From positions 3,668,451 to 3,732,450 of the forward strand of contig NW_003314263.1 of assembly GCF_000143415.4 (NCBI RefSeq): a DNA stretch of 64,000 nucleotides, given 5' to 3'. Made by a program: the position numbers and the translations under genes. This DNA is from Selaginella moellendorffii (Eukaryota; Plantae; Lycopodiophyta). How positions within the stretch are numbered: the stretch's first letter is position 1; the number at the start of each line of letters is the position of its first letter. Below the pieces are notes generated by a model. That model had not been told where the DNA came from. It was given only the letters and a program-made list of their open reading frames with translations, and made no database searches. Shown piece after piece: positions 1 to 64,000 of the stretch.

Positions 1-2480
1 AGAAAGCAAAGAAGAGAAATCTGACTCTCACGTACTTGTGACGAAGGCTTTCGATATGGTCCTCGGCTGATTTAGTATCTCGCCGCCTTAAGGCGCCTTT
101 GCAGCTGCTAGAAAGGCAAAAATTAAGAATGTTAGACCTTCGACAAACTAGAGAATCGGTTTGGATTTTACACTCGAACTTGCCTTGTACATTTTCTGCT
201 AGAAACGTCATAAAGATCAGAAAATAGACAAGGAAAAAATATTTCCAGCGCAGTGTTAGGCTCGACCTCTAGGAGATCTTCCTCGTAATATGTCACGCCC
301 GATTGGCCGCATCCACCCGCTGCCAAGGCCGAAGCATTTTCCAAAGCTCAAAGATGATCTATCATTCATACTGACGGTTTCAAAACCGTTTCAAAACGGT
401 TTGACATAACGATCCAAGAAGCAGTAGAAAGCAAAGTTCTAGCTCGAGAATGGTAAGTCACAATCTTTTCAGCTCTTTTATAGTCATTTCTTTGGCGTGC
501 AGGATTTCTGCTTTGTGAAGGAATGTGTTGGCAAAGTGCTATCGAGGCGACATGACACGAAAGAGGCAATAGGAAGGGAAGATCCCTGGAGTTGATACTC
601 CTCAGGATCTTCATGAGGTAACGGCTTTCGATGTTGCATGAATCTCTGTTGTTGCTAGACGACTCTAAGATCTGACGTAAAGAAAGCAAAAAAAATGTCC
701 AGGGATAAATCCGAGCAAGAAGCAAAGCATCGCCTTCTTCCATCACATATAGTACGAGCACCCAACCTGCTCTGCATGGTTCATGTCGTCTGCCCGAAAG
801 TCCAATTGGCTGGCCAGCTTTTCCCGAGGCCCTGTAAAAAAGTGTGAAGAGCTTATTTACGTTCCAGCAGCCTTTCTAAGATGGAGCAGGCCGGGGGCCC
901 AGAGCTACTCGTCTTCGTTTTGGAGAGTGTTCTCTTATTTCCCTTGCTTCTCCTTTTTTTCTCTTGTTCTTCAGTCGTGAGATTCATGAGTTGAGTAAAC
1001 ACGCGACGCCGCAGCTACCTGGGAGATCGGGATCGAGATCTGTTAGCAGCGGAGAGACGCACACACGAGGAGGAAGAACTGTATATATATATCTGTATAT
1101 GATTGTGTACATATACATAAAGCTACTACCACGTGGGCATAACTACTGCCACATCATCTCTACCTCTAACACTCCCACTCACGATCAGGCGACTGATCCA
1201 AGTCTGAATCTAAGCTTGAATCGTGCCTAGCTAGTCTGAGATGATGAGCATGGAGAGCTGATGGTAAAAGCATATGAAAAACTCATCAATCAACTACCCA
1301 AAACTTGGTTCTTGGTCTTGTTCTTGCTTGCACACTCTTTGCTTCTTGCTATGGCTTCAATCTTGCCTCTAGCATGTGGTCTTGGCCGTGAACTGCCAGG
1401 CGCGACTAGGCACTTGAATCTCCATAAACATCCTTCCCAATTGCTGGAAATTCCTGCAAAGAATTGCTATGCAATGTTCTTGAATCTTGACCCAATTCTT
1501 GATGTGGGTTGTTGAAATCTCTCAATCTCCCACTGGCTTTGTTCTCTACTTGCTGCTGCTTGTTGCTCAGCACCTCTACACAGCCTGGTGCCTTGGTGCA
1601 ACGCCTCAAGCGTCCCAAACATTGCAAGAGGGATTGCAATCGGGAGGCTCATCCTCCTCCTCATCACTAGCCTCCTGGCCAGCAAGCGCCATTCTCAGGA
1701 TCAAGGAGCCAATTGCTCCGATACCATGTTAGCAGCGGAGAGACGCGCACACGAGGAGGAAGAACTATCGGGATGGAGATCTCGTGTTGACTTTTTGTTT
1801 TTGAGGAGCCCAGAAACATGCAATAGACGGATTGTCCCACCACTCAACAGACCATCTCATTTCTTCCCCCACATAGATTCGTTGTGGGAAAAAATAAGCG
1901 TTGCTGTTAATCGGGATTATACCAGCCAGGAAGATAATCCACCTTGTCCCACACTCCTTTAGCAATCGCTTTTCTATAATGTCCAATACACAAATCCAGT
2001 AACACCATAGGAGAAAATCGAGGCATGGGTGGCTGAGGTGCATGTTGTACACGTGTTTTTTAAATCCACTTGCTGGACAGACTGGGACGGCGAGTCGAGA
2101 AGCTGCACAAGCGCAAACTAAGTTTGCATCACCGTGCACTGTAGCCCCCAATCTCCGCTCGAGTTTGAAGCATCATGAACAACCTTGGCTGCCAAAGATG
2201 TTGGTCAGAATCCTCAAAAGTTCACGAGCACAAAAAGAATCTGGTGAACACTACTTAGGCTTGTTGGCTCAACGGTGTGAAGTCGGGGGTGTCACTGGTG
2301 TTGATCTAAAGAGGCTGACATTCCCTGTGGCATGCTGATGAGAACTCTGCCGATCACCTGGCTTCTATCCAAGCTTTCAAAGTACTCACCTCCATGAGTG
2401 GAACCACTGCACCATATATCGCCCTCGTCCAAGAGATGATCAAGAGCAGCGGCCTCAGCGTCACTAAGTCATTAAGCTTG
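1..2480. repeat. Partial third copy of the ~5.95-kb tandem duplication unit (F-box downstream flank)
   Basis: Aligns by eye to ~9720-11440 and ~15674-17428, with shared blocks such as ggctcgacctctaggagatcttcctcgtaat and gaagctgcacaagcgcaaactaagtttgc. Homology ends at aagtcattaagcttg (~2480). Confidence 0.9.
1041..1766 (-). mobile_element. Non-autonomous miniature LTR retroelement (TRIM-like, copia-type signals) with truncated 5' LTR
   Basis: 131-bp LTR TGTTAG...CTAACA at 1041-1171; PPT gtgagtgggag on the minus strand (1172-1182); tRNA-Met-type PBS tggtatcggagc on the minus strand (1715-1726); a second LTR remnant of 40 bp (1727-1766, one mismatch). The element is absent from the paralogous sites at ~10670-10700 and ~16655-16690. 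Confidence 0.88.
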
Positions 2481-3344
2481 CATTTGAAAGAATGTGGGCT
2501 TGAGTGTGGATTTATTCTCGGCTTATGTGTTGATGGCAGGAATGTACAAGACGTTGAGAGTCATCTTTAGAGTGCTGAGCTCAATATTCACCTTGTGAGA
2601 ATTGTCTGGCACTAAAAATATAAGCGCACTGATTGCCACAGGGAGATCATTCACCAAGAGAAATGGGAGTCCTTTCACAGGAATTAAGCTTGGCTAGAGA
2701 ACAAGCATTGAAACCTCTAGAAATGGGTTTATATGCACCAAAATAAAAAAAACATTAAAAGTGATTAAATTTTTTTGTAATTCACACTTACACATGCATT
2801 ACAATAGAAAAAAAAGTGTGTTTAAATTTGCACAAAATAAATAATCACAACACTTTAAATGAAATAAATAAACAAACAAACAAAATTTTGAAAGTCATGG
2901 GGGATTATTATTACTTTAGCTTGTATAATGGTAGCATAAAAATAAGACAATGCAACACTAAAATTCATTTTTCAGGTTTAATTAAAACTTCTAAAGTTTT
3001 TTCTATTTATTTATAATGTGCAGATTGTGCTGTTTGGAAAGAAGTGAAACAAATACACTCAAAGTGGTCATTTAAAAAACAAATTAACAAATATTTTCTA
3101 AAGTTGTAAAATCACTAACTATAATATTAATAGATTTGATTTCAAAGGTATTTTATAGTTTATGAGATTTATAATATTTTTACTTTTTTTTAACTATCGG
3201 TAATCAACCATAAATAAAAGGTAGAAAAAAGTACATTCAATATGATTTAATATTTGTAATATTTTTAACATATTTTATTTTTTTTGGAATTATATGCTAT
3301 TTATTTAAGTTGTTTGTATTATTCAAACAAAAAAAATGTAAGTT

Positions 3345-4250
3345 CAAATTAACACTAAAGTTTTTGCACTATTACATAAATTGTGCATAAAAGTAAAAAA
3401 AGGCAATAGTAGAAATATCAGCTTTAAATGAATATTTGAACTATAATATTTAATATTTAAATGCAAATTTAGTAAAGAATATAATATGTTGCGAAGATTT
3501 CTAAAAAAGTACTTTCAATATTGATAGAATAACTTCATGTAAAAATTTTGTAATGTTTAATGAGTATTTTTACTCATTAGTTTTGGGGTCATTCACCATG
3601 TTTAGTCTCGGTTCTTGGCGGAATTGCGACTCTATCGGCCATCTCAAACCCATCTTTACTGGCATAATATTTTAATCTCGATAAATAACTAAGGTTGTGA
3701 AGGAGCATGATGTAACTATTTATAATGATCAAATACTGTAAAAGAATTATTTTAGTTAAATTGTTACCTTTTATATTAATTGTGTATTATTACAAATTTT
3801 TAGTTATAACGAATTTTATTGTTACTTTCAACTATCTATATATAAATAAAATTATACTATAAAGGAAAGTCATTTAAGAGATGTTACTATTTTTATATAG
3901 CTACAGTGTGTTTGAGCTTTATTTCTTTTTAATTAGCAGCAAAATTTAAATAAAATTTATTTTTTATATAATTTAATATTTGTAATACTTATAATATAAA
4001 ACTTTTTCTTTAGTTGTTAGTGTTTATATGCACAATTGAGATTGTAAAAGATTCAAATTCAATTTAACACCAAATTTTTACATTATTACATAAATTATGC
4101 ATAAAAGTTAAAAAAGAAATACTATAAATGTCAGTTTTAAATGAATATGTGAATTATAGTACTCAAAATTTAAGTGCAAATTTATTAAAAAACATAATTT
4201 GTTGTAAAGATTTTCTAAAATTCTTTTAAAAATAAAAATACTTTTAACAT
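3345..4250. repeat. Diverged ~200-bp direct repeats in AT-rich intergenic DNA (probable decayed transposon)
   Basis: ~3345-3530 (tattacataaattgtgcataaaagt...tttaaatgaatatttgaac) matches ~4060-4250 (tattacataaattatgcataaaagt...tttaaatgaatatgtgaat). Confidence 0.6.
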
Positions 4251-4375
4251 TAATAAAATATTTTTAAGAATTTTTTTTAATTAAAATGTTTGATTAAATA
4301 TTTTATTATAAAGACTTAACGGTATAAAAGGAGTACAAACTTTAAGCATCTTTTATCCCCGTGGGGAAGTTTTTC

Positions 4376-5233
4376 ATGGTGCAAGAGGCGGCAAGAAGAA
4401 GACGAGGAAGAAAAAAGATGCCAAGATTTGTGTAGCTATTCTAGTGATGAATCGGAGGATCCTGGAGTTGAGAGCCCTGGTGTGGAATTTGGGCTCGCAT
4501 TCGCATCCAAGCACCGCGCCATCTAGCCGCTGGGGAATCTCCTCTTCACGGGCAAGCAAAATATTCGTGATCCAGGGCTTGGGAGTCTCCAGCGTCTCAG
4601 CGATGAGATAGTCAGTGATATTCTGGCGCTGCTGGATGCCAAGGATCTGGCTCGGTCAGGCGTCTCGAGCGAGGCATTCTATGTTTTCAGCCACCAGGAA
4701 GCGCTGTGTGGCGGAATTTGGTCCTCGCGGAGCTGAAAGGAGGAATTTTTTTTTCCAAGGGCTGGAGAAAGACTTATGTCTCAGCTCGATCAGCTTGGAC
4801 AAAGGTAAGTTGTTCTTTGAAAACTTTGTTCTTGGAAGAAGGTTTTGATTTGTTTCTTTCCATTCAAGAAGAGGACTTCTCTTACGTCTCAGCTCGATCG
4901 GCTTGTACTAGGGTGAAGTGTTCTTTGAGACTTTGTTCTTGGAAGAAGGTTTTGATAGTTTTTGCTTCTTTCCATTCAGGAAGAAGATTTCTCTTACGTC
5001 TCAGCCCGATCGGCTTGTAAGAAGGTGAAGTGTTCTTTGAGACTTTGTTCTTGGAAGAAAGTTTTGATAGTTACCTTATACGACAAGTTCAAATCCAGGT
5101 ACGAGGAGCTTCGTCCCGGGTCTCTAGAACAGCTCTGGAACGAGATAAACGCTCGGGAGTCTCAAACTTTGAGCGGCCTGTTTGGGAAAGTATAACTTCT
5201 GGCGGTGGTTTTGGATTCAATTTCGGCAGTTGA
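4376..5233 (+). pseudogene. JMJ22: F-box/JmjC protein (JMJ22/At5g06550-like) pseudogene lacking the JmjC domain
   Basis: Manual translation gives *PLGNLLFTGKQNIRDPGLGSLQRLSDEIVSDILALL...FYVFSHQEAL / WRNLVLAELKGGIFFSKGWRKTYVSA (N-terminal F-box region) and LYDKFKSRYEELRPGSLEQL...WESITSGGGFGFNF (C-terminus). Lesions: premature TAG at 4524, frameshift near 4705, central domain missing. Recognised from memory of the family. Confidence 0.75.
4773..5072 (+). repeat. Three tandem ~110-bp units (mini exon + intron)
   Basis: Repeated cttacgtctcagctcgatcggcttg...gtgaagtgttctttgagactttgttcttggaagaaggttttgat at ~4773, ~4881 and ~4993. Confidence 0.9.
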
Positions 5234-5363
5234 GAGGTAAAGATTCGAAGACATTATGTTTTTGGAGTTCATTGTTTTCTCTTGCAGTTATGGAGACAAA
5301 CAAAGAATATTGCAAAAGTTTGTTAGACAACTCCATAAGAAGTTGCATTGCCTTTTTAAGCTC

Positions 5364-6244
5364 TTAAAGAACAAACTTCATTGTCGGCCTGCTACTTCCG
5401 TCGAACTGTAAGCTCAGAGCTGCCAAGTTTGCAACTTTTGCAACGCACTCCAGCATTTCTGGAGTTCTAGCATCCAACCTCTTGTCGATCAACTCGCTGA
5501 TGGCTCCTCTTTTTATGACGCTCATTGCAAATGTGGACAGGTTTTTATCTGAAGCACAGCGAGAGAAGTCTACAGGCATCTGACCTGTTATTAGCTCCAA
5601 GATGACTACTCCAAAGCTGTAAACGTCGCTCTTATCTGTAAGCTGATAGCTTTGCTGGTACTATCTATGTAACCCAGTGTTCCATGCAGAGTTGTGGAAA
5701 TGTGAGTGGAATCTATGGGTACCAGCTTGGAAATCCCAAAGCCCGCTACTTTGGCCGTGAGTTTTTCGTCCAACAAGATGTTGGAGGATTTGACGTCCCG
5801 GTGATATATCAGTGGAGAAGCTGCAAAGTGAAGGTACGTAAGAGCCACTGCTGTCTCTGTCGCAATTCTTAAACGGTTTTTCCACGATAACGTATCTCCT
5901 CGTTTGTGCAGATGCTCGTACAGTGTTCCTCTTGGCACGAACTCGTAGACCACGAGAGGTACTTCGCTTTCTACGCAACATCCCATCACCTTGACGAGAT
6001 TTCTGTGTTTCACTTTGGAGAGGATGGTAACCTCGTTTAGAAACTGTTGAATGCGAGGGGCATTGCCGTTGTTGGCTTTCTTGATGGCCACCGTGGTGCC
6101 CCCTTGTAGACTGCCAAAGCTGCCAGTGCCTAGCTTGAGGTCGCTTCTGAAGCACTTGGTTGTTCCCCCCATCTCTCCCCAGGTAAAGATGCTTGAGTTT
6201 TCTTTGAAAATGGCCAAGTTTCTAGTGCCTGGCAGTGCGGACAA
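5364..6244 (-). pseudogene. WAK-like/receptor-like kinase domain pseudogene
   Basis: Motifs LGTGSFG, VAIKKA, QFLNEVTILSKVKHRNLVK and YHRDVKSSNILLD. DFG is altered to GFG, there is a frameshift near 5665, and the second frame (ELITGQMPVDF...RPTMKFVL*) ends prematurely. Confidence 0.85.
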
Positions 6245-6983
6245 TTTCGGCCGGAACTTCCAGAGAACAAATCCAAAAATGAGAAGAGCTGGTGCTGATG
6301 ATCAACGTGGAAGACACGTTTAAAGAGCAAGCTCTGTTCTCTAAGTCACGAGCTTATCGCTTTATCGCGCAGCCACCAGTCAAGGATCGTGTGCAACGAA
6401 GGAACATCATTTCGTTGCAAGTGTTTCGCGGGGTACGAAGGAAATGGTACCCGAGGCTACAGTGATCAACCAGGGAAAAGAAACCGCAGCTGAGAATGTT
6501 TCCAAGTGCGCAGAGAAGAAACGGGAGTTTTATCAGAACGCCAAGAAGGTGCAAAAGTATAATAAGAGGCTGAAGGAGCTCGATCCTCAAGTTTTGTAGG
6601 TACCTCTCTTTTAGAAAACGTAGTTTCTTTTAGAAACCTGAAGAGCCAGAAGGTAGAGAACGAAGATGGTGCCAGTGCCAGCCATAGCCAGAGTGGTGGA
6701 AGACAGGAGAGCAACTTCAGCTCCATCGAGAGGCTGAGGAACGAGTGTGAGATGAAGCAGAAGCCGCGAAGGAAGAGCGAGCAAAGGAAACTGCGGCAAG
6801 GCAGCAGGCTCGAGAGGAATCCGAACCAACGCCAAGATGTTAAAGAAAACTAGCCATGAAATTCCTAGTGGTACTTCATCACAAAAGGCATTGTCTATTA
6901 AAGCTTGTTTGCTTAAGCAAAACAACCTAATCACAAAAATGTCATGCGGAGATAAAGGGTTGGCGCAGCAAAAGGGAAAAGGC

Positions 6984-9296
6984 ATGGATTCGGTTGAGCT
7001 CCTGCAGGATATAGAGGCTTGCGACGAGCTACTGGATTCAAGGATCAACATACTCGAGTTCGTGCCACTGAGCACCATTGGCAGTGAGGATCAGGGAGGC
7101 TCTGATTTGAGGTTCCACACTTGGGCGCTTGTGCTTAACACACCCAAGGGTCAGTTCCTGGTATGGAACAAGAACAGGAACAGCTGCAGGATCAGCCGCA
7201 TCCTCATCGCTTGCCACTGGAAGAACAGAGTTGCTAGTGACGGTGGACCACTCGTGGCACTGTGGAGCATGCGCCGGCAGCTCATCATCTTGGATGTTTC
7301 GACTGGCATGGCTTGCATCTGTCCATCTCCACCAGAGCTTGTGACCAGCTCCTCCTCGTCCTTGGTCTTGAGCACATCTGCGCTTGGATCCAGCCTTGAC
7401 AAGTTCCAGCTCCTGGTTGTCTATAGCGATTCAGCTTTGGCCCCCCAGCACAGCTTTCTCATCACTTCTGCTATCTTCGATTCAACAACTGGGATGTGGA
7501 GAGTTAAGTCTCGTTATTCTCCTGGATTCACTTGTCGCGAGACCACCGTGTATGGTGACTCCCGGTGGCCTGGATACAGTGCACTGGCGGGTGGCTTTCT
7601 TCATGTCATGTTTTGTGAGCCCTCTTCCTGGTGGAACACACCGTGCGTGAGATATGATTTGGAAAGGGATGAGTGGTGCAGGGAACCAGTGTGGACGGTC
7701 AAATGGAGTCAAGGCCAGGTCAAGAACATGAGAGTGCATTACTCGGAAGAGACATGGCGGATTAACGCTGATGGCCTACCTCAAGACTTGGTTAATCTTC
7801 AGCCGCCACTGGAAGTGGGTGTGGCTAACATTACACGGCGCTCGGATGGCGTCTTTCTTTATGCCTTCTTTACTTGCCAGGGATGCGTGAAGATTGTTTA
7901 CATCCATGATTTTGAGGCTGGAATTTGGTATGCTCATCGCTATCGAAGGTTGAGGGACTTGCTCAAACTGAAGCCAGTCAAGTCACTTGATTATAATCAT
8001 GGAGAGAATGTTGATGGCCAGAAGTGGTCCAATCTGCCTACTGACCTTCTGCAGCAAGTCGCGCAACTCTTGTGCACTGTCAGGGATATTAGAGCACTGA
8101 GCATGGTATGCCACAACTGGCGCAGGACAGGCCAACGTTTGCTCAAGCGATATCAAGAGCCCGCCCTTGTCTTCTGGAACAAGAAACACAGCGAGTTATG
8201 CTTCTTTAGGTCCGATAAAGGCTGGTCAAGGATGATCAGAGACAAGAACTTTGCCCACCGTGCTCCCTTAATCACACACGGTCCCCTCTTAATCTCGTGG
8301 GAGGGGAGCACCTTTTATGTTACCAACGTTCTCAAGAAAATCTTCTCGACAAAGCGAGTAATGGCTCCGAGTCCGGAAATGGAACGTATCCTCAGGGTTG
8401 CATGCATAAGTCAAGAAAAGCTGCTGGTCATTTTCTATACTGAGTTAAAGGAGGTAGCTCCTGCAGTGGTTAGCTTCAATAATTCAACTCGTCCACAGTG
8501 GCAAGTTGGAAATTCTCGCAGGGGCATTGCTACATTGACACCAGTGGAGACTTTCTTTAATGAGCGCCTACCATGGCCTCCAGCTGATGAATGTGGCGCT
8601 AGGGACGCTGAGAATGTCATCCTGCTTGGGTCATATGCATACTTCATGCTGGATAGGGTGGTAGCATCCCAGAGGCAGACGGTTTTTCAATACAACTGGG
8701 AAAGTGATGAGTGGGTTTCTCAGGAGCAAGTTCAAACCTCATGCCGTGACTGCCATGACTTCTGCGCATACAGCTATCAGTTTCACGTAAAGTCTCCACT
8801 CATTCAACTGAATGGACGACCGGCAATCGTGCGACCCACAATGGAAATCTGGTTTCTGGCCGACCCTGGCGGAAAATGCATCGCCAAGATTCCCCAGGAG
8901 ACATGGGAAAAACTGATTCAAGTGTTAGACACTTCATATGAATACACTTATTTATGGGCAGTGGGTAACATTACGGCTCCGAGAATCGTCGTCGTCTCCG
9001 TACACCAGTGTACCACCTCGGTTCATATGGTGTGCAGCATCAGGAATACTCTAGTGGCCATCATTGTTTGGGAGTTTGTACTGGGTTTGTGGGATGTCAT
9101 CCCCTACTCCAACAGGGAAGATCGGCTGTGGCTCAAGTCCAAGTATTTTGCCGTTTGCTTGGAGCAGAACAGCTTGGTTATGAAGCACTTGCTAAGAAGA
9201 TCATGGTTTGACTTCCTGACCGTACCTTGGCACTTGAGAAGCAGGGACAGACGTTTTATAGAGCCGTACATTTTGTCAAGGGCGATGGAGATATGA
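6984..9296 (+). CDS. Intronless F-box-domain protein, 770 aa (copy A)
   Basis: Long ORF with internal F-box motif WSNLPTDLLQQVAQLLCTVRDIRALSMVCHNWR followed by a beta-rich interaction-type region. Start placed at MDSVELL because homology with the paralog begins there. Confidence 0.8.
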   Translation: MDSVELLQDIEACDELLDSRINILEFVPLSTIGSEDQGGSDLRFHTWALVLNTPKGQFLVWNKNRNSCRISRILIACHWKNRVASDGGPLVALWSMRRQLIILDVSTGMACICPSPPELVTSSSSSLVLSTSALGSSLDKFQLLVVYSDSALAPQHSFLITSAIFDSTTGMWRVKSRYSPGFTCRETTVYGDSRWPGYSALAGGFLHVMFCEPSSWWNTPCVRYDLERDEWCREPVWTVKWSQGQVKNMRVHYSEETWRINADGLPQDLVNLQPPLEVGVANITRRSDGVFLYAFFTCQGCVKIVYIHDFEAGIWYAHRYRRLRDLLKLKPVKSLDYNHGENVDGQKWSNLPTDLLQQVAQLLCTVRDIRALSMVCHNWRRTGQRLLKRYQEPALVFWNKKHSELCFFRSDKGWSRMIRDKNFAHRAPLITHGPLLISWEGSTFYVTNVLKKIFSTKRVMAPSPEMERILRVACISQEKLLVIFYTELKEVAPAVVSFNNSTRPQWQVGNSRRGIATLTPVETFFNERLPWPPADECGARDAENVILLGSYAYFMLDRVVASQRQTVFQYNWESDEWVSQEQVQTSCRDCHDFCAYSYQFHVKSPLIQLNGRPAIVRPTMEIWFLADPGGKCIAKIPQETWEKLIQVLDTSYEYTYLWAVGNITAPRIVVVSVHQCTTSVHMVCSIRNTLVAIIVWEFVLGLWDVIPYSNREDRLWLKSKYFAVCLEQNSLVMKHLLRRSWFDFLTVPWHLRSRDRRFIEPYILSRAMEI

Positions 9297-11460
9297 ATCT
9301 CTTGAATATGTATACATTTTCATCCTCGTCACAATCCAACGATTTGCATGAAAGTTTGAGAGTGAAGAACGTTCAAACTTAAAAACGAGCCAATTTTCTG
9401 AAGAATCTCAATGGACGCGTTTGCGGCAGGGAAATCTCGGCCTCTGATCACCAGTCGTCAATCACATTTTAGTTTTTCTGTTGCCAAACAAAAATAAGAA
9501 GCTGCTTCAAGTTAGTAAAGTACCTATAGAGCAGCACTAACTTTCTATCAGGGTGGTGGACTTTATTCCCTCTTCTTAAGGCTGAAAGAAACAAGAATGC
9601 GAATTTATACAAAGAGAAAGATGTTTAAGAAACTACTCAAGCGCATAATGCTTGCCATATTTACTTCTTATTGGATGATGTATATATATTCGATTGATTA
9701 ATTTGTTCTTTTTTTAAAAGAAAGCAAAGAAGACTCACGTACTTGCGACGAAGGCTGTCGATCTGGTCCTCGGCTGATTTGGTATCTCGCCGCCTTAAGG
9801 CGCCTTTGCAGCTGCTAGAAAGGAAAAAGTAAAGAATGTTAGATCTTCGACAAACTAGAGAATCGATTTGGATTTTACACTGAAACTTGCCTTGTACATC
9901 TTCTGCTAGCAACGTCATAAAGATCAAAAAATAGACAAGGAAAAATTATTTCCAGCGCAGTGTTAGGCTCGACCTCTAGGAGATCTTCCTCGTAATATCT
10001 TCCACGCCCGATTGGCCGCAAAGCATTCTCCAAAGCTTAGAAGATGATCTATCATTCATATCGACGTAACGATCCAAGCAGCAGTAGGAAGCAAAGTTCT
10101 AGCTCGAGAATGGTAAGTCACAATCTTTTCAGCTCTTTTACAGTCATTTCTTTGGCGTGCAGGATTTCTGCTTTGAGAAGGAATGTGTTGGCAAAGTGCT
10201 ATCGAGGCGACATGACACGAAAGAGGCAATAGGAAGGGAAGATCCCTGGAGTTGATACTCCTCAGGATCTTCATGAGGTAACGGCTTTCGATGTTGCATG
10301 AATCTCTGTTGTTGCTAGACGACTCTAAGATCTGACGTAAAGAAAGCAAAAAAAATGTCCAGGGATAAATCCGAGCAAGAAGCAAAGCATCGCCTTCTTC
10401 CATCACATATAGTACGAGCACCCAACCTGCTCTGCATGGTTCATGTCGTCTGCCCGAAAGTCCAATTGGCTGGCCAGCTTTTCCCGAGGCCCTGTAAAAA
10501 AGTGTGAAGAGCTTATATTTACGTTCCAGCATTCTAAGCTGGGGCAGGCCGGGGGTCCAGAGCTACTCTTCTTCGTTTTGGAGAGTGTTCTCTTACTTTC
10601 CTTGCTTCTCCTTTTTTTCTCTCCCTGTTCTTCAGTCGTGAGATTCATGAGTTAAACACGCGACACCTGGGAGATCGGGATCGAGATCGGGATGGAGATC
10701 TCGTGCTGACTTTTTGTTTTCGAGGAGCCCAGCAACATGCAATAGACGGATTGTCCCACCACTCAATAGACCATCTCATTTCTTCCCCCACATAGATTCG
10801 TTGCGGGGAAAAAATAAGCGCTGCTGTTGGCCATCCCAACTCCATAATAGGGATTATACCAGCCAGGAAGATAATCCACCTTGTCCCACACTCCTTTAGC
10901 AATCGCTTTTCTATAATTTCCAATATACAAATCCAGTAATACCGTGGGAGAAAATCGAGGCAGGTATACAAACTTCCATGCATGTTTCACACGTGTTTTT
11001 AATCCAGGAGCTCTACTGCTACTTGCTGGACGGACTGGGACGGCGAGTCGAGAAGCTGCACAAGCGGCTGTACAGAGCGAGAACGCAAACTAAGTTTGCG
11101 TCACCGTGCACTGTAGCCCCCAATCTCGAGTTTGCAGCATCGTGAACAACCTTGGCCGCCAAAGATGTTGGGCAGAATCCTCAAAAGTTCACGAGCACAA
11201 AAGGAATCTGGCAAGGACTACTTAGGCTTGTTGGCTCAAAGGTGTGAAGGCAGGGACTGGTATTGGTCTAAAGAGGCTGACATTCCCTGTGCCATGCTGA
11301 CGAGAACTCTGCTTCTATCCGAGCTTTCAAAGTACTCACTGCTCCACGATTGGAACCACAGCACCATATATCGCCCTCTTGCTCGTCGTCCAAGAGATTA
11401 TCAGAGAGCCTGAGCAGCGGCCTCGGAGGTACTAAGCTTGAAATTTTTCTCAAATGGGAC

Positions 11461-11570
11461 AAGTTCGAATCCTGGGACTTACAAGTCTCAAGTTCGAATC
11501 CCGGGACGTGTAGGATCTCCAGTTCGAATCCCAGGACGTACGAGGTTTCAAGTTCGATACCCTAGACTAG
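11461..11570 (+). repeat. Four ~30-bp tandem units, each with a GTTCGAATCC-like core
   Basis: aagttcgaatcctggg / aagttcgaatcccggg / agttcgaatcccagg / aagttcgataccc. Related copies at ~12488-12535, ~12725-12765 (inverted) and ~17457-17520. Confidence 0.8.
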
Positions 11571-11585
11571 AAATTCTTTAAACTC

Positions 11586-12361
11586 TTAAAACTTCCAGAA
11601 TATTCCCTTGGCTTTGAGAGCTCCAGCGATCACGCACCAGCAACAGATGCCAAACAAAACGTACACAAGCATGGCCCATCTTTGCGATGGAATCATCGCG
11701 AAAAATACGTGCTCTCGCGTAAATGTCACCTGCAAAACGTCGAGAGCGTTACCAACAGCTCTCCTATGATGCTTATCTGTGAAATCCAAGGCTCCCAAGA
11801 TTTACCAGAACAAACTTGCGAGGAGAAGCTACGTACCAGATTTTTTTGCGGCTGCTTCCAGTAGAATCCTTGGACGAAAACCACGAGAACATCGGTTGCT
11901 GCAAGCGTGTAGATGATCAGCGAGTTCATTCCCATCCATTCCAGCAGCAAAGTTGGATACCGGATGTCATAAACGTCGACCTGGAACGAGCAGCATGGAT
12001 TAAAATATCTGGAGACGAGCATGAATGGAGAGTTACGAGGATGTAAAGTAAGCAAAAAACGGCTCCAGCGGCACCGGCAGTGAAGCACATGTAGCTGAAG
12101 CTGTAGAGCGGCTTGTTCATCTTAATCCCTGGTACAAAGCAAATGATTTTAATGAGAATAAACTACAAAGCGCTCGTACCAAGCAGATGCAAGACATAGC
12201 CAAGAGCCAAAAGTATGACTGCTGGCACGATGAAGTTTATAATCCTTTGAAACATCCATTCCCAGGCATCAGCGAGAATATAAAAACCAAGGGCGGATGA
12301 CAAGTACCTTGCATTGGACGATAAAATGGCCATAGCGCAGACCAATAAAACATGTTACTAT
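11586..12361 (-). pseudogene. 5'-truncated duplicate of the HGSNAT-like gene (last exons only)
   Basis: Same exons as 17544-18330 (MNKPLYSFSYMCFTAG, VDVYDIRYPTLLLEWMGMN, ...KGIFWKF*). A 12-bp deletion at ~12249 removes a splice acceptor, and no upstream exons are present. Confidence 0.85.
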
Positions 12362-12619
12362 ATCCTCGGTCGCTTGGAATCCATGAGAGTTCGGCTCGCG
12401 CGAGCTTGGATTCCTCGCTCGCCAAGGAGCGCCTCGTCCATTGCTCGTCACATGCAAGGCAAAAAAATTTCTGAAATAGGGCCTTCCAAGTTCGAATCCT
12501 GGGGCATACAAGGTCTCGAGTTCGAATCACGGGACGCACGGGAGAAAATCTCCAGAATATTCCCCTGGCTGAATGCTTGTTCGTTTCTCTAGAGAATTTT
12601 TTTGAGTCCATCACAAAGA

Positions 12620-12772
12620 TTGTGTACGTTTTGTTTGGCATCTTTTGCTGCGTGATCGCTGGAACTCTCAAAGGCAAGGGAAAATTCTTGAAAATTTACA
12701 AGTCTGAAAATTTTCTAGTCTGGGGAATCGAACTTGAAACCTTGTACCTCCTGGGATTCGAGCTGGAGACCC
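12620..12772 (+). repeat. Diverged inverted copy of the HGSNAT last exon and 3' flank
   Basis: Plus-strand VYVLFGIFCCVIAGTLKGKGKFLK is the reverse-complement homolog of 11517-11669 (VYVLFGICCWCVIAGALKAKGIFWKF). Confidence 0.85.
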
Positions 12773-12919
12773 CAGGGAAACCCTTATTTGAGCCACGGGG
12801 AAAAGTGTGACATAAATGTCAAACTCCAAGGAGTGGGGGATATCCTCTCTATACAGCATTTTCTTTCCAGATACACTATAGTGCTAGCCCTAAAGTGGTA
12901 GGGTTCTTCGAGTAAAAGG

Positions 12920-15900
12920 GCAAAAGGGAAAAGGGATGGATTCGGTTGAGCTCCTGCAGGATGTAGAGGCTTCCGACGAGCTACTGGATTCAAGGATCAG
13001 CATACTCGAGTTCGTGCCACTGAGCACCATTGGCGGTGAGGATCAGGGAGGCTCTGATTTGAGGCTCCACACTTGGGTGCTTGTGCTTAACACACCCAAG
13101 GATCAGTTCCTGGTATGGAACAAGAACAGGAACAGCTGCAGGATCAGCCGCATCCTCATCGCTTGCCACTGGAAGAACAGAGTTGCTAGTGACGGTGGAC
13201 CACTCGTGGCACTGTGGAGCATGCGCCGGCAGCTCATTGTCTTGGATGTCTCGACTGGCATGGCTTGCATCTGTCCATCTCCACCAGAGCTTGTGACCAG
13301 CTCCTCCTCGTCCTTGGTCTTGAGCACATCTGCGCTTGGATCCAGCCTTGACAAGTTCCAGCTCCTGGTTGTCTATAGCGATTCAGCTTTGGCCCCCCAG
13401 CACAGCTTTCTCATCACTTCTGCTATCTTCGATTCAACAACTGGGATGTGGAGAGTTAATTCTCGTTATTCTCCTGGATTCACTGGTCGCGAGACCACCG
13501 TGTATGGTGACTCCCGGTGGCCTGGATACAGTGCACTGGCGGGTGGCTTTCTTCATGTCATGTTTTGTGAGCCCTCTTCCTGGTGGAACACACCGTGCGT
13601 GAGATATGATTTGGAAAGGGATGAGTGGTGCAGGGAACCAGTGTGGACGGTCAAATGGAGTCAAGGCCAGGTCAAGAACATGAGAGTGCATTACTCGGAA
13701 GAGACATGGCGGATTAACGCTGATGGCCTACCTCAAGCCTTGGTTAATCTTCAGCCGCCACTGGAAGCGGGTGTGGCTAACATTACACGGCGCTCGGATG
13801 GCGTCTTTCTTTATGCCTTCTTTACTTGCCAGGGATGCGTGGAGATTGTTTACATCCATGATTTTGAGGCTGGAATTTGGTATGCTCATCGCTATCGAAG
13901 GTTGAGGGACTTGCTCAAACTGAAGCCAGTCAAGTCACTTGATTATAATCATGGAGAGAATGTTGATGGCCAGAAGTGGTCCAATCTGCCTACTGACCTT
14001 CTGCAGCAAGTCGCGCAACTCTTGTGCACTGTCAGCGATATTAGAGCACTGAGCATGGTATGCCACAACTGGCGCAGGACAGGCCAACGTTTGCTCAAGC
14101 GATATCAAGAGCCCGCCCTTGTCTTCTGGAACAAGAAACACAGCGAGTTATGTCTGTTTAGGTCCGATAAAGGCTGGTCAAGGATGATCAGAGACAAGAA
14201 CTTTGCCCACCGTGCTCCCTTAATCACACACGGTCCCCTCTTAATCTCGTGGGAGGGGAGCACCTTGTATGTTACCAACGTTCTCAAGAAAATCTTCTCG
14301 ACAAAACAAGTAATGGCTCCGAGTCCGGAAATGGAACGTATCCTCAGGGTTGCATGCATAAGTCAAGAAAAGCTGCTGGTCATTTTCTTCACTGAGTTAA
14401 AGGAGGTAGCTCCTGCAGTGGTTAGCTTCAATAATTCAACTCGTCCACAGTGGCAAGTTGGAAATTCTCGCAGGGGCATTGCTACATTGACACCGGTGGA
14501 GACTTTCTTTAATGAGCGGAGGCTACCATGGCCTCCAGCTGATGAAAGTGGCGCTAGGGACGCTGAGAATGTCATCCTGCTTGGGTCATATGCATATTTC
14601 ATGCTGAGGGTGGTAGCATCCCAGAGGCAGACGGTTTTTCAATACAACTGGGAAAGTGATGAGTGGGTTTCTCAGGAGCAAGTTCAAACCCCATGCCGTG
14701 ACTGCCATGACTTCTGCGCATACAGCTATCAGTTTCACGTAAAGTCTCCACTCATTCAACTGAATGGACGACCGGCAATCTTGCGACCCACAATGGAAAT
14801 CTGGTTTCTGGCCGACCCTGGCGGAAAATGCATCGCCAAGATTCCCCAGGAGACATGGGAAAAACTGATTCAAGTGTTAGACACTTCATATGAATACACT
14901 TATATATGGGCAGTGGGTAACATTACAGCTCCGAGAATTGTCGTCGTCTCCGTACACCAGTGTACCACCTCGGTTCATATGGTGTGCAGCATCAGGAATA
15001 CTCTAGTGGCCATCATTGTTTGGGAGTTTGTACTGGGTTTGTGGGATGTCATCCCCTACTCCAACAGGGAAGATCGGCTGTGGCTCAAGTCCAAGTATTT
15101 TGCCGTTTGCTTGGAGCAGAACAGCTTGGTTATGAAGCACTTGCTAAGAAGATCATGGTTTGACTTCCTGACCGTACCTTGGCACTTGAGAAGCAGGGAC
15201 AGACGTTTTATAGAGCCGTACATTTTGTCAAGGGCGATGGAGATATGAATCTCTTGAATATGTATACATTTTCATCCTCATCACAATCCAACGATTTGCA
15301 TGAAAGTTTGAGAGTGAAGAACGTTCAAACTTAAAAACGAGCCAATTTTCTGAAGAATCGCAATGGACGCGTTTGCGGCAGGGAAATCTCGGCCCCTGGT
15401 CACCAGTCGTCAATCACATTTTAGTTTTTCTGTTGCCAAACAAAAATAAGAAGCTGCTTCAAGTTAGTAAAGTATCTATAGAGCAGCACTCTAACTTTCT
15501 ATCAGGGTGGTGGACTTTATTCCCTCTTCTTAAGGCTGAAAGAAACAAGAATGCGAATTTATACAAAGAGAAAGATGTTTAAGAAACTACTCAAGCGCAT
15601 ATTGCTTGCCATATTTATTTCTTATTGGATGATGTATATATATTCGATTGATTAATTTGTCCTTTTTTTAAAAGAAAGCAAAGAAGACTCACGTACTTGC
15701 GACGAAGGCTTTCGTTCTGGTCCTCGGCTGATTTGGTATCTCGCCGCCTTAAGGCGCCTTTGCAGCTGCTAGAAAGGAAAAAGTAAAGAATGTTAGATCT
15801 TCGACAAACTAGAGAATCGATTTGGATTTTACACTGAAACTTGCCTTGTACATCTTCTGCTAGGAACGTCATAAAGATAAAAAAATAGACAAGGAAAAAT

Positions 15901-18330
15901 TATTTCCAGCGCAGTGTTAGGCTCGACCTCTAGGAGATCTTCCTCGTAATATCTTCCACGCCCGATTGACCGCAAAGCATTCTCCAAAGCTTAGAAGATG
16001 ATCTATCATTCATACTGGCGGTCTCAAAACCAGGCAAATGTTCGACGTAACGATCAAAGCAGCAGTAGGAAGCAAAGTTCTAGCTCGAGAATGGTAAGTC
16101 ACAATCTTTTCAGCTCTTTTATAGTCATTTCTTTGGCATGCACGATTTCTGCTTTGAGAAGAAATGTGTTGGCAAAGTGCTATCGAGGCGACATGACACG
16201 AAAGAGGCAATAGGAAGGGAAGATCCCTGGAGTTGATACTCCTCAGGATCTTCATGAGGTAACGGCTTTCGATGTTGCATGAATCTCTGTTGTTGCTAGA
16301 CGACTCTAAGATCTGACGTAAAGAAAGCAAAAAAAATGTCCAGGGATAAATCCGAGCAAGAAGCAAAGCATCGCCTTCTTCCATCACATATAGTACGAGC
16401 ACCCAACCTGCTCTGCATGGTTCATGTCGTCTGCCCGAAAGTCCAATTGGCTGGCCAGCTTTTCCCGAGGCCCTGTAAAAAAGTGTGAAGAGCTTATATT
16501 TACGTTCCAGCAGCCTTTCTAAGCTGGGGCAGGCCGGGGGTCCAGAGCTACTCTTCTTCGTTTTGGAGAGTGTTCTCTTACTTTCCTTGCTTCTCCTTTT
16601 TTTCTCTCCCTGTTCTTCAGTCGTGAGATTCATGAGTTAAACACGCGACACCTGGGAGATCGGGATCGAGATCGGGATGGAGATCTCGTGCTGACTTTTT
16701 GTTTTCGAGGAGCCTAGCAACATGCAATAGACGGATTGTCCCACCACTCAACAGACCATCTCATTTCTTCCCCCACATAGATTCGTTGTGGGAAAAAAAT
16801 AAGCGCTGCTGTTGGTCATCCCAACTCCATAATCGGGATTACACCAGCCAGGAAGATACTCCACCTTGTGCCACACTCCTTTAGCAATCGCTTTTCTATA
16901 ATTTCCAATATACAAATCCAGTAATACCATGGGAGAAAATCGAGGCAGGGGTGTACAAACTTCCATGCATGTTTTACACGTGTTTTTTAATCCAGGAGCT
17001 CTACTGCTACTTGCTGGACAGACTGGGACGGCGAGTCGAGAAGCTGCACAAGCGCAAACTAAGTTTGCGTCACCGTGCACTGTAGCCCCCAATCTCCGCT
17101 CGAGTTTGAAGCATCATGAACAACCTTGGCCGCCAAAGATGTTGGTCAGAATCCTCAAAAGTTCACGAGCACAAAAAGAATCTGGCGAAGACTACTTAGG
17201 CTTGTTGGCTCAAAGGTGTGAAGGCAGGGGTGTCACTGGTATTGGTCTAAAGAGGCTGACATTCCCTGTGCCATGCTGACGAGAACTCTGCTTCTATCCG
17301 AGCTTTCAAAGTACTCACTGCTCCACGATTGGAACCACAGCACCATATATCGCCCTCTTGCTCGTCATCCAAGAGATTATCAGAGAGCCTGAGCGGCCTC
17401 GGCGGTACTAAGCAAGTCATTAAGCTTGAAATTTTTCTCAAATGAGACAAGTGTCAAGTTCGAATCCCGGGACGTGTAGGATCGAATCCCAGGACGTACG
17501 AGGTTTCAAGTTCGATACTCTAGACTAGAAATGTTTTAAACTCTTAAAACTTCCAGAATATTCCCTTGGCTTTGAGAGCTCCAGCGATCACGCACCAGCA
17601 ACAGATGCCAAACAAAACGTACACAAGCATGGCCCATCTTTGCGATGGAATCATCGCGAAAAATACGTGCTCTCGCGTAAATGTCACCTGCAAAACGTTG
17701 AGAGCGTTACCAACAGCTCTCCTATAATGCTTATCTGTGAAATCCAAGGCTCCCAAGATTTACGAGAACAAACTTGCGAGGAGAAGCTACGTACCAGATT
17801 TTTTTGCGGCTGCTTCCAGTAGAATCCTTGGATGAAAACCACGAGAACATCGGTTGCTGCAAGCGTGTAGATGATCAGCGAGTTCATTCCCATCCATTCC
17901 AGCAGCAAAGTTGGATACCGGATGTCATAAACGTCGACCTGGAACAAGCAGCATGGATTAAAATATCTGGAGACGAGCATGAATGGAGACTTACGAGGAT
18001 GTAAAGTAAGCAAAAAACGGCTCCAGCGGCACCGGCAGTGAAGCACATGTAACTGAAGCTGTAGAGCGGCTTGTTCATCTTAATCCCTGGTACAAAGCGA
18101 ATGATTTTAATGAGCATAAACTACAAAGCGCTCGTACCAAGCAGATGCAAGACATAGCCAAGAGCCAAAAGTATGACTGCTGGGACGATGAAGTTTATAA
18201 TCCTTTGTTTGTGCTCCTGAAACATCCATTCCCAGGCATCAGCAAGAATATAAAACCAAAGGCGGATGACAAGTACCTTGCATTGGACGATAAAATGGCC
18301 ATAGTGCAGACCAATAAAACATGTTACTAT
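12920..18330. repeat. Tandem duplication unit, copy B
   Basis: Near-identical to 6968-12361. Confidence 0.92.
12936..15248 (+). CDS. Intronless F-box-domain protein, 770 aa (copy B)
   Basis: ORF nearly identical to copy A, with the same internal F-box motif. Confidence 0.82.
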   Translation: MDSVELLQDVEASDELLDSRISILEFVPLSTIGGEDQGGSDLRLHTWVLVLNTPKDQFLVWNKNRNSCRISRILIACHWKNRVASDGGPLVALWSMRRQLIVLDVSTGMACICPSPPELVTSSSSSLVLSTSALGSSLDKFQLLVVYSDSALAPQHSFLITSAIFDSTTGMWRVNSRYSPGFTGRETTVYGDSRWPGYSALAGGFLHVMFCEPSSWWNTPCVRYDLERDEWCREPVWTVKWSQGQVKNMRVHYSEETWRINADGLPQALVNLQPPLEAGVANITRRSDGVFLYAFFTCQGCVEIVYIHDFEAGIWYAHRYRRLRDLLKLKPVKSLDYNHGENVDGQKWSNLPTDLLQQVAQLLCTVSDIRALSMVCHNWRRTGQRLLKRYQEPALVFWNKKHSELCLFRSDKGWSRMIRDKNFAHRAPLITHGPLLISWEGSTLYVTNVLKKIFSTKQVMAPSPEMERILRVACISQEKLLVIFFTELKEVAPAVVSFNNSTRPQWQVGNSRRGIATLTPVETFFNERRLPWPPADESGARDAENVILLGSYAYFMLRVVASQRQTVFQYNWESDEWVSQEQVQTPCRDCHDFCAYSYQFHVKSPLIQLNGRPAILRPTMEIWFLADPGGKCIAKIPQETWEKLIQVLDTSYEYTYIWAVGNITAPRIVVVSVHQCTTSVHMVCSIRNTLVAIIVWEFVLGLWDVIPYSNREDRLWLKSKYFAVCLEQNSLVMKHLLRRSWFDFLTVPWHLRSRDRRFIEPYILSRAMEI

Positions 18331-19762
18331 CGCTGATACAGAGCTAGTGTGACACAAAAAGATATCAGAACGCAAGACATGATTAAAAATGCTACCTTAG
18401 GATTCCTTCTGGATCAAATGGCGCGTGACACCACACAGGAGCATCCGCAGGAAGGGGTCCATAGTCAGGAGAATTTATGCTACAAGACTGCGATAACAAA
18501 AAAAGAAAAAGAAAAAAATAAATAAATAGAGATGAGACATGAAAGAGCTAAAACCAAATGTGAATACCTCGGTACGTATAAAAACAGGTTGCTGGTCAAG
18601 ATGATTAACTCCTAATATTTGTCGATCTACGTAGCCAACAGCGTTGCAGGCAGGATCAAGATTACTCCTGGTACCGCAAGTCACCTAAGAATTGAAAACC
18701 CTGCAAGTCGATATCATCAGACAAAAGATTCGCAAACTTACAGTCATTGTTATGTTTCTATTGTTTGGTAGCTCGAATTGCCAGTGAGGAACTTTAAGTC
18801 CATACAAAAGTGATAGATAAACTGTCAGTGTCACGACGACGAAGATCCTGAAAGCACAAAAATGGAAAAAAAACGTGAGGAAATGGAGAAGCAGACCCAG
18901 CTGTTATACCAGTGAAAGAGGTAGTTTTGCATAATCCCAAAGTATGATCCTTGCACTCTTGGTAACCAGACCTCACACAGCGCAACGATCACGTAAACAA
19001 ACGCAATTCTCTAGTGGGAAAACGTTTAGTAAGAACTTCAGAATTGTGTCGAGCGTGGCGAAGCAAACCTGGAGAATTCCGCACCATCTAATGAGCGTCA
19101 AGTCTACTCCATAGCTCAAATCGTTTTCTCCATGGAAGTAGCCACCTACAACACTCACATAAGCAAAACAATACTCAAAGGACGAGCTAACCTTGTAGGA
19201 AAACACCCAAGAAGAACAGCTTTAGCGAGCGAAGTATGGCCTTCCTGGTGGAGTCAAGCTTGCTGGGAATTTTCTGCGAGAGGAAAACGTCATGGTGATC
19301 ACGGAAAAATCTAAAAAGACACAATGAAGAACACCTTATAGACCAGAGCCAGAGCCACTCCAACGATGAAGAGGAAAAATGGCATGACGAGATCAGCTAG
19401 AGTGACTCCATTCCACGGCGAATGATTGATCGCTGGCCACTCGCCCCCTGCATTGTCGACCAAAATCATCATCTGTGGACGATCGTCTCAGAACAACCAA
19501 ATATTTCTCTATACTGTTCTTCTCTTACCGCAATGCTCAATCCCCGGAATACATCGAGCGATGCCAGCCTCTCCTTCGGACGATCTCCGCCGCCGATTTC
19601 ACGCTCAGTGGAAGCTTCAGCTAGAGCAGCATCCTCGGAATTCGCATCCCCGGCATCGATCACAAGAAAAGGCTCCTTGAGCGCCTCGGATTCACTAGCG
19701 GTAGCTTCCCCGGGCTTGGCATCCAGCCTCTCGCCAGCACCGATCACTCCAAACCTCCCCAT
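17544..19762 (-). CDS. HGSNAT: Heparan-alpha-glucosaminide N-acetyltransferase-like membrane protein (multi-exon)
   Basis: Exons encode ERLASLDVFRGLSIA, MILVDNAGGEWPAINHSPWNGVTLADLVMPFFLFIVG, CGTRSNLDPACNAVGYVDRQILG, APFDPEGIL, MNKPLYSFSYMCFTAG and end GIFWKF*. Short GT-AG introns. Confidence 0.9.
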
Positions 19763-20074
19763 TGCCCTGCGCAGCGTCAGTCTACACTAACCTCCATGAA
19801 TTCAAAGAACCCTAGAAAATGGTGGGGGTAACCATCACGCAATCCGCGCCGTTGACACCTCAATCAAATTTCAGCCGTTGCCTCTGCGGACGGCCACGAT
19901 CCAGCCAACACGGCATCAAAAACTACTCTTGGCATCTTTGATAAAATAATCTAAAACAATGAGAGCCGTTGGATGTAAACTATCTATAACTTGCTTATTT
20001 ATTAACAAAGCTTTCTTAATGCACAAACTAAACTATTTCCTCTCCTTTAATCAATCTATAGTTTTCTTCCATTT

Positions 20075-22081
20075 TCAATCGACCTTCGCGGCGCTGCTGT
20101 CGATGGCTTTGATAGCTTTGATCTTGTTGTCTCGATCGCTAGCAGCGTCCTCCTCCTCGATGATGAGACCACCTTGATCGTCGTCATAGCCATCCTCGAT
20201 TGGAGCATAGTTGAGCTTGCGAGTGGCGTAGCACCAAGCGTCGTAGCAGCCTTCCAGGTTGGGCCAGTTCGAGGAGGAGTGGACGAACTCGTTGAGCCAG
20301 AGAGCCAGGACGAGCTCTTGCTGAGCGTCGGGGAGGAGCTTGATGGTCCGCTCCAGCACTCGCTCGGCTTCGTGCTTCTCGGCGGAGGTGAACATGGTGG
20401 CGTCGATTCCGTGCGTGGAGCGGCAAAAGAGTGGCAGCCACAGGAGTAGCAGCTTGAGTGTTACTTCCGACGGTGGCTCCACTTCGGAGGCGATCAGTCC
20501 CGAGCACAAGAAAGCTGGAAAAAAAGATAGATAAAAATCTATCAGTACCTCAAGCTATGAAGAGAAAAAGCGAAAGGAAGACGTCCAAACTGCTGCTTTG
20601 TACGCTTTGATCAGCCATGCAAGGAAGTCCGGCTTATAGGACAGGCAAGAGAAAGCAAAGTAGAAAACAATGCTAGAAAACAATACAACACAAAGCTAGC
20701 CAAGAGGAAAGTTTTGACACTCCATCAGGAAAACATAAAGAAGAACACGAAAGAAGAAGATAACTGAGACAGGCAAGCGTGGCGTCTACAACTAAGCAAG
20801 AATCTAGACAACTACGACTAGAACTCTACGAAAGGTGAAAGCAAAAAGCTTCGAGACTGACCTGAGAGCTTGACAAGCAGCCTTTGAACTCTGAGATTGG
20901 CACAAACCGACTGCCCAGCGAGCCCCGCCGCCGAGCTCCAGTGCAAGATGGCCACTTCCAAACCGTTGTTCTCTTTCAGCCTCTGCGACATCCACAGCAG
21001 CTCCTGCGCAAGCTTCTCCGCCATCTCGCTGTCTTCCGCGCTTGGACACGGCGGAGGAGCCATCATCTGCATGCACTGCGACTGCATCACGCTGCCAATC
21101 CTGTTCCGCAGAGTCGCGAGCACCGGCACAAACTGGCACGAGAGCGAAGCCGCACCCATGGGCAGTCCTTTGATCATCTTCCACGGCCATCCCCACGCCT
21201 CGACCTGCTGCTGCCTGTGCAAGCCCTCGAGAGAACTCGCCAGCATGTAGACTGTTCGCAAGAAGCCGGTCTCGAGAGCCATCCTGTTCACTTCGCGCAG
21301 AGACTGGCCACCTTGCTCGACGTTGTCGTACATCATTTTATCTGCGAGTGATCGAGCGAATTCATACTTCCGGGACGATGCTGGTATGTCGTTGACAAGC
21401 TCTAGGACCTGGAAAAAAAGAACAATTAGTTCCACCCAAGAGAGAAAAAAGCTATACTAGCTTAGAAGCTCAGAACTAAAAAGAACAATCGACCCCACTT
21501 AGCACAGAACTAAAAAGAGGAATCGACAGAAACTACTAAACCACTACAAACACTAAAAAACTCTCTACAAGCTCAAAGTAAGATGCCAAACGCATTAGAA
21601 AAGAAATTTCGCTCAAACTAGAACTAGTTTGGAACGACCAAGAACACTAAAAAAATTCTCCAGAGAAACGACCAAAAATTGAGCTCTGATTCTAGTATCA
21701 AACAAGGATTTCCCGCTATAGAGCCTAGAGAACCGAGAAACTGACCTGGGAGAGCGCGCGGCCGATGGCACACTTGGCCAGGCCGCCTGCCTGGCCGGAC
21801 CACACAGTCCGCCGATTCGATCCATCCTCGTCCTCGGCCGAAACAGGAAAAATACTGCCCGTTGTCTTGCTCACGCTATCGATCACGCCAAGAATCCCTG
21901 CTGTCGGCAAATGCTGCGGCAAGAAGACAAGCAGCGCCCTCGCGATCCATGCCGCAACCCACAGCACGATCATCGCCATGAACCGGAGCTGTTCCCACAG
22001 CCCCCATTTGCTATTGCCGCGCTCCCATTCCACCAGCGCGCCTTTCACCAGCGCGTTCTTCACAGCGACCTGGGAAGCCAT
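20075..22081 (-). CDS. Conserved plant protein of unknown function (At3g19920/At5g64230-like), 3 exons
   Basis: Exons ~22081-21745, ~21408-20861 and ~20514-20075 encode AIGRALSQ / VLELVNDIPASSRKYEFARSLADK / AEKLAQELLW / KLLLLWLPLFCR...WPNLEGCYDAWCYATRKL. Family recalled from memory. Confidence 0.72.
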
Positions 22082-22483
22082 CGCCGCCGCCCGGGATTCC
22101 GAGATCGAGCAAGAAAAAGACCCGCGATCCCGGCCGAAATATTTCTCGCGGAGATGAGAGCCGCGGCGATCGGAGAGAGAGATTTTCAATCCATGCAGAG
22201 AGGATCGAGAAGAGTGGAGGAGTGAGAATCAATCTCGCATGCTCGCCGCGCTCGCCACACGCATCGATGGACCCCAAAAACCCCTGAGCAACGCCGGCCG
22301 TTGATTAATACGCGCCACTAGATTCCCGGAAAATATTCCAAGATTCGAGTCATAGGTGAGCCGTTCAATTCCGGCCCACCGCAAAGATTCCATTGTAATT
22401 TTTCCTTTACACATTCTCTATACACACTTTCGTCTCGTTTGGAGAGAGCGCAAAATTTTGCAAAACTGTCGCGCGTTGTCAGG

Positions 22484-25036
22484 TCAGTCTTCCTTGATCT
22501 AAGCCAAGAAAAAAAAAGAGAGAAAAAAAAGGAGAGTGAGAAGAATCCACGAAGACGAAGAAGAATGAGATTTTCTAAGCTAGCTCGCGATAGAAAGAAA
22601 GAACTTGCCTGGTTGCTCGGAGTGCTGCTACTGCCGAGACTGCTACTGCTGCCACTGCCGGTCGTGATTGCCTTGGATTTGGATTTGGCATTACTGGAGT
22701 TTGGATGGAAACGCTGCCAAGTATCGGTCAGCAGGCGCCTTCCAGATTCTACCACCACAATCAATCGAACCAAAAACGCCACTATGTTGTTGTAGATGCT
22801 GGAAGAAATTAACACTCGTATCAGAAAGTAGTTGCCCAAACTTTCTACCTCAAGCGATGGCGGTTGAGCGCAGTAAAGAATGCGACCAGACCATTGAGTA
22901 TGTATCTTACAGCTCGAAACACCTATATAAAAGACGAAGTTGGAAGTGAAAACTCTGGTGGAAAAGGAAATACAAAAGAGTACCTTTGAGAAGAGATCAT
23001 CCCAGAGGATCCTCCACATCGATGGTGTCCGAGAGGTTTGCACTGCGGAACTCGCTGTCCATAGCTGAAACGATTGGCTTGTGGCTGTCCAGGACTGCTT
23101 CAATAAATTCAGGACCTCCTGCGCAAAGGAAGTCCATATCGCTGCAGCATACTGCCGAGCATAATCTCCAAGAACAAGAACCACGCGAAAAGCCGGTAGC
23201 ACAGGCCCCATAATCGAAGACACTGCAGTAACAAGCACCGATGAGTGTTAGTTGCATAACAAAACAAGCACCATTAAGCTTAAGTCGCTCACCTAAGTTC
23301 GTCACTGTTGTCAGCAGCACCCAGAACGGCCAAGTCACAAAACTTAAGGCGTAAGAAACCGCACACAGCGTGGACGCGAAGAAGCTTTCCAAAACGAGTT
23401 GGAGAGATTGCGTCCCTTGAACAAAAGTCGCCCAAAACGGAAGGAAGAAACTCCACAAGAGCTGCAGCGGCTCCATGACGGGTTTCATGACAAGCGAGGC
23501 GAGCTGACGCACCGACTTGACGATGAGAAACACCCACGCAAAAGCCTTCTCGTAGTTCTGTAGAACCAGCATCGTCCCCAGGTACTTTAGCCGAGAAACC
23601 ATCTCCCAGGACTCTATCCATTCGAACAGTGGCCCCAGCATATGACTCGCCGTTGCTTTCAGGACGGGGACGTTCTTGTACAGGTCGTAGAAGCCGATCA
23701 TGACCGTCACCACCGAAATCAAAAAGTAGATGGTCCTGGCGAGAGGTCGCATCCACGGCCGATATATGTTGCAGAACACTGGATACGACTGCATGAAAAT
23801 GACCCAGGGGAAAAGCCCCGACTCGAGCATCTTCAGCAGACGTTGGTCCGACGTGATTATGTCTCTGAGCTCGAACGGCAGTAGGGGGTCCGAAAATCTG
23901 AACACTACCAGCGCGTCCTTGTAAATGTGAGCCACTGGAACCTCTGGCGAATGTTTTGTGGCTTCGTCTCGACTGCTGCGCAGCTTTCGTCGAGAACAGA
24001 ACACTGGCGACTGAGTGGATTCATCTGACGGGGAGTATGGGCTGCACGGAAGATCTGTTTCGAGAGCTAAGTCCATTATGTCCTTCTCGGCGTCAGTGAC
24101 CACGCTCTCGGACTCGGGTGGCCAGACCTGTCGTACGGGACTGAAAAATCCGCCATCCGCTGCGTATCTATCAACACCATCTTCGTCTACGCATTGTCTC
24201 TTGCACCTATCGGCGTCCACAAAAATATCGGCCTGGCATCTTCCCCGTTTACCACTCTGCTTGCTTCCCAGACCGCAGTGCGACCCGTAAAAATCTAACG
24301 CGTGCTCGAGACAGTCGAATTCTCTCTTTCGCATTTGCTTCACTTCCAACGAGAGACAAGTATCTGTCTGTTTGAAAACCTTTAGTACGTGATCAAAAGA
24401 AGAAAACGAAGAACAACTTACCTGGAGCTCGTTTGTGTAGTTCATGCCTCGGACGTCAGCCCAAGAAACCTCGAAACCCACGCAACCGTGGAACTGCGGG
24501 CAGAGAATTCCCGAGTGAACCAGGCTCTTGTAGTGTCGCCGGATGATCCCATAGATCGAGTCCCAGTTGTAGAGGTGTAAGTGTTTGAGCCCAACGTTGA
24601 TGGAGTCACCACCACTTCCTCCCATCTCCAGCTTATCACTCCTGCTACTCAAACGCTGGTTTGCGAAAGGTGACACTCTCGACTGTGGAGAGAACCAAAG
24701 TAGTTCTTCGTCAGCTCCAACGAGAAAGAGAAGAAAAAGAATCACAGACCTTCGCCACCACGAATGGCCAAAATTCTGTCGGTCTCAAGCCTAGAGATTT
24801 GCTCACACTCCATGGTCCATTGTCCACCAAGAACACTAGGCTCGCATTATCGCAGGGCATGAAGAGGAAGAGCTCCGATCGATAAGACTGGATATCCCTG
24901 TCACAGCAAACGATGCGACTCCGTAATGCCGGTGGAATTCCCCAAGAACTTACCCGATCTGGAGAGAAACGAGGAGATAGAGATGGTGATGCTCCGGGAC
25001 GCCGCCGGCGTCACACTGCCGCTCCCGCCGCGCCAT
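22484..25036 (-). CDS. Conserved plant membrane protein of unknown function (multi-exon)
   Basis: Spliced reading gives MARR...SLQIG/DIQSYRSELFLF...LVDNGPW...SRVSPFAN...WADVRGMNYTNELQ/TDTCL...LLKMLESGLFPWVIFMQSYPVFC...VTVMIGFYDLYKNVPVLKATA. The 3' end is uncertain (possible GC-AG final intron). Confidence 0.72.
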
Positions 25037-25429
25037 GGAGCCGCTAAAACCCTAAGATCCCGCGGCAAGATCATCGATCAGCCTGGAATTCAAGCGTCAT
25101 TGCCCCGCGGCTGGCAGCTCCGGAGCTCCAGAGCGCCCGGCGATGAGTAGCGCCACTCGAGCGCCTTGTCTCTCGGAGAGCTCATTCTCCTACGTGTGCC
25201 TGACAAGAATTCCGCGGGCTCGACGAACCAGATGCGTCCACGTCGGAGTCCAACGTGTACTTGCCAGCTCGGAGCCACGTTTACAATATAATATAAAGGA
25301 GGGCCCTCCTTTAAGGTACAAAGGACCGCCTTAAACATCTAACGGTGCCGATTAGATTATACTACAAAAGCCCTAAAAAGAATTGCCACGTCACCATGTG
25401 AGAAGTAGGGTTTTTTTCATACGGGAGCG
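25037..25429. promoter_or_regulatory. Probable bidirectional promoter (~390 bp between divergent start codons)
   Basis: Divergent ATGs at 25036 (-) and 25430 (+). Contains TATA-like tataatataa (~25287), a G-box/ABRE-like gccacgtc (~25385) and telo-box-like aaaccctaa/tagggttt motifs. Confidence 0.55.
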
Positions 25430-28400
25430 ATGCTCAAGTTCCTCAAGGGCGTGGTTGGATCTGCCGCTGGCGGGATCAAGGATCTCCCATACAGCATCGG
25501 TGATCCCTACGCCGCGAGCTGGGGATCATGGACGCATTGCCAGGGAACATCCAAGGTGCGCTCCCTGCTGCTAGATTCTTGAATGTAGATCTGGAAATAT
25601 TTCGCAGGAGGACAATTCCCCCGTGTCGATCTTCTCTTTCACGGCCTCTGGCGCTCAGGATGGTCGGCTAGCGCCAGCGCGCAATGGTGTCAAGCGCCTT
25701 AGAACGGTAGCGTGGAGAATTTCGTTCTTTTTGGTTGGAGACAGATTTGGTGCTTCCAGGTGCGGCATCCAAATGTTCTATCCTTCCTCCATAGCACCGA
25801 AGTGGAAGGAATGGAAGGGAAGATCACGATTTACGTTGTGACTGAGCCCGTGATGCCTCTAGCGGAGAAAATCAAGGATATGGGCTTGATAGACACTCAA
25901 AGGTGAGTAATGGTATCCCTCTTGCGTTTTTCTTTTCACGAAGAGCTTCTTGGTTGTTTACAGGGATGAGTATTTCGCCTGGGGATTGCATCAAGTTTCC
26001 AAGGCCGTGAGCTTCCTCAACAATGACTGCAAATTGGTAAGCTCTTTGTACTGTTCTTCCAAGAGTTTTGTTTGAGTTTTGTCTTCCAGGTACATGGAAA
26101 TGTATGTTTATCTGCCGTTGTGGTTACTCCCGCACTGGATTGGAAGCTTCATGCCTTCGACGTGCTTGCGGAGTTTGATGGTGCGAATCCGGAGGCATCT
26201 GGACCCATGCTGGTAAGTAGTGCCTTGTATTTCTCCCTGATGTAGTTTTGATGGGGTACTTCCTCGTGTGAGCAGCAATATGAATGGTTAGTGGGGAGCC
26301 AGTACAAGTCTTTAGAATTTGCCAAAGCCGACTGGGCGTTAATTCGCAAATCTCCTCAATATGCGCTGGATGCGTGGGGTCTAGGTGGGCGTTTCGACTT
26401 CATTTGTTTTCGAGAAGTGATGCAAGGTTGCTGTAGGATGCTTGATATACGAGCTATTCTCGAACACAAATCTGGCAAAAACGGAGGACTTACGAAACAC
26501 AGCACCAATTCCCAAGGTTTTGTGGCGGCCGGAGTGATAGTAGAGTATTAACATTACGTTGCAGAATTTGTTGCCCGATTATCAAAGGTTGCTGAGCTCT
26601 CAGCCCTCACGGAGACTAAATCCTTCGAAGTTGATAGAAAACAGCGGTAATATTGTCCAGCACTATTTTATATTTACTCGTTTTGATGCGCAGATTTCTT
26701 TCAAAATAAACTTGTGGAAACAATCCAGTTCATGGAGGTCCTGAACCTGAAGGATAGTGTTGAAAAAGACTCGTTTTTTAGAAAGCTGTCAACTCTTGTG
26801 GAACAGCTTCCTCGGCAAATAGTTTTGAAAAAGGTACGGCATTTCCCAGCTAGTGCTGGACTCATTTTTTTCACGACCAGATTCTTCCAATGGTGGCTTC
26901 AGCTCTGGAGTTTGGGTCCGCAGCAGCTCCTGCGTTAACTCCGTTTTTGAAAATGGGGGCCTGGCTGTCACAAGACGAACTAACATCCAAGGTCATAGAC
27001 CATACGTATGTGCTCGTACTGCATTTTCTTTTATTTCTTTAAAGTTTTGGATTGGCAACACTGCACCGTCGTTCTGCATTTTCTCCTTATTTGTAAAGCG
27101 CCTGACTCTCTTTATTCACAGGTTGTGCCGACTATTGTAAAACTTTTTGCGTCGACCGACCGTGCTATTCGAGCAAGTTTATTGCAAAACATTGATCAGT
27201 ATGGAAATGCTTTTCCATCTCAACTCTTGGATGAGCAAGTTGAGTTCTGTAGTCACTCGAATCTAAAAACTAAAAATGCCTGCACAGGTTTTTCCGCATT
27301 TGGCGACTGGTTTTTCGGACACTTCTGCCTTGCTACGAGAGCTAACGTTGAAGTCAATGCTCATTCTTGCACCAAAGGTTTTTTTAAAAAATTTTTTCCA
27401 TGTCAAAGGCCATTATAACCTTCATTCTGAAAGCAGTTGTCTCAAAGAACCATTACGGGATCTCTGTTGAAACACTTATCGAAATTGCAGGTTCCTTTTT
27501 CTCTTCTTTTTTCTTATAGTCTGATTCTTATATGACGCATTTCAGGTTGACGAAGAACCTGCGATACGAACGAACACTACAATTTTACTGGGAAACATTG
27601 CCGGCCTTCTTAACGACTCTGTAAGCTCTTCCTTTTGTATTTTCTTCCATTCAAGTTAGATATTTCATGTAGACAAGAAAAAGAGTCTTGATCAACGCGT
27701 TCACGGTGAGGGCTCTAAGGGATGGATTTGCTCCTGCAAGGGGTGCTGGTATGCATTTGAGCTCTTTGAGCTCTTTCCTTCTTTAATCAATGTGTTACTG
27801 ATTTGTTCATTTGATAAGGTATTATGGCCCTCACAGCCACAAGCCAATACTACGATGTGGTAGAGATTGCTACTCGGGTGCTACCCAGCCTTGTTAATTT
27901 GACAATCGATGCTGACAGGTTTCAAAAAGTTTTTCATCTTTTATTCTAGTTGCCTCACTATTTGTCAATAATGTCCAGTGACGTGAGGACTAAAGCCTTT
28001 GAAGCTACTGAAACATTCTTGCAGCTTGTCCGGAAGCATCACAACAAGGTAAGCATTCTCCACATCGAAAATTGATTAAAAAATCATCACTTACCAGCAG
28101 CTCGAGGATGGAGTGAGTCCCAGTGATAACGCTAGTATTCTCCCTGTCGCAACGTCAGGTCTTCTCGGGTACGTCCTTGTAATGCTTATTACTTTTGATA
28201 GCTGACTATCTCTTGTCGTCTAAAGCTGGGCTGTGAGCTCTCTCAAGACCAAGGCTCCCGATCTACCGAGCCAAACATCCGGCACTCTTTCAACCGTGTC
28301 CTCGGAACCTATCGCCGCCACTGCTGCCGCTGCTCCATCCGTGGAGCATCACCAGCCAGCACGCCAGCCCAGCACTTCCTTGAGCGAAGATTTCTTCGAC

Positions 28401-28890
28401 AGCGTAGCCGACGACCAAAGAGCGGACGACGAACGAGATGGATGGGACGACATGGAAGACTCGGCAGCTGCCACAGCAACTCCATCACTGTCGAGAATAC
28501 AAGCTGCGCAACAGCGTCCCATTGCATCGGCACCTCTCCCGTCCCATGCGAACACAAACGGCCCCGAGCAAATAACCACTGGTAAGAGAGTCTCCAACTC
28601 TTTCCTCCGCTGCGTTTCTCATTTCTCCTCTTTGCTTCGCAGGAGCAACGGTTGCTAGACAAGCAAGCAAAACGCAAGTGAGCGATGACGAGGATCCGTG
28701 GGCCGAGATCGCTGCGCCACCTCCATCGACGAAACCACGGGCAGTTGTTTCAACTCAGTCGAGAGTAAGGCAGGGACAGCACGTATCTTTGGGGGCCATG
28801 GGCTTGGGCGGTGCTGGACGAGGCCGAGGACGAAGCTCAGCAGCGCCCATGAAGCTTGGCGCTCAACGCGTCACAAAACCTCCTCCATAG
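25430..28890 (+). CDS. SCYL1: SCY1-like pseudokinase with HEAT repeats (SCYL1/CTEXP-like), multi-exon
   Basis: [11 protein letters not shown]...[90 protein letters not shown] and C-terminal PMKLGAQR. Many ~50-bp introns. Confidence 0.92.
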
Positions 28891-29108
28891 TGACAAGAGC
28901 GCTGGAGTTTTATTCTTTGTACTATAAGAAAGATAAAGATTTTTTCCAAGTGTATGAACATCGTGAAAAAGAAATAATTTCAGTAAGATGCTTTTTAGAT
29001 TCGTCCAGATAACTTTAAACTTTTTGGATGAGGGGTTTCTTGACAAGGTCAATACAACAAAAGCATTGGCTAGACCGTCAGCTCATTTGGAGGGCACAGT
29101 GTGGAGGC

Positions 29109-29849
29109 ATGGACGGGTAAGCTAAGCTCAAGCGCCATATTTTTGCTAGTCAGTCATGGGTTCTTCCTTGTCGAGGTTTGGGATCGACCCAACCCAAGAA
29201 AAGAAATCTCTTCGATCTAAAAGCTTTCTTTTGGTTTTCTGTGTGTGATCAGCCAACACAGCGTTAAGACTGTCTCTGCGCAGGAAGCCCAGGCGCTGAT
29301 GAAAGATGAGGGCTATGGATACTTGGATGTGAGGTATAATTGTGTTCTAAACTTTGATCCTAGCGGAAGTTTCGTGTTTCTGCTTTTGATCTCTCCAACT
29401 TATCAGGACTGTTGAGGAGTTTTCTGCTGGACATGTGGAGAACGCTGTGAACATCCCATACAAGATCAAGAGCGGCTTTGGTATGTCTGGCTTTAAATTT
29501 TTACTTACTGAGAAGTGGCTGTTTTTCCAGGCATGGCTTCAAACCCAAAGTTTGTGGAAGAAGTTTCAGCCAAGTTTCCAAAAGACACAAAGCTTGTAAT
29601 TGTAAGGAAGAACTCCTTTTCTTTTCTTTTTTCCTGGCTGCCTGTGAATCTTAACTTCTGTTTCTCAGGCTTGTCAGGGTGGCATGCGATCTGCAGCAGC
29701 TGCTAAAGAACTCAAAGCCTTGGTAAATTAAATTCACTTTCTGTGCTCTCTTCTTACATTCTTTTTCTTGGCAGGAATTTGCCAACCTTGTGGACATGGC
29801 TCCTGGATTTGGAGGCTGGGCTCGCTTGGGCTTACCTTCTACAAAGTGA
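29109..29849 (+). CDS. Single-domain rhodanese / thiosulfate sulfurtransferase (6 exons)
   Basis: Spliced translation: ...GYGYLDV/RTVEEFSAGHVENAVNIPY.../NPKFVEEV.../ACQGGMRS.../DMAPGFGGWARLGLPSTK*. Catalytic Cys loop CQGGMRS is present. Confidence 0.9.
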
Positions 29850-32589
29850 CACATGAAAAATAGTTGCTCTCTTAAATAATTCTACATCTCGTAGGAATTA
29901 ATTTACTTGTCTGTTTCAAACAATAATTCTACATCTCGTAGAACGTTATTATCTGTTTTATATAAAATATGCACTGATGTCCATAGATTTAAAGAGGTGA
30001 CGGCATGGTGTTCCTAGACACATTGTCTTAGCCAGACATGGTCAGAGTTCCTAAACACATTGTCTTATTCAAATAAAGTTAGAAGGTTGCAAAGGCTTTA
30101 TTCACTTCGAAATTCTATGCATTTCCAGAGGAGGGAAGTGCATTTTCTTTGGAGATGTGCCCCTTTCAATCCTGATCCATATAAAGGATTTGCCAGGGTG
30201 AGAGGATTGAGTGGGAGCATTTAGAAATCAGCACCTCACTCTGTTTGGAGGCCTTTCTTTTGGTTGCTCCAAAATTTAAGGGTTCCATGATCACATGTGT
30301 GACACTGCTTAAGCATTCCATGTTAGGAGTTTGCATTTGTAGAGCCCAGAGTCCCAGTCTGATAAGAGACGAGAATATTATACTCTTAGAATAGAATGAA
30401 TTATTTGTGATTATTTTGCTACTAGAGAGTGCCTAAAACTAATTTATATAGTAGCTGATAAGTGGTTTTTCTTTCTTTGTTATATTTCTTATAAATATGT
30501 GAGTGCACATATTTGATTAGCCTAAAACCCTAGCTTATATACAAGAGAATAATAGTCATAATATATATTGAACTTCACATCATAGAAGGCAATTAGGGTT
30601 TTTTATATTAATAGGCTTGGATTTAGAAGAACATGCAAAGAAGATTGCATATGTATAATTTTTGGAGGATTGACTTATTGAATGTTGTATTAAACCTTTT
30701 AAAATATATGGTTCAACTTGCCAGAACACTTGATACAATCCCTTCTATTGGGCAAGAAACCCTTTACAAAAATTATATACTATAAAATTAAATTAATACC
30801 AAATCATCCACTTTGGATGATATTGTACTAACTCTTACTTAATCTTACTTAGCTTTAGCTATTCACTATATGAGCAATAGGGTGTTAACCATCTCTTCAT
30901 AAATTTCTAAACTCTCTCTTTCAATCCCTCTTTCTAGATTATACTAGACTTAAGGTTTAATTACATTCCTTAGAAACACAAGCAACCAAGTACACCAAGC
31001 CTTCAAAGTTTTTAATATTTCTTGATATAACAAGACTTGTTTATGGATACTTTAAATCCTAAACCTTGGGTATATCTCTTAGTTTGAAACCTCAGAGGGG
31101 AACATTATGGCATAATAGTTTAATATAGGTATTGTAACTTCCAAATTCCATTTCAAAAGGAAGGCCTAAACCCCTAATGAAGGGATGAAAATTGGCACCA
31201 CTCCACTTGAGTTGGGAACATTATAATTAGTTTCACTTTTAGGAATTTTGGGAATGGGAGTTACTTTTAAACACTTCCTTAAAAAGCTTATTTAGCACCT
31301 TTTATGTCCCACCCAAGGCTACTAACCTTAAGTCCCATCTTTAACATGGTGTAGAAACTCCACTAGAGAGTTCTTTTAAAATTGAATCCTTAACCTCATT
31401 TTCCATATTATAATCTCGGTGTATATAAGCAAAGCATAGTTCCAATAGAGATTAAAACTTTATATTGATAGTGTACTTCTGAGGATAAATAATGATATTA
31501 GATTGAAAACCAACTTTACATGAATTATAATTATGTAAACCACTTTCATGAGCTTGTGGTCACTCTCAAACTTATACAATGGATGTAACATTTGTGATTC
31601 TAGAAAAAAAAAAAAAACATTTAGTCTAATTAGAGGTTTTTTAATTGAATGTGTCAACCCTTTTTCCTTATATTAGCTCCATTCTTTCATCAAAGGTCTC
31701 CAAATCTAAACTTTCACTTCGACTACTATCATGTAGCACTTTTTTAATCTACTTTAGAACTTAGGGATTTGTGTCTCACATTCATCTCATTATACTCATG
31801 CTTTTAAATTGGTTGTGAATTTCCATTGATGATATCCTTTTAAGTGTGATTTTACACCACTTTAGTTGCTATTTGGTGCTTAATATCAAAACCATAAAAT
31901 GATATCATGTATTTACCATCTTTTTATATTTATTGAGTATATTTACCATTACTGACTATGGTGGGAATCGAACTCGAAACTTTTTCTTATACAATTTGAA
32001 TTCAAAACTTGCTATATGTGTGGATAGCATATAATATTAGTATAGACCTATACCCAAATTAATTTTTCTTTTTATCATAAATTCAACTTTTCTTCTCCAT
32101 TATTTTAGTATTTCATTAGTACTCCCCTTCTCTCAGCAATGAGCTCTTGACACCATACAAATATGCAATGGACTAAGGTGGTTTATTCCACTTACGAGTA
32201 TACAAACTTTATAAATATATCTATCTATTTTATTAACTAAAGCTAGATTTTATTTATAAAATCCCCCTAAATCTAGATTCATTCTTCTAAATATCAGTAG
32301 ATTAGTATGTAATGTAACTTCTCCACCTATGATGAAATGACAAGAAAGAGAAAATGCAATTAAAATTTCCTTTAACTCTAGATGAAATTTGTCATTTAGG
32401 ATCAAATATAAAGCTTATAGCAACAAAGTGCAAAAACTATTTAAAAAATAAGAATTTCAAATGAAAAATAAAAACAAGTAAACCATAGATTGATAGGCTA
32501 AAATATTAAAGATCAAGTCATAAAAGGATTTTTTTTTAATGGTATATAATGCTACCACTATCACCATTTGATGCTTAGCCATCATCTCA

Positions 32590-33280
32590 TCATCCTTCAC
32601 CAATATAATGAAATAATACTAAACTTTATTTAGCTTTATTTTATATGTTAATTCTAGTGTTGGATATTGATGCTCTAGGGCTATTTTAATGTTGGTCTTC
32701 TTATGTTTCTTCACTCCTTAGTTGTATATTTGGGAGGTCTCCCAAATATGTCTCTTTGTTCAGTGGCATAAGGTTTTAAAACTTAGATTCCACTCAAATG
32801 CTCTTGGCACACATGTCCAAATGTTAAGTTTGGCTTCATAGTTATTTTATAGTAATTCACTATAAAGTATAGGGTAAAAACTATATACATTATATTAATA
32901 TAAGAGAATCAGTCTCAATAAGTACTATCTAGCGAGATTAGGAAATTAGTAATGTTGTATACACTAAAGTAAAAATGAACAAAAAAGCTAAGAAGGATCT
33001 ATATATATAATTATAGTATACGTGGTTTTCACCATAAACCCTTAGACACGTTGCTAAGCGCAAGAAAACAAAACTCAAATGTTAAAGCTTTGGGCCATTA
33101 AACGAAGGGATAAGACTAAATTCCCAAACATACAACTAAAGAGTGAAAGGATAGGAATATAAAAAGTTATTAAGATAATTTTAAAACATCTAACATCCTA
33201 ATGTCAAGATTACCATACAAAATAAAGCTAAATAGAATTTGGCACTATTTTAGTATACCAATGGTCTAACGTGAGAAACA
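32590..33280. mobile_element. Decayed fold-back/MITE-like element (long diverged inverted repeat)
   Basis: ~32610-32830 (tatttagctttattttatatgttaat...ttcactccttagttgtatatttggga) is the reverse-complement homolog of ~33040-33250 (tcccaaacatacaactaaagagtgaa...attaccatacaaaataaagctaaata). Confidence 0.7.
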
Positions 33281-33399
33281 TATGCTTTGGGCTTTCACCC
33301 CAATCCTAGGAGTTAATCTCTAGAATAATCATGAAAACTTACTAAATATGTAATGGCATTAAATTGCAAATATAGATATGGGAACAACACCATTGTAGT

Positions 33400-34200
33400 C
33401 AAAAGAATTTCTATATTCTATAAATATGCTGAATTAGCAAATTTAAACACTTTCCATAAATAGTCAATAGTGTTGGAACAAAACTTACACATAAGACATA
33501 GTAGCAAGGGTTTTTGGTGAACCCATTAAACTATCATGTAGCGATATTAAAGGATTATAACTCAATATACAAAGGTTTTTGTCATTAGCTAGTGTAAGAC
33601 ATAATGAGATAAGACACCTTATTGAGTTAAGTATGTTTATAATAAAGCATCTTAGAGCAAAAAATTCTTTAAATATTCCCTCTAAAGTATATTTTAAGTG
33701 TGAGAGAGGATATTCTATTTGGGGGTTAAAGTTCATTTAGGGGTTAAGCTCAAACCATTGTACCATTGTCCTTTAAAGATACGTGAGAAACTTAAATGTT
33801 GGACATTATCCCAAAAATGATAGGTGGCAATTGCTATAAAGTAATTGAACTAATGGTACATATCATCCCTAAAATTCTTAAAAAAGAATTCTGGCTACAT
33901 GTGAGGATTGGTAGTAAAAGCAAAATGAATTACACTATGCACCATAAACATTATTAGCAATTAAGTATGATTGTTCAATTACAACCACATAACATCAAAC
34001 AATTACACCAATTGTTGCTCTAGAGTCAAAGGAGGAGGAAGCTACTACTCTATCATAAAAATGACCAAAAAAAGAAAGCACTAAAGAAGAAATTATAAAG
34101 CTACAAAAATGGAATGATTTAAACGATGCAAAAATTAGATTTAAACCAAAAGCACAAATCAAAGCATTTTTTAAGGATAATAAAAAATGCCCCTCTAATA
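33400..34200 (+). mobile_element. Possible highly degenerate retroelement remnant
   Basis: A-rich, stop-riddled coding-like sequence. A fragment at ~33790-33880 (GGNCYKVIEL) resembles gypsy integrase C-terminal regions. Weak. Confidence 0.3.
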
Positions 34201-34216
34201 TGAGTGGATGGAATAT

Positions 34217-34376
34217 AGAATGAAATGTACAACTTGTATATAGGAGCAAGTGGTTCAGATTAATATTAATTTGATGATGATCAAAATCCCACTATATGGA
34301 ATGAAATGTGTAGCTTGTATATAGGAGCCAGTGGTCTGGATTAAAATTAATCTGATGATAACCAAAATCCCACTAT
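34217..34376. repeat. Two tandem ~81-bp units
   Basis: gaatgaaatgt...cttgtatataggagc...attaat...aaaatcccactata occurs twice. Confidence 0.8.
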
Positions 34377-34992
34377 ACTAATTAGTATATGGCATCATAG
34401 ATCTCACAAAGTGTAAATTAATATTTATCACTATTTAATTTTAAATATTTATATTTTATTAAATTTGTAGAACTAGTGTATTATCTTTGGTAACTAAATT
34501 TATTATTTGTACGGAAGGATTTACACATTTATATGTGTGTATGTATGAGGCCTATCAACATCTAAAATATTATTTTGTGATACCTACAAACTTTCAATAT
34601 TAGAGAAAGAAATATCATAGGATACTTCTACATGTAGGAAGAAGTAATTTTTTTCTATAAAGAAAGTCAGAACCACTTAAGTCACTTAGTTGGAAAATTC
34701 CAAATTGAAGAATATGTCAAAACTGAATCATCACTTATTTTGTTATCACAGTTTTTTTTTATTATTATTATTAATTTTTTTTGGAGGGGGGGGAATGGGT
34801 CCAATGTAATGGATGCAAATATTTCAGAAAAAAAAAGTCAGATATCATAAGCAAAAGTTGACTTACTGGTGAAGCACGAGAGCAAGAATATGTCAGAATC
34901 TTCAATTTAGATAATCCAAGCCCATGCTATATACACGGTCTGGCAGCGCCCTCAAGAAAGGAGCATGAGACCAAAGGATCCAAAACATCAAG

Positions 34993-36858
34993 ATGAAATG
35001 TATTGTGGTTTTGGTCTCACTTGTCCTTGCTTCCTTAATATGCATCAACGTTTGGGTTCCTAGAATGATAAAATCATCATCATCTCCTGGTTATTACTTT
35101 CCTGATCTCGCACAAGATCATGGTTCTACCTGCTGGGAGGCCAGTTACTACGCTATAAACAACGATCCATTCTACAAGTGGGCAACTGGCTCCTCACTTC
35201 CAATGGCACTTAAGCTCAACGAGAAAGGCACTCTTGGCTACCAGCGGGCAAGTGTATGGAGAATCTCTGGAATGAAAGATGCCCGATCGAATGGTACAAG
35301 CATGTTCAACTCTCCAGATCCCCACGTTCTAGGAGGAGTCCTTCACCGTGTAAGTAAAGGTTTGGCTTGGGAGATGTCTATCAACTGGGGGATGAGTGTT
35401 CGACTCTGCATCACTTTGCCCAGAACGACTGGCGAGCCGTGTCTCTTCACTGCTCCTGTAGTTTGGACAAACAAGCTCCATGCAAATGGTACGGGCTCTT
35501 ATGCGGTCCTCATGGTGGGCGTTCCGTACAGAAAGGCCTCGTCAGACATGTTTTCGGTTAGCAGCAGCTCCCTGTATTTGCCCTGGGGAGATTACTTGAC
35601 CAACTTTGCGAGTAACGCTAGAACTCAACTTGGGCTCACGCTTGACAAAGACAAGGGAAACAACGTTAACAAGTATGTGTACCAAGGAAACGTATGTGAA
35701 GCATCCAAGCCCGTTTTCATTATTCCGGATGTAATATCGTATTTGGGATTTCCAACCCATCAGTGTGGCTGTGATGGGAACGTTTGCATCATTGACAGCA
35801 ACTTGACGCTGCTGTCAGATTCGGACCAAGGCATATCTCCTTTGAAGCTGAATTCTACAAGCTGTAGTAGCAGGACTTCCACTCTTTGGAATCTTGAGGG
35901 CATTCCAACGTTCTCTACATACAGCCTCAAACGAAACGGATCATTCACTTTTGAAGTGACATTTAGCTCTGGTTCAGCTGTAAATTTTTCAGAGGCGATG
36001 AAGGACGTTAACTATGGGATCATAAAGAACGTAAGCTCGTGTGTTCAGGGATGGCTGGAGCAACACCCGGTTGAAAAACCTCTTACAACCATCTCCCAGG
36101 ACTGTTCCCTTCAAGGCATCGCAAACGTTGATTATTCTCACAGCGGTCAAATGATATTTCGATTCCCACTTGCTGCATCGGGGATGAGAGCGACGTTTGA
36201 TTATAAAGTTCCCATTGGCAACACACAAGAGGACGTCTACTGTGGCATGGATCAAGGACAAGTAGCACTGAGCCAGAACTTGTGCATGCTAAACATGACG
36301 AAGCTCAAGTCCTCGGGAGAAATGTCAATGCTAGCACAGCAACTGGATGTCTTTGCAAACGTTGCGGACATAAAGAGGTTCGCCCTCAAGGAATGGGAGA
36401 AGGGGTCTTCAAAGAGAGCTGAAGTTCTCTTTGAGATCTTGGTGGCGATCTTCACGATCGGGGCCACAATCTGGGGAATGTTTGCCAAGTCATCGGAGAA
36501 CTTTGAGAAGTCGCTCATCAGATTTGTTTGGACAGAGTTTCAACTTTCAGTGCTTAGAACATTTGCACGGGCCTTAATCCTCATTGGAGTGATGATATGG
36601 AACACATTCAGCATATTTCAGATGATCAAAGAGGTGGAACTAAAGCGTTGTCTTGCCACCTCTGGAACAATCATCCAGCCGTTGAACGGTATCAGCTTTT
36701 TGGTCACCACCACCTCCACTATTGAAGTGATGCCCAGGTGGTCAATCTTATTTTGGGTGTGCTCACTGGAATTTGTTATCTTTGTGGCAGCAGTAGTTCT
36801 AATCTTTCATAGAATGCGCAAATCCGAAGAGCTTAAGACAGCAGAGATCAACTTGTAA
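34993..36858 (+). CDS. Uncharacterised intronless 4TM protein with large Cys-rich extracellular loop (divergent paralog, 621 aa)
   Basis: N-terminal hydrophobic anchor and three C-terminal hydrophobic helices. Shares motifs STCWEA, DPFYxW, GTLxYQRASxWR, SPDPHxLGG, GVPYRKAS, YVYxGxVC, CxCDGNxC and CGMDxGQ with the ORFs at 54169 and 60307. Confidence 0.85.
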   Translation: MKCIVVLVSLVLASLICINVWVPRMIKSSSSPGYYFPDLAQDHGSTCWEASYYAINNDPFYKWATGSSLPMALKLNEKGTLGYQRASVWRISGMKDARSNGTSMFNSPDPHVLGGVLHRVSKGLAWEMSINWGMSVRLCITLPRTTGEPCLFTAPVVWTNKLHANGTGSYAVLMVGVPYRKASSDMFSVSSSSLYLPWGDYLTNFASNARTQLGLTLDKDKGNNVNKYVYQGNVCEASKPVFIIPDVISYLGFPTHQCGCDGNVCIIDSNLTLLSDSDQGISPLKLNSTSCSSRTSTLWNLEGIPTFSTYSLKRNGSFTFEVTFSSGSAVNFSEAMKDVNYGIIKNVSSCVQGWLEQHPVEKPLTTISQDCSLQGIANVDYSHSGQMIFRFPLAASGMRATFDYKVPIGNTQEDVYCGMDQGQVALSQNLCMLNMTKLKSSGEMSMLAQQLDVFANVADIKRFALKEWEKGSSKRAEVLFEILVAIFTIGATIWGMFAKSSENFEKSLIRFVWTEFQLSVLRTFARALILIGVMIWNTFSIFQMIKEVELKRCLATSGTIIQPLNGISFLVTTTSTIEVMPRWSILFWVCSLEFVIFVAAVVLIFHRMRKSEELKTAEINL

Positions 36859-36927
36859 TGAATAAATATTTGGTGTGTGTTTGTGGATTATCAGAATATA
36901 TATTTAAGGAGAAACTAAATTATTGTA

Positions 36928-39003
36928 ATGTATAGAGTTCTGGATGCTACGAGTTCTTGCTACTCAACTACGAAGTCTTCTTCTTCTTTTTGTGATTCTT
37001 CAACTCAGCCTGGCAAATCCTTTGTCTCGATTCTAAATCGATCGCGATTGAAAGAGGTCATCCAGCATCTCCAGGTCGATCACCAGCATCTAGATGACAA
37101 CGACTACGCTTCTCTCCTCCGGAAATGCATCGAATTCAAAGCTCTCACCGAGGGCCGCGACCTCCACACCCTCATCTCCAAGGGAGAGTACGGACAGAGC
37201 TCCTACCTTTGCAATCTCCTCACCCAGCTGTACGGGAAATGCGGCCACCTCCATGCCGCGAGGGGAATATTCGACTCCCTGGGTGAGAGGAGGAACGTTT
37301 ATTCCTGGAATATCATGATCACGGCATATGCCCAGAACGGGCGTCTGGAGGAGGCCAAGGAGATCTTTGACCGGTCGCCACAAAGGACCATGGTGACGTA
37401 TAACGCAATGGTCACGGCATATTCCCAGAACGGGCATCTCCAGCGTGCCAAGGCCTTGTTTGATGGGATGGAGCAGCGAGACATTGTGTCGTGGAACGCC
37501 ATGCTCGCAGCATATGCCCAGAGCGGGCACGACACCCAGACCGTCGATCTCTTTAAGTCCATGGACATCGACGGCGTCACGCCCAACCACGTGTCGCTCA
37601 TCTCTGCGCTGGACGCGTGCGGCAGGGTCGGGGAGCTGCGGCTCGCAGACGCACTGTACGACGCGGCGTTGACTCTTGGGTGTACGGGCGACTACAAGGT
37701 GTGTACGGCACTGGTCAATGCGTACGGCCGGTGTGGCAGCCCGGGCGATGCCAAGCGGATATTCGACTCCCTGGAGATGGCGAGCAAGAGCGACGAGATC
37801 GCAGCCTGGAATGCGTTGCTCTGCGCGTATCTGGTGGGCGAGAACCTTAGCGATGCCAAATCGCTATTCGATTTCATGCCCGCGCGCGATCACATCTCCT
37901 GGAACATCATGATGGTCGCGTTTGGGCGAAGTGGATTCCATCGCCAAGCCCTGGATTGCTTCCGGCTAATGGATCTCAATGGAATCGCCCCGGACAGCGC
38001 CACTTTCGCGAATCTGCTGGATTCGTGCCCCACACTGGAAGACGGCAAGACCGTACACGCTTGCGCGGAGGAGAGCGGCTACGCGGCCCATCTCATGGTG
38101 GCCACCTCGGTGGTGGACATGTACGGCAAGTGCGGTGACGTGGCCGCTGCCAGGCGGGCCTTTGACGCCATGCTGGAGCGTGACGTGGTGGCGTGGAACG
38201 CCATGGTGGCGGCATACTCGCACAACGGTCACGGCCACGAGGCCCTGGAGATATTCCGTACGATGGATCTCGAGGGGGTGAATCCCAGCGAGAGCACGTT
38301 TGTGTCGGCCGTCGATGCATGTACGGCGGTGGCGGATCGGGCGGTGGGGAGGCTCTTGCACGGAGTTATCGTGGACAGCGGGTACAAACTCCACGGCAAA
38401 GTGCTCAACGCACTGGTGACTATGTACGGCAAGTGTGGAGATCTTGTACGGGCGAGGGCGATGTTTGATGGCTTGTCCACGGTAGATCCTATCCTGTGGA
38501 ATGCGATGATCGGAGCATGTGCCCAGTTTGGGCATATGCCCGATGCTTTGGAGCTCTTGAGGGAAATGCTCCAGTGTGGAGCTTCTCCGACCACTGTGAC
38601 TTTCACGAGCTCTCTGGTGGGTTGTAGCCGGAGTGGGTTCTTCGAGGAGTCGAGGGAATTGTTTCTCGCAATGCAAGACTGTGGATTGGATCCCAATGGC
38701 GAGCACTTCCATTGCATGGTTGATCTCTTGTGTCGCGCCGGGAAGCTCCGGGAGGCTCGGGATTTGATCGTTAGCATGCCATTTGAGGCGGATTTCCCTG
38801 CGTGGTCGGCTCTTGTCAGTGCTTGTAGCGTTCATGGAGATTCCAAGCTTGGGAGAGAGGTGGCGAATGAAGTGATCTCTTTGGTTCCGGAGGATTCGGG
38901 GCTTTATGTCTGTCTCTCCAAGGTCTTTTCCTCCGCGGGCATGCAAGATGAGGTGGCGAGACTAGAGCAAAAGAGAAAAGATCTTTTGCTCAAATCAAAG
39001 TAA
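36928..39003 (+). CDS. PLS-class pentatricopeptide repeat protein with E domain, no DYW (691 aa)
   Basis: Repeats such as RNVYSWNIMITAYAQNG, LVNAYGRCG and VDMYGKCG, followed by HFHCMVDLLCRAG and WSALVSACSVHGD. The ORF ends without a DYW domain. Confidence 0.93.
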   Translation: MYRVLDATSSCYSTTKSSSSFCDSSTQPGKSFVSILNRSRLKEVIQHLQVDHQHLDDNDYASLLRKCIEFKALTEGRDLHTLISKGEYGQSSYLCNLLTQLYGKCGHLHAARGIFDSLGERRNVYSWNIMITAYAQNGRLEEAKEIFDRSPQRTMVTYNAMVTAYSQNGHLQRAKALFDGMEQRDIVSWNAMLAAYAQSGHDTQTVDLFKSMDIDGVTPNHVSLISALDACGRVGELRLADALYDAALTLGCTGDYKVCTALVNAYGRCGSPGDAKRIFDSLEMASKSDEIAAWNALLCAYLVGENLSDAKSLFDFMPARDHISWNIMMVAFGRSGFHRQALDCFRLMDLNGIAPDSATFANLLDSCPTLEDGKTVHACAEESGYAAHLMVATSVVDMYGKCGDVAAARRAFDAMLERDVVAWNAMVAAYSHNGHGHEALEIFRTMDLEGVNPSESTFVSAVDACTAVADRAVGRLLHGVIVDSGYKLHGKVLNALVTMYGKCGDLVRARAMFDGLSTVDPILWNAMIGACAQFGHMPDALELLREMLQCGASPTTVTFTSSLVGCSRSGFFEESRELFLAMQDCGLDPNGEHFHCMVDLLCRAGKLREARDLIVSMPFEADFPAWSALVSACSVHGDSKLGREVANEVISLVPEDSGLYVCLSKVFSSAGMQDEVARLEQKRKDLLLKSK

Positions 39004-39009
39004 GGCTTT

Positions 39010-39650
39010 AGTAGTGTTATAGAATGCTGTTCTAAAGAGTGCTCGAGAGAGAGAGCAGCCATTAGACTTTGCAACTATGATTCGCCATTGTGCCGACTTT
39101 GGCAAAGGGTCCCTGGATACACAGCCAGATTGAAAGGGAGAACGTTTTCCTGGCAAATCTGCTCGGCCAGATGTATGGAAAATGCTGTGGCACTAGTGAT
39201 GCCAAGCGAGCGTTCGACACCATCGACGCCAAGAACGTTTTCTCGTGGTCTTCAATGGTGATGCATATGGGCATCTGGAAGGTGCCAAACTTATCTTTGA
39301 CAACATCCCGGTTCGAGATATTGCTGCATGGAATACAGTGCTTGGTTCATATGCACAACACGCCAACGTTGACAATGCAAGATGCTAACCCGGATCCAAA
39401 CTTCTTTGTCCTAATTACGGCTTATGCCGAAAGTGGGTATATGTCCAGCGTAAAGCAATGTTTGATTCCATGTCACCTCGAAATGCAATCGCAATGCTTG
39501 CTGGATATGCAAGACTAGTGCGAAGAAGTAAGGCTTTCGTCAAAGACGGAGTTTCTTTGTATGTGTATAATCCGATGAAGAGCCAGTTGGTCTCTCGATG
39601 ATTCTTCCGAAAGATGCCCCAGCATGACACTATAACAGTGACGGCAATTT
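39010..39650 (+). pseudogene. PPR pseudogene, inverted paralog of the 46147-47178 type
   Basis: LAKGPWIHSQI...ENVFLANLLGQMYGKC...DAKRAFDTIDAKNVFSW with frameshifts and deletions. The upstream tagtagtg...tagaatgc.gttcta matches the reverse complement of 47170-47200. Confidence 0.85.
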
Positions 39651-40345
39651 GGCATTTGTCGCGAGGGACAACCTTGTTTAAGCCAGAAAGGAATGGCGAT
39701 GACTTTGAGAGCTCAGCGGAGTTAGTCCGCTAGCCAAGCACTCGACCAAGAACAGGAACTCGAACCGGCTGGAATGGATCAAGTCTAGAGTCGAAGAGAC
39801 ATCCTCCTGGAAAACCAGCATCAGTGTGAGTGTAAGCATTGTCCGAAAGAACTTACGCTGCCATGCAAAGCTTTGATCTTCATATGCGGCAAGCTGACTC
39901 CTGGAACGCTCAAAGGAACATAATCCGTTGCCTCTCTGGGGAGGCCTCCTCGACGTTATCCCCCCGGAACAAGCGCTACTTTAGTGTATCTGGAAAGAAG
40001 CAGCGATCCTAGTGATGGAAAAAAAAAATCAAAGAAAAACAAAGTTGGTCAAGGAGTTTGAGACAAGGTACCTAGCATATCATGGATCGTCCCATAGCCG
40101 CTGGAATTTAAAATTTCTCAACGCGATCTGGAGATAGAAAATAAAGAGTGAGAAACAATAAAAAAAAAAATTCACTCAAATGGTCTTCTTTCCATCTCAT
40201 ACGTTTCGAGAAGCGTGGAGCGTCAAGTACCGCAGACACCTTCCTTGCGAGATTATGTACGTAGTGCATTTTTCCCTCCCAAGAACCCTAAAAATCTGAT
40301 TTAAACCCGATTTTGGCGCCAAAAAGAAAAGGGTAGAGGTCTAGG

Positions 40346-41230
40346 TTGCATGCCGGTGCGCAGCGGCGGGGCGATTCCAAGCAAGTCTCTCGCCAGTGGA
40401 ATCAACAGGTGCGTGATGTAGCGGATGTGAGGCGATTCGACAATCTTTTAGCCGAGGATCGAGCAGTCGGTCAGGTCAGGTCGGCGCAGGCGAATTTCAT
40501 GACTGTCGTGGTGAACGAGCTGGAGCGCTCGATGAGCTTGCAAGAAGAGGGCTTTAGAGCAGGGATTAAGCTTCTTTGCGTGGTGAGAGCACTTCTCCAA
40601 AATACCAGTGGCTAATGTTGATTTGCTACTGGTGCTGGATAGGCCGCGCTTGGATCCTGTGATAATGAATAGGTTCTTAGTCGAAGGCGAGTCTACTGGA
40701 ATACCTCTAGCAGTGGTGCTCAGTAAGGCGGATCTTGTTACTCTGGAGGTACCCGTTTTATTTCTTTTGCAAAGCTGATAGAAGGATCATCTTTAGTTTT
40801 CAGATGAAAGATAGCTGGGAGAAGCAGCTGATGGAGTCGGGATATAAACTATACATATGCAGTGTAGAGACTGGTATGGGGCCTCTTCATGAAGATAAAA
40901 CATCAGTTGTTTTTGGCCCAAGTGGAGTCCGAAAATCGAGCTTGATCAACTTTCTACGTGGAAAATCTTGCCTTCCACCAGATGACATCCAGGTCTGTAT
41001 ACCTTCGAAGTTCGTCTGAAACTAACTTGTCGCGTGTACAGGCACTAGACGAAGTCGACAATGAAGTCATTCGCGTGTAGTAACGGACTGGATCCGGTCG
41101 ACACACGATGCGGCACATTTCTCTTGCATCTGCCATTTAGAGGGGCTATGCTCGCTGACACTCCAGGTTTCAGCTATCCCAGCTTGTCAATGGTGACAAG
41201 GAACTCATTAGCATTGCTTTTCCCCCAGGT
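40346..41230 (+). pseudogene. RsgA/EngC-like circularly permuted GTPase (plastid/mitochondrial type) pseudogene
   Basis: AVGQVRSAQANFMTVVV, LLCVVRALL, ANVDLLLV...NRFLVEGESTGIP..VVLSKADLV, mutated P-loop GPSGVRKSSLIN, and LADTPGFSYPSL. Internal deletions and frameshifts. Confidence 0.8.
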
Positions 41231-41829
41231 ATTTTTTGTCAGCTTCTTCTTATCGCGATTGTGAGCATAGCTGTGGTCTCAGCTTTTACTTCTCAGCTAG
41301 ACAGGTAAAGGTGACTTACACCTTTTCTTTTCGTCTTTTCTATTGTCTAGGATCAAGGCCTGGATACAATAGCCGAAGGCTCAAGATATCAACGAAGGAA
41401 GAGCAATGCCTTATTTCAAGTGCCGATAAATCCGTACAGGAAATGGACAGGCTTATCGACGAGATTGACAGCAAGTCATGTCCGCGGGTGGCCTACGGGA
41501 GTTTAGCCTCACACGAGCAGCAAAGCAGCAGCAACATCAACCTGACAACGCCGCTGAACCCCCCGTGTCTGGACAAGGTCATGTCTCTCCACTCTCGTCA
41601 GGGTGGTCGCAGAGCATTCGGTTGGCTTGGTCGTGCTGATGATCTGGAAGCACAGGCTTGACAGGCACTGCAAGGCTTGCCTCAAAAGTATACATACAAG
41701 GAGCTGGCGAGTGGGAACCTCGCTTCGAGTAAATGCTTCAGAGGCGTATTGGATGTTAGAAACTTGGACAGCCTTTTTTTGGGAGAAGCTTGCGAATTCT
41801 CCAGAGCTACCTGTAAAACAAAAACTCAG

Positions 41830-42390
41830 CACGAGGTCTCGATCTCCCCGGTAAGCTGTAGGAGCTGCTGCGTCGCGTGCTTAACTGGGAGAAAAAAAAA
41901 GGAGAAGAAAGGAAAGAAACAGAACACTCTCCATAAAAACTGTGCAAGCCAATGAACGAGAGAGGAAGAGTAGCTCTGGACCTAGGGCCTGCTCCAGCTT
42001 AAAAAGCCGCTGGAACGTAAAGAGAAGCTCTTCGCCTTCACTGCAATGACGACCGACCTTATGTGTTTGTTTACTCAGTCAATTGGACTTTCGGGCAGAC
42101 GAAGACACATGAACCATGAGAGAAAGGGCAGTGTGGTATGTGAGTGTCTTTTCAGGCTCTTTGGGTGCTCGTACTATGGACACGGACGAAACCAAGAAGG
42201 CGATGCTTTGCTTCTTACTCGGATTTAGCCCTGGACATTTTGTTTGCTTTCTTTACTTCCTGGTGGGTCGCATCTTGAGTCTGGAAGAGTGGTCGTCTAG
42301 CAACAACAGAGATTCATGGCCATGGACAAGGGAGCCAACATCGAAAGCCGTTACCTCGTGAAGAGCCTAAGTATCAACTCCAGGGAAATA
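41830..42390 (-). repeat. Inverted dispersed copy of the segment at ~580-1040 / 10240-10690 / 16225-16675
   Basis: Shared reverse-complement blocks: gtcgtctagcaacaacagagattcatg, aacatcgaaagccgttacctc, caattggactttcgggcagacga, gaagagtagctctgga. Confidence 0.85.
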
Positions 42391-42789
42391 CAGGCAAAAC
42401 ACATGTGGTGATAAGAACATTCCACAGTCTCAGGTGCTTGATCTCAGGCAACTCTTGAAGTTGAAATGCTTCCAGGCAATAAATTGCGAGTTTTCTTTTC
42501 CCACGATAATTACAGCTTTGCAGCTAGATTTAGGAACTGGAGCACAGTGGATTCAGTTAAACGTATCCATTGCCAAAGCATAAATGAGATGTTAGACCTT
42601 TTCTCGTAGTAGAAACACGCCCAGCGTAACGAGACGGGAAGGAAACCTGTTGAGTACAAGCACAAGGAAAAAAGCAAACCGCTGATTGTCATACCTCTTC
42701 GTCATGGTGATTGTTCTGCACATTTAAGACGTTCGCAGGAAGCAGCAAATAATTCGGCCTCATCTGGGTGTCAGCACACGAGCAGTTTA

Positions 42790-43870
42790 TCGTCGTAGTA
42801 AATGGGGCTCCTCATTCTCCGCACACATGTCAATGTTCTTGCTTAGACCGTAGGAAGAGAACATCGAAGATGTAGTTGTTCTCGCTCTTCATTTACGTGG
42901 TCCTGCGTTGCATGTCTGTGGTTCGATCCACCAACGATGACGGCCTCCTCTTCCAGCAAGCTCTTGACAGAAGCATGAGAAAGCCAAGTCAACCAGTAGT
43001 TTCACTTTTTTTGGCTTCCTTGATCCTAGAGATTGTGGTTTTGGTCACCATGTGGCATGGTGACAAGGAACAGCTTCGCCTCCTCCAAAGACTTTGCATG
43101 CCATCTGAAATGATCTGGCAGTGTATCCAGCGACCTTTTGCCAAGTCCTTCGATTTGGCACACTGACGAATCAATGGGGTGGCTGGCTGCTCTCTCGAGA
43201 TCATCATCTCCGCTTACGCCCAGGCCGGGCACCTCCAAACCGCCGAGGACGTCTTCTCGGACGGCAATAGGTTTACACTACTACTACATTCTTGCCGAGG
43301 AAAAGACCTTCGATAAGAGAGCTCGTCAAACTTCCGCAATAAAGAGGATTATCTACAAAACAAAATTATGCAAATTGCAAATACCTAGAGTCCCATCAGC
43401 TTTCACGTGATTATGATATTTCCAAAGTCGTCACGCTGCGCTCCTATCCCTTCGAACATAATTCTCACCTCCTCATCTCTCCATGAGCAGGGATGATCGT
43501 GTTCCATGCGACTGTGTTGGGCATGAGCTTGAAGATGCCCTTTGCCTCAGAGAATATTGCCTGATCGAGGTAAACCCATCATCCTGTTGAAGACGTCCTG
43601 TGCATCGCTGATTTCTCCAGCCTTTATGTCAAACAATGGCGTGCAAGAAGCCACACTCGGGTTTTTCATCCTGTGCACCATCGCCTTGGCTGTCTCAAGA
43701 TCCCACTCTCGGCGATCATCCCCAGAGGTCCACAGCCGGATCCTTTGCCAGCCTGAACACCTCCTTGGCCTTGTCCATAAGCACCCTCTGGGTATACGTC
43801 GATGCGTGTGGAATGCAATGACTGGAGCATATGCCCAGATTGGGCATATGCTCGATGCTCTAGTACAAGT
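42790..43870 (-). pseudogene. Scrambled PPR and cassette fragments
   Basis: IRQCAKSKDLAKGRWIHCQIISD joined directly to HAKSLEEAKLFLVTMP (large internal deletion). Further PPR pieces lie at ~43430-43870 in both orientations. Confidence 0.7.
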
Positions 43871-45169
43871 GATGCCAAGCGAGCCAAGAACGTTTTATTG
43901 TGTGGAGAGAATTTTGTTTTAAAAGTAAACATTTAATATTTATGAAAAGATAATAACTACAATTCAAGAACAAAGCCAAGAGGGAAAATAATAGTACTAT
44001 GTCCGTCTCAATCTCAACATCAACAAGTAATCACAAAAACCACTGAGTGGCAAAAATCAAAACTAAAAGCATATACTGTTGCATGGATTGGTTCATATGC
44101 ATGTTGCTGCAAGATTCTCTTTGATCCTAACCCTTGTTATGGACAACAGCATATGTTTGATTCCATGTTGCCAGACTCGGCATGACACTATATCGCCAAC
44201 TGCAAGGGCCAGTCTTCTTTGGTATGCCCTATCGCTGTCACCAAGGCATTCCAAGTCGCTATACTCCACTTAGAACAAGCCTCGTCCGACTTCAAGCCGC
44301 TCACATTGACCATCGAGCACAGTCCTTGTCAAAGTAGCGTTTTGTGTCTAGAAGACGATTCTCAGCATTATCTTGCTGAGGGCTCTGAACTTCCCTACTC
44401 CACAGCTCCCAAGAGAGAGCATCGTCGCCCAGATCCACGCCGATGGCTGTTCTTCGCGTGTCGCCTCGCGCCCATTCTGCCCTGCTCATGAAAAGCCTTG
44501 CATTGTGCTTGTTTGCATGCTCGTAAGTCCCATTCTCTTGTTTTGTTTCTCTTTAATGTTCTCCAGGCCGAATCAATGAAGCCAAGCAAAGTGTAACCAC
44601 AAGTTGACTCGGCTTTCTAATGCTTCTGGTGGGCCAGATCTTTAGCGCAACGTTCGAGTTTTCAGACGTCCATAAAACACAAAACCAATGAAGAGTCTAG
44701 CAAATGAAATAAAAGGAAGAGATAGAGATTCTTTCATGACTGCAAGCTGTATGTCGTCTATGGATGCTATGCTTTTTGGTGGAGAATGTGGCTGCTTCTA
44801 TTCCAATCGCTTGGGCAGTCCACCTAGTGTCGTAAATTATGAATATGGTTCTCTCACATTTTACACGCTTTGAAATGTTTATGGTATTTGGACTATTGCT
44901 TTGAGTTTCTATGGTACACCACATCTTAGATATATTATACTTAATTTCAGAAATATAAGACTATCAATAAGGGGGTGTCTTCAAAACCGAATGTGCATTT
45001 TGCTTTATAAAAAGAAAGTATGACTAAAGTGAATATGAAAAGAAAGAAGAATAAAGCTTGAAGTCGATACTTAGCATTTGGATCTTTGCTTTTCGGGCTA
45101 GTGTTTCTTTTGCAGTGTACCCCTTTCATTTTAACCTTGAATTTCGCTTGGAAGCACAGTTCTCCAGTT

Positions 45170-45600
45170 ATTTCATGCGAATGTACACACCAAAAGTAAC
45201 TGAAAAATACAAATTAGATTGCAATGTTGAGGTTGTAGTCGCTAGGAACGAGATCCCATTGAGCTGCTGGAGAAGTGTTTCTGAAGTGGCAAGGCGAGGC
45301 TCACAAGCCTTTATGAACACGTCACACCCACGAGCACAAACACTCCCATCTTAAACAATGGAAGTCCCACAACTTTGGTGACCTTTTACGATCAAACTTC
45401 TTGCAACTCCCTCATGACAATCCTAATAGTAATCCTTGATCTCTCTGCCGAAGTGCTCTCCCTTCTTTACAAACCTATGCGTCTGCTCTTAAAGCTTGTG
45501 CCGCCCAAGGTCAGGTGGCAAGGTGGCGCAGAGGATTTTCTAATGATGCCTGGAGGAATTTGCTATCGGGCATCCGCAGTTGTGACCCAAGAGGATCATG
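45170..45600 (-). pseudogene. Heavily deleted relic of the 4TM family (C-terminal part)
   Basis: gttgaggttgtagtcgctaggaacgagatcccattgagctgctggag...gtggcaag and cttaaacaatggaagtcc match 54308-54490. Confidence 0.75.
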
Positions 45601-46146
45601 GAATGACAGCGTAGGTAGTATATAAGCTAGTGTTTGAGAATTCGTGAGGCAGGCTGGTGCTCCTTAGGAGTTCGAATTCCCCAAGCTGGGATGTCTTTGA
45701 GAGTAGATACGAGAGAGTGATCATCTTGAGGCTTTCTGTCATCTGTATAAGTGGCTCGAGTTGGTTGTTGAGATTAGAGAGAATTGACCTGAATTTCATG
45801 GAGATTGTCGTGCAAATTTGAGAGCGTTCGCAGGAAGCAGCAAATAGTTCGGCCTCAGCCTGTGCACAGCGTACAAGAAGTCTGAAGCAGTTCATCTTGC
45901 AATAACACCACCAAAGCAGCGGTTGCTCGTTCTCCGGAAACAAGTCAATGTTCTTAGACCGCAGGAAGAGATCCTGGTATAACATCGAAGTTGTAGTTGT
46001 TCTCGCTCTTCATTTCCATGGTCTTTCCCTTCCGCAATAGAGTCTTGTGCATCCTGTGTTGCATGGCTGTGGTTCGATCCACCAACGTTGACGCCTCCAC
46101 TTCCAGCAAGCTCATGACAGAAGCATTAGCCAAGTCAACTAGTGGT

Positions 46147-47178
46147 TTAACTTTGTTTGACTTCCTTGATCTGAGAGATTGTGTTTTTGGTCACCAAGTT
46201 CCATGCGGGCATAGTGACAAGGAAAAGCTTCGCTTCCTCCAAAGACTTGGCATGCCCAATCGCTGCCAACAAGGCATTCCAAGTCACTATGCTCCGCTCG
46301 GGCATCTCCACAAACAAGTCTTGTGCAATCTCAAGCCGCTCGGATTGAGCATATGAAACGACGAGCACAGTCCACGGCACAAGATTCCATGCTGGCATCT
46401 TGTCAAAGTAGCTCTTTGCCTTGTCTAGAAGACGATTCTCGGCATATCCCTGGAGCAATGCCGTCCATGAGAAGACGTTCCTCTCCGGCATATTCTCGAA
46501 CAAGGCACACGCCTCTCTGTCATTGCCCCTCGCGGCAAATGCCGAAACCATTGCAGTAGCTGATATAGTGTCATGCTGGGGCATCTTTCGAAACAATCCT
46601 CGAGATGCTAAGATACCTCCGAGTCTTGCATATCCAGCAAGCATTGATGTCCATGCAATTGCATTGCGAGGTGACATAGAATCAAACATATGCTTCGCGC
46701 TACACATATACCCGCTTTGAGCATATGCTGTAAGCATTGTCGTCCACGAAACAATGTTGGGATTTGGAATCGAATCAAAAAGAATCTTTGCCTCGTCTAC
46801 ATGCCCGTGTTGTGCGTACGCTGCAAGCATTGTATTCCATGCAACAGTATCCCGATCGGGCATCTCGTCAAAGATAAGCTTAGCATCTTGCAGATACCCG
46901 TTTTGGGTATATGCAGTCATCATAACAGCCCACGAGAAAACGTTCTTAGCGTCGATGGCGTCAAACACTCGCTTGGCATCATTTGGGCTACCGCATTTGC
47001 CATACATCTGGACGAGCAAATTGGCCAGGAAGACGTTCTCTCTGTATTCCTTTTGATCTGAAATAATCTGGCTGTGTATCCAGCGACCCTTTGCCAAGTC
47101 CTTGGATTTGGCACAGTGGCGAATCACGGTTGCGAAGTCTTCAATGGCGTGGCTGGCTGTTCTCTTGAGAGCACTCAT
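46147..47178 (-). CDS. Short PPR protein (343 aa, mostly ~31-aa S-type repeats, no E/DYW)
   Basis: Tandem FDxMPxRxxxxWxxMLxxYAQxG repeats in an open frame. The C-terminus stops abruptly, so it may be non-functional. Confidence 0.75.
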   Translation of the reverse strand: MSALKRTASHAIEDFATVIRHCAKSKDLAKGRWIHSQIISDQKEYRENVFLANLLVQMYGKCGSPNDAKRVFDAIDAKNVFSWAVMMTAYTQNGYLQDAKLIFDEMPDRDTVAWNTMLAAYAQHGHVDEAKILFDSIPNPNIVSWTTMLTAYAQSGYMCSAKHMFDSMSPRNAIAWTSMLAGYARLGGILASRGLFRKMPQHDTISATAMVSAFAARGNDREACALFENMPERNVFSWTALLQGYAENRLLDKAKSYFDKMPAWNLVPWTVLVVSYAQSERLEIAQDLFVEMPERSIVTWNALLAAIGHAKSLEEAKLFLVTMPAWNLVTKNTISQIKEVKQS

Positions 47179-48070
47179 TAGAACGGCATTCTACACTACT
47201 AGTTTTATAAAAGACTTATTCTCTTTTGCCCTCTTGGATAAATAAATTGATCATAGCTCACGATACTGAAGTAATGTGTTATTATTGCTGCGTTGAAAGA
47301 TGCAATCATCCCTGGATATAATTCGTAAACCACACACATTATGTGGGGCTGGTCTTTTTGTGCTCGTAGTCTCAAGCCGCTGGATGCCGCAAAATTCGTA
47401 GGAGTGGATCTAGTCAGTTTCTATTTCTCTTGAGCTCTGCTGTTGAGGGTCATGAGATTTCTGGCGATTCGCGCTGAACACCTGCGCTATGATAGTAAAT
47501 TATTGTTATTCGATGCGCCTCAGGCACCAGGAGGAGACAAAACTTTACTCCACCATTGTGCTCCATGCCATGGTCGGGAATCTTCAAAAATACTTGGTTG
47601 TGGGTTGAGAAATTCTCTTGAATCCACATTCATGCGACAAGAGGAAACTTATAAAGCACTTGGAAACTTCTAATATATGGTTAGAAGAAAACATTGAGAA
47701 GCATAGCATAGAAGCTATGGCAATGCCACGGCCTACTTGTACGAGGAAGAAAAAAGGCGCGGCGAATGCAATCAAGCACGAGAGCTGGCTGTAAAGACGG
47801 ATGCTTGGAATCGTTGCTTTCAAATACAATAGATAAAGACTGCTTCATGAAAGCAAGCTGTATGCCTTAGAAAAGCAAAAGCTATACACATTCCAGATAC
47901 CAAAAGCATGTAACACATGAGAGATACTCTACATAGCATGAAATTGAGTGGGTTGACACTTTTTAGTTACTTTCATTTTAATCAGTTTCTCTTTTTCTTG
48001 AGCTCTATCTATATCCAAATTTTGTGGCATTCAACAAAGAATACACAGTAATTATATAAACATGCATGAT

Positions 48071-49975
48071 TTAAGCTGGTACAGTTACCTCTTCTTTTCT
48101 TTCCACGTAGCGCATGCGAACGTACACACCGAAAGTTACTGTGGCAAACACAAAGATTGCAAACGAGCACGCTGCAAAGAAGATAATCCAAGATGGAGTG
48201 ACTTGAACTGTTGAAGTTGTAGTCACCAATAACGAGATCCCAGGAAAGAGGATCTCGTCGAGCTGCTGGAGTAGTGTCTTTGAGGTGGCAAGCCGGACTT
48301 CCCACAGCTTTCAATCTGACAAACACGTTAAACATGTTCCACACGATCACACCCAAGAGTAGAAAACCCCGAATTCCCGTCTTAAACAGTGGAAGTCCTA
48401 TTGTCGCTTGCACAACTCTGGTGAAATTGCCTGTGCGCTTCAAGATCAGCGCCTCTGGTGAAATTGCCTGTGCGCTTCAAGATCAGCGCCTCCACCTTTT
48501 GCAAATCCCTGTTGAACATCCCCCAGATTGTCACAAGGATGGTCACCACTGCTGTGACAATCCTAACACTTATGTCTGATCTCTGCGACCAAGTGCTCTC
48601 CCATTCCTTCTTCATGAACCTATGTACGTCCGTTAGAGACTCCCTCAAGTGGTTCTGCAGATTTTGCATCTTTAGATCCTGCAAGCTTACTGTGCACAGC
48701 TTGTCCGCCAGCTTTGACTGGCCTTCGTCCATGCCACACAAGTAGTTGTCGTTAACATGGTTATCGAAGGTGTCCATGAGATCTTCCAGCGATGCCCGAA
48801 TTTCTAATGGGATCTCAATGACAGGGCCCACGGCAACAATTGGACTTTTCCAGCACTCCTGCAGATCTGAGTCTAGTGTGCCATCGCTCGGATCCTTCTT
48901 CTGGATCGTGTCCTCGGTGCAAGAAACGAAATCTTTGAGTATTTGGTTGGGACCACGGATTGCCTCCTCGAAGTTTGTGCTGAAATTCACGTCGAGTTGT
49001 ATCGATGTGTTCCGTCTCGGGCTGTAAGAGTACAACCTGGTTCTTTTCTCTTCCAAAGGATAGTCGTAATCGCAAAACGAATTGCCCTGGCCACACCCGG
49101 AGGCATTTAGTTTCAGAGGAAGAATCCCATCCTCATTCGAAGCTGTGCCAGTGATGTTCCGACCCACAAGGCAAAGGATACCATCGCAAGCGCACTGTAA
49201 GCTTGGAAAACCAATGTAAGAAACCACGTCCGGGGTGATGAGGATCGGGGAGGCCATGTTGCAAACCTGGCCTTCGTAGACGTAGTTCTTGATTCCTTTG
49301 CCAAAGCTTTTGAGATTCAATCCAGCTAGCGTTGCTCATAAAGTTTGTCAAATACACCGCACTATTGTCCAGATACAAATCGCTGCTCTCCACGCCATAT
49401 GTATTCTCTGAAGCCATCTTATACGGAACGCCAACCAAGAGCACTGCATATGATCCAGGAGCGGTCTGGACGATCGGCGTTGTGGAAAGACACGAATCCA
49501 AACAAATTTTTACACTCATCCCCCAGTAGACTGTCGTTTTCCACACCAGAGTCCTGCTTCTCTTGACAAACTCTCCTCCAAGAATGTGGGGATCTGGCGA
49601 GCTATACAAGGAGCTCTCATTTGTAGAGGTGGTATTGCCCTTAACACGCCAGATGCTTGCCCTCTGGTATGCAAGCGTTCCCCTCTGGGAGATGTTAAGA
49701 TCATCCGGGAGTGAGGAATCAGAGATCCACTGGTAGAATGGATCGGAGCTTGTGGCAAAGACGGTGGCTTCCCAGCACGTAGAGCACTTGTCCTCCTTGA
49801 CGATATCCAGGTAGTAATCCCCTGGAGGTGGTTTGGTCATCTCTGGAACGGCGAAGATGGCAGTGACCACAAGTGTCGCCACGAAAGTTGCAAAAGCGAT
49901 GCCAATCACAAGCGCTCCAGTGAGTTTCTCCCTTGGATTCAACATCAGTTTAGGTGCGCTTTGTGACTCCGCCAT
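48071..49975 (-). pseudogene. 4TM family pseudogene (cassette 1)
   Basis: Homologous to 54169-56103. It is split by an 8-bp deletion at ~49326, a 37-bp tandem duplication at 48418-48491 and further indels near 48240-48300. Confidence 0.88.
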
Positions 49976-50429
49976 AGCTCCAAACTTCTCTGCTTAAACA
50001 AATTATGCGGTGCATACTTGTTGGATTTGGAATAGAAGTTTATATAGAAAGGTTACTAACTTTTTTGTAAGTGGTGAATAAAGTGATTATTCCCTTTGCA
50101 TAGTGGCAGTACGTGAAAATTCTTTGTATGAACGTTGATTGATTGATTGAATTGATTGGCAACAACAACGAACGACGATGGAAAATTATGCCTATTCTAC
50201 ATGATCTTTCCCCTCCTGTAATAACAATAAGTATTGCTGTGATCTTATATAAAACTTGGTACAAATACTGTAAACATCTTATTAATGAACATAAAGGTAC
50301 TACTATAAAACATATAATGGATCAATTCTGGTCGTCGTCGCGGACGTGCACGAATGTGCTCCCTCTGTTCCCTCCCTATGAGGTATTTCTCACCATATTT
50401 ATTTAAAGCTAGCTAAAAAATATAAATTC

Positions 50430-51231
50430 TAGCGTTCCATCCCGAGCACATTTCCCTCCCGCCGAGAGATCCAAGGTCCCAGTCCGTGGATTCCTACGGT
50501 CGCAGCCTCCAGTTTAGCGTTGCGTCTGGAAACCTCTTGAGCTGGAGAGTCCCTGCCGAGTGTGTTCCCTACGTCCGGAGCTACACCACCGGGCCACAGT
50601 ACCAAGCCGACGTCCAAGCTGCAACGAGCTTGGCACTCCAGCAAGCCCAGACTTTCTGCGCCAGGCCGGCATTGATGCGTGGCTGTTTGATGTCGATGGT
50701 ACTCTGCTCTCAACCACGCCTTACTTTGCTACAAAGCAGTTCGGGTAACGTCTGGATCTATCTCTTCCTTCCCTGTTGAAAGTTAAAATTTTGCAGAGCT
50801 GGGAGCTACCACGACACTGACTTTAACTTGTGGGCCGCCAGAGGCGTCGGCCCGGCGATCGCTCCAGTGAGGACGCTTCTCAGAACGAACTGGACAGTGT
50901 TCCTCGTGTCCACACGCCCATAGTCACTGCGGCGTGCGACTGTGAGGAACTTACTCCGGGCGGGCTACAGAGGCTGGAAGAGGCTCTTCATGAGGTTTGT
51001 GAGCTTCAGATAACGATGGCTAGCCTGTCATGACGCCAAATGCTACTCTTGCTAGACGACCACTCTTCCAGACTCAAGACGAGAACCTTGTTGGAAAAAA
51101 GAAAGCAAACAAACTGTCCAGGGGTTTGGCCTGGGTATGACACCAAGGGAGCAACGAGCAACAAGAAAGACACAGGTGGTGACAAGAGCATTCCACAGTC
51201 TCAGGTGCCTGATCTCTCGGGTAACAAATAA
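50430..51231 (+). pseudogene. HAD-IIIB acid phosphatase pseudogene (5'-truncated, frameshifted)
   Basis: Lacks the signal-peptide start, has a 1-bp deletion at ~50666 before DAWLFDVDGT, and has deletions in exons 2 and 3. Confidence 0.85.
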
Positions 51232-52309
51232 AACTCAAGCAATACAATGCAAGAAACATACCTCAATAATAATGCAGATTTGGATTGTTAGAAAAAGAGT
51301 AATAATTGAAACTAGTACCTCTTTCTTTCACCACGATCACCACGATGGACACAGATATAGTTTTATCCGTTTACATGTTGGCTTTCACGTTGAATTTCGT
51401 TGCAATCTTCTGACCAAGCATACGATCCGCCTGCACACTTTCATGGTTGAGTTTGATCACATGTTGTATTTTCTTTATTGTCTAACCTGAGACCAGTAAG
51501 AGAGCCAGATGCTACGGATTTCGTGGGTGACGCGCGGGTCGGACAGAGCATCCACAACTCTCGCAATGAAACGCTCTTGCCTGGAAATGGAGCAGAGATT
51601 CAGTTAAAACATGACTAGCTGAGAGAGAGGTTTGAGATCTTGCCTGTCAGCAGGCCAGGAGCGGAACATTGCTCCTGGCTGAGCAAAGTTATTTTCCTTT
51701 TCAATCATCACCTACAAGAGAAAAACATTATTGCCAAAGCATAAAATGAGAAGCTGAAACTTAGACTAGCCAAACCTTTTATCGTCGACCACCGAGAGGG
51801 TGAGAAGGAATAGGCACTCGCTCAGCGTGACGGCAAGGATCAAAATGCGAAGGGGTTAGTTCACCTGCAAACACAGAATATAGAACGTAAAAGCAAGAGC
51901 GTTGCTTGTCATACCTCTTCGTCCCTGTGGGTGAAGTTCATGAATCCCTCGTGATGGTTGTTGTGATGAGCACACTTGGGAGCGTTCGCAGGAAGCAGCA
52001 AATAGTTCGACCTCAGCCTGTGCACAGCGTACAAGAAGTCTGTAGCAGTTTATCATTGCAATAACACCACCAAAGCAGTGGTTGCTCGTTCTCCAGAAAC
52101 AACTCAATGTTCTTAGACCACGGGAAGAGATCCTGGTATAACATCGAAGTTGTAGTTGTTCTCGCTCTTCATTTCCATGGTCTTTCCCTTCTGCAATAGA
52201 GTCTTGTGCATCCTGCGTTGCATAGCTGTGGTTCGATGCACCAACGATGACGCCTCCTCTTCCAGCAAGCTTGACAGAAGCATTAGCCAAGTCAACTAGT
52301 GGTATCACT

Positions 52310-53090
52310 TTATTTGACTTCCTTGATCTGAGAGATTGTGTTTTTGGTCACCAAGTTCCATGCGGGCATAGTGACAAGGAAAAGCTTCGCCTCCTCCAAA
52401 GACTTGGCATGCCCAATCGCTGCCAACAAGGCATTCCAAGTCACTATGCTCCACTCGGGCATCTCAACAAACAAGTCTTGTGCAATCTCAAGCCGCTCGC
52501 ATTGAGCATATGAAACGACGAGCACAGTCCACGACACAAGATTCCATGCTGGCATATTGTCAAAGTAGCTCTTTGCCTTGTCTAGAAGACCATTCTCGGC
52601 ATATCCCTGGAGCAATGCCGTCCAATAGAAGACATTCCTCTCCGGCATATTCTCGAACACGCCTCTCTGTCATTGCCCCCTCGCGGCAAATGCCGAAACC
52701 ATTGCAGTAGCTGCATGGACGTCAATGCTTGCTGGATACGCAAGACTCGGAGGTGTCTTAGCCTCTTGAGGATTCTTTCGAAAGATGCCCCAGCATGACA
52801 CTCTATCACAATTGCATTGCGAGGTGACATAGAATAAAACCCACGAAACAATGTTGGGATTTGGAATCGAATCAAACAGAATCTTTGCCTCCTCTACATG
52901 GCCGTGTTGTGCGTACGCTCCAAGCATTGTATTCCACGCAACGGTATCCCGATCGGGCATCTCGTCAAACATAAGCTTAGCATCTTGCGGATACCCGTTT
53001 TGGGCATATGCAGTCATCATAACTGCCCACGAGAAAACGTTCTTGGTGTCGATGGCGTCAAACACTCGCTTGGCATCATTTGGGCTACCG
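52310..53090 (-). pseudogene. PPR pseudogene (cassette 2) with internal micro-inversion and replaced 5' end
   Basis: Paralog of 46147-47178. 52712-52808 is inverted, there are deletions, and the N-terminus is replaced by foreign sequence at 53091-53228. Confidence 0.88.
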
Positions 53091-54168
53091 CTACAGCGAG
53101 CGCCAGTTCCAGAACCTGCTCCTGGCTGCCTACGCCCAGCACCTGACGGTGAGCATATATGTGGCGCCCTCAGAGCGTGCTAAGATGGAATAAACTGGCG
53201 TCGCTCCACTCGCTGCTCCACTCGCCCGCTCATTAGAACGGCATTCTACACTACTAGTTTTATAAAAGACTTATTCTCTTTTGCCCTCTTGGATACAAAA
53301 AAATTGATCATAGGTCACGATACTGAAGTAAGTTTTACAAATGCATTTCAAAATTTATTTCATAAAACTATTTGATTAATGTGCTATTGCTGCGTTGAAA
53401 GACGCAATCATCCCTTGACCCGCAAGAGCAGAGCTCAAGAGAAATAGAAAGTAGATCCACTCCTACGAATTTTGCGGCGAACAGCTTGAAACTATGAGCA
53501 CAAAAAGACCAGCCCCTGAGATTTTTTGGCGATTCGCACTACAACTGAACACCTGCACTGTATTGCTATGATAGTAAATTATTGTTATTCGGATGGGGCT
53601 GATATAAGAGCACCAGTGTGCCATGTCATGGTCGGGAATCTTCAAAAACACCCGGTGGTGCTGCAATCAAGCACGAGAGCTGGCTGTATGCAACCTCTAT
53701 TCCACGGATGCTTGGAATCGTTGCTTTCAAGTACAATAGATAAAGACTGCTTCATGAAAGCAAACTGTATGCCTTAGACAAGCAAAAGCTATACACATTC
53801 CAGATACCAAAAGCAGATACTCTACATAGCACGGCCACGGCCTACCTCTACGAGGAAGAAAAAGGCACGGCAGAGCTGGCTGTAAGTAACTTATATTCCA
53901 AAGACGGATGCTTGGAATCATTGCTTTCAAATACAATAGATAAAGGCTGCATCATGGAAGCAAGCTGTATGCCTTAGAAAAGCAAAAGCTATACAAATTC
54001 CAGATACCAAAAACATGTGACACATGAGAGATAGCATGAAATTGAGTGGATTGCCACTTTTTAGTTACTTTCACTTTAATCAGTTTCTCTTTTTCTTGAG
54101 CTCTATCTATATCCAATTTTTGTGGCACTCATCAAACAATACATATTAATTGTATAAACTTGCATGAT

Positions 54169-56103
54169 TTAAGCTGGTGCAATTACTTCTTCTTTTCTTT
54201 CCACGTAGCGCATGCGAACGTACACACCGAAAGTTACTGTGGCAAACACAAAGATTGCAAACGAGCACGCTGCAAAGAAGATAATCCAAGATGGAGTGAC
54301 TTGAACTGTTGAAGTTGTAGTCACCAAGAACGAGATCCCGTCGAGCTGCTGGAGTAGTGTTTTTGAGGTGGCAAGCCGGGGCTCACTTCCCACAGCATTC
54401 AAGCTGACAAACACGTTAAACATGTTCCACACGATCACACCCAAGAGCAGAAAACCCCGAATTCCCGTCTTAAACAGTGGAAGTCCTATTGTCGCTTCCA
54501 CAACCCTGGTGAATTTGCCTGCGCGCTTCAAGATCAACGCCTCCACCTCTTGCAAATCCCTGTTGAACATCCCCCAGATGGTCACAAGGATGGTCACCAC
54601 TGCTGTGACAATCCCGACAGTTATGTCTGATCTCTGCGACGAAGTGCTCTCCCATTCCTTCTTCACGAACCTATGCACGTCCGCCACCTTTAGAGACTCC
54701 CTCAAGCGCTTCTCCAGCTTTTGCATCTCGTTTGAGCTCTTTAGATCCTGCAAGCTTACCGTGCACAGCTTGTCCGCCAGTTTTGACTGGCCTTCGTCCA
54801 TGCCACACAAGAAGTTGTCGTCCTTGTCACTTGGAACCTTGTAATTGAAGGTGTCCATGAGACCTTCCAGCGAGACCCGAGATCGGTATCTTCTCACAGC
54901 GACTCTTCTGTTAAAGGCAGGGCTCACGGCAACAATTGGACTTTTCAAGCACTTCTGCAGATCTGACACTAGTGTGTCATCGCTCGGAGCCTTCTTCTGG
55001 ATCGTGTCCTCAGTGCAAGAAACAAAGTATTTGAGTATCTGGTTGGGACCAAAGATTACCACATCGAATGTTGTGCTGAAATTCACCTGGAGTAGTATCG
55101 ATGTCTCCCGACTCGGGCTGTAAGAGTAGAAGATGGCTCTATTCTCTTCCAAAGGATACCTATCGTAATCCCAAAACGAATTGCCCTGGCCACACCCGGA
55201 GGCATTTAGTTTCAGAGGAAAAATATCATCCTCATTCGAAGCTGTGCCAGTGATGTTCAGACCCACAAGGCAAAGGTTACCATCGCAAGCGCACTGGAAG
55301 CTTGGAAAACCCATGTAAGAAACCACGTCCGGGGTGACGAGGATCGGGGAGGCCCTGTTGCAAACCTGGCCTTCGTAGACGTAGTTCTTGATTCCTTTGC
55401 CAGAGCTTTTGAGCTTCAATCCAGCACCGGTTCTAGCGTTGCTCACAAAGTTTGTCAAATACACCGCACTATTGTCCAGATACAAAGCGCTGCTCTCCAC
55501 GGCATATGGTTCCTGTGAAGCCTTCCGATACGGAACGCCAACCAAGAGCGCTGCATATGATCCAGGAGCGGTCTGGACGATCGGGGTTGTGTAAAGACAC
55601 GAATCATCCTTGGATCCTGGCAAGGTGAAACAAGTTCTTACACTCATCCCCCAGTAGACTGTCATCTTCCACACCAGAGTCCTGCTTCTCTTGACAAGCT
55701 CTCCTCCAAGAATGCGGGGATCTGGCGAGCTATACAAAGAGCTCTCATTTGTAGAGGTGATATTGCCCGAAACACGCCAGATGCTGGCCCTCTGGTATGC
55801 AAGCGTTCCCCTCTGGGAGACGTCAAGAGCATCCGGGAGTGAGGAATCAGAGACCCACTGATAGAATGGATCAGAGCTTGTGGCAAAGACGGTGGCTTCC
55901 CAGCAAGTAGAGCACATGTCCTCCTTGACGATATCCGGGTAGTAATCCCCTGGAGGTGGCTTGCTCATCTCTGGAACCGCGAATATGGCAGTGACCACAA
56001 GTGTCGCCACGAAAGTTGCAAATGCGATGCCAATCACAAGCGCTCCAGTGAGTTTCTCCCTTGGATTCAACATCAGTTTAGCTGCGCCTTGTGACTCTGC
56101 CAT
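54169..56103 (-). CDS. Uncharacterised intronless 4TM protein with large Cys-rich extracellular loop (644 aa)
   Basis: Intact ORF. TM1 LVIGIAFATFVATLVVTAIFAV; several N-x-S/T sequons (NIT, NES, NAS, NFS); TM2-4 ITVGIVTAVVTILVTIWGMF, GFLLLGVIVWNMFNVFVSL and WIIFFAACSFAIFVFATVTFGVYV. Confidence 0.88.
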   Translation of the reverse strand: MAESQGAAKLMLNPREKLTGALVIGIAFATFVATLVVTAIFAVPEMSKPPPGDYYPDIVKEDMCSTCWEATVFATSSDPFYQWVSDSSLPDALDVSQRGTLAYQRASIWRVSGNITSTNESSLYSSPDPRILGGELVKRSRTLVWKMTVYWGMSVRTCFTLPGSKDDSCLYTTPIVQTAPGSYAALLVGVPYRKASQEPYAVESSALYLDNSAVYLTNFVSNARTGAGLKLKSSGKGIKNYVYEGQVCNRASPILVTPDVVSYMGFPSFQCACDGNLCLVGLNITGTASNEDDIFPLKLNASGCGQGNSFWDYDRYPLEENRAIFYSYSPSRETSILLQVNFSTTFDVVIFGPNQILKYFVSCTEDTIQKKAPSDDTLVSDLQKCLKSPIVAVSPAFNRRVAVRRYRSRVSLEGLMDTFNYKVPSDKDDNFLCGMDEGQSKLADKLCTVSLQDLKSSNEMQKLEKRLRESLKVADVHRFVKKEWESTSSQRSDITVGIVTAVVTILVTIWGMFNRDLQEVEALILKRAGKFTRVVEATIGLPLFKTGIRGFLLLGVIVWNMFNVFVSLNAVGSEPRLATSKTLLQQLDGISFLVTTTSTVQVTPSWIIFFAACSFAIFVFATVTFGVYVRMRYVERKEEVIAPA

Positions 56104-56378
56104 AGCTCCAATCTTCTCTGCTCAAACAGATTATGCGGTGGATATTCGTTGCATTGAAATAAAAGTTCAAATGGAAAGTTTACTTTAATATATCTTGTAA
56201 GTAAATGGCGAATAAAGCGATTATTCCCTTTGCATAATGATAGTACCTGAAAATTCTTTTGAACATGGCAGCGCAGAATGTAGTAGTCCCTTTATATTGA
56301 TTAATACAAAGCTTATATCATGCTTTTTAATAACAACGCCTATTAAGTCGTCCATCTCGAGAAACTTTCATAGTCACA

Positions 56379-57299
56379 ATGGTTTCTCTTCTTCCTATTG
56401 CTCGTCTTCTTCTTGTTCTTCTTCTTTCATCTCTTGATCTTACCTTCTCAATCGAGCTCGCTGGTGTGCTAAATCCCGAGGACATTTCCCTCCCGCCGAG
56501 AGATCCAAGGTCCCAGTCTGTGGATTCCTATTGTCGCAGCTTCCAGTTTAGCGTTGCGTCTGGAAACCTCTTGAGCTGGAGAGTCCCTGCCGAGTGTGTT
56601 CCATACGTCCGGAGCTACACCACCGGGCCACAGTACCAAGCCGACGTCCAAGCTGCAACGAGCTTGGCACTCCAGCAAGCCCAGACTTTCTGCGCCAGGC
56701 CCGGCATTGATGCGTGGCTGTTTGATGTCGATGGTACTCTCCTCTCAACCACGCCTTACTTTGCTACAAAGCAGTTCGGGTAACGTCTGGATCTATCTCT
56801 TCCTCCCCCTGTTGAAAGTTAATACTTTGCAGAGCTGGGAGCTACAACGACACTGACTTTAACTTGTGGGCCGCCAGAGGCGTCGCCCCGGCGATCGTTC
56901 CAGTGAGGACCTTCTACCGGACGCTTCTCAGGACAAACTGGACAGTGTTCCTCGTGTCCACTCGCCCAGAGTCACTGCGGCGTGCGACTGTGAGGAACTT
57001 ACTCCGGGCGGGCTACAGAGGCTGGAAGAGGCTCTTCATGAGGTTTGTGAGCTTTAGATAACGTTGGCTAGCCTGTCATGACACCAGATGCTACTCTTGC
57101 TAGACGACCACTCTTCCAGACCCAAGACGAGAACCTTGTTGAAATAAAGAAAGCAAACAAACTGTCCAGGGGCTCGGCCGAGAAATCGATGAAAGATGCT
57201 GGGTATGACACCAAGGGAGTAACGAGCAACAAGCAAGACACAGGTGGTGACAAGAGCATTCCACAGTCTCAGGTGCCTGATCTCTCGGGTAACAAATAA
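56379..57299 (+). CDS. Secreted HAD class IIIB acid phosphatase/VSP-like protein with non-homologous last exon
   Basis: Signal peptide; SYCRSFQFSVASGNL..W.VPAECVPYV..Y..GPQYQAD; motif I DAWLFDVDGTLLS. Exons 56379-56779, 56833-57042 and 57104-57299 (inferred splicing). Confidence 0.8.
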
Positions 57300-58383
57300 A
57301 ACTCAAGCAATACAATGCAAGAAACATACCTCAATAATAATGCAGATTTGGATTGTTAGAACAAGAGTAATAATTGAAACTAGTACCTCTTTATTTCACC
57401 ACGATCACCACGATGGACACAGATATAGTTTTATCCGTTTACATGTTGGCTTTCACGTTGAATTTCGTTGCAATCTTCTGACCAAGCGTACGATCCGCCT
57501 GCACACTTTCATGGTTGAGTTTGATCACATGCTGTATTTTCTTTATTGTCTAACCTGAGACCAATAAGAGAGCCAGATGCTACGGATTTCCTGGGTGACG
57601 CGCGGGTCGGACAGAGCATCCACAACTCTCGCAATGAAACGCTCTTGCCTGGAAGTGCAGCAGAGATTCAGTTAAAACATGATTAGCTGAGAGAGAGGTT
57701 TGAGATCTTGCCTATCAGCAGGCCCGGAGCGGAACCTTGCTCCTGGCTGAGCAAAGTTATTTTCCTTTTCAATCATTGCCAAAGCATAAAATGAGAGGCT
57801 GGAAGTTAGACTAGCCAAACCTTTTCTCGTCGACCACCGAGAGGGTGAGAAGGAATATGCACTCGCTCAGCGTGACGGCAAGGATCAAAACGCGAAGGGA
57901 AATAGTTCACCTGCAAACACAGAATATAGAACGTAAAAGCAAGAGCGTTGCTTGTCATACCTCTTCGTCCCTGTGGGTGAAGTTCATGAATCCCTCGTGA
58001 GATGAGCACACTTGGGAGCATTCGCAGGAAGCAGCAAATAGTTCGGCCTCAGCCTGTGCACAGCGTACAAGAAGTCTGTAGCAGTTTATCATTGCAATAA
58101 CACCACCAAAGCAGCGGTTGCTCGTTCTCCGGAAACAACTCAATGTTCTCAGACCGCGGGAAGAGATCCTGGTATAACATCGAAGTTGTAGTTGTTGTCG
58201 CTCTTCATTTCCATGGTCTTTCCCTTCTGCAATAGAGTGTTGTGAATCCTGCGTTGCATAGCTGTGGTTCGATCCACCAACGATGACGCCTCCTCTTCCA
58301 GCAAGCTTGACAGAAGCATTAGCCAAGTCAAGTAGTGGTTTCACTTTGTTTGACTTCCTTGATCTGAGAGATCGTGTTTTTAG

Positions 58384-59366
58384 TCAGTTCCATGCGGGCA
58401 TAGTGACAAGGAAAAGCTTCGCCTCCTCCAAAGACTTGGCATGCCCAATCGCTGCCAACAAGGCATTCCAAGTCACTATGCTCCGCTCGGGCATCTCAAC
58501 AAACAAGTCTTGTGCAATCTCAAGCCGCTCGCATTGAGCATATGAAACGACGAGCACAGTCCACGACACAAGATTCCATGCTGGCATCTTGTCAAAGTAG
58601 CTCTTTGCCTTGTCTAGAAGACGATTCTCGGCATATCCCTGGAGCAATGCCGTCCATGAGAAGACGTTCCTCTCCGGCATATTCTTGAACAAGGCACACG
58701 CTTCTCTTGCATTGCCCCTCGCGGCAAATGCCGAAATCATTGCAGTAGCTGATATAATGTCATGCTGGGGCATCTTTCGAAAGAATCCTCGAGAGGTTAA
58801 GATACCTCCGAGTCTTGCATATCCAGCAAGCATTGATGTCCATGCAATTGCATTTCGAGGTGACATAGAATCAAACATATGCTTCGCGCTACACATATAC
58901 CCGCTTTGGGCATATGCTGTAAGCATTGTTGTCCACGACACAAAGTTGGGATTTGGAATCGAATCAAAAAGAATCTTTGCCTCGTCTACATTGCCATGCT
59001 GTGCGTACGCTCCAAGCATTGTATTCCATGCAACAGTATCACGATCGGGCATCTCATGAAAGATAAGCTTAGCATCTTGCGGATACCCGTTTTGGGTATA
59101 TGCAGTCATCATAACTGCCCACGAGAAAACGTTCTTGGCGTCGATGATGTCAAACACTCGCTTGGCATCATTTGGGCTGCCGCATTTGCCATACATCTGG
59201 ACGAGCAAATTGGCAGGAAGACGTTCTATCTGTAGTCCTTTTTATCTGAAATGATCTGGCTGTGTATCCAGCGACCCTTTGCCAAGTCCTTGGATTTGGC
59301 ACAGTGACGAATCACGGTTGCGAAGTCTTCAATGGCGTGGTTGGCTGCTCTCTTGAGAGCACTCAT
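58384..59366 (-). pseudogene. PPR pseudogene (cassette 3)
   Basis: ATG at 59366 as in cassette 1. A 1-bp deletion at ~59214 (ttggcagg vs ttggccagg) shifts the frame, and a small deletion at ~58386 creates an early stop. Confidence 0.85.
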
Positions 59367-60306
59367 TAGAACGGCATTCTACACTACTAGTTTTATAAAA
59401 GATCCATTCTCTTTTGCCCACTTGGATAAAAAAAATTGATCATAGGTCACGATACTAACTATTGCTGCGTTGAAAGACGCAATCATCCCTGGATATAATT
59501 CTTAAACCACACACATTATGTGGGGCTGTTTGTGGTCATAGTCTGAAGCTGTTCGCCGCAAAATTCGTAGGAGTGGATCTACTTTCTATTTCTCTTGAGC
59601 TCTGCTCTGGAGGGTGATGAGATTGTTATTTGGCTCGGACTGATATCAGAGGTCGTTAAAACTCCTCAGGCACCAGGAGGAGACAAAACTTCACTCCACC
59701 AGTGTGCTCCATGGTCGGGAATCTTCAAAAACACCCGGTGGTGGGCTGAGAAATTCTCTTAAATCCACATTCATGCAACAAGAGTTATCATATACGGTTA
59801 GAAGAGAACATTGAGCAGCATAGCATAGAAGCTATGGCAATGTACGAGGAAGGAAAAAGGCGCGGCGAATGCAATCAAGCACGAGAGCTGGCTGCAAAGA
59901 CGGATGCTTGGAACTGTTGCTTTCAAATACAATAAAGACTGCTTAGCTGGAATCGTTGCTTTCAAATACAATACATAATGACTGCTTAGCTGTATGCCTT
60001 AGAAAAGCAATAGCTATACACATTCCAGATACCAAAAGCATGTAACACATGAGAAGATACTCTACATAGCATGAGATTGAGTGGGTTGCCACTTTTTAGT
60101 TACTTTCATTTTAATCAGTTTCTCTTTTTCCTGAGCTCTATCTATATCCAATTTTTGTGGCACTCATCAAACAATACATATTAATTGTATAAACTTGCAT
60201 GATTTAAGCTGGTACAGTTACCTCTTCTTTTCTTTCCAAAGAAAAGAAGAGCTCTATCTATATCCAAATTTTGTGGCATCCAAGAATACATATTAATTAG
60301 CATGAT

Positions 60307-62250
60307 TTAAGCTGGTATAGTTACCTTTTCTTTTCTTTCCACGTAGCGCATACGAACGTACACACCGAAAGTTACTATGGCAAACACAAAGATTGCAAAC
60401 GAGCACGCTGCAAATAAGATAATCCAAGATGGAGTGACTTGAACTGTTGAAGTTGTAGTCACCAAGAACGAGACCCCGTCGAGCTGCTGGAGTAGTGTTT
60501 TTGAGGTGGCAAGCCGGGGCTCACTTCCCACAGCATTCAAGCTGACAAACACGTTAAACATGTTCCACACGATCACACCCAAGAGCAGAAAACCCCGAAT
60601 TCCCGTCTTAAACAGTGGAAGTCCTATTGTCGCTTCCACAACCCTGGTAAATTTGCCTGCGCGCTTCAAGATCAACGCCTCCACCTCTTGCAAATCCCTG
60701 TTGAACATCCCCCAGATGGTCACAAGGATGGTCACCACTGCTGTGACAATCCCAACAGTTATGTCTGATCTCTGCGACGAAGTGCTCTCCCATTCCTTCT
60801 TCACGAACCTAAGCACGTCCGCCACCTTTTGAGACTCCCTCAAGCGCTTCTCCAGCTTTTGCATCTCGTTTGAGCTCTTTAGATCCTGCAAACTTACCGT
60901 GCACAGCTTGTCCACCAGCTTCGACTGGCCTTCGTCCATGCCACACAAGAAGTTGTCGTCCTTGTCGCTTGGAACCTTGTTATTGAAGGTGTCCATGAGA
61001 ACTTCCAGCGATGCCCGAGATTGGTGTCTTCCCACAGCGGATGTTCTGCCAAAGGGAGGGCTCACGGCAACAATTGGATCTCTCAAGCACTCCTTCAGAT
61101 CTGCCACCAGTGTGGTATCGTTCGGAGCCTTCTTCTGGATCGTGTGCTCGGTGCAAGAAACGAAATCTTTGAGTCGCTGGATCGTGTCCTCGGCACCAAA
61201 GATTACCCAATTGAATCTTATGCTGAAATTTACCTGGAGTAGTATCGATGTGTTCCATGTCGGGCTGTAAGAGTAGAAGATGGTTCTATTCTCTTCCAAA
61301 GGATAGATATCGTAATCCCAAAACGAATTGCCCTGGCCACACCCGGAGGCATTTAGTTTCAGAGGAAAAATATCATCCTCATTCGAAGCTGTGCCAGTGA
61401 AGTCCAGACCCACAAGGCAAAGGTTACCATCGCAAGCGCACTGGAAGCTTGGAAAACCCATGTAAGAAACCACGTCCGGGGTGACGAGGATCGGGGAGGC
61501 CCTATTGCAAACCTGGCCTTCGTAGACGTAGTTCTTGATTCCTTTGCCAGAGCTTTTGAGCTTCAATCCTGCACCGGTTCTAGCGTTGCTCACAAAGTTT
61601 GTCAAATACACCGCACTATTGTCCAGATACAAAGCGCTGCTCTCCACGGCATATGGTTCCTGTGAAGCCTTCCGATACGGAACGCCAACCAAGAGCGCCG
61701 CATATGATCCAGGAGCGGTCTGGACGATCGGGGTTGTGTAAAGACACGAATCATCCTTGGATCCTGGCAAGGTGAAACAAGTTCTTACACTCATCCCCCA
61801 GTAGACTGTCATCTTCCACACCAGAGTCCTGCTTATCTTGACAAACTCTCCTCCAAGAATGTGGGGATCTGGCGAGCTATACAAAGAGCTCTCATTTGTA
61901 GAGGTGATATTGCCCGAAACACGCCAGATGCTGGCCCTCTGGTATGCAAGCGTTCCCCTCTGGGAGACGTCAAGAGCATCCGGGAGTGAGGAATCAGAGA
62001 CCCACTGGTAGAATGGATCGGAGCTTGTGGCAAAGACGGTGGCTTCCCAGCAAGTAGAGCACATGTCCTCCTTGACGATATCTGGGTAGTAATCCCCTGG
62101 AGGTGGCTTGCTCATCTCTGGAACCGCGAAGATGGCAGTGACCACAAGTGTCGCCACGAAAGTTGCAAATGCGATGCCAATCACAAGCGCTCCAGTGAGT
62201 TTCTCCCTTGGATTCAACATCAGTTTAGCTGCGCCTTGTGACTCTGCCAT
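60307..62250 (-). CDS. Uncharacterised intronless 4TM protein with large Cys-rich extracellular loop (647 aa)
   Basis: Intact ORF, close paralog of 54169-56103. Confidence 0.88.
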   Translation of the reverse strand: MAESQGAAKLMLNPREKLTGALVIGIAFATFVATLVVTAIFAVPEMSKPPPGDYYPDIVKEDMCSTCWEATVFATSSDPFYQWVSDSSLPDALDVSQRGTLAYQRASIWRVSGNITSTNESSLYSSPDPHILGGEFVKISRTLVWKMTVYWGMSVRTCFTLPGSKDDSCLYTTPIVQTAPGSYAALLVGVPYRKASQEPYAVESSALYLDNSAVYLTNFVSNARTGAGLKLKSSGKGIKNYVYEGQVCNRASPILVTPDVVSYMGFPSFQCACDGNLCLVGLDFTGTASNEDDIFPLKLNASGCGQGNSFWDYDIYPLEENRTIFYSYSPTWNTSILLQVNFSIRFNWVIFGAEDTIQRLKDFVSCTEHTIQKKAPNDTTLVADLKECLRDPIVAVSPPFGRTSAVGRHQSRASLEVLMDTFNNKVPSDKDDNFLCGMDEGQSKLVDKLCTVSLQDLKSSNEMQKLEKRLRESQKVADVLRFVKKEWESTSSQRSDITVGIVTAVVTILVTIWGMFNRDLQEVEALILKRAGKFTRVVEATIGLPLFKTGIRGFLLLGVIVWNMFNVFVSLNAVGSEPRLATSKTLLQQLDGVSFLVTTTSTVQVTPSWIILFAACSFAIFVFAIVTFGVYVRMRYVERKEKVTIPA

Positions 62251-62480
62251 AGCTCCAATCTTCTCTGCTCAAACAGATTATGCGGTGGATTGGAATGAAA
62301 GCTTATATAGTCACTTTTAAGTTTAATACTGTAAGTAAATGGAGAATAAAGTGATTATTCCCTTCGCATAATGGGAGTATGGGTGTATAGCTTTATGTTT
62401 ATTAATAAGATGCTTATATCATGCTTTTCATCAACAACGCCTATTAAGTCGTCCATCTCGAGAGAACTTTCGTAGTCACA

Positions 62481-63401
62481 ATGGTTTCTTTTCTTGCTCT
62501 TGCTCGATTTCTCCTTGTTCTTCTTCTTTCATCGTTTGATCTTGCCTTCTCAATCGAGCTCGCTGGTGTGCTAAATCCCGAGGACATTTCCCTCCCACCG
62601 AGAGATCCAAGGTCCCAGTCCGTGGATTCCTACTGTCGCACCTTCCAGTTTAGCGTTGCATCTGGAAACCTCTTGAGCTGGAGGGTCCCTGCCGAGTGTG
62701 TTCCATACGTCCGGAGGTACACCACCGGGCCACAGTACCAAGCCGACGTCCAAGCTGCAACGAGCTTGGCACTACAGCAAGCCCAGACTTTCTGCGCCAG
62801 GCCCGGCATTGATGCGTGGCTGTTTGATGTCGATGGTACTCTCCTCTCAACCACGCCCTACTTTGCTACAAAGCAGTTCGGGTAACGTCTGGATCTATCT
62901 CTTCCTCCCCCTGTTGAAAGTTAATACTTTGCAGAGCTGGAAGCTACAACGACACTGACTTTAACTTGTGGGCCGCCAGAGGCGTCGCCCCGGCGATCGT
63001 TCCAGTGAGGACCTTCTACCGGACGCTTCTCAGGACGAACTGGACAGTGTTCCTCGTGTCCACACGCCCAGAGTCACTGCGGCGTGTGACTGTGAGGAAC
63101 TTACTCCGGGCGGGCTACAGAGGCTGGAAGAGGCTCTTCATGAGGTTTGTGAGCTTTAGATAACGTTGGCTAGCCTGTCATGACACCAGATGCTACTCTT
63201 GCTAGACGACCACTCTTCCAGACTCAAGACGAGAACCTTGTTGAAATAAAGAAAGCGAACAAACTGTCCAGGGGCTCGGCCGAGCAATCGATGAAAGATG
63301 CTGGGTATGACACCAAGGGAGCAACGAGCAACAAGCAAGACACAGGTGGTGACAAGAGCATTCCACAGTCTCTGGTGCCTGATCTCTCGGGTAACAAATA
63401 A
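62481..63401 (+). CDS. Secreted HAD class IIIB acid phosphatase/VSP-like protein with non-homologous last exon
   Basis: Same structure as the 56379 copy. Exons 62481-62881, 62935-63144 and 63206-63401 (inferred splicing). Confidence 0.8.
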
Positions 63402-64000
63402 AACTCAAGCAATACAATGCAAGAAACATACCTCAATAATAATGCAGATTTCGATTGATTAATAATTGAAACTAGTACCTCTTTATTTCACCACGATCAC
63501 CACGATGGACACAGATATTTTATCCGTTTACATGTTGGCTTTCACGTTGAGTTTTGTTGCAATCTTCTGACCAAGCATACGATCCGCCTGCACACGTTTC
63601 ATGGTTGAGTTTGATCACATGCTGTCTTTTCTTTCTTGTCTAACCTGAGACCAGTAAGAGAGCCAGATGCTACGGATTTCGTGGGTGACGCGCGGGTCGG
63701 ACAGAGCATCCACAACTCTCGCAATGAAACGCTCTTGCCTGGAAGAGGAGCAGAGATTCAGTTAAAACATGACTAGCTGAGAGAGAGGTTTGAGATCTTG
63801 CCTGTCAGCAGGCCAGGAGCGGAACCTTGCTCCTGGCTGAGCAAAGTTATTTTCCTTTTCAATCATCACCTACAAGAGAAAAACATTATTGCCAAAGCAT
63901 AAAATGAGAAGATGAAAGTTAGACTAGCCAAACCTTTTCTCGTCGACCACCGAGAGGGTGAGAAGGAATAGGCACTCGCTCAGCGTGACGGCAAGGATCA

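What the first reader, a model, noticed from the sequence alone, without database searches (positions are those of the whole stretch)
34993..62250. Unrecognised intronless 4TM membrane-protein family with a giant Cys-rich first extracellular loop, in active birth-and-death
Seen: five homologs, namely 34993-36858 (+, divergent), the 45170-45600 relic, the 48071-49975 pseudogene, 54169-56103 and 60307-62250. The intact copies have an N-terminal anchor, a ~450-aa loop with conserved Cys and N-glycosylation sequons, and a helical stalk (KSSxEM...ADxxRFxxKEWE). TM2 and TM3 follow, then a short beta-like loop (RxATSxTxxQxLxGISFLVTTTSTxxV), TM4 and a ~12-aa tail. There is no kinase, LRR or lectin motif, and no introns in an intron-rich neighbourhood. 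I recognise no family. Inference: the topology (4 TMs, large loop 1, small beta-stranded loop 2) recalls claudin/SUR7-type tetraspan or large-pore channel proteins. It may be a lineage-specific surface receptor, adhesion protein or ligand-gated channel. Intronlessness raises retroposition or horizontal origin.
Basis: partly seen in the sequence, partly recalled or inferred. Interest (0 to 1): 0.85.

Follow-up and report, generated by a model that had tools for sequence, protein, structure and literature searches.

The report
Spikemoss-only four-pass membrane glycoprotein family
The spikemoss Selaginella moellendorffii carries a real, transcribed family of membrane glycoproteins with a large cysteine-rich outer domain. 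The family matches no known protein family or fold, and here it is being copied and broken in a tandem array; its function is unknown.

Summary
The window is Selaginella moellendorffii. It carries three intact homologous ORFs (A, C, D), one pseudogene with at least three frame breaks (B) and one C-terminal relic.

All family members share the same layout:
- an N-terminal anchor or signal peptide;
- a ~450-aa ectodomain with 12 conserved Cys, which holds nearly all N-glycosylation sequons;
- a juxtamembrane helix and three further hydrophobic segments;
- a near-invariant Thr-rich loop between the last two segments.

Stranded RNA-seq shows D transcribed antisense to the window, unspliced. Reads carrying C-specific bases show C is transcribed too. 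Outside one ectodomain patch (aa ~296-425, dN/dS 1.7-2.7), C and D are under purifying selection (dN/dS 0.29).

Copies B, C and D arose by DNA-level triplication of a 6.1-kb cassette (PPR, this gene, acid phosphatase), not by retroposition. Two deeper clades elsewhere in the genome carry short GT-AG introns.

An exhaustive HMMER search of 1.84 billion cluster representatives found only S. moellendorffii proteins, in five deep clades. Pfam, PDB, viral, metagenome and prokaryote searches were blank. AlphaFold models were poor (pLDDT 34 and 47), so no fold is assigned.

Claudin-like, channel-like and horizontal-origin readings remain unsupported. My best guess, at low confidence, is a cell-surface recognition protein.

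The parts
34993..36858 (+). Copy A: intact 621-aa ORF of the divergent clade (40% identical to D). Its N-terminus looks like a signal peptide.
   Evidence: The other haplotype's allele (L005) is 98.2% identical but carries a 1-nt deletion at window position 35442.
45162..45460 (-). Relic covering only the TM2-to-TM4 part (aa ~488-638).
   Evidence: tblastn, (36-52% identity). A matching relic lies on the other haplotype.
48074..49975 (-). Copy B: pseudogene with at least three frame breaks (near 49330, 48455 and 48300) and internal deletions.
   Evidence: four HSPs in different frames. It is 90.8% identical to D at the nucleotide level.
54169..56103 (-). Copy C: intact 644-aa ORF. It is transcribed, since RNA reads carry C-specific bases.
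60307..62250 (-). Copy D: intact 647-aa ORF.
   Evidence: (SELMODRAFT_404657).
60184..62266 (-). Transcript of D: unspliced, about 2.08 kb, with a very short 5' UTR and a ~120-nt 3' UTR.
   Evidence: In stranded raw reads the first mate lies on + only. There are no joints, flank depth is zero, and RNA contigs end at 60184 and at 62263-62266.
60976..61365 (-). Hypervariable ectodomain patch of D (aa 296-425). The equivalent in C lies at about 54840-55218.
   Evidence: dN/dS is 1.7-2.7 here against 0.29 elsewhere (D vs C). Fisher one-sided p=0.006 for D versus the haplotype-2 copy.
60310..60762 (-). Membrane module of D (aa 497-647): TM2, a K/R-rich cytosolic loop, TM3, a Thr-rich extracellular loop, TM4 and a basic tail.
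60427..60534 (-). Conserved loop between TM3 and TM4 (aa 573-608), modelled as a beta-hairpin. T585, Q588, L596 and T598-T600 are invariant.
   Evidence: strands 579-590 and 593-607; pLDDT 49-63 by 10-residue block.
45803..63896 (.). Three tandem copies of a ~6.1-kb unit (PPR gene, this gene, HAD-IIIB acid phosphatase). Units start near 45803, 51962 and 57998.
   Evidence: 12 repeat families, spacing 6032-6159 nt. Searches give the Pfam assignments of the neighbours.

Best explanation
These are real, transcribed genes of a protein family known so far only from Selaginella moellendorffii.

Each encodes a polytopic secretory-pathway glycoprotein. The parts are an N-terminal signal anchor (or signal peptide in some clades), a ~450-aa disulfide-rich, N-glycosylated ectodomain, an amphipathic juxtamembrane helix and a three-helix membrane module. 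The one exposed loop of that module is almost invariant.

The local copies arose by DNA-level triplication of a 6.1-kb three-gene cassette and are turning over. One is dead and relics remain.

My most likely functional reading is inferred, not shown. The protein would be a cell-surface recognition or adhesion receptor without an enzymatic cytosolic domain. The conserved N-terminal half of the ectodomain and the membrane module would form a fixed scaffold. The fast-evolving patch (aa ~296-425) would be the ligand-facing surface. Any output would pass through the membrane module or through partner proteins.

Shown: gene integrity, transcription, lack of splicing in D, the hydrophobic-segment pattern, the distribution of Cys and sequons, region-specific selection, the duplication mechanism, and the absence of detectable relatives.

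Inferred: membrane orientation, surface localisation, ligand binding, and any signalling.
For: - Integrity and copies.
- Species and annotation as hypothetical proteins.
- Transcription of D on the minus strand without joints, and of C through C-specific bases.
- Topology proxies: hydropathy. K/R-rich TM2-TM3 loop (4-7 K/R) and tail against a K/R-poor TM3-TM4 loop.
- Twelve conserved ectodomain Cys, and 4-13 sequons inside against 0-1 outside (0-2 counting the mis-fused model P0013).
- Purifying selection outside the patch: D vs C dN/dS 0.29, p=0.0015. Deep pairs give about 0.23-0.30, but dS is saturated.
- The patch has dN/dS above 1 in all three recent pairs, while its dS is not raised in two of them.
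- Tandem turnover typical of recognition genes.
- Five deep clades at unlinked loci show long retention.
Against: - No ligand, localisation or phenotype data exist.
- dN/dS above 1 in the patch is significant in only one of three non-independent pairs. It could reflect relaxed constraint on a loosely structured region.
- Overall dN/dS between the recent copies is 0.75-1.0.
- No known signalling domain is present, and the cytosolic parts are very short.
- The AlphaFold models are unreliable (pLDDT 34 and 47), so even the domain structure of the ectodomain is unknown.
- TM3 is only weakly hydrophobic, so the four-pass topology is not proven.
Confidence: 0.35

Rival explanations
1. It is an oligomeric ligand- or stimulus-gated ion channel. 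The TM1, Cys-rich ectodomain and TM2 layout copies the P2X/ASIC-ENaC architecture, and with few helices per subunit a pore would have to form by oligomerisation. The invariant Thr-rich loop and TM3/TM4 would add an outer vestibule.
For: - Topology proxies.
- The membrane module and loop are more conserved than most of the ectodomain.
- Conserved polar residues lie in or near the membrane segments: R552, E524 and the T598-T600 run.
- Weak, non-significant structural rows to pLGIC, connexin and LRRC8 membrane domains.
Against: - No Pfam hit to any channel family.
- Fold matches are at noise level (TM-score 0.27 or less, E>1, Z no higher than for designed helical bundles).
- Oligomerisation was not tested.
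- The fast-evolving patch and tandem turnover are unusual for channels.
Confidence: 0.12
2. It is a lumenal or apoplastic enzyme or processing factor, for example acting on wall or glycan substrates, that is anchored by several helices. The strongly conserved N-terminal half of the ectodomain would be a catalytic domain.
For: - The ectodomain stretch aa 46-295 is the most conserved large region.
- It holds invariant polar residues: E69, D78, Q104, R110, N218, R224, D259, and H130 nearly invariant.
- It is under purifying selection (dN/dS 0.24 for D vs C).
- The type-II-like N-terminal anchor is common among Golgi enzymes.
Against: - No hit to any enzyme family in Pfam or in the PDB by profile.
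- Three extra C-terminal helices and an invariant exposed loop are not typical of Golgi enzymes.
- Conserved enzymes are rarely confined to one lineage.
Confidence: 0.15
3. It is a domesticated envelope or fusion glycoprotein captured from a virus or an env-bearing retroelement. That would explain the orphan status, the single-exon structure, the stalk helix before the membrane anchor, and the Cys-rich glycosylated ectodomain.
For: - Architecture only.
- A, C, D and P0016 are single-exon genes.
Against: - No relative in 2.9 million IMG/VR contigs, in BFVD structures (best E=0.11, TM 0.12 or less), or in 1.84 billion representatives.
- The loci hold no gag, pol or other viral genes.
- Two clades carry GT-AG introns.
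- The five deep clades look like an old resident family.
Confidence: 0.06
4. The ORFs are decaying or non-functional, and the transcription is noise.
For: - Recent copies have an overall dN/dS of 0.75-1.0.
- One copy and one allele are broken.
Against: - 620-650-codon ORFs are kept open in five clades that differ by up to 74%.
- D vs C outside the patch shows 15 synonymous against 15 non-synonymous changes over 361 and 1190 sites (dN/dS 0.29, p=0.0015).
- 53 alignment columns are invariant.
- A clean strand-specific transcript matches the ORF.
Confidence: 0.03

Closest known systems
Claudin / PMP22 / SUR7 tetraspan superfamily
   Same: Four hydrophobic segments with both ends predicted inside. 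The first outer loop is larger than the second. The second loop is predicted as beta strands. A W..WG..C-x10-C stretch (aa 145-169) superficially recalls the claudin W-GLW-C-C signature.
   Different: Loop 1 is about 450 aa rather than about 50, and the motif lies more than 100 residues from TM1. There is no Pfam hit and no fold match. I do not file it as a member.
P2X and ASIC/ENaC channels (two-pass subunits with a large Cys-rich glycosylated ectodomain)
   Same: N-in TM1, a large disulfide-rich glycosylated ectodomain, then TM2. Conserved Cys number 10-14.
   Different: This family has two further membrane segments and a conserved loop. No sequence or fold similarity was found, and oligomeric state and conductance are unknown.
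Large-pore tetraspan channels (connexin, innexin/pannexin, LRRC8, CALHM)
   Same: Four segments with a beta-hairpin-like outer loop.
   Different: Those families have two short loops tied by inter-loop disulfides. Here loop 2 has no Cys and loop 1 is a whole multi-domain ectodomain. Foldseek rows to connexin 32 and LRRC8 have E>1.9 and TM 0.2 or less.
Plant receptor-like proteins and other tandemly arrayed surface recognition genes
   Same: Tandem birth-and-death, a conserved scaffold with a fast-evolving exposed patch, and short cytosolic parts. These are functional analogies only.
   Different: There are no LRR, LysM, lectin, malectin or kinase domains. The protein is multi-pass rather than single-pass. 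No homology was detected.
Viral envelope/fusion glycoproteins
   Same: Signal or anchor, a glycosylated Cys-rich ectodomain, a membrane-proximal helix and hydrophobic anchors.
   Different: No viral relative by sequence or fold, and the genes sit in ordinary cellular loci.

Membership tests
Claudin/PMP22/SUR7 superfamily | Pfam match (PF00822, PF13903, PF06687 and related models) | tested here: not met
   hmmscan of all 13 family members at E up to 10 returned none of these.
Claudin/PMP22/SUR7 superfamily | Four transmembrane helices with cytosolic ends | tested here: inconclusive
   Hydropathy and K/R distribution agree with this. TM3 is weak, and no dedicated topology predictor or experiment was available.
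Claudin/PMP22/SUR7 superfamily | A short (~50 aa) first loop carrying W-GLW-C-(8-10)-C next to TM1 | tested here: not met
   Loop 1 is about 450 aa. The look-alike WG..C-x10-C stretch lies at aa 151-169, about 105 residues after TM1.
Large-pore channels (connexin/pannexin/LRRC8/CALHM) | Two short outer loops with conserved Cys forming inter-loop disulfides | tested here: not met
   The TM3-TM4 loop contains no conserved Cys.
Large-pore channels (connexin/pannexin/LRRC8/CALHM) | Shared fold of the membrane domain | tested here: inconclusive
P2X / ASIC-ENaC | Pfam match (PF00864 / PF00858) and exactly two TM helices | tested here: not met
   There is no Pfam hit, and four hydrophobic segments are present.
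Viral envelope / fusion glycoproteins | Sequence or fold relative in viral collections, or a proviral context | tested here: not met
   The IMG/VR scan found none. BFVD best E was 0.11 with TM 0.12 or less. Neighbours are PPR, acid phosphatase, pseudouridine synthase, UDP-glycosyltransferase and similar genes.
Processed retrogene | Copy made through mRNA: a lone intronless insert with a poly(A) remnant or target-site duplication, and flanks not co-duplicated | tested here: not met
   B, C and D were duplicated together with their flanking PPR and acid-phosphatase genes as a 6.1-kb DNA unit. For the ancient split between intron-bearing clades (P0012, P0017) and intronless clades (P0016, A, C/D), the question cannot be tested at 26-40% identity.
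Horizontally acquired gene | Closer relatives in a non-plant donor lineage than in plants | tested here: not met
   No relative of any kind outside S. moellendorffii was found in 1.84 billion representatives, metagenome contigs or 185,579 prokaryote genomes.

The most novel reading that the evidence does not exclude
This would be a previously unknown class of plant cell-surface recognition protein: a four-pass, kinase-less glycoprotein with a new ectodomain fold. A defined patch of the ectodomain would be under diversifying selection, and tandem birth-and-death would tune the repertoire. It could be a lycophyte-specific solution to pathogen, symbiont or gamete recognition.
Probability: 0.2. 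Interest if true: 0.75.

Novelty: categorically new. Interest (0 to 1): 0.5.

Why it matters
Lycophytes are the sister group of all other vascular plants, and their lineage-specific genes are almost unstudied. This family is not a marginal orphan. It has at least five deep clades, 620-650 codons kept open, 12 conserved cysteines, an invariant membrane-proximal loop, clean transcription, and a local patch that evolves faster at non-synonymous than at synonymous sites.

If the ectodomain proves to be a new fold, or the membrane module a new signalling or pore unit, it would add a new membrane-protein architecture to plant biology. It would also give a tractable case of how a recognition-type gene family is born and turned over.

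If it proves to be a fast-evolving branch of a known family, it becomes an ordinary annotation gain.

"New" here means only that no relative and no assignable fold were found. No function has been shown.

Tried and rejected
**Sequence and profile searches, all blank**
- Pfam on A, C and D, then on all 13 aligned members at E up to 10. Only sub-threshold noise appeared (Peptidase_C25_C E=0.0015 in the A clade, Xlink 0.07).
- PDB by single sequence and by profile. The best row was uS19 at E=0.24, which is noise.
- ESM Atlas by features for D and for P0012. The best score was 0.75, below any useful level.
- Word-indexed searches with D, with profile A2 and with P0012 found only S. moellendorffii.
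- Exhaustive phmmer with copy A gave 9 hits, all S. moellendorffii.
- IMG/VR, JGI metagenome and GTDB genome scans with profile-derived patterns found nothing.

**Structure**
- Two AlphaFold2 runs gave pLDDT 34.3 and 46.7.
- Fold searches of the second model in PDB (Foldseek and VIA-align wide), the ESM Atlas and BFVD gave only generic helical bundles or noise.
- No fold claim is made in either direction.

**Literature**
- Locus tags and topic words found no paper on these genes.
- The supplements held for the Selaginella expression-atlas preprint do not list them.

**Earlier scan notes**
- Searches by words and by sequence were blank.

**Not run**
- No complex-prediction job was sent, because the report does not claim a specific interaction.

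**Handling of broken and spliced genes**
- Pseudogene B was compared only as separate tblastn pieces and was never read through.
For the intron-bearing clades I used the database proteins as supplied, and for dN/dS only exon 1, by reference.

Full report
**1. What is in the sequence**

The window comes from Selaginella moellendorffii. The ORFs correspond to GenBank hypothetical proteins on a 4.46-Mb scaffold: SELMODRAFT_404657 (D), 404654 (C), 404651 (a model built over B) and 404587 (A). Allelic or paralogous models lie on a 1.63-Mb scaffold, which I take to be the other haplotype.

ORF listing and tblastn confirm five homologs:
- A: 34993-36858 (+), 621 aa.
- Relic: 45162-45460 (-).
- B: 48074-49975 (-), split into four pieces in different frames.
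- C: 54169-56103 (-), 644 aa.
- D: 60307-62250 (-), 647 aa.

C and D are 92.6% identical in protein and 95.1% in DNA. A is 40% identical to both. No further copy lies elsewhere in the window.

**2. Anatomy**

Hydropathy gives one N-terminal and three C-terminal hydrophobic segments in every clade. In D these are at about aa 22-44, 497-516, 550-572 and 609-631. TM3 is the weakest, with a mean Kyte-Doolittle value of 1.0-1.5.

Charge distribution fits an N-in, big-loop-out, C-in orientation:
- The TM2-TM3 loop carries 4-7 K/R.
- The tail carries 2-8 K/R.
- The TM3-TM4 loop carries 1-4 K/R.

The large loop holds 12 conserved Cys columns, at D positions 67, 158, 169, 248, 271, 273, 278, 304, 366, 388, 436 and 450. 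It also holds 4-13 N-x-S/T sequons, against 0-1 in the rest of the protein, or 0-2 counting the mis-fused model P0013. This is what a lumenal or extracellular domain would show.

The N-terminal segment differs by clade:
- In C, D, P0009 and P0017 it is a long (22-26 residue) uninterrupted hydrophobic stretch preceded by K/R, which looks like a signal anchor.
- In A it starts at residue 4, which looks like a cleavable signal peptide.
- In the P0012 clade it has a Pro-broken h-region followed by small residues, which also looks like a signal peptide.

Across 13 members that share as little as 26% identity, 53 columns are invariant. They cluster in three places:
- the N-terminal half of the ectodomain (DPFYxW, YQxxSxWR, SPDPH..GG, WGxSxRxC, TxPIV, VPY, YLSNFxSNAR, QCxC);
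- the juxtamembrane stretch (W487, S491, R494);
- the TM3-TM4 loop (T585, Q588, L596, T598-T600, W609).

AlphaFold models that loop as a long beta-hairpin (strands 579-590 and 593-607) between two helices, at modest confidence.

**3. The genes are real and in use**

Two stranded raw RNA-seq runs laid on window 59900-62700 cover 60276-62343:
- The first mate lies only on the + strand. The neighbouring + strand acid-phosphatase gene shows the opposite orientation. The RNA of D is therefore sense to the minus-strand ORF.
- There are no joints, and depth in both flanks is zero.
- Contigs from two likely RNA assemblies end at 60184 and at 62263-62266.
- The transcript is therefore about 2.08 kb and unspliced, with a very short 5' UTR and a 3' UTR of about 120 nt.

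Of the 19 variant bases seen in those reads within D, 16 equal the base of copy C. Two of them (61862 and 62131) are found only in C among the copies compared, so C is transcribed too.

Selection:

| Comparison | Region | dN/dS | Notes |
|---|---|---|---|
| D vs C | outside aa 296-425 | 0.29 | 15 non-synonymous changes over 1190 sites vs 15 synonymous over 361; Fisher p=0.0015 |
| D vs C | aa 296-425 | 1.7 | patch dS 0.086 vs about 0.04 in the flanks |
| C vs haplotype-2 copy | aa 296-425 | 1.7 | patch dS similar to the rest |
| D vs haplotype-2 copy | aa 296-425 | 2.7 | one-sided p=0.006; patch dS similar to the rest |
| deep pairs (D vs A, C vs A, D vs P0016) | whole | 0.23-0.30 | dS saturated |

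In the two comparisons with the haplotype-2 copy, dS in the patch (0.085-0.094) is similar to the rest. The excess is therefore in replacement changes and is not simply older sequence. In D vs C the flanks have lower dS, so some homogenisation by gene conversion is possible.

It is not met.

**4. How the copies arose**

Direct-repeat analysis finds 12 families of 228-300-nt repeats, 10 of them in three copies, spaced 6032-6159 nt apart from about 45.8 kb to the end of the window. Each ~6.1-kb unit carries three genes:
- a PPR gene or its remains (46147-47178, about 52.3-53.1 kb, 58384-59208);
- one copy of this family (B, C or D);
- a HAD-IIIB acid-phosphatase gene on the other strand.

B, C and D are therefore products of DNA-level segmental duplication, with dS of about 0.05-0.09.

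Turnover is visible in several ways:
- B is dead, and a C-terminal relic precedes the array.
- The other haplotype has a differently built array: one intact 633-aa copy, a partial copy with a frame break and two relics.
- That haplotype's allele of A is 98.2% identical but has a 1-nt deletion inside the ORF. I cannot exclude an assembly error there.

**5. Introns, retroposition and horizontal origin**

- D is unspliced, and P0016 is a single exon.
- The P0012 clade has a 55-nt GT..AG intron at codon 565/566, which is needed to keep the frame.
- P0017 has a 60-nt GT..AG intron containing a stop, plus a second break near its C-terminus.

In a maximum-likelihood tree the order is (P0012 clade), (P0017, (P0009/P0016, (A, (C, D, haplotype-2 copy)))), with branch lengths of about 0.5-2.2 changes per site and strong support. 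The root is at the midpoint, for drawing only.

Intron loss on the branch to the intronless clades, or separate gains, are both possible. At this divergence no poly(A) tract or target-site trace could survive, so an ancient retroposition cannot be tested.

The neighbouring PPR genes are also single-exon ORFs. "Intronless in an intron-rich neighbourhood" is therefore a weaker oddity than it seemed.

The other family loci sit among ordinary plant genes: AMP deaminase, an MFS transporter, UDP-glycosyltransferase, pseudouridine synthase, aldose epimerase and a Myb gene. No viral or transposon genes lie beside them.

**6. Search for relatives**

An exhaustive phmmer search with copy A against 1.84 billion cluster representatives returned nine proteins, all from S. 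moellendorffii, down to 26% identity at E=6e-38. A homolog at similar distance in any annotated plant, alga, fungus, animal, microbe or metagenome in that library would have been seen.

Everything else was blank:
- word-indexed searches with D, with the family profile and with the most divergent member;
- Pfam on all members;
- PDB by sequence and by profile;
- ESM Atlas by features;
- IMG/VR, JGI metagenome and prokaryote genome scans.

One caveat applies. Few lycophyte proteomes are in these libraries, so "spikemoss-only" means "not found outside S. moellendorffii". It does not mean the family is absent from other Selaginella species. The depth of the five clades makes a wider distribution within the genus likely.

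I found no paper on these genes.

**7. Structure**

Two AlphaFold2 runs gave mean pLDDT 34.3 (10 close sequences) and 46.7 (13 sequences from five clades). Only aa ~320-400 and the C-terminal helices reached 60-79.

Fold searches with the second model returned nothing usable:
- ESM Atlas gave TM-scores of 0.27 or less.
- Foldseek against the PDB gave E of 0.77 or more.
- Foldseek against BFVD gave E of 0.11 or more, with TM 0.12 or less.

These results neither assign nor exclude a known fold.

**8. Most likely mechanism and rivals**

Probabilities below are for the functional reading. The descriptive part, a real, expressed, lineage-restricted polytopic glycoprotein family expanded by cassette duplication, I hold at about 0.9.

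- **Cell-surface recognition or adhesion protein (about 0.35).** The pattern is a fixed scaffold, one exposed patch with replacement changes in excess, tandem birth-and-death, haplotype differences and very short cytosolic parts. It is most like surface recognition genes. The patch would face the ligand, and the membrane module would anchor the protein or couple it to partners.
- **Anchored lumenal or apoplastic enzyme (about 0.15).** This rests on the strongly conserved, polar-residue-rich N-terminal ectodomain half.
- **Oligomeric channel of P2X/ASIC-like architecture (about 0.12).** This rests on topology, the conserved membrane module and the conserved Thr-rich loop.
- **Domesticated viral or retroelement envelope protein (about 0.06).**
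- **Non-functional ORFs (about 0.03).**

The remainder goes to functions I have not thought of.

**9. Comparison with known families**

The family shares only gross topology with claudin/PMP22/SUR7 tetraspans and with large-pore channels. It fails their testable defining features: a Pfam match, short loops, motif position and loop-2 cysteines. It shares the TM, Cys-rich ectodomain, TM layout of P2X/ASIC but has two more membrane segments and no sequence similarity. I file it under no known family.

**10. Earlier notes of this scan**

- Note s1-334493 describes a hypervariable patch at 54840-55165. It agrees with my region-wise dN/dS.
- Note s1-334564 describes the three-gene cassette. It agrees.
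- I re-derived both here, and neither changed my reading.

**11. Verdict**

The structural description is largely right. The channel or claudin analogy and the retroposition or horizontal-transfer inference are unsupported. The family is undescribed and unassignable with present tools. Its function is unknown, and recognition is my low-confidence best guess.

Noticed in passing
window 36928-39003 (+); 46147-47178 (-); 58384-59208 (-); about 52300-53100 (-): An intact 691-aa PLS-type PPR gene with an E motif lies 70 nt downstream of copy A. Each 6.1-kb unit carries a shorter PPR ORF or its remains (343 aa, degenerate, and 274 aa from a TTG start). The PPR copies therefore decay at different rates from the membrane-protein copies.
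   Followed up: partly
window 50329-51738, 56363-57806, 62465-63896 (+): HAD-IIIB acid-phosphatase genes (Pfam PF03767, E about 1e-17 on the first exon ORF) are co-duplicated in each unit. The third copy is transcribed more strongly than D in the same RNA runs (depth up to about 80, against about 10-30).
   Followed up: partly
window 6837-9296 (+) and 12936-15248 (+): Two long single-exon ORFs (819 and 770 aa) each have a central F-box and no other Pfam domain. They may be a local paralog pair.
   Followed up: no
window 18000-24800: This stretch has a strong AT skew (0.17-0.21). It holds long minus-strand ORFs with GTG starts (582, 306 and 205 aa) and no Pfam match.
   Followed up: no
window 2000-4000 and 30000-34400: AT-rich blocks (GC 0.29-0.32) lie here, with an 81-nt unit repeated twice at 34213-34377, just upstream of copy A.
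   Followed up: no
L005 10418-10491 and 11098-11166; L003 11885-11964: The old JGI gene models for these genes (P0008, P0003, P0001, P0002) contain short 'introns'. These remove conserved coding sequence or step over a frameshift. The window ORFs and the RNA data show they are annotation artefacts.
   Followed up: partly
protein P0013 (SELMODRAFT_427541) and P0022 (SELMODRAFT_419126): Members of the P0012 clade are annotated at 764 and 852 aa. In P0013 the extra length includes a subtilase-like fragment (Peptidase_S8, E=0.004), which is probably a mis-fusion with a neighbouring gene.
   Followed up: no
run X8 (organism B): A run filed under a different organism label from the main holders contains 42% of D's 31-mers. 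Two other species of the same study contain none. It may be a very close relative or a mislabelled sample.
   Followed up: no

Follow-up and report, generated by a model that had tools for sequence, protein, structure and literature searches.

Diversifying selection on a defined patch of a predicted extracellular domain in a tandem array of Selaginella moellendorffii membrane-protein genes

A stretch of 64,000 nucleotides of the Selaginella moellendorffii genome (in the following, the window) contains two intact genes of an orphan membrane-protein family, copies A and B, whose differences are concentrated in one segment of 108 codons, and the question raised by this locus is what has driven that segment, here called the patch, apart. 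In the codon alignment of A and B, 31 of the 108 residues in codons 315-422 differ and B carries a 3-residue insertion, compared with 14 differing residues among the 536 elsewhere (3 in codons 1-282, 2 more at codons 283-284, none further before codon 315, and 9 in codons 423-644). Thirty of 44 differences fall into a single 108-codon window, as against a mean of 12.5 and a maximum of 22 in 20,000 shuffles. These counts agree with the original prediction, made from the letters alone, which had noticed few N-terminal differences, roughly 30 substitutions plus an indel in the patch and about nine differences after it, and both patches lie where it had placed them. From the A/B pair alone, the case for selection is borderline (patch dN 0.18-0.20, dS 0.08-0.10, omega 1.9-2.4, with p ranging from 0.02 to 0.08 according to the assumed transition bias). 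Coordinates of the features are given in Table 1.

Table 1. Positions in the window of the gene copies and of the features of copy A, copy B and the array
Feature	Position	Strand
Copy A, intact single ORF, 644 aa, orphan multi-pass membrane protein, JGI SELMODRAFT_404654	54169..56103	-
Copy B, intact ORF, 647 aa, SELMODRAFT_404657	60307..62250	-
Copy P, pseudogene	48071..49975	-
Decayed C-terminal fragment of the same family, edge of the array	45162..45460	-
Distant paralog, 621 aa, ~40% identical, same architecture, O-type subfamily	34993..36858	+
Hypervariable patch of A, codons 315-422, predicted extracellular/lumenal domain, contains C363 and C385	54838..55161	-
Hypervariable patch of B	60976..61308	-
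Hot spot 1, codons 315-348, top sites 324, 331, 333, 347, 348	55060..55161	-
Hot spot 2, codons 396-422, loop after C385, substitutions and in-frame indels, alignment partly ambiguous	54838..54918	-
Hydrophobic helix 1 of A (aa 14-42), signal anchor or signal peptide	55978..56064	-
Predicted transmembrane helix 2 (aa 488-513)	54565..54642	-
Predicted transmembrane helix 3 (aa 541-571)	54391..54483	-
Second outside loop (aa 576-604), predicted beta-hairpin, family-wide conserved Thr-Thr-Thr motif	54292..54378	-
Predicted transmembrane helix 4 (aa 606-635), with a short basic tail after it	54199..54288	-
15-nt stretch at the insertion of B, repeats 61135-61149 with one mismatch	61177..61191	-
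Three tandem units, ~6.1 kb each	45812..64000	.

The part of the window from 44169 to 64000 is identical base by base to S. moellendorffii scaffold GL377567.1. Each of the tandem units comprises a PPR gene or its remnant, a gene of the family, an acid phosphatase gene and a catalase fragment; the family gene is broken in unit 1 (copy P) and intact in units 2 (A) and 3 (B). Copy P shows an 8-nt deletion near codon 225, a 37-nt duplication after codon 520 and a 5-nt deletion near codon 575, and its patch, at about 48750-49060, represents a third patch type. Because scaffold GL377609.1 carries the same flanking genes as the window, with flanks about 98.6% identical, it probably represents the other haplotype. 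Four further copies are found on it, two of them intact (913 and 925), one frameshifted near codon 555 (922) and one broken (917). The A-type patch is common to both haplotypes (A and 913 differ in it by 3 non-synonymous and no silent changes), whereas the other patch types differ between them; a B-type patch was not seen on the other haplotype within the 72 kb examined. An assembly artefact was considered as the source of the patch and rejected, since a nearly identical A-type patch is present on the other haplotype and all differences in intact copies keep the reading frame.

Concerning the surroundings of the array, a stretch of around 18 kb carrying cupin, transferase and RsgA-like gene models (L008:14300-33000) interrupts the array of the other haplotype, an interruption absent from the array of the window. 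RefSeq model XP_024541022.1 (L008:10001-39381) fuses copy 913 with the final part of a fragment situated 27 kb downstream and is probably an annotation artefact of the repeats. The PPR remnant of unit 2 contains a small inversion relative to units 1 and 3 (52712-52808). A spacer of 69 nt separates the end of the 621-aa paralog from a 691-aa PPR gene that follows it on the same strand (34993-39003; L005:9929-13015), and as members of both subfamilies sit just upstream of PPR genes, the pairing of family gene and PPR gene may predate the array. Elsewhere in the window, a separate tandem duplication with a unit of about 5.95 kb encodes large proteins with an internal F-box that are 97% identical (6837-9296 and 12936-15248, plus strand), and an apparently truncated protein-kinase fragment, resembling receptor-like kinases by eye, is found at 5606-6244 (minus strand).

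The proteins possess four hydrophobic helices, at residues of about 14-42, 488-513, 541-571 and 606-635, on which hydropathy and the structural model agree. The description of the proteins as four-transmembrane is a prediction, since the first helix may serve either as a signal anchor or as a signal peptide that is cleaved off; cleavage may occur in some members. Around 450 residues lie between helices 1 and 2 and contain 12 family-invariant cysteines together with all N-glycosylation sequons of A, and family members have 5-14 sequons, nearly all of them in this large domain. Basic residues are found in the loop after helix 2 and in the C-terminal tail of 10-15 residues. The location of the cysteines and sequons, and the basic character of the inner loop and tail, suggest that the large domain, and with it the patch, faces outward or into a lumen. 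Both cysteines of the patch, C363 and C385, are retained throughout the seven A-type copies and show no variation in the alignment of the family, in line with the original observation that cysteines are kept.

At least five subfamilies were recognized, down to 26% identity, with an hhalign probability of 100% between the extremes, and an invariant hairpin, WG.S.R.C-x10/11-C, is found in the family. No relatives outside S. moellendorffii occurred among the word-search and HMMER cluster-representative matches, where those of other Selaginella are perhaps absent or hidden in 50% clusters; the word search of proteins missed known family members. Pfam gave no family at its cut-off for whole proteins, for 13 members or for pieces (no kinase, LRR, malectin or DUF247), and no match for the family was obtained in the PDB by sequence and profile. 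A feature search of the ESM Atlas returned nothing for A and, for P0017 of another subfamily, two oomycete clusters at 0.75, which is below use. The AlphaFold model reached a pLDDT of 35 from one sequence and of 45 from 13 sequences, and fold searches with the pLDDT-45 model (PDB, VIA-wide, Atlas and viral libraries) yielded nothing beyond generic helical bundles and rows without significance. No paper was found naming any of six family gene identifiers. The best explanation is that these genes represent an undescribed, old Selaginella family of predicted membrane glycoproteins, with a short segment ahead of helix 1 and with neither a kinase nor another signalling domain.

For the selection tests, seven A-type copies were used (A, B, P, 913, 917, 922 and 925), three of them broken; gaps were placed at the breaks and no repair was made. 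The codon models (M1a/M2a and a double-hit model; GY94 with F3x4) and a PHI-like test were run with our own code and not with PAML. Over the tree of the seven copies, dS is 0.185 in the patch compared with 0.248 and 0.186 in the flanks, whereas dN rises about 3.5-fold, to 0.62 compared with 0.185 and 0.163. Silent divergence thus stays flat along the gene and only dN goes up; the outcome that the original prediction had named as refuting selection, a dS elevated to the same extent as dN, is not observed over the array, and a local mutation hot spot is rejected on account of the flat silent rate. In all 21 pairs, patch dN exceeds patch dS, the latter ranging from 0.04 to 0.10 as in the flanks and being zero for A/913. 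Changes at four-fold sites amount to 0.20 per site in the patch, which has only 20 such sites, compared with 0.29 and 0.195 in the flanks, and those at second codon positions to 0.49 compared with 0.16 and 0.11. The patch omega is 3.36 for the seven copies (p=2e-5; bootstrap 2.1-6.5), and 3.68 for the four intact copies. For P, 917, 922 and 925, which had no part in delimiting the patch, it is 3.17 (p=0.003). When the most variable segment was picked in neutral simulations, an omega of at least 3.36 was obtained in 1 of 100. M2a was preferred over M1a with likelihood-ratio statistics of 30-82, placing 10-14% of sites at an omega of 5-7.

Within the patch, the signal is concentrated in the two hot spots. 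Codons 315-339 alone give an omega of 8 (p=0.01), whereas the Cys-linked middle (codons 356-396) gives 1.3, which is not significant; in the low-confidence model, the first hot spot forms a beta-hairpin and a short helix. Across copies the net charge of the patch varies from +4 to -7 and sequons are gained and lost. Smaller variable spots exist outside the patch, at codons 157-168 of A (around 55600-55635) and 92-97, with an omega of 1.2 that is not significant; the loop flanked by C158 and C169 varies from copy to copy, is deleted in P and is variable in the P0017-type subfamily, too.

Other subfamilies repeat this pattern to different degrees. The P0017-type subfamily comprises five proteins, P0017 and P0028-P0031 (SELMODRAFT_411765, 411768, 441369, 437909 and LOC9642340), which are 81-89% alike and about 30% identical to A. 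At the protein level, to which this comparison is limited, the homologous region is their most variable one (0.66 compared with 0.28 extra states per residue; 0 of 20,000 permutations), and variability peaks at the same two places as the A-type hot spots. Two O-type loci differ in the second hot spot, a loop of 34 codons, by seven amino-acid changes and an indel, and by no silent change. The P0019 subfamily, of which only the first exon was compared, shows relaxation only (patch omega 0.95, flanks 0.33 and 0.61). As the original prediction had stated, the pseudogene and the 621-aa paralog likewise diverge most in this region (P: dN 0.21 compared with 0.06 and 0.04 in the flanks; paralog: identity 28% compared with 49% and 40%).

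The reading preferred here, with a probability of around 0.5, is that of a kinase-less surface protein with a predicted binding face under diversifying selection: the patch would be an exposed face meeting a changing partner outside the cell, and the patch types would differ in specificity. The original proposal is partly supported: the selection holds, and the patch may be a specificity-determining surface of an immune or self-recognition receptor.

The main rival, unlikely in our judgement, assigns the same selection to escape instead of recognition. The protein would be a housekeeping membrane protein (a channel, an adhesion protein or a wall link) that serves as a docking site, and its patch would change to evade a molecule of a pathogen, virus or herbivore. 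An omega above 1 on an exposed face is predicted equally in that case, so that recognition and escape would look alike at the sequence level. The three sequons in the patch of B that are absent from A would fit shielding, the family lacks a signalling domain, and the single-copy subfamilies P0015 and P0022 are conserved between haplotypes. On the other hand, repeated amplification, patch types existing side by side and frequent loss of copies fit a repertoire for recognition better.

Rather improbable is a neutral origin, in which relaxed constraint and clustered mutation act on a tolerant surface region and an omega above 1 results from double or templated changes, from misalignment next to indels and from the small number of silent sites. 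Constraint on the gene is indeed weak, as three of the seven copies are broken and the flanks are near neutrality over the array; near-identical flanks, as originally described, are thus a property of the A/B pair and not of the array, where the flanks evolve at an omega of 0.48-0.97, and among them only the N-terminal half, in intact or near-intact copies, shows significant purifying selection. Double hits occur at a 3-8 times higher rate in the patch than in the flanks, false positives of M2a are known where double-nucleotide changes are present (PMC6332903), one templated insertion was found (see below), and once codons 397-414 are left out the codon-position test is no longer significant (p=0.12). 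When ambiguous codons are dropped, the patch omega falls to 2.1-2.7 (p=0.03-0.13). However, the double-hit model itself gives an omega of 3.2 for the patch (p=3e-4), of 2.1-4.4 in every data set, and of 2.1-2.2 (p=0.03-0.05) after the additional removal of poorly aligned codons. Restricted to columns with single-nucleotide differences, the patch still shows 35 non-synonymous to 7 synonymous changes (omega 2.2, p=0.045), compared with 105 to 67 in the flanks; furthermore, the silent rate is not raised and all indels in intact copies are in frame. The diversifying selection of the original prediction is therefore upheld without A and B, under the double-hit model and against the window-picking null, and, weakly, after removal of ambiguous codons. 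Selection on the patch is well supported, at a strength of no more than two- to three-fold.

Very unlikely is a role in self, kin or gamete recognition, in which patch types would be compatibility specificities (sperm-egg, spore or cell-cell) comparable to Papaver PrpS or Ipomoea SE. These two and the grass DUF247 proteins are kinase-less, polymorphic "atypical receptors" of self-incompatibility; PrpS and SE are lineage-restricted and multi-pass, SE has four predicted helices, and a channel role has been proposed (PMC13033167). The Selaginella family is likewise multi-pass, kinase-less and polymorphic, with relatives found in one species only, and its haplotypes carry different sets of patch types. 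PrpS, however, is a protein of about 20 kDa with a 35-residue loop that is linked to its ligand gene (PMC13033167), whereas the Selaginella protein has about 70 kDa and a Cys-rich domain of 450 residues, and no linked polymorphic gene for a secreted ligand was seen in the repeat unit. The locus is a multi-copy array with pseudogenes and not a single locus with many alleles, and the presence of the A-type patch on both haplotypes is likewise unexpected under self-recognition. No homology to PrpS, SE or DUF247 was detected, all database matches being from S. moellendorffii.

Gene conversion, which the original prediction had named as the alternative, would explain the pattern if it homogenised the flanks while the patch retained older, neutral divergence. 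The copies do recombine, as neighbouring informative sites are more compatible than expected by chance (0 of 5,000 permutations in the PHI-like test). B groups with A in the flanks and weakly with copy 917 in the patch. Copy 913, the first on the other haplotype (L008:8150-12900), has B sequence upstream and A sequence in the coding region from about codon 130 onwards and downstream; it is thus either a B/A chimera, or a crossover of this kind gave rise to B and A. For the A/B pair, dS is also higher in the patch (0.087) than in the flanks (0.028 and 0.047). Nevertheless, conversion would move dN and dS together, whereas over all copies only dN rises, and the flank dS of A and B agrees with the divergence of 1-4.5% seen in most well-aligned sequence elsewhere in the repeat unit. 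As the sole cause conversion is largely refuted and has very little probability left, and it survives as a contributor. A further source of difference lies within the gene itself: the insertion of B repeats 15 nt located 42 nt further along, so that part of the A/B patch difference was copied from inside the gene. Finally, that part of the patch is an in-frame intron and hence not protein is extremely improbable. RefSeq XP_024543923.1 does omit codons 340-355 (48 nt, 55039-55086, minus strand, bounded by GT and AG), and other gene models omit other short in-frame pieces. This reading is rejected, however, since F342 within the omitted codons does not vary even in members of 26% identity, the twin copy retains these codons in its RefSeq model, and the patch omega is 3.5 without them; alternative splicing within the patch at 55039-55086 is possible.

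Among known systems, the Arabidopsis OAK / At5g59670 cluster of malectin-like RLKs is the one in which tandem arrangement, gene conversion and positively selected sites in one part of the ectodomain are found together (PMC3136440). The Selaginella array resembles it in its tandem organization, in conversion between copies and in divergence confined to one ectodomain part, whereas OAK is a single-pass malectin-LRR kinase and the Selaginella proteins have four helices and no kinase, LRR or malectin match. For plant NLR and LRR-RLP resistance clusters such as RPP8 (bioRxiv 10.1101/694240), a birth-and-death array, exchange among paralogs and differences between haplotypes in the number and type of copies are described that are comparable to those seen here; the Selaginella protein is unrelated to these and has neither NB-ARC nor LRR. 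With RLKs and RLPs in general, the family shares the positively selected ectodomain patch in a tandem cluster. Pfam recognized none of their known ectodomains (LRR, malectin, lectin, LysM, DUF26 etc.) in 13 members, and instead of a single span the proteins have four hydrophobic helices, with a short tail and no kinase.

With respect to the overall outline, the predicted order of helix, outside domain of beta-strands, helix, inner loop, helix, hairpin and helix is similar to that of connexins, pannexins, LRRC8 and the claudin-fold TARPs, which fill most of the weak Foldseek rows obtained with the pLDDT-45 model (best E 0.43, rmsd 5-12 A); in VIA, the same model gave Z scores of 4.2-5.2 for large-pore channels and of 5.6 for TARP, aligned over the helices. 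This resemblance is a lead only. Four helices, both ends inside and a second-loop hairpin, which characterize large-pore channels, are suggested for the family by hydropathy and the pLDDT-45 model, with the reservation that helix 1 may be a signal peptide. Connexins, pannexins, innexins and LRRC8 have conserved cysteines in both outside loops, whereas residues 572-604 of A contain no cysteine and no invariant one exists in the second loop of the family; moreover, the first loop of the Selaginella protein has about 450 residues and no Pfam match. The first loop of claudins, TARPs and SUR7 bears the signature GLW..C-x8-10-C, to which the family hairpin is loosely similar, and that piece has no Pfam match either. 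In tetraspanins, the large Cys-rich loop is the second outside loop, whereas in the Selaginella family the large domain is the first loop and the second has around 33 residues. The family evolves like the OAK cluster and has an outline like PrpS and SE, but by its sequence and predicted architecture it does not qualify as an RLK/RLP, as one of these self-incompatibility receptors or as a tetraspanin.

Returning to the binding face under diversifying selection, part of the mechanism proposed for it is observed in the array: copies are amplified with the ~6-kb unit, exchange sequence and are often lost, and codons 315-422 fix amino-acid changes at 2-3 times the synonymous rate on a disulfide scaffold that is kept. 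Each patch type would then confer its own binding specificity toward a fast-changing foreign partner, most likely a microbial one. New patch types would come about by point changes, small in-frame indels, templated copying and swaps between copies, and unequal crossing-over would set copy number. More speculatively, binding might be signalled through the membrane helices, by formation of oligomers or channels or by a partner kinase, as such routes have been proposed for kinase-less "atypical receptors". Taken furthest, and with a low probability, the family could constitute a new lycophyte class of plant surface immune receptor. Such a receptor would be a four-helix, channel-like membrane protein into which a large Cys-rich domain is inserted; the diversifying face of this domain would sense microbial ligands and gate ion flow directly, so that neither a kinase nor an LRR or NLR would take part.

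The pattern itself is familiar from R-gene and RLK clusters; here a known evolutionary pattern is found, with statistical support, on an undescribed and unnamed protein family without domain match. Selection on a defined region of 108 residues, repeated in a second subfamily, points to the part of the protein that would meet a changing partner, and the natural patch variants (A, B, 925, 922 and P types) may be used for swap experiments. If the protein is a receptor, a kinase-less multi-pass design would be added to the recognition biology of plants other than flowering plants; if it is a target under attack, the patch would mark a hitherto unknown host-microbe contact.
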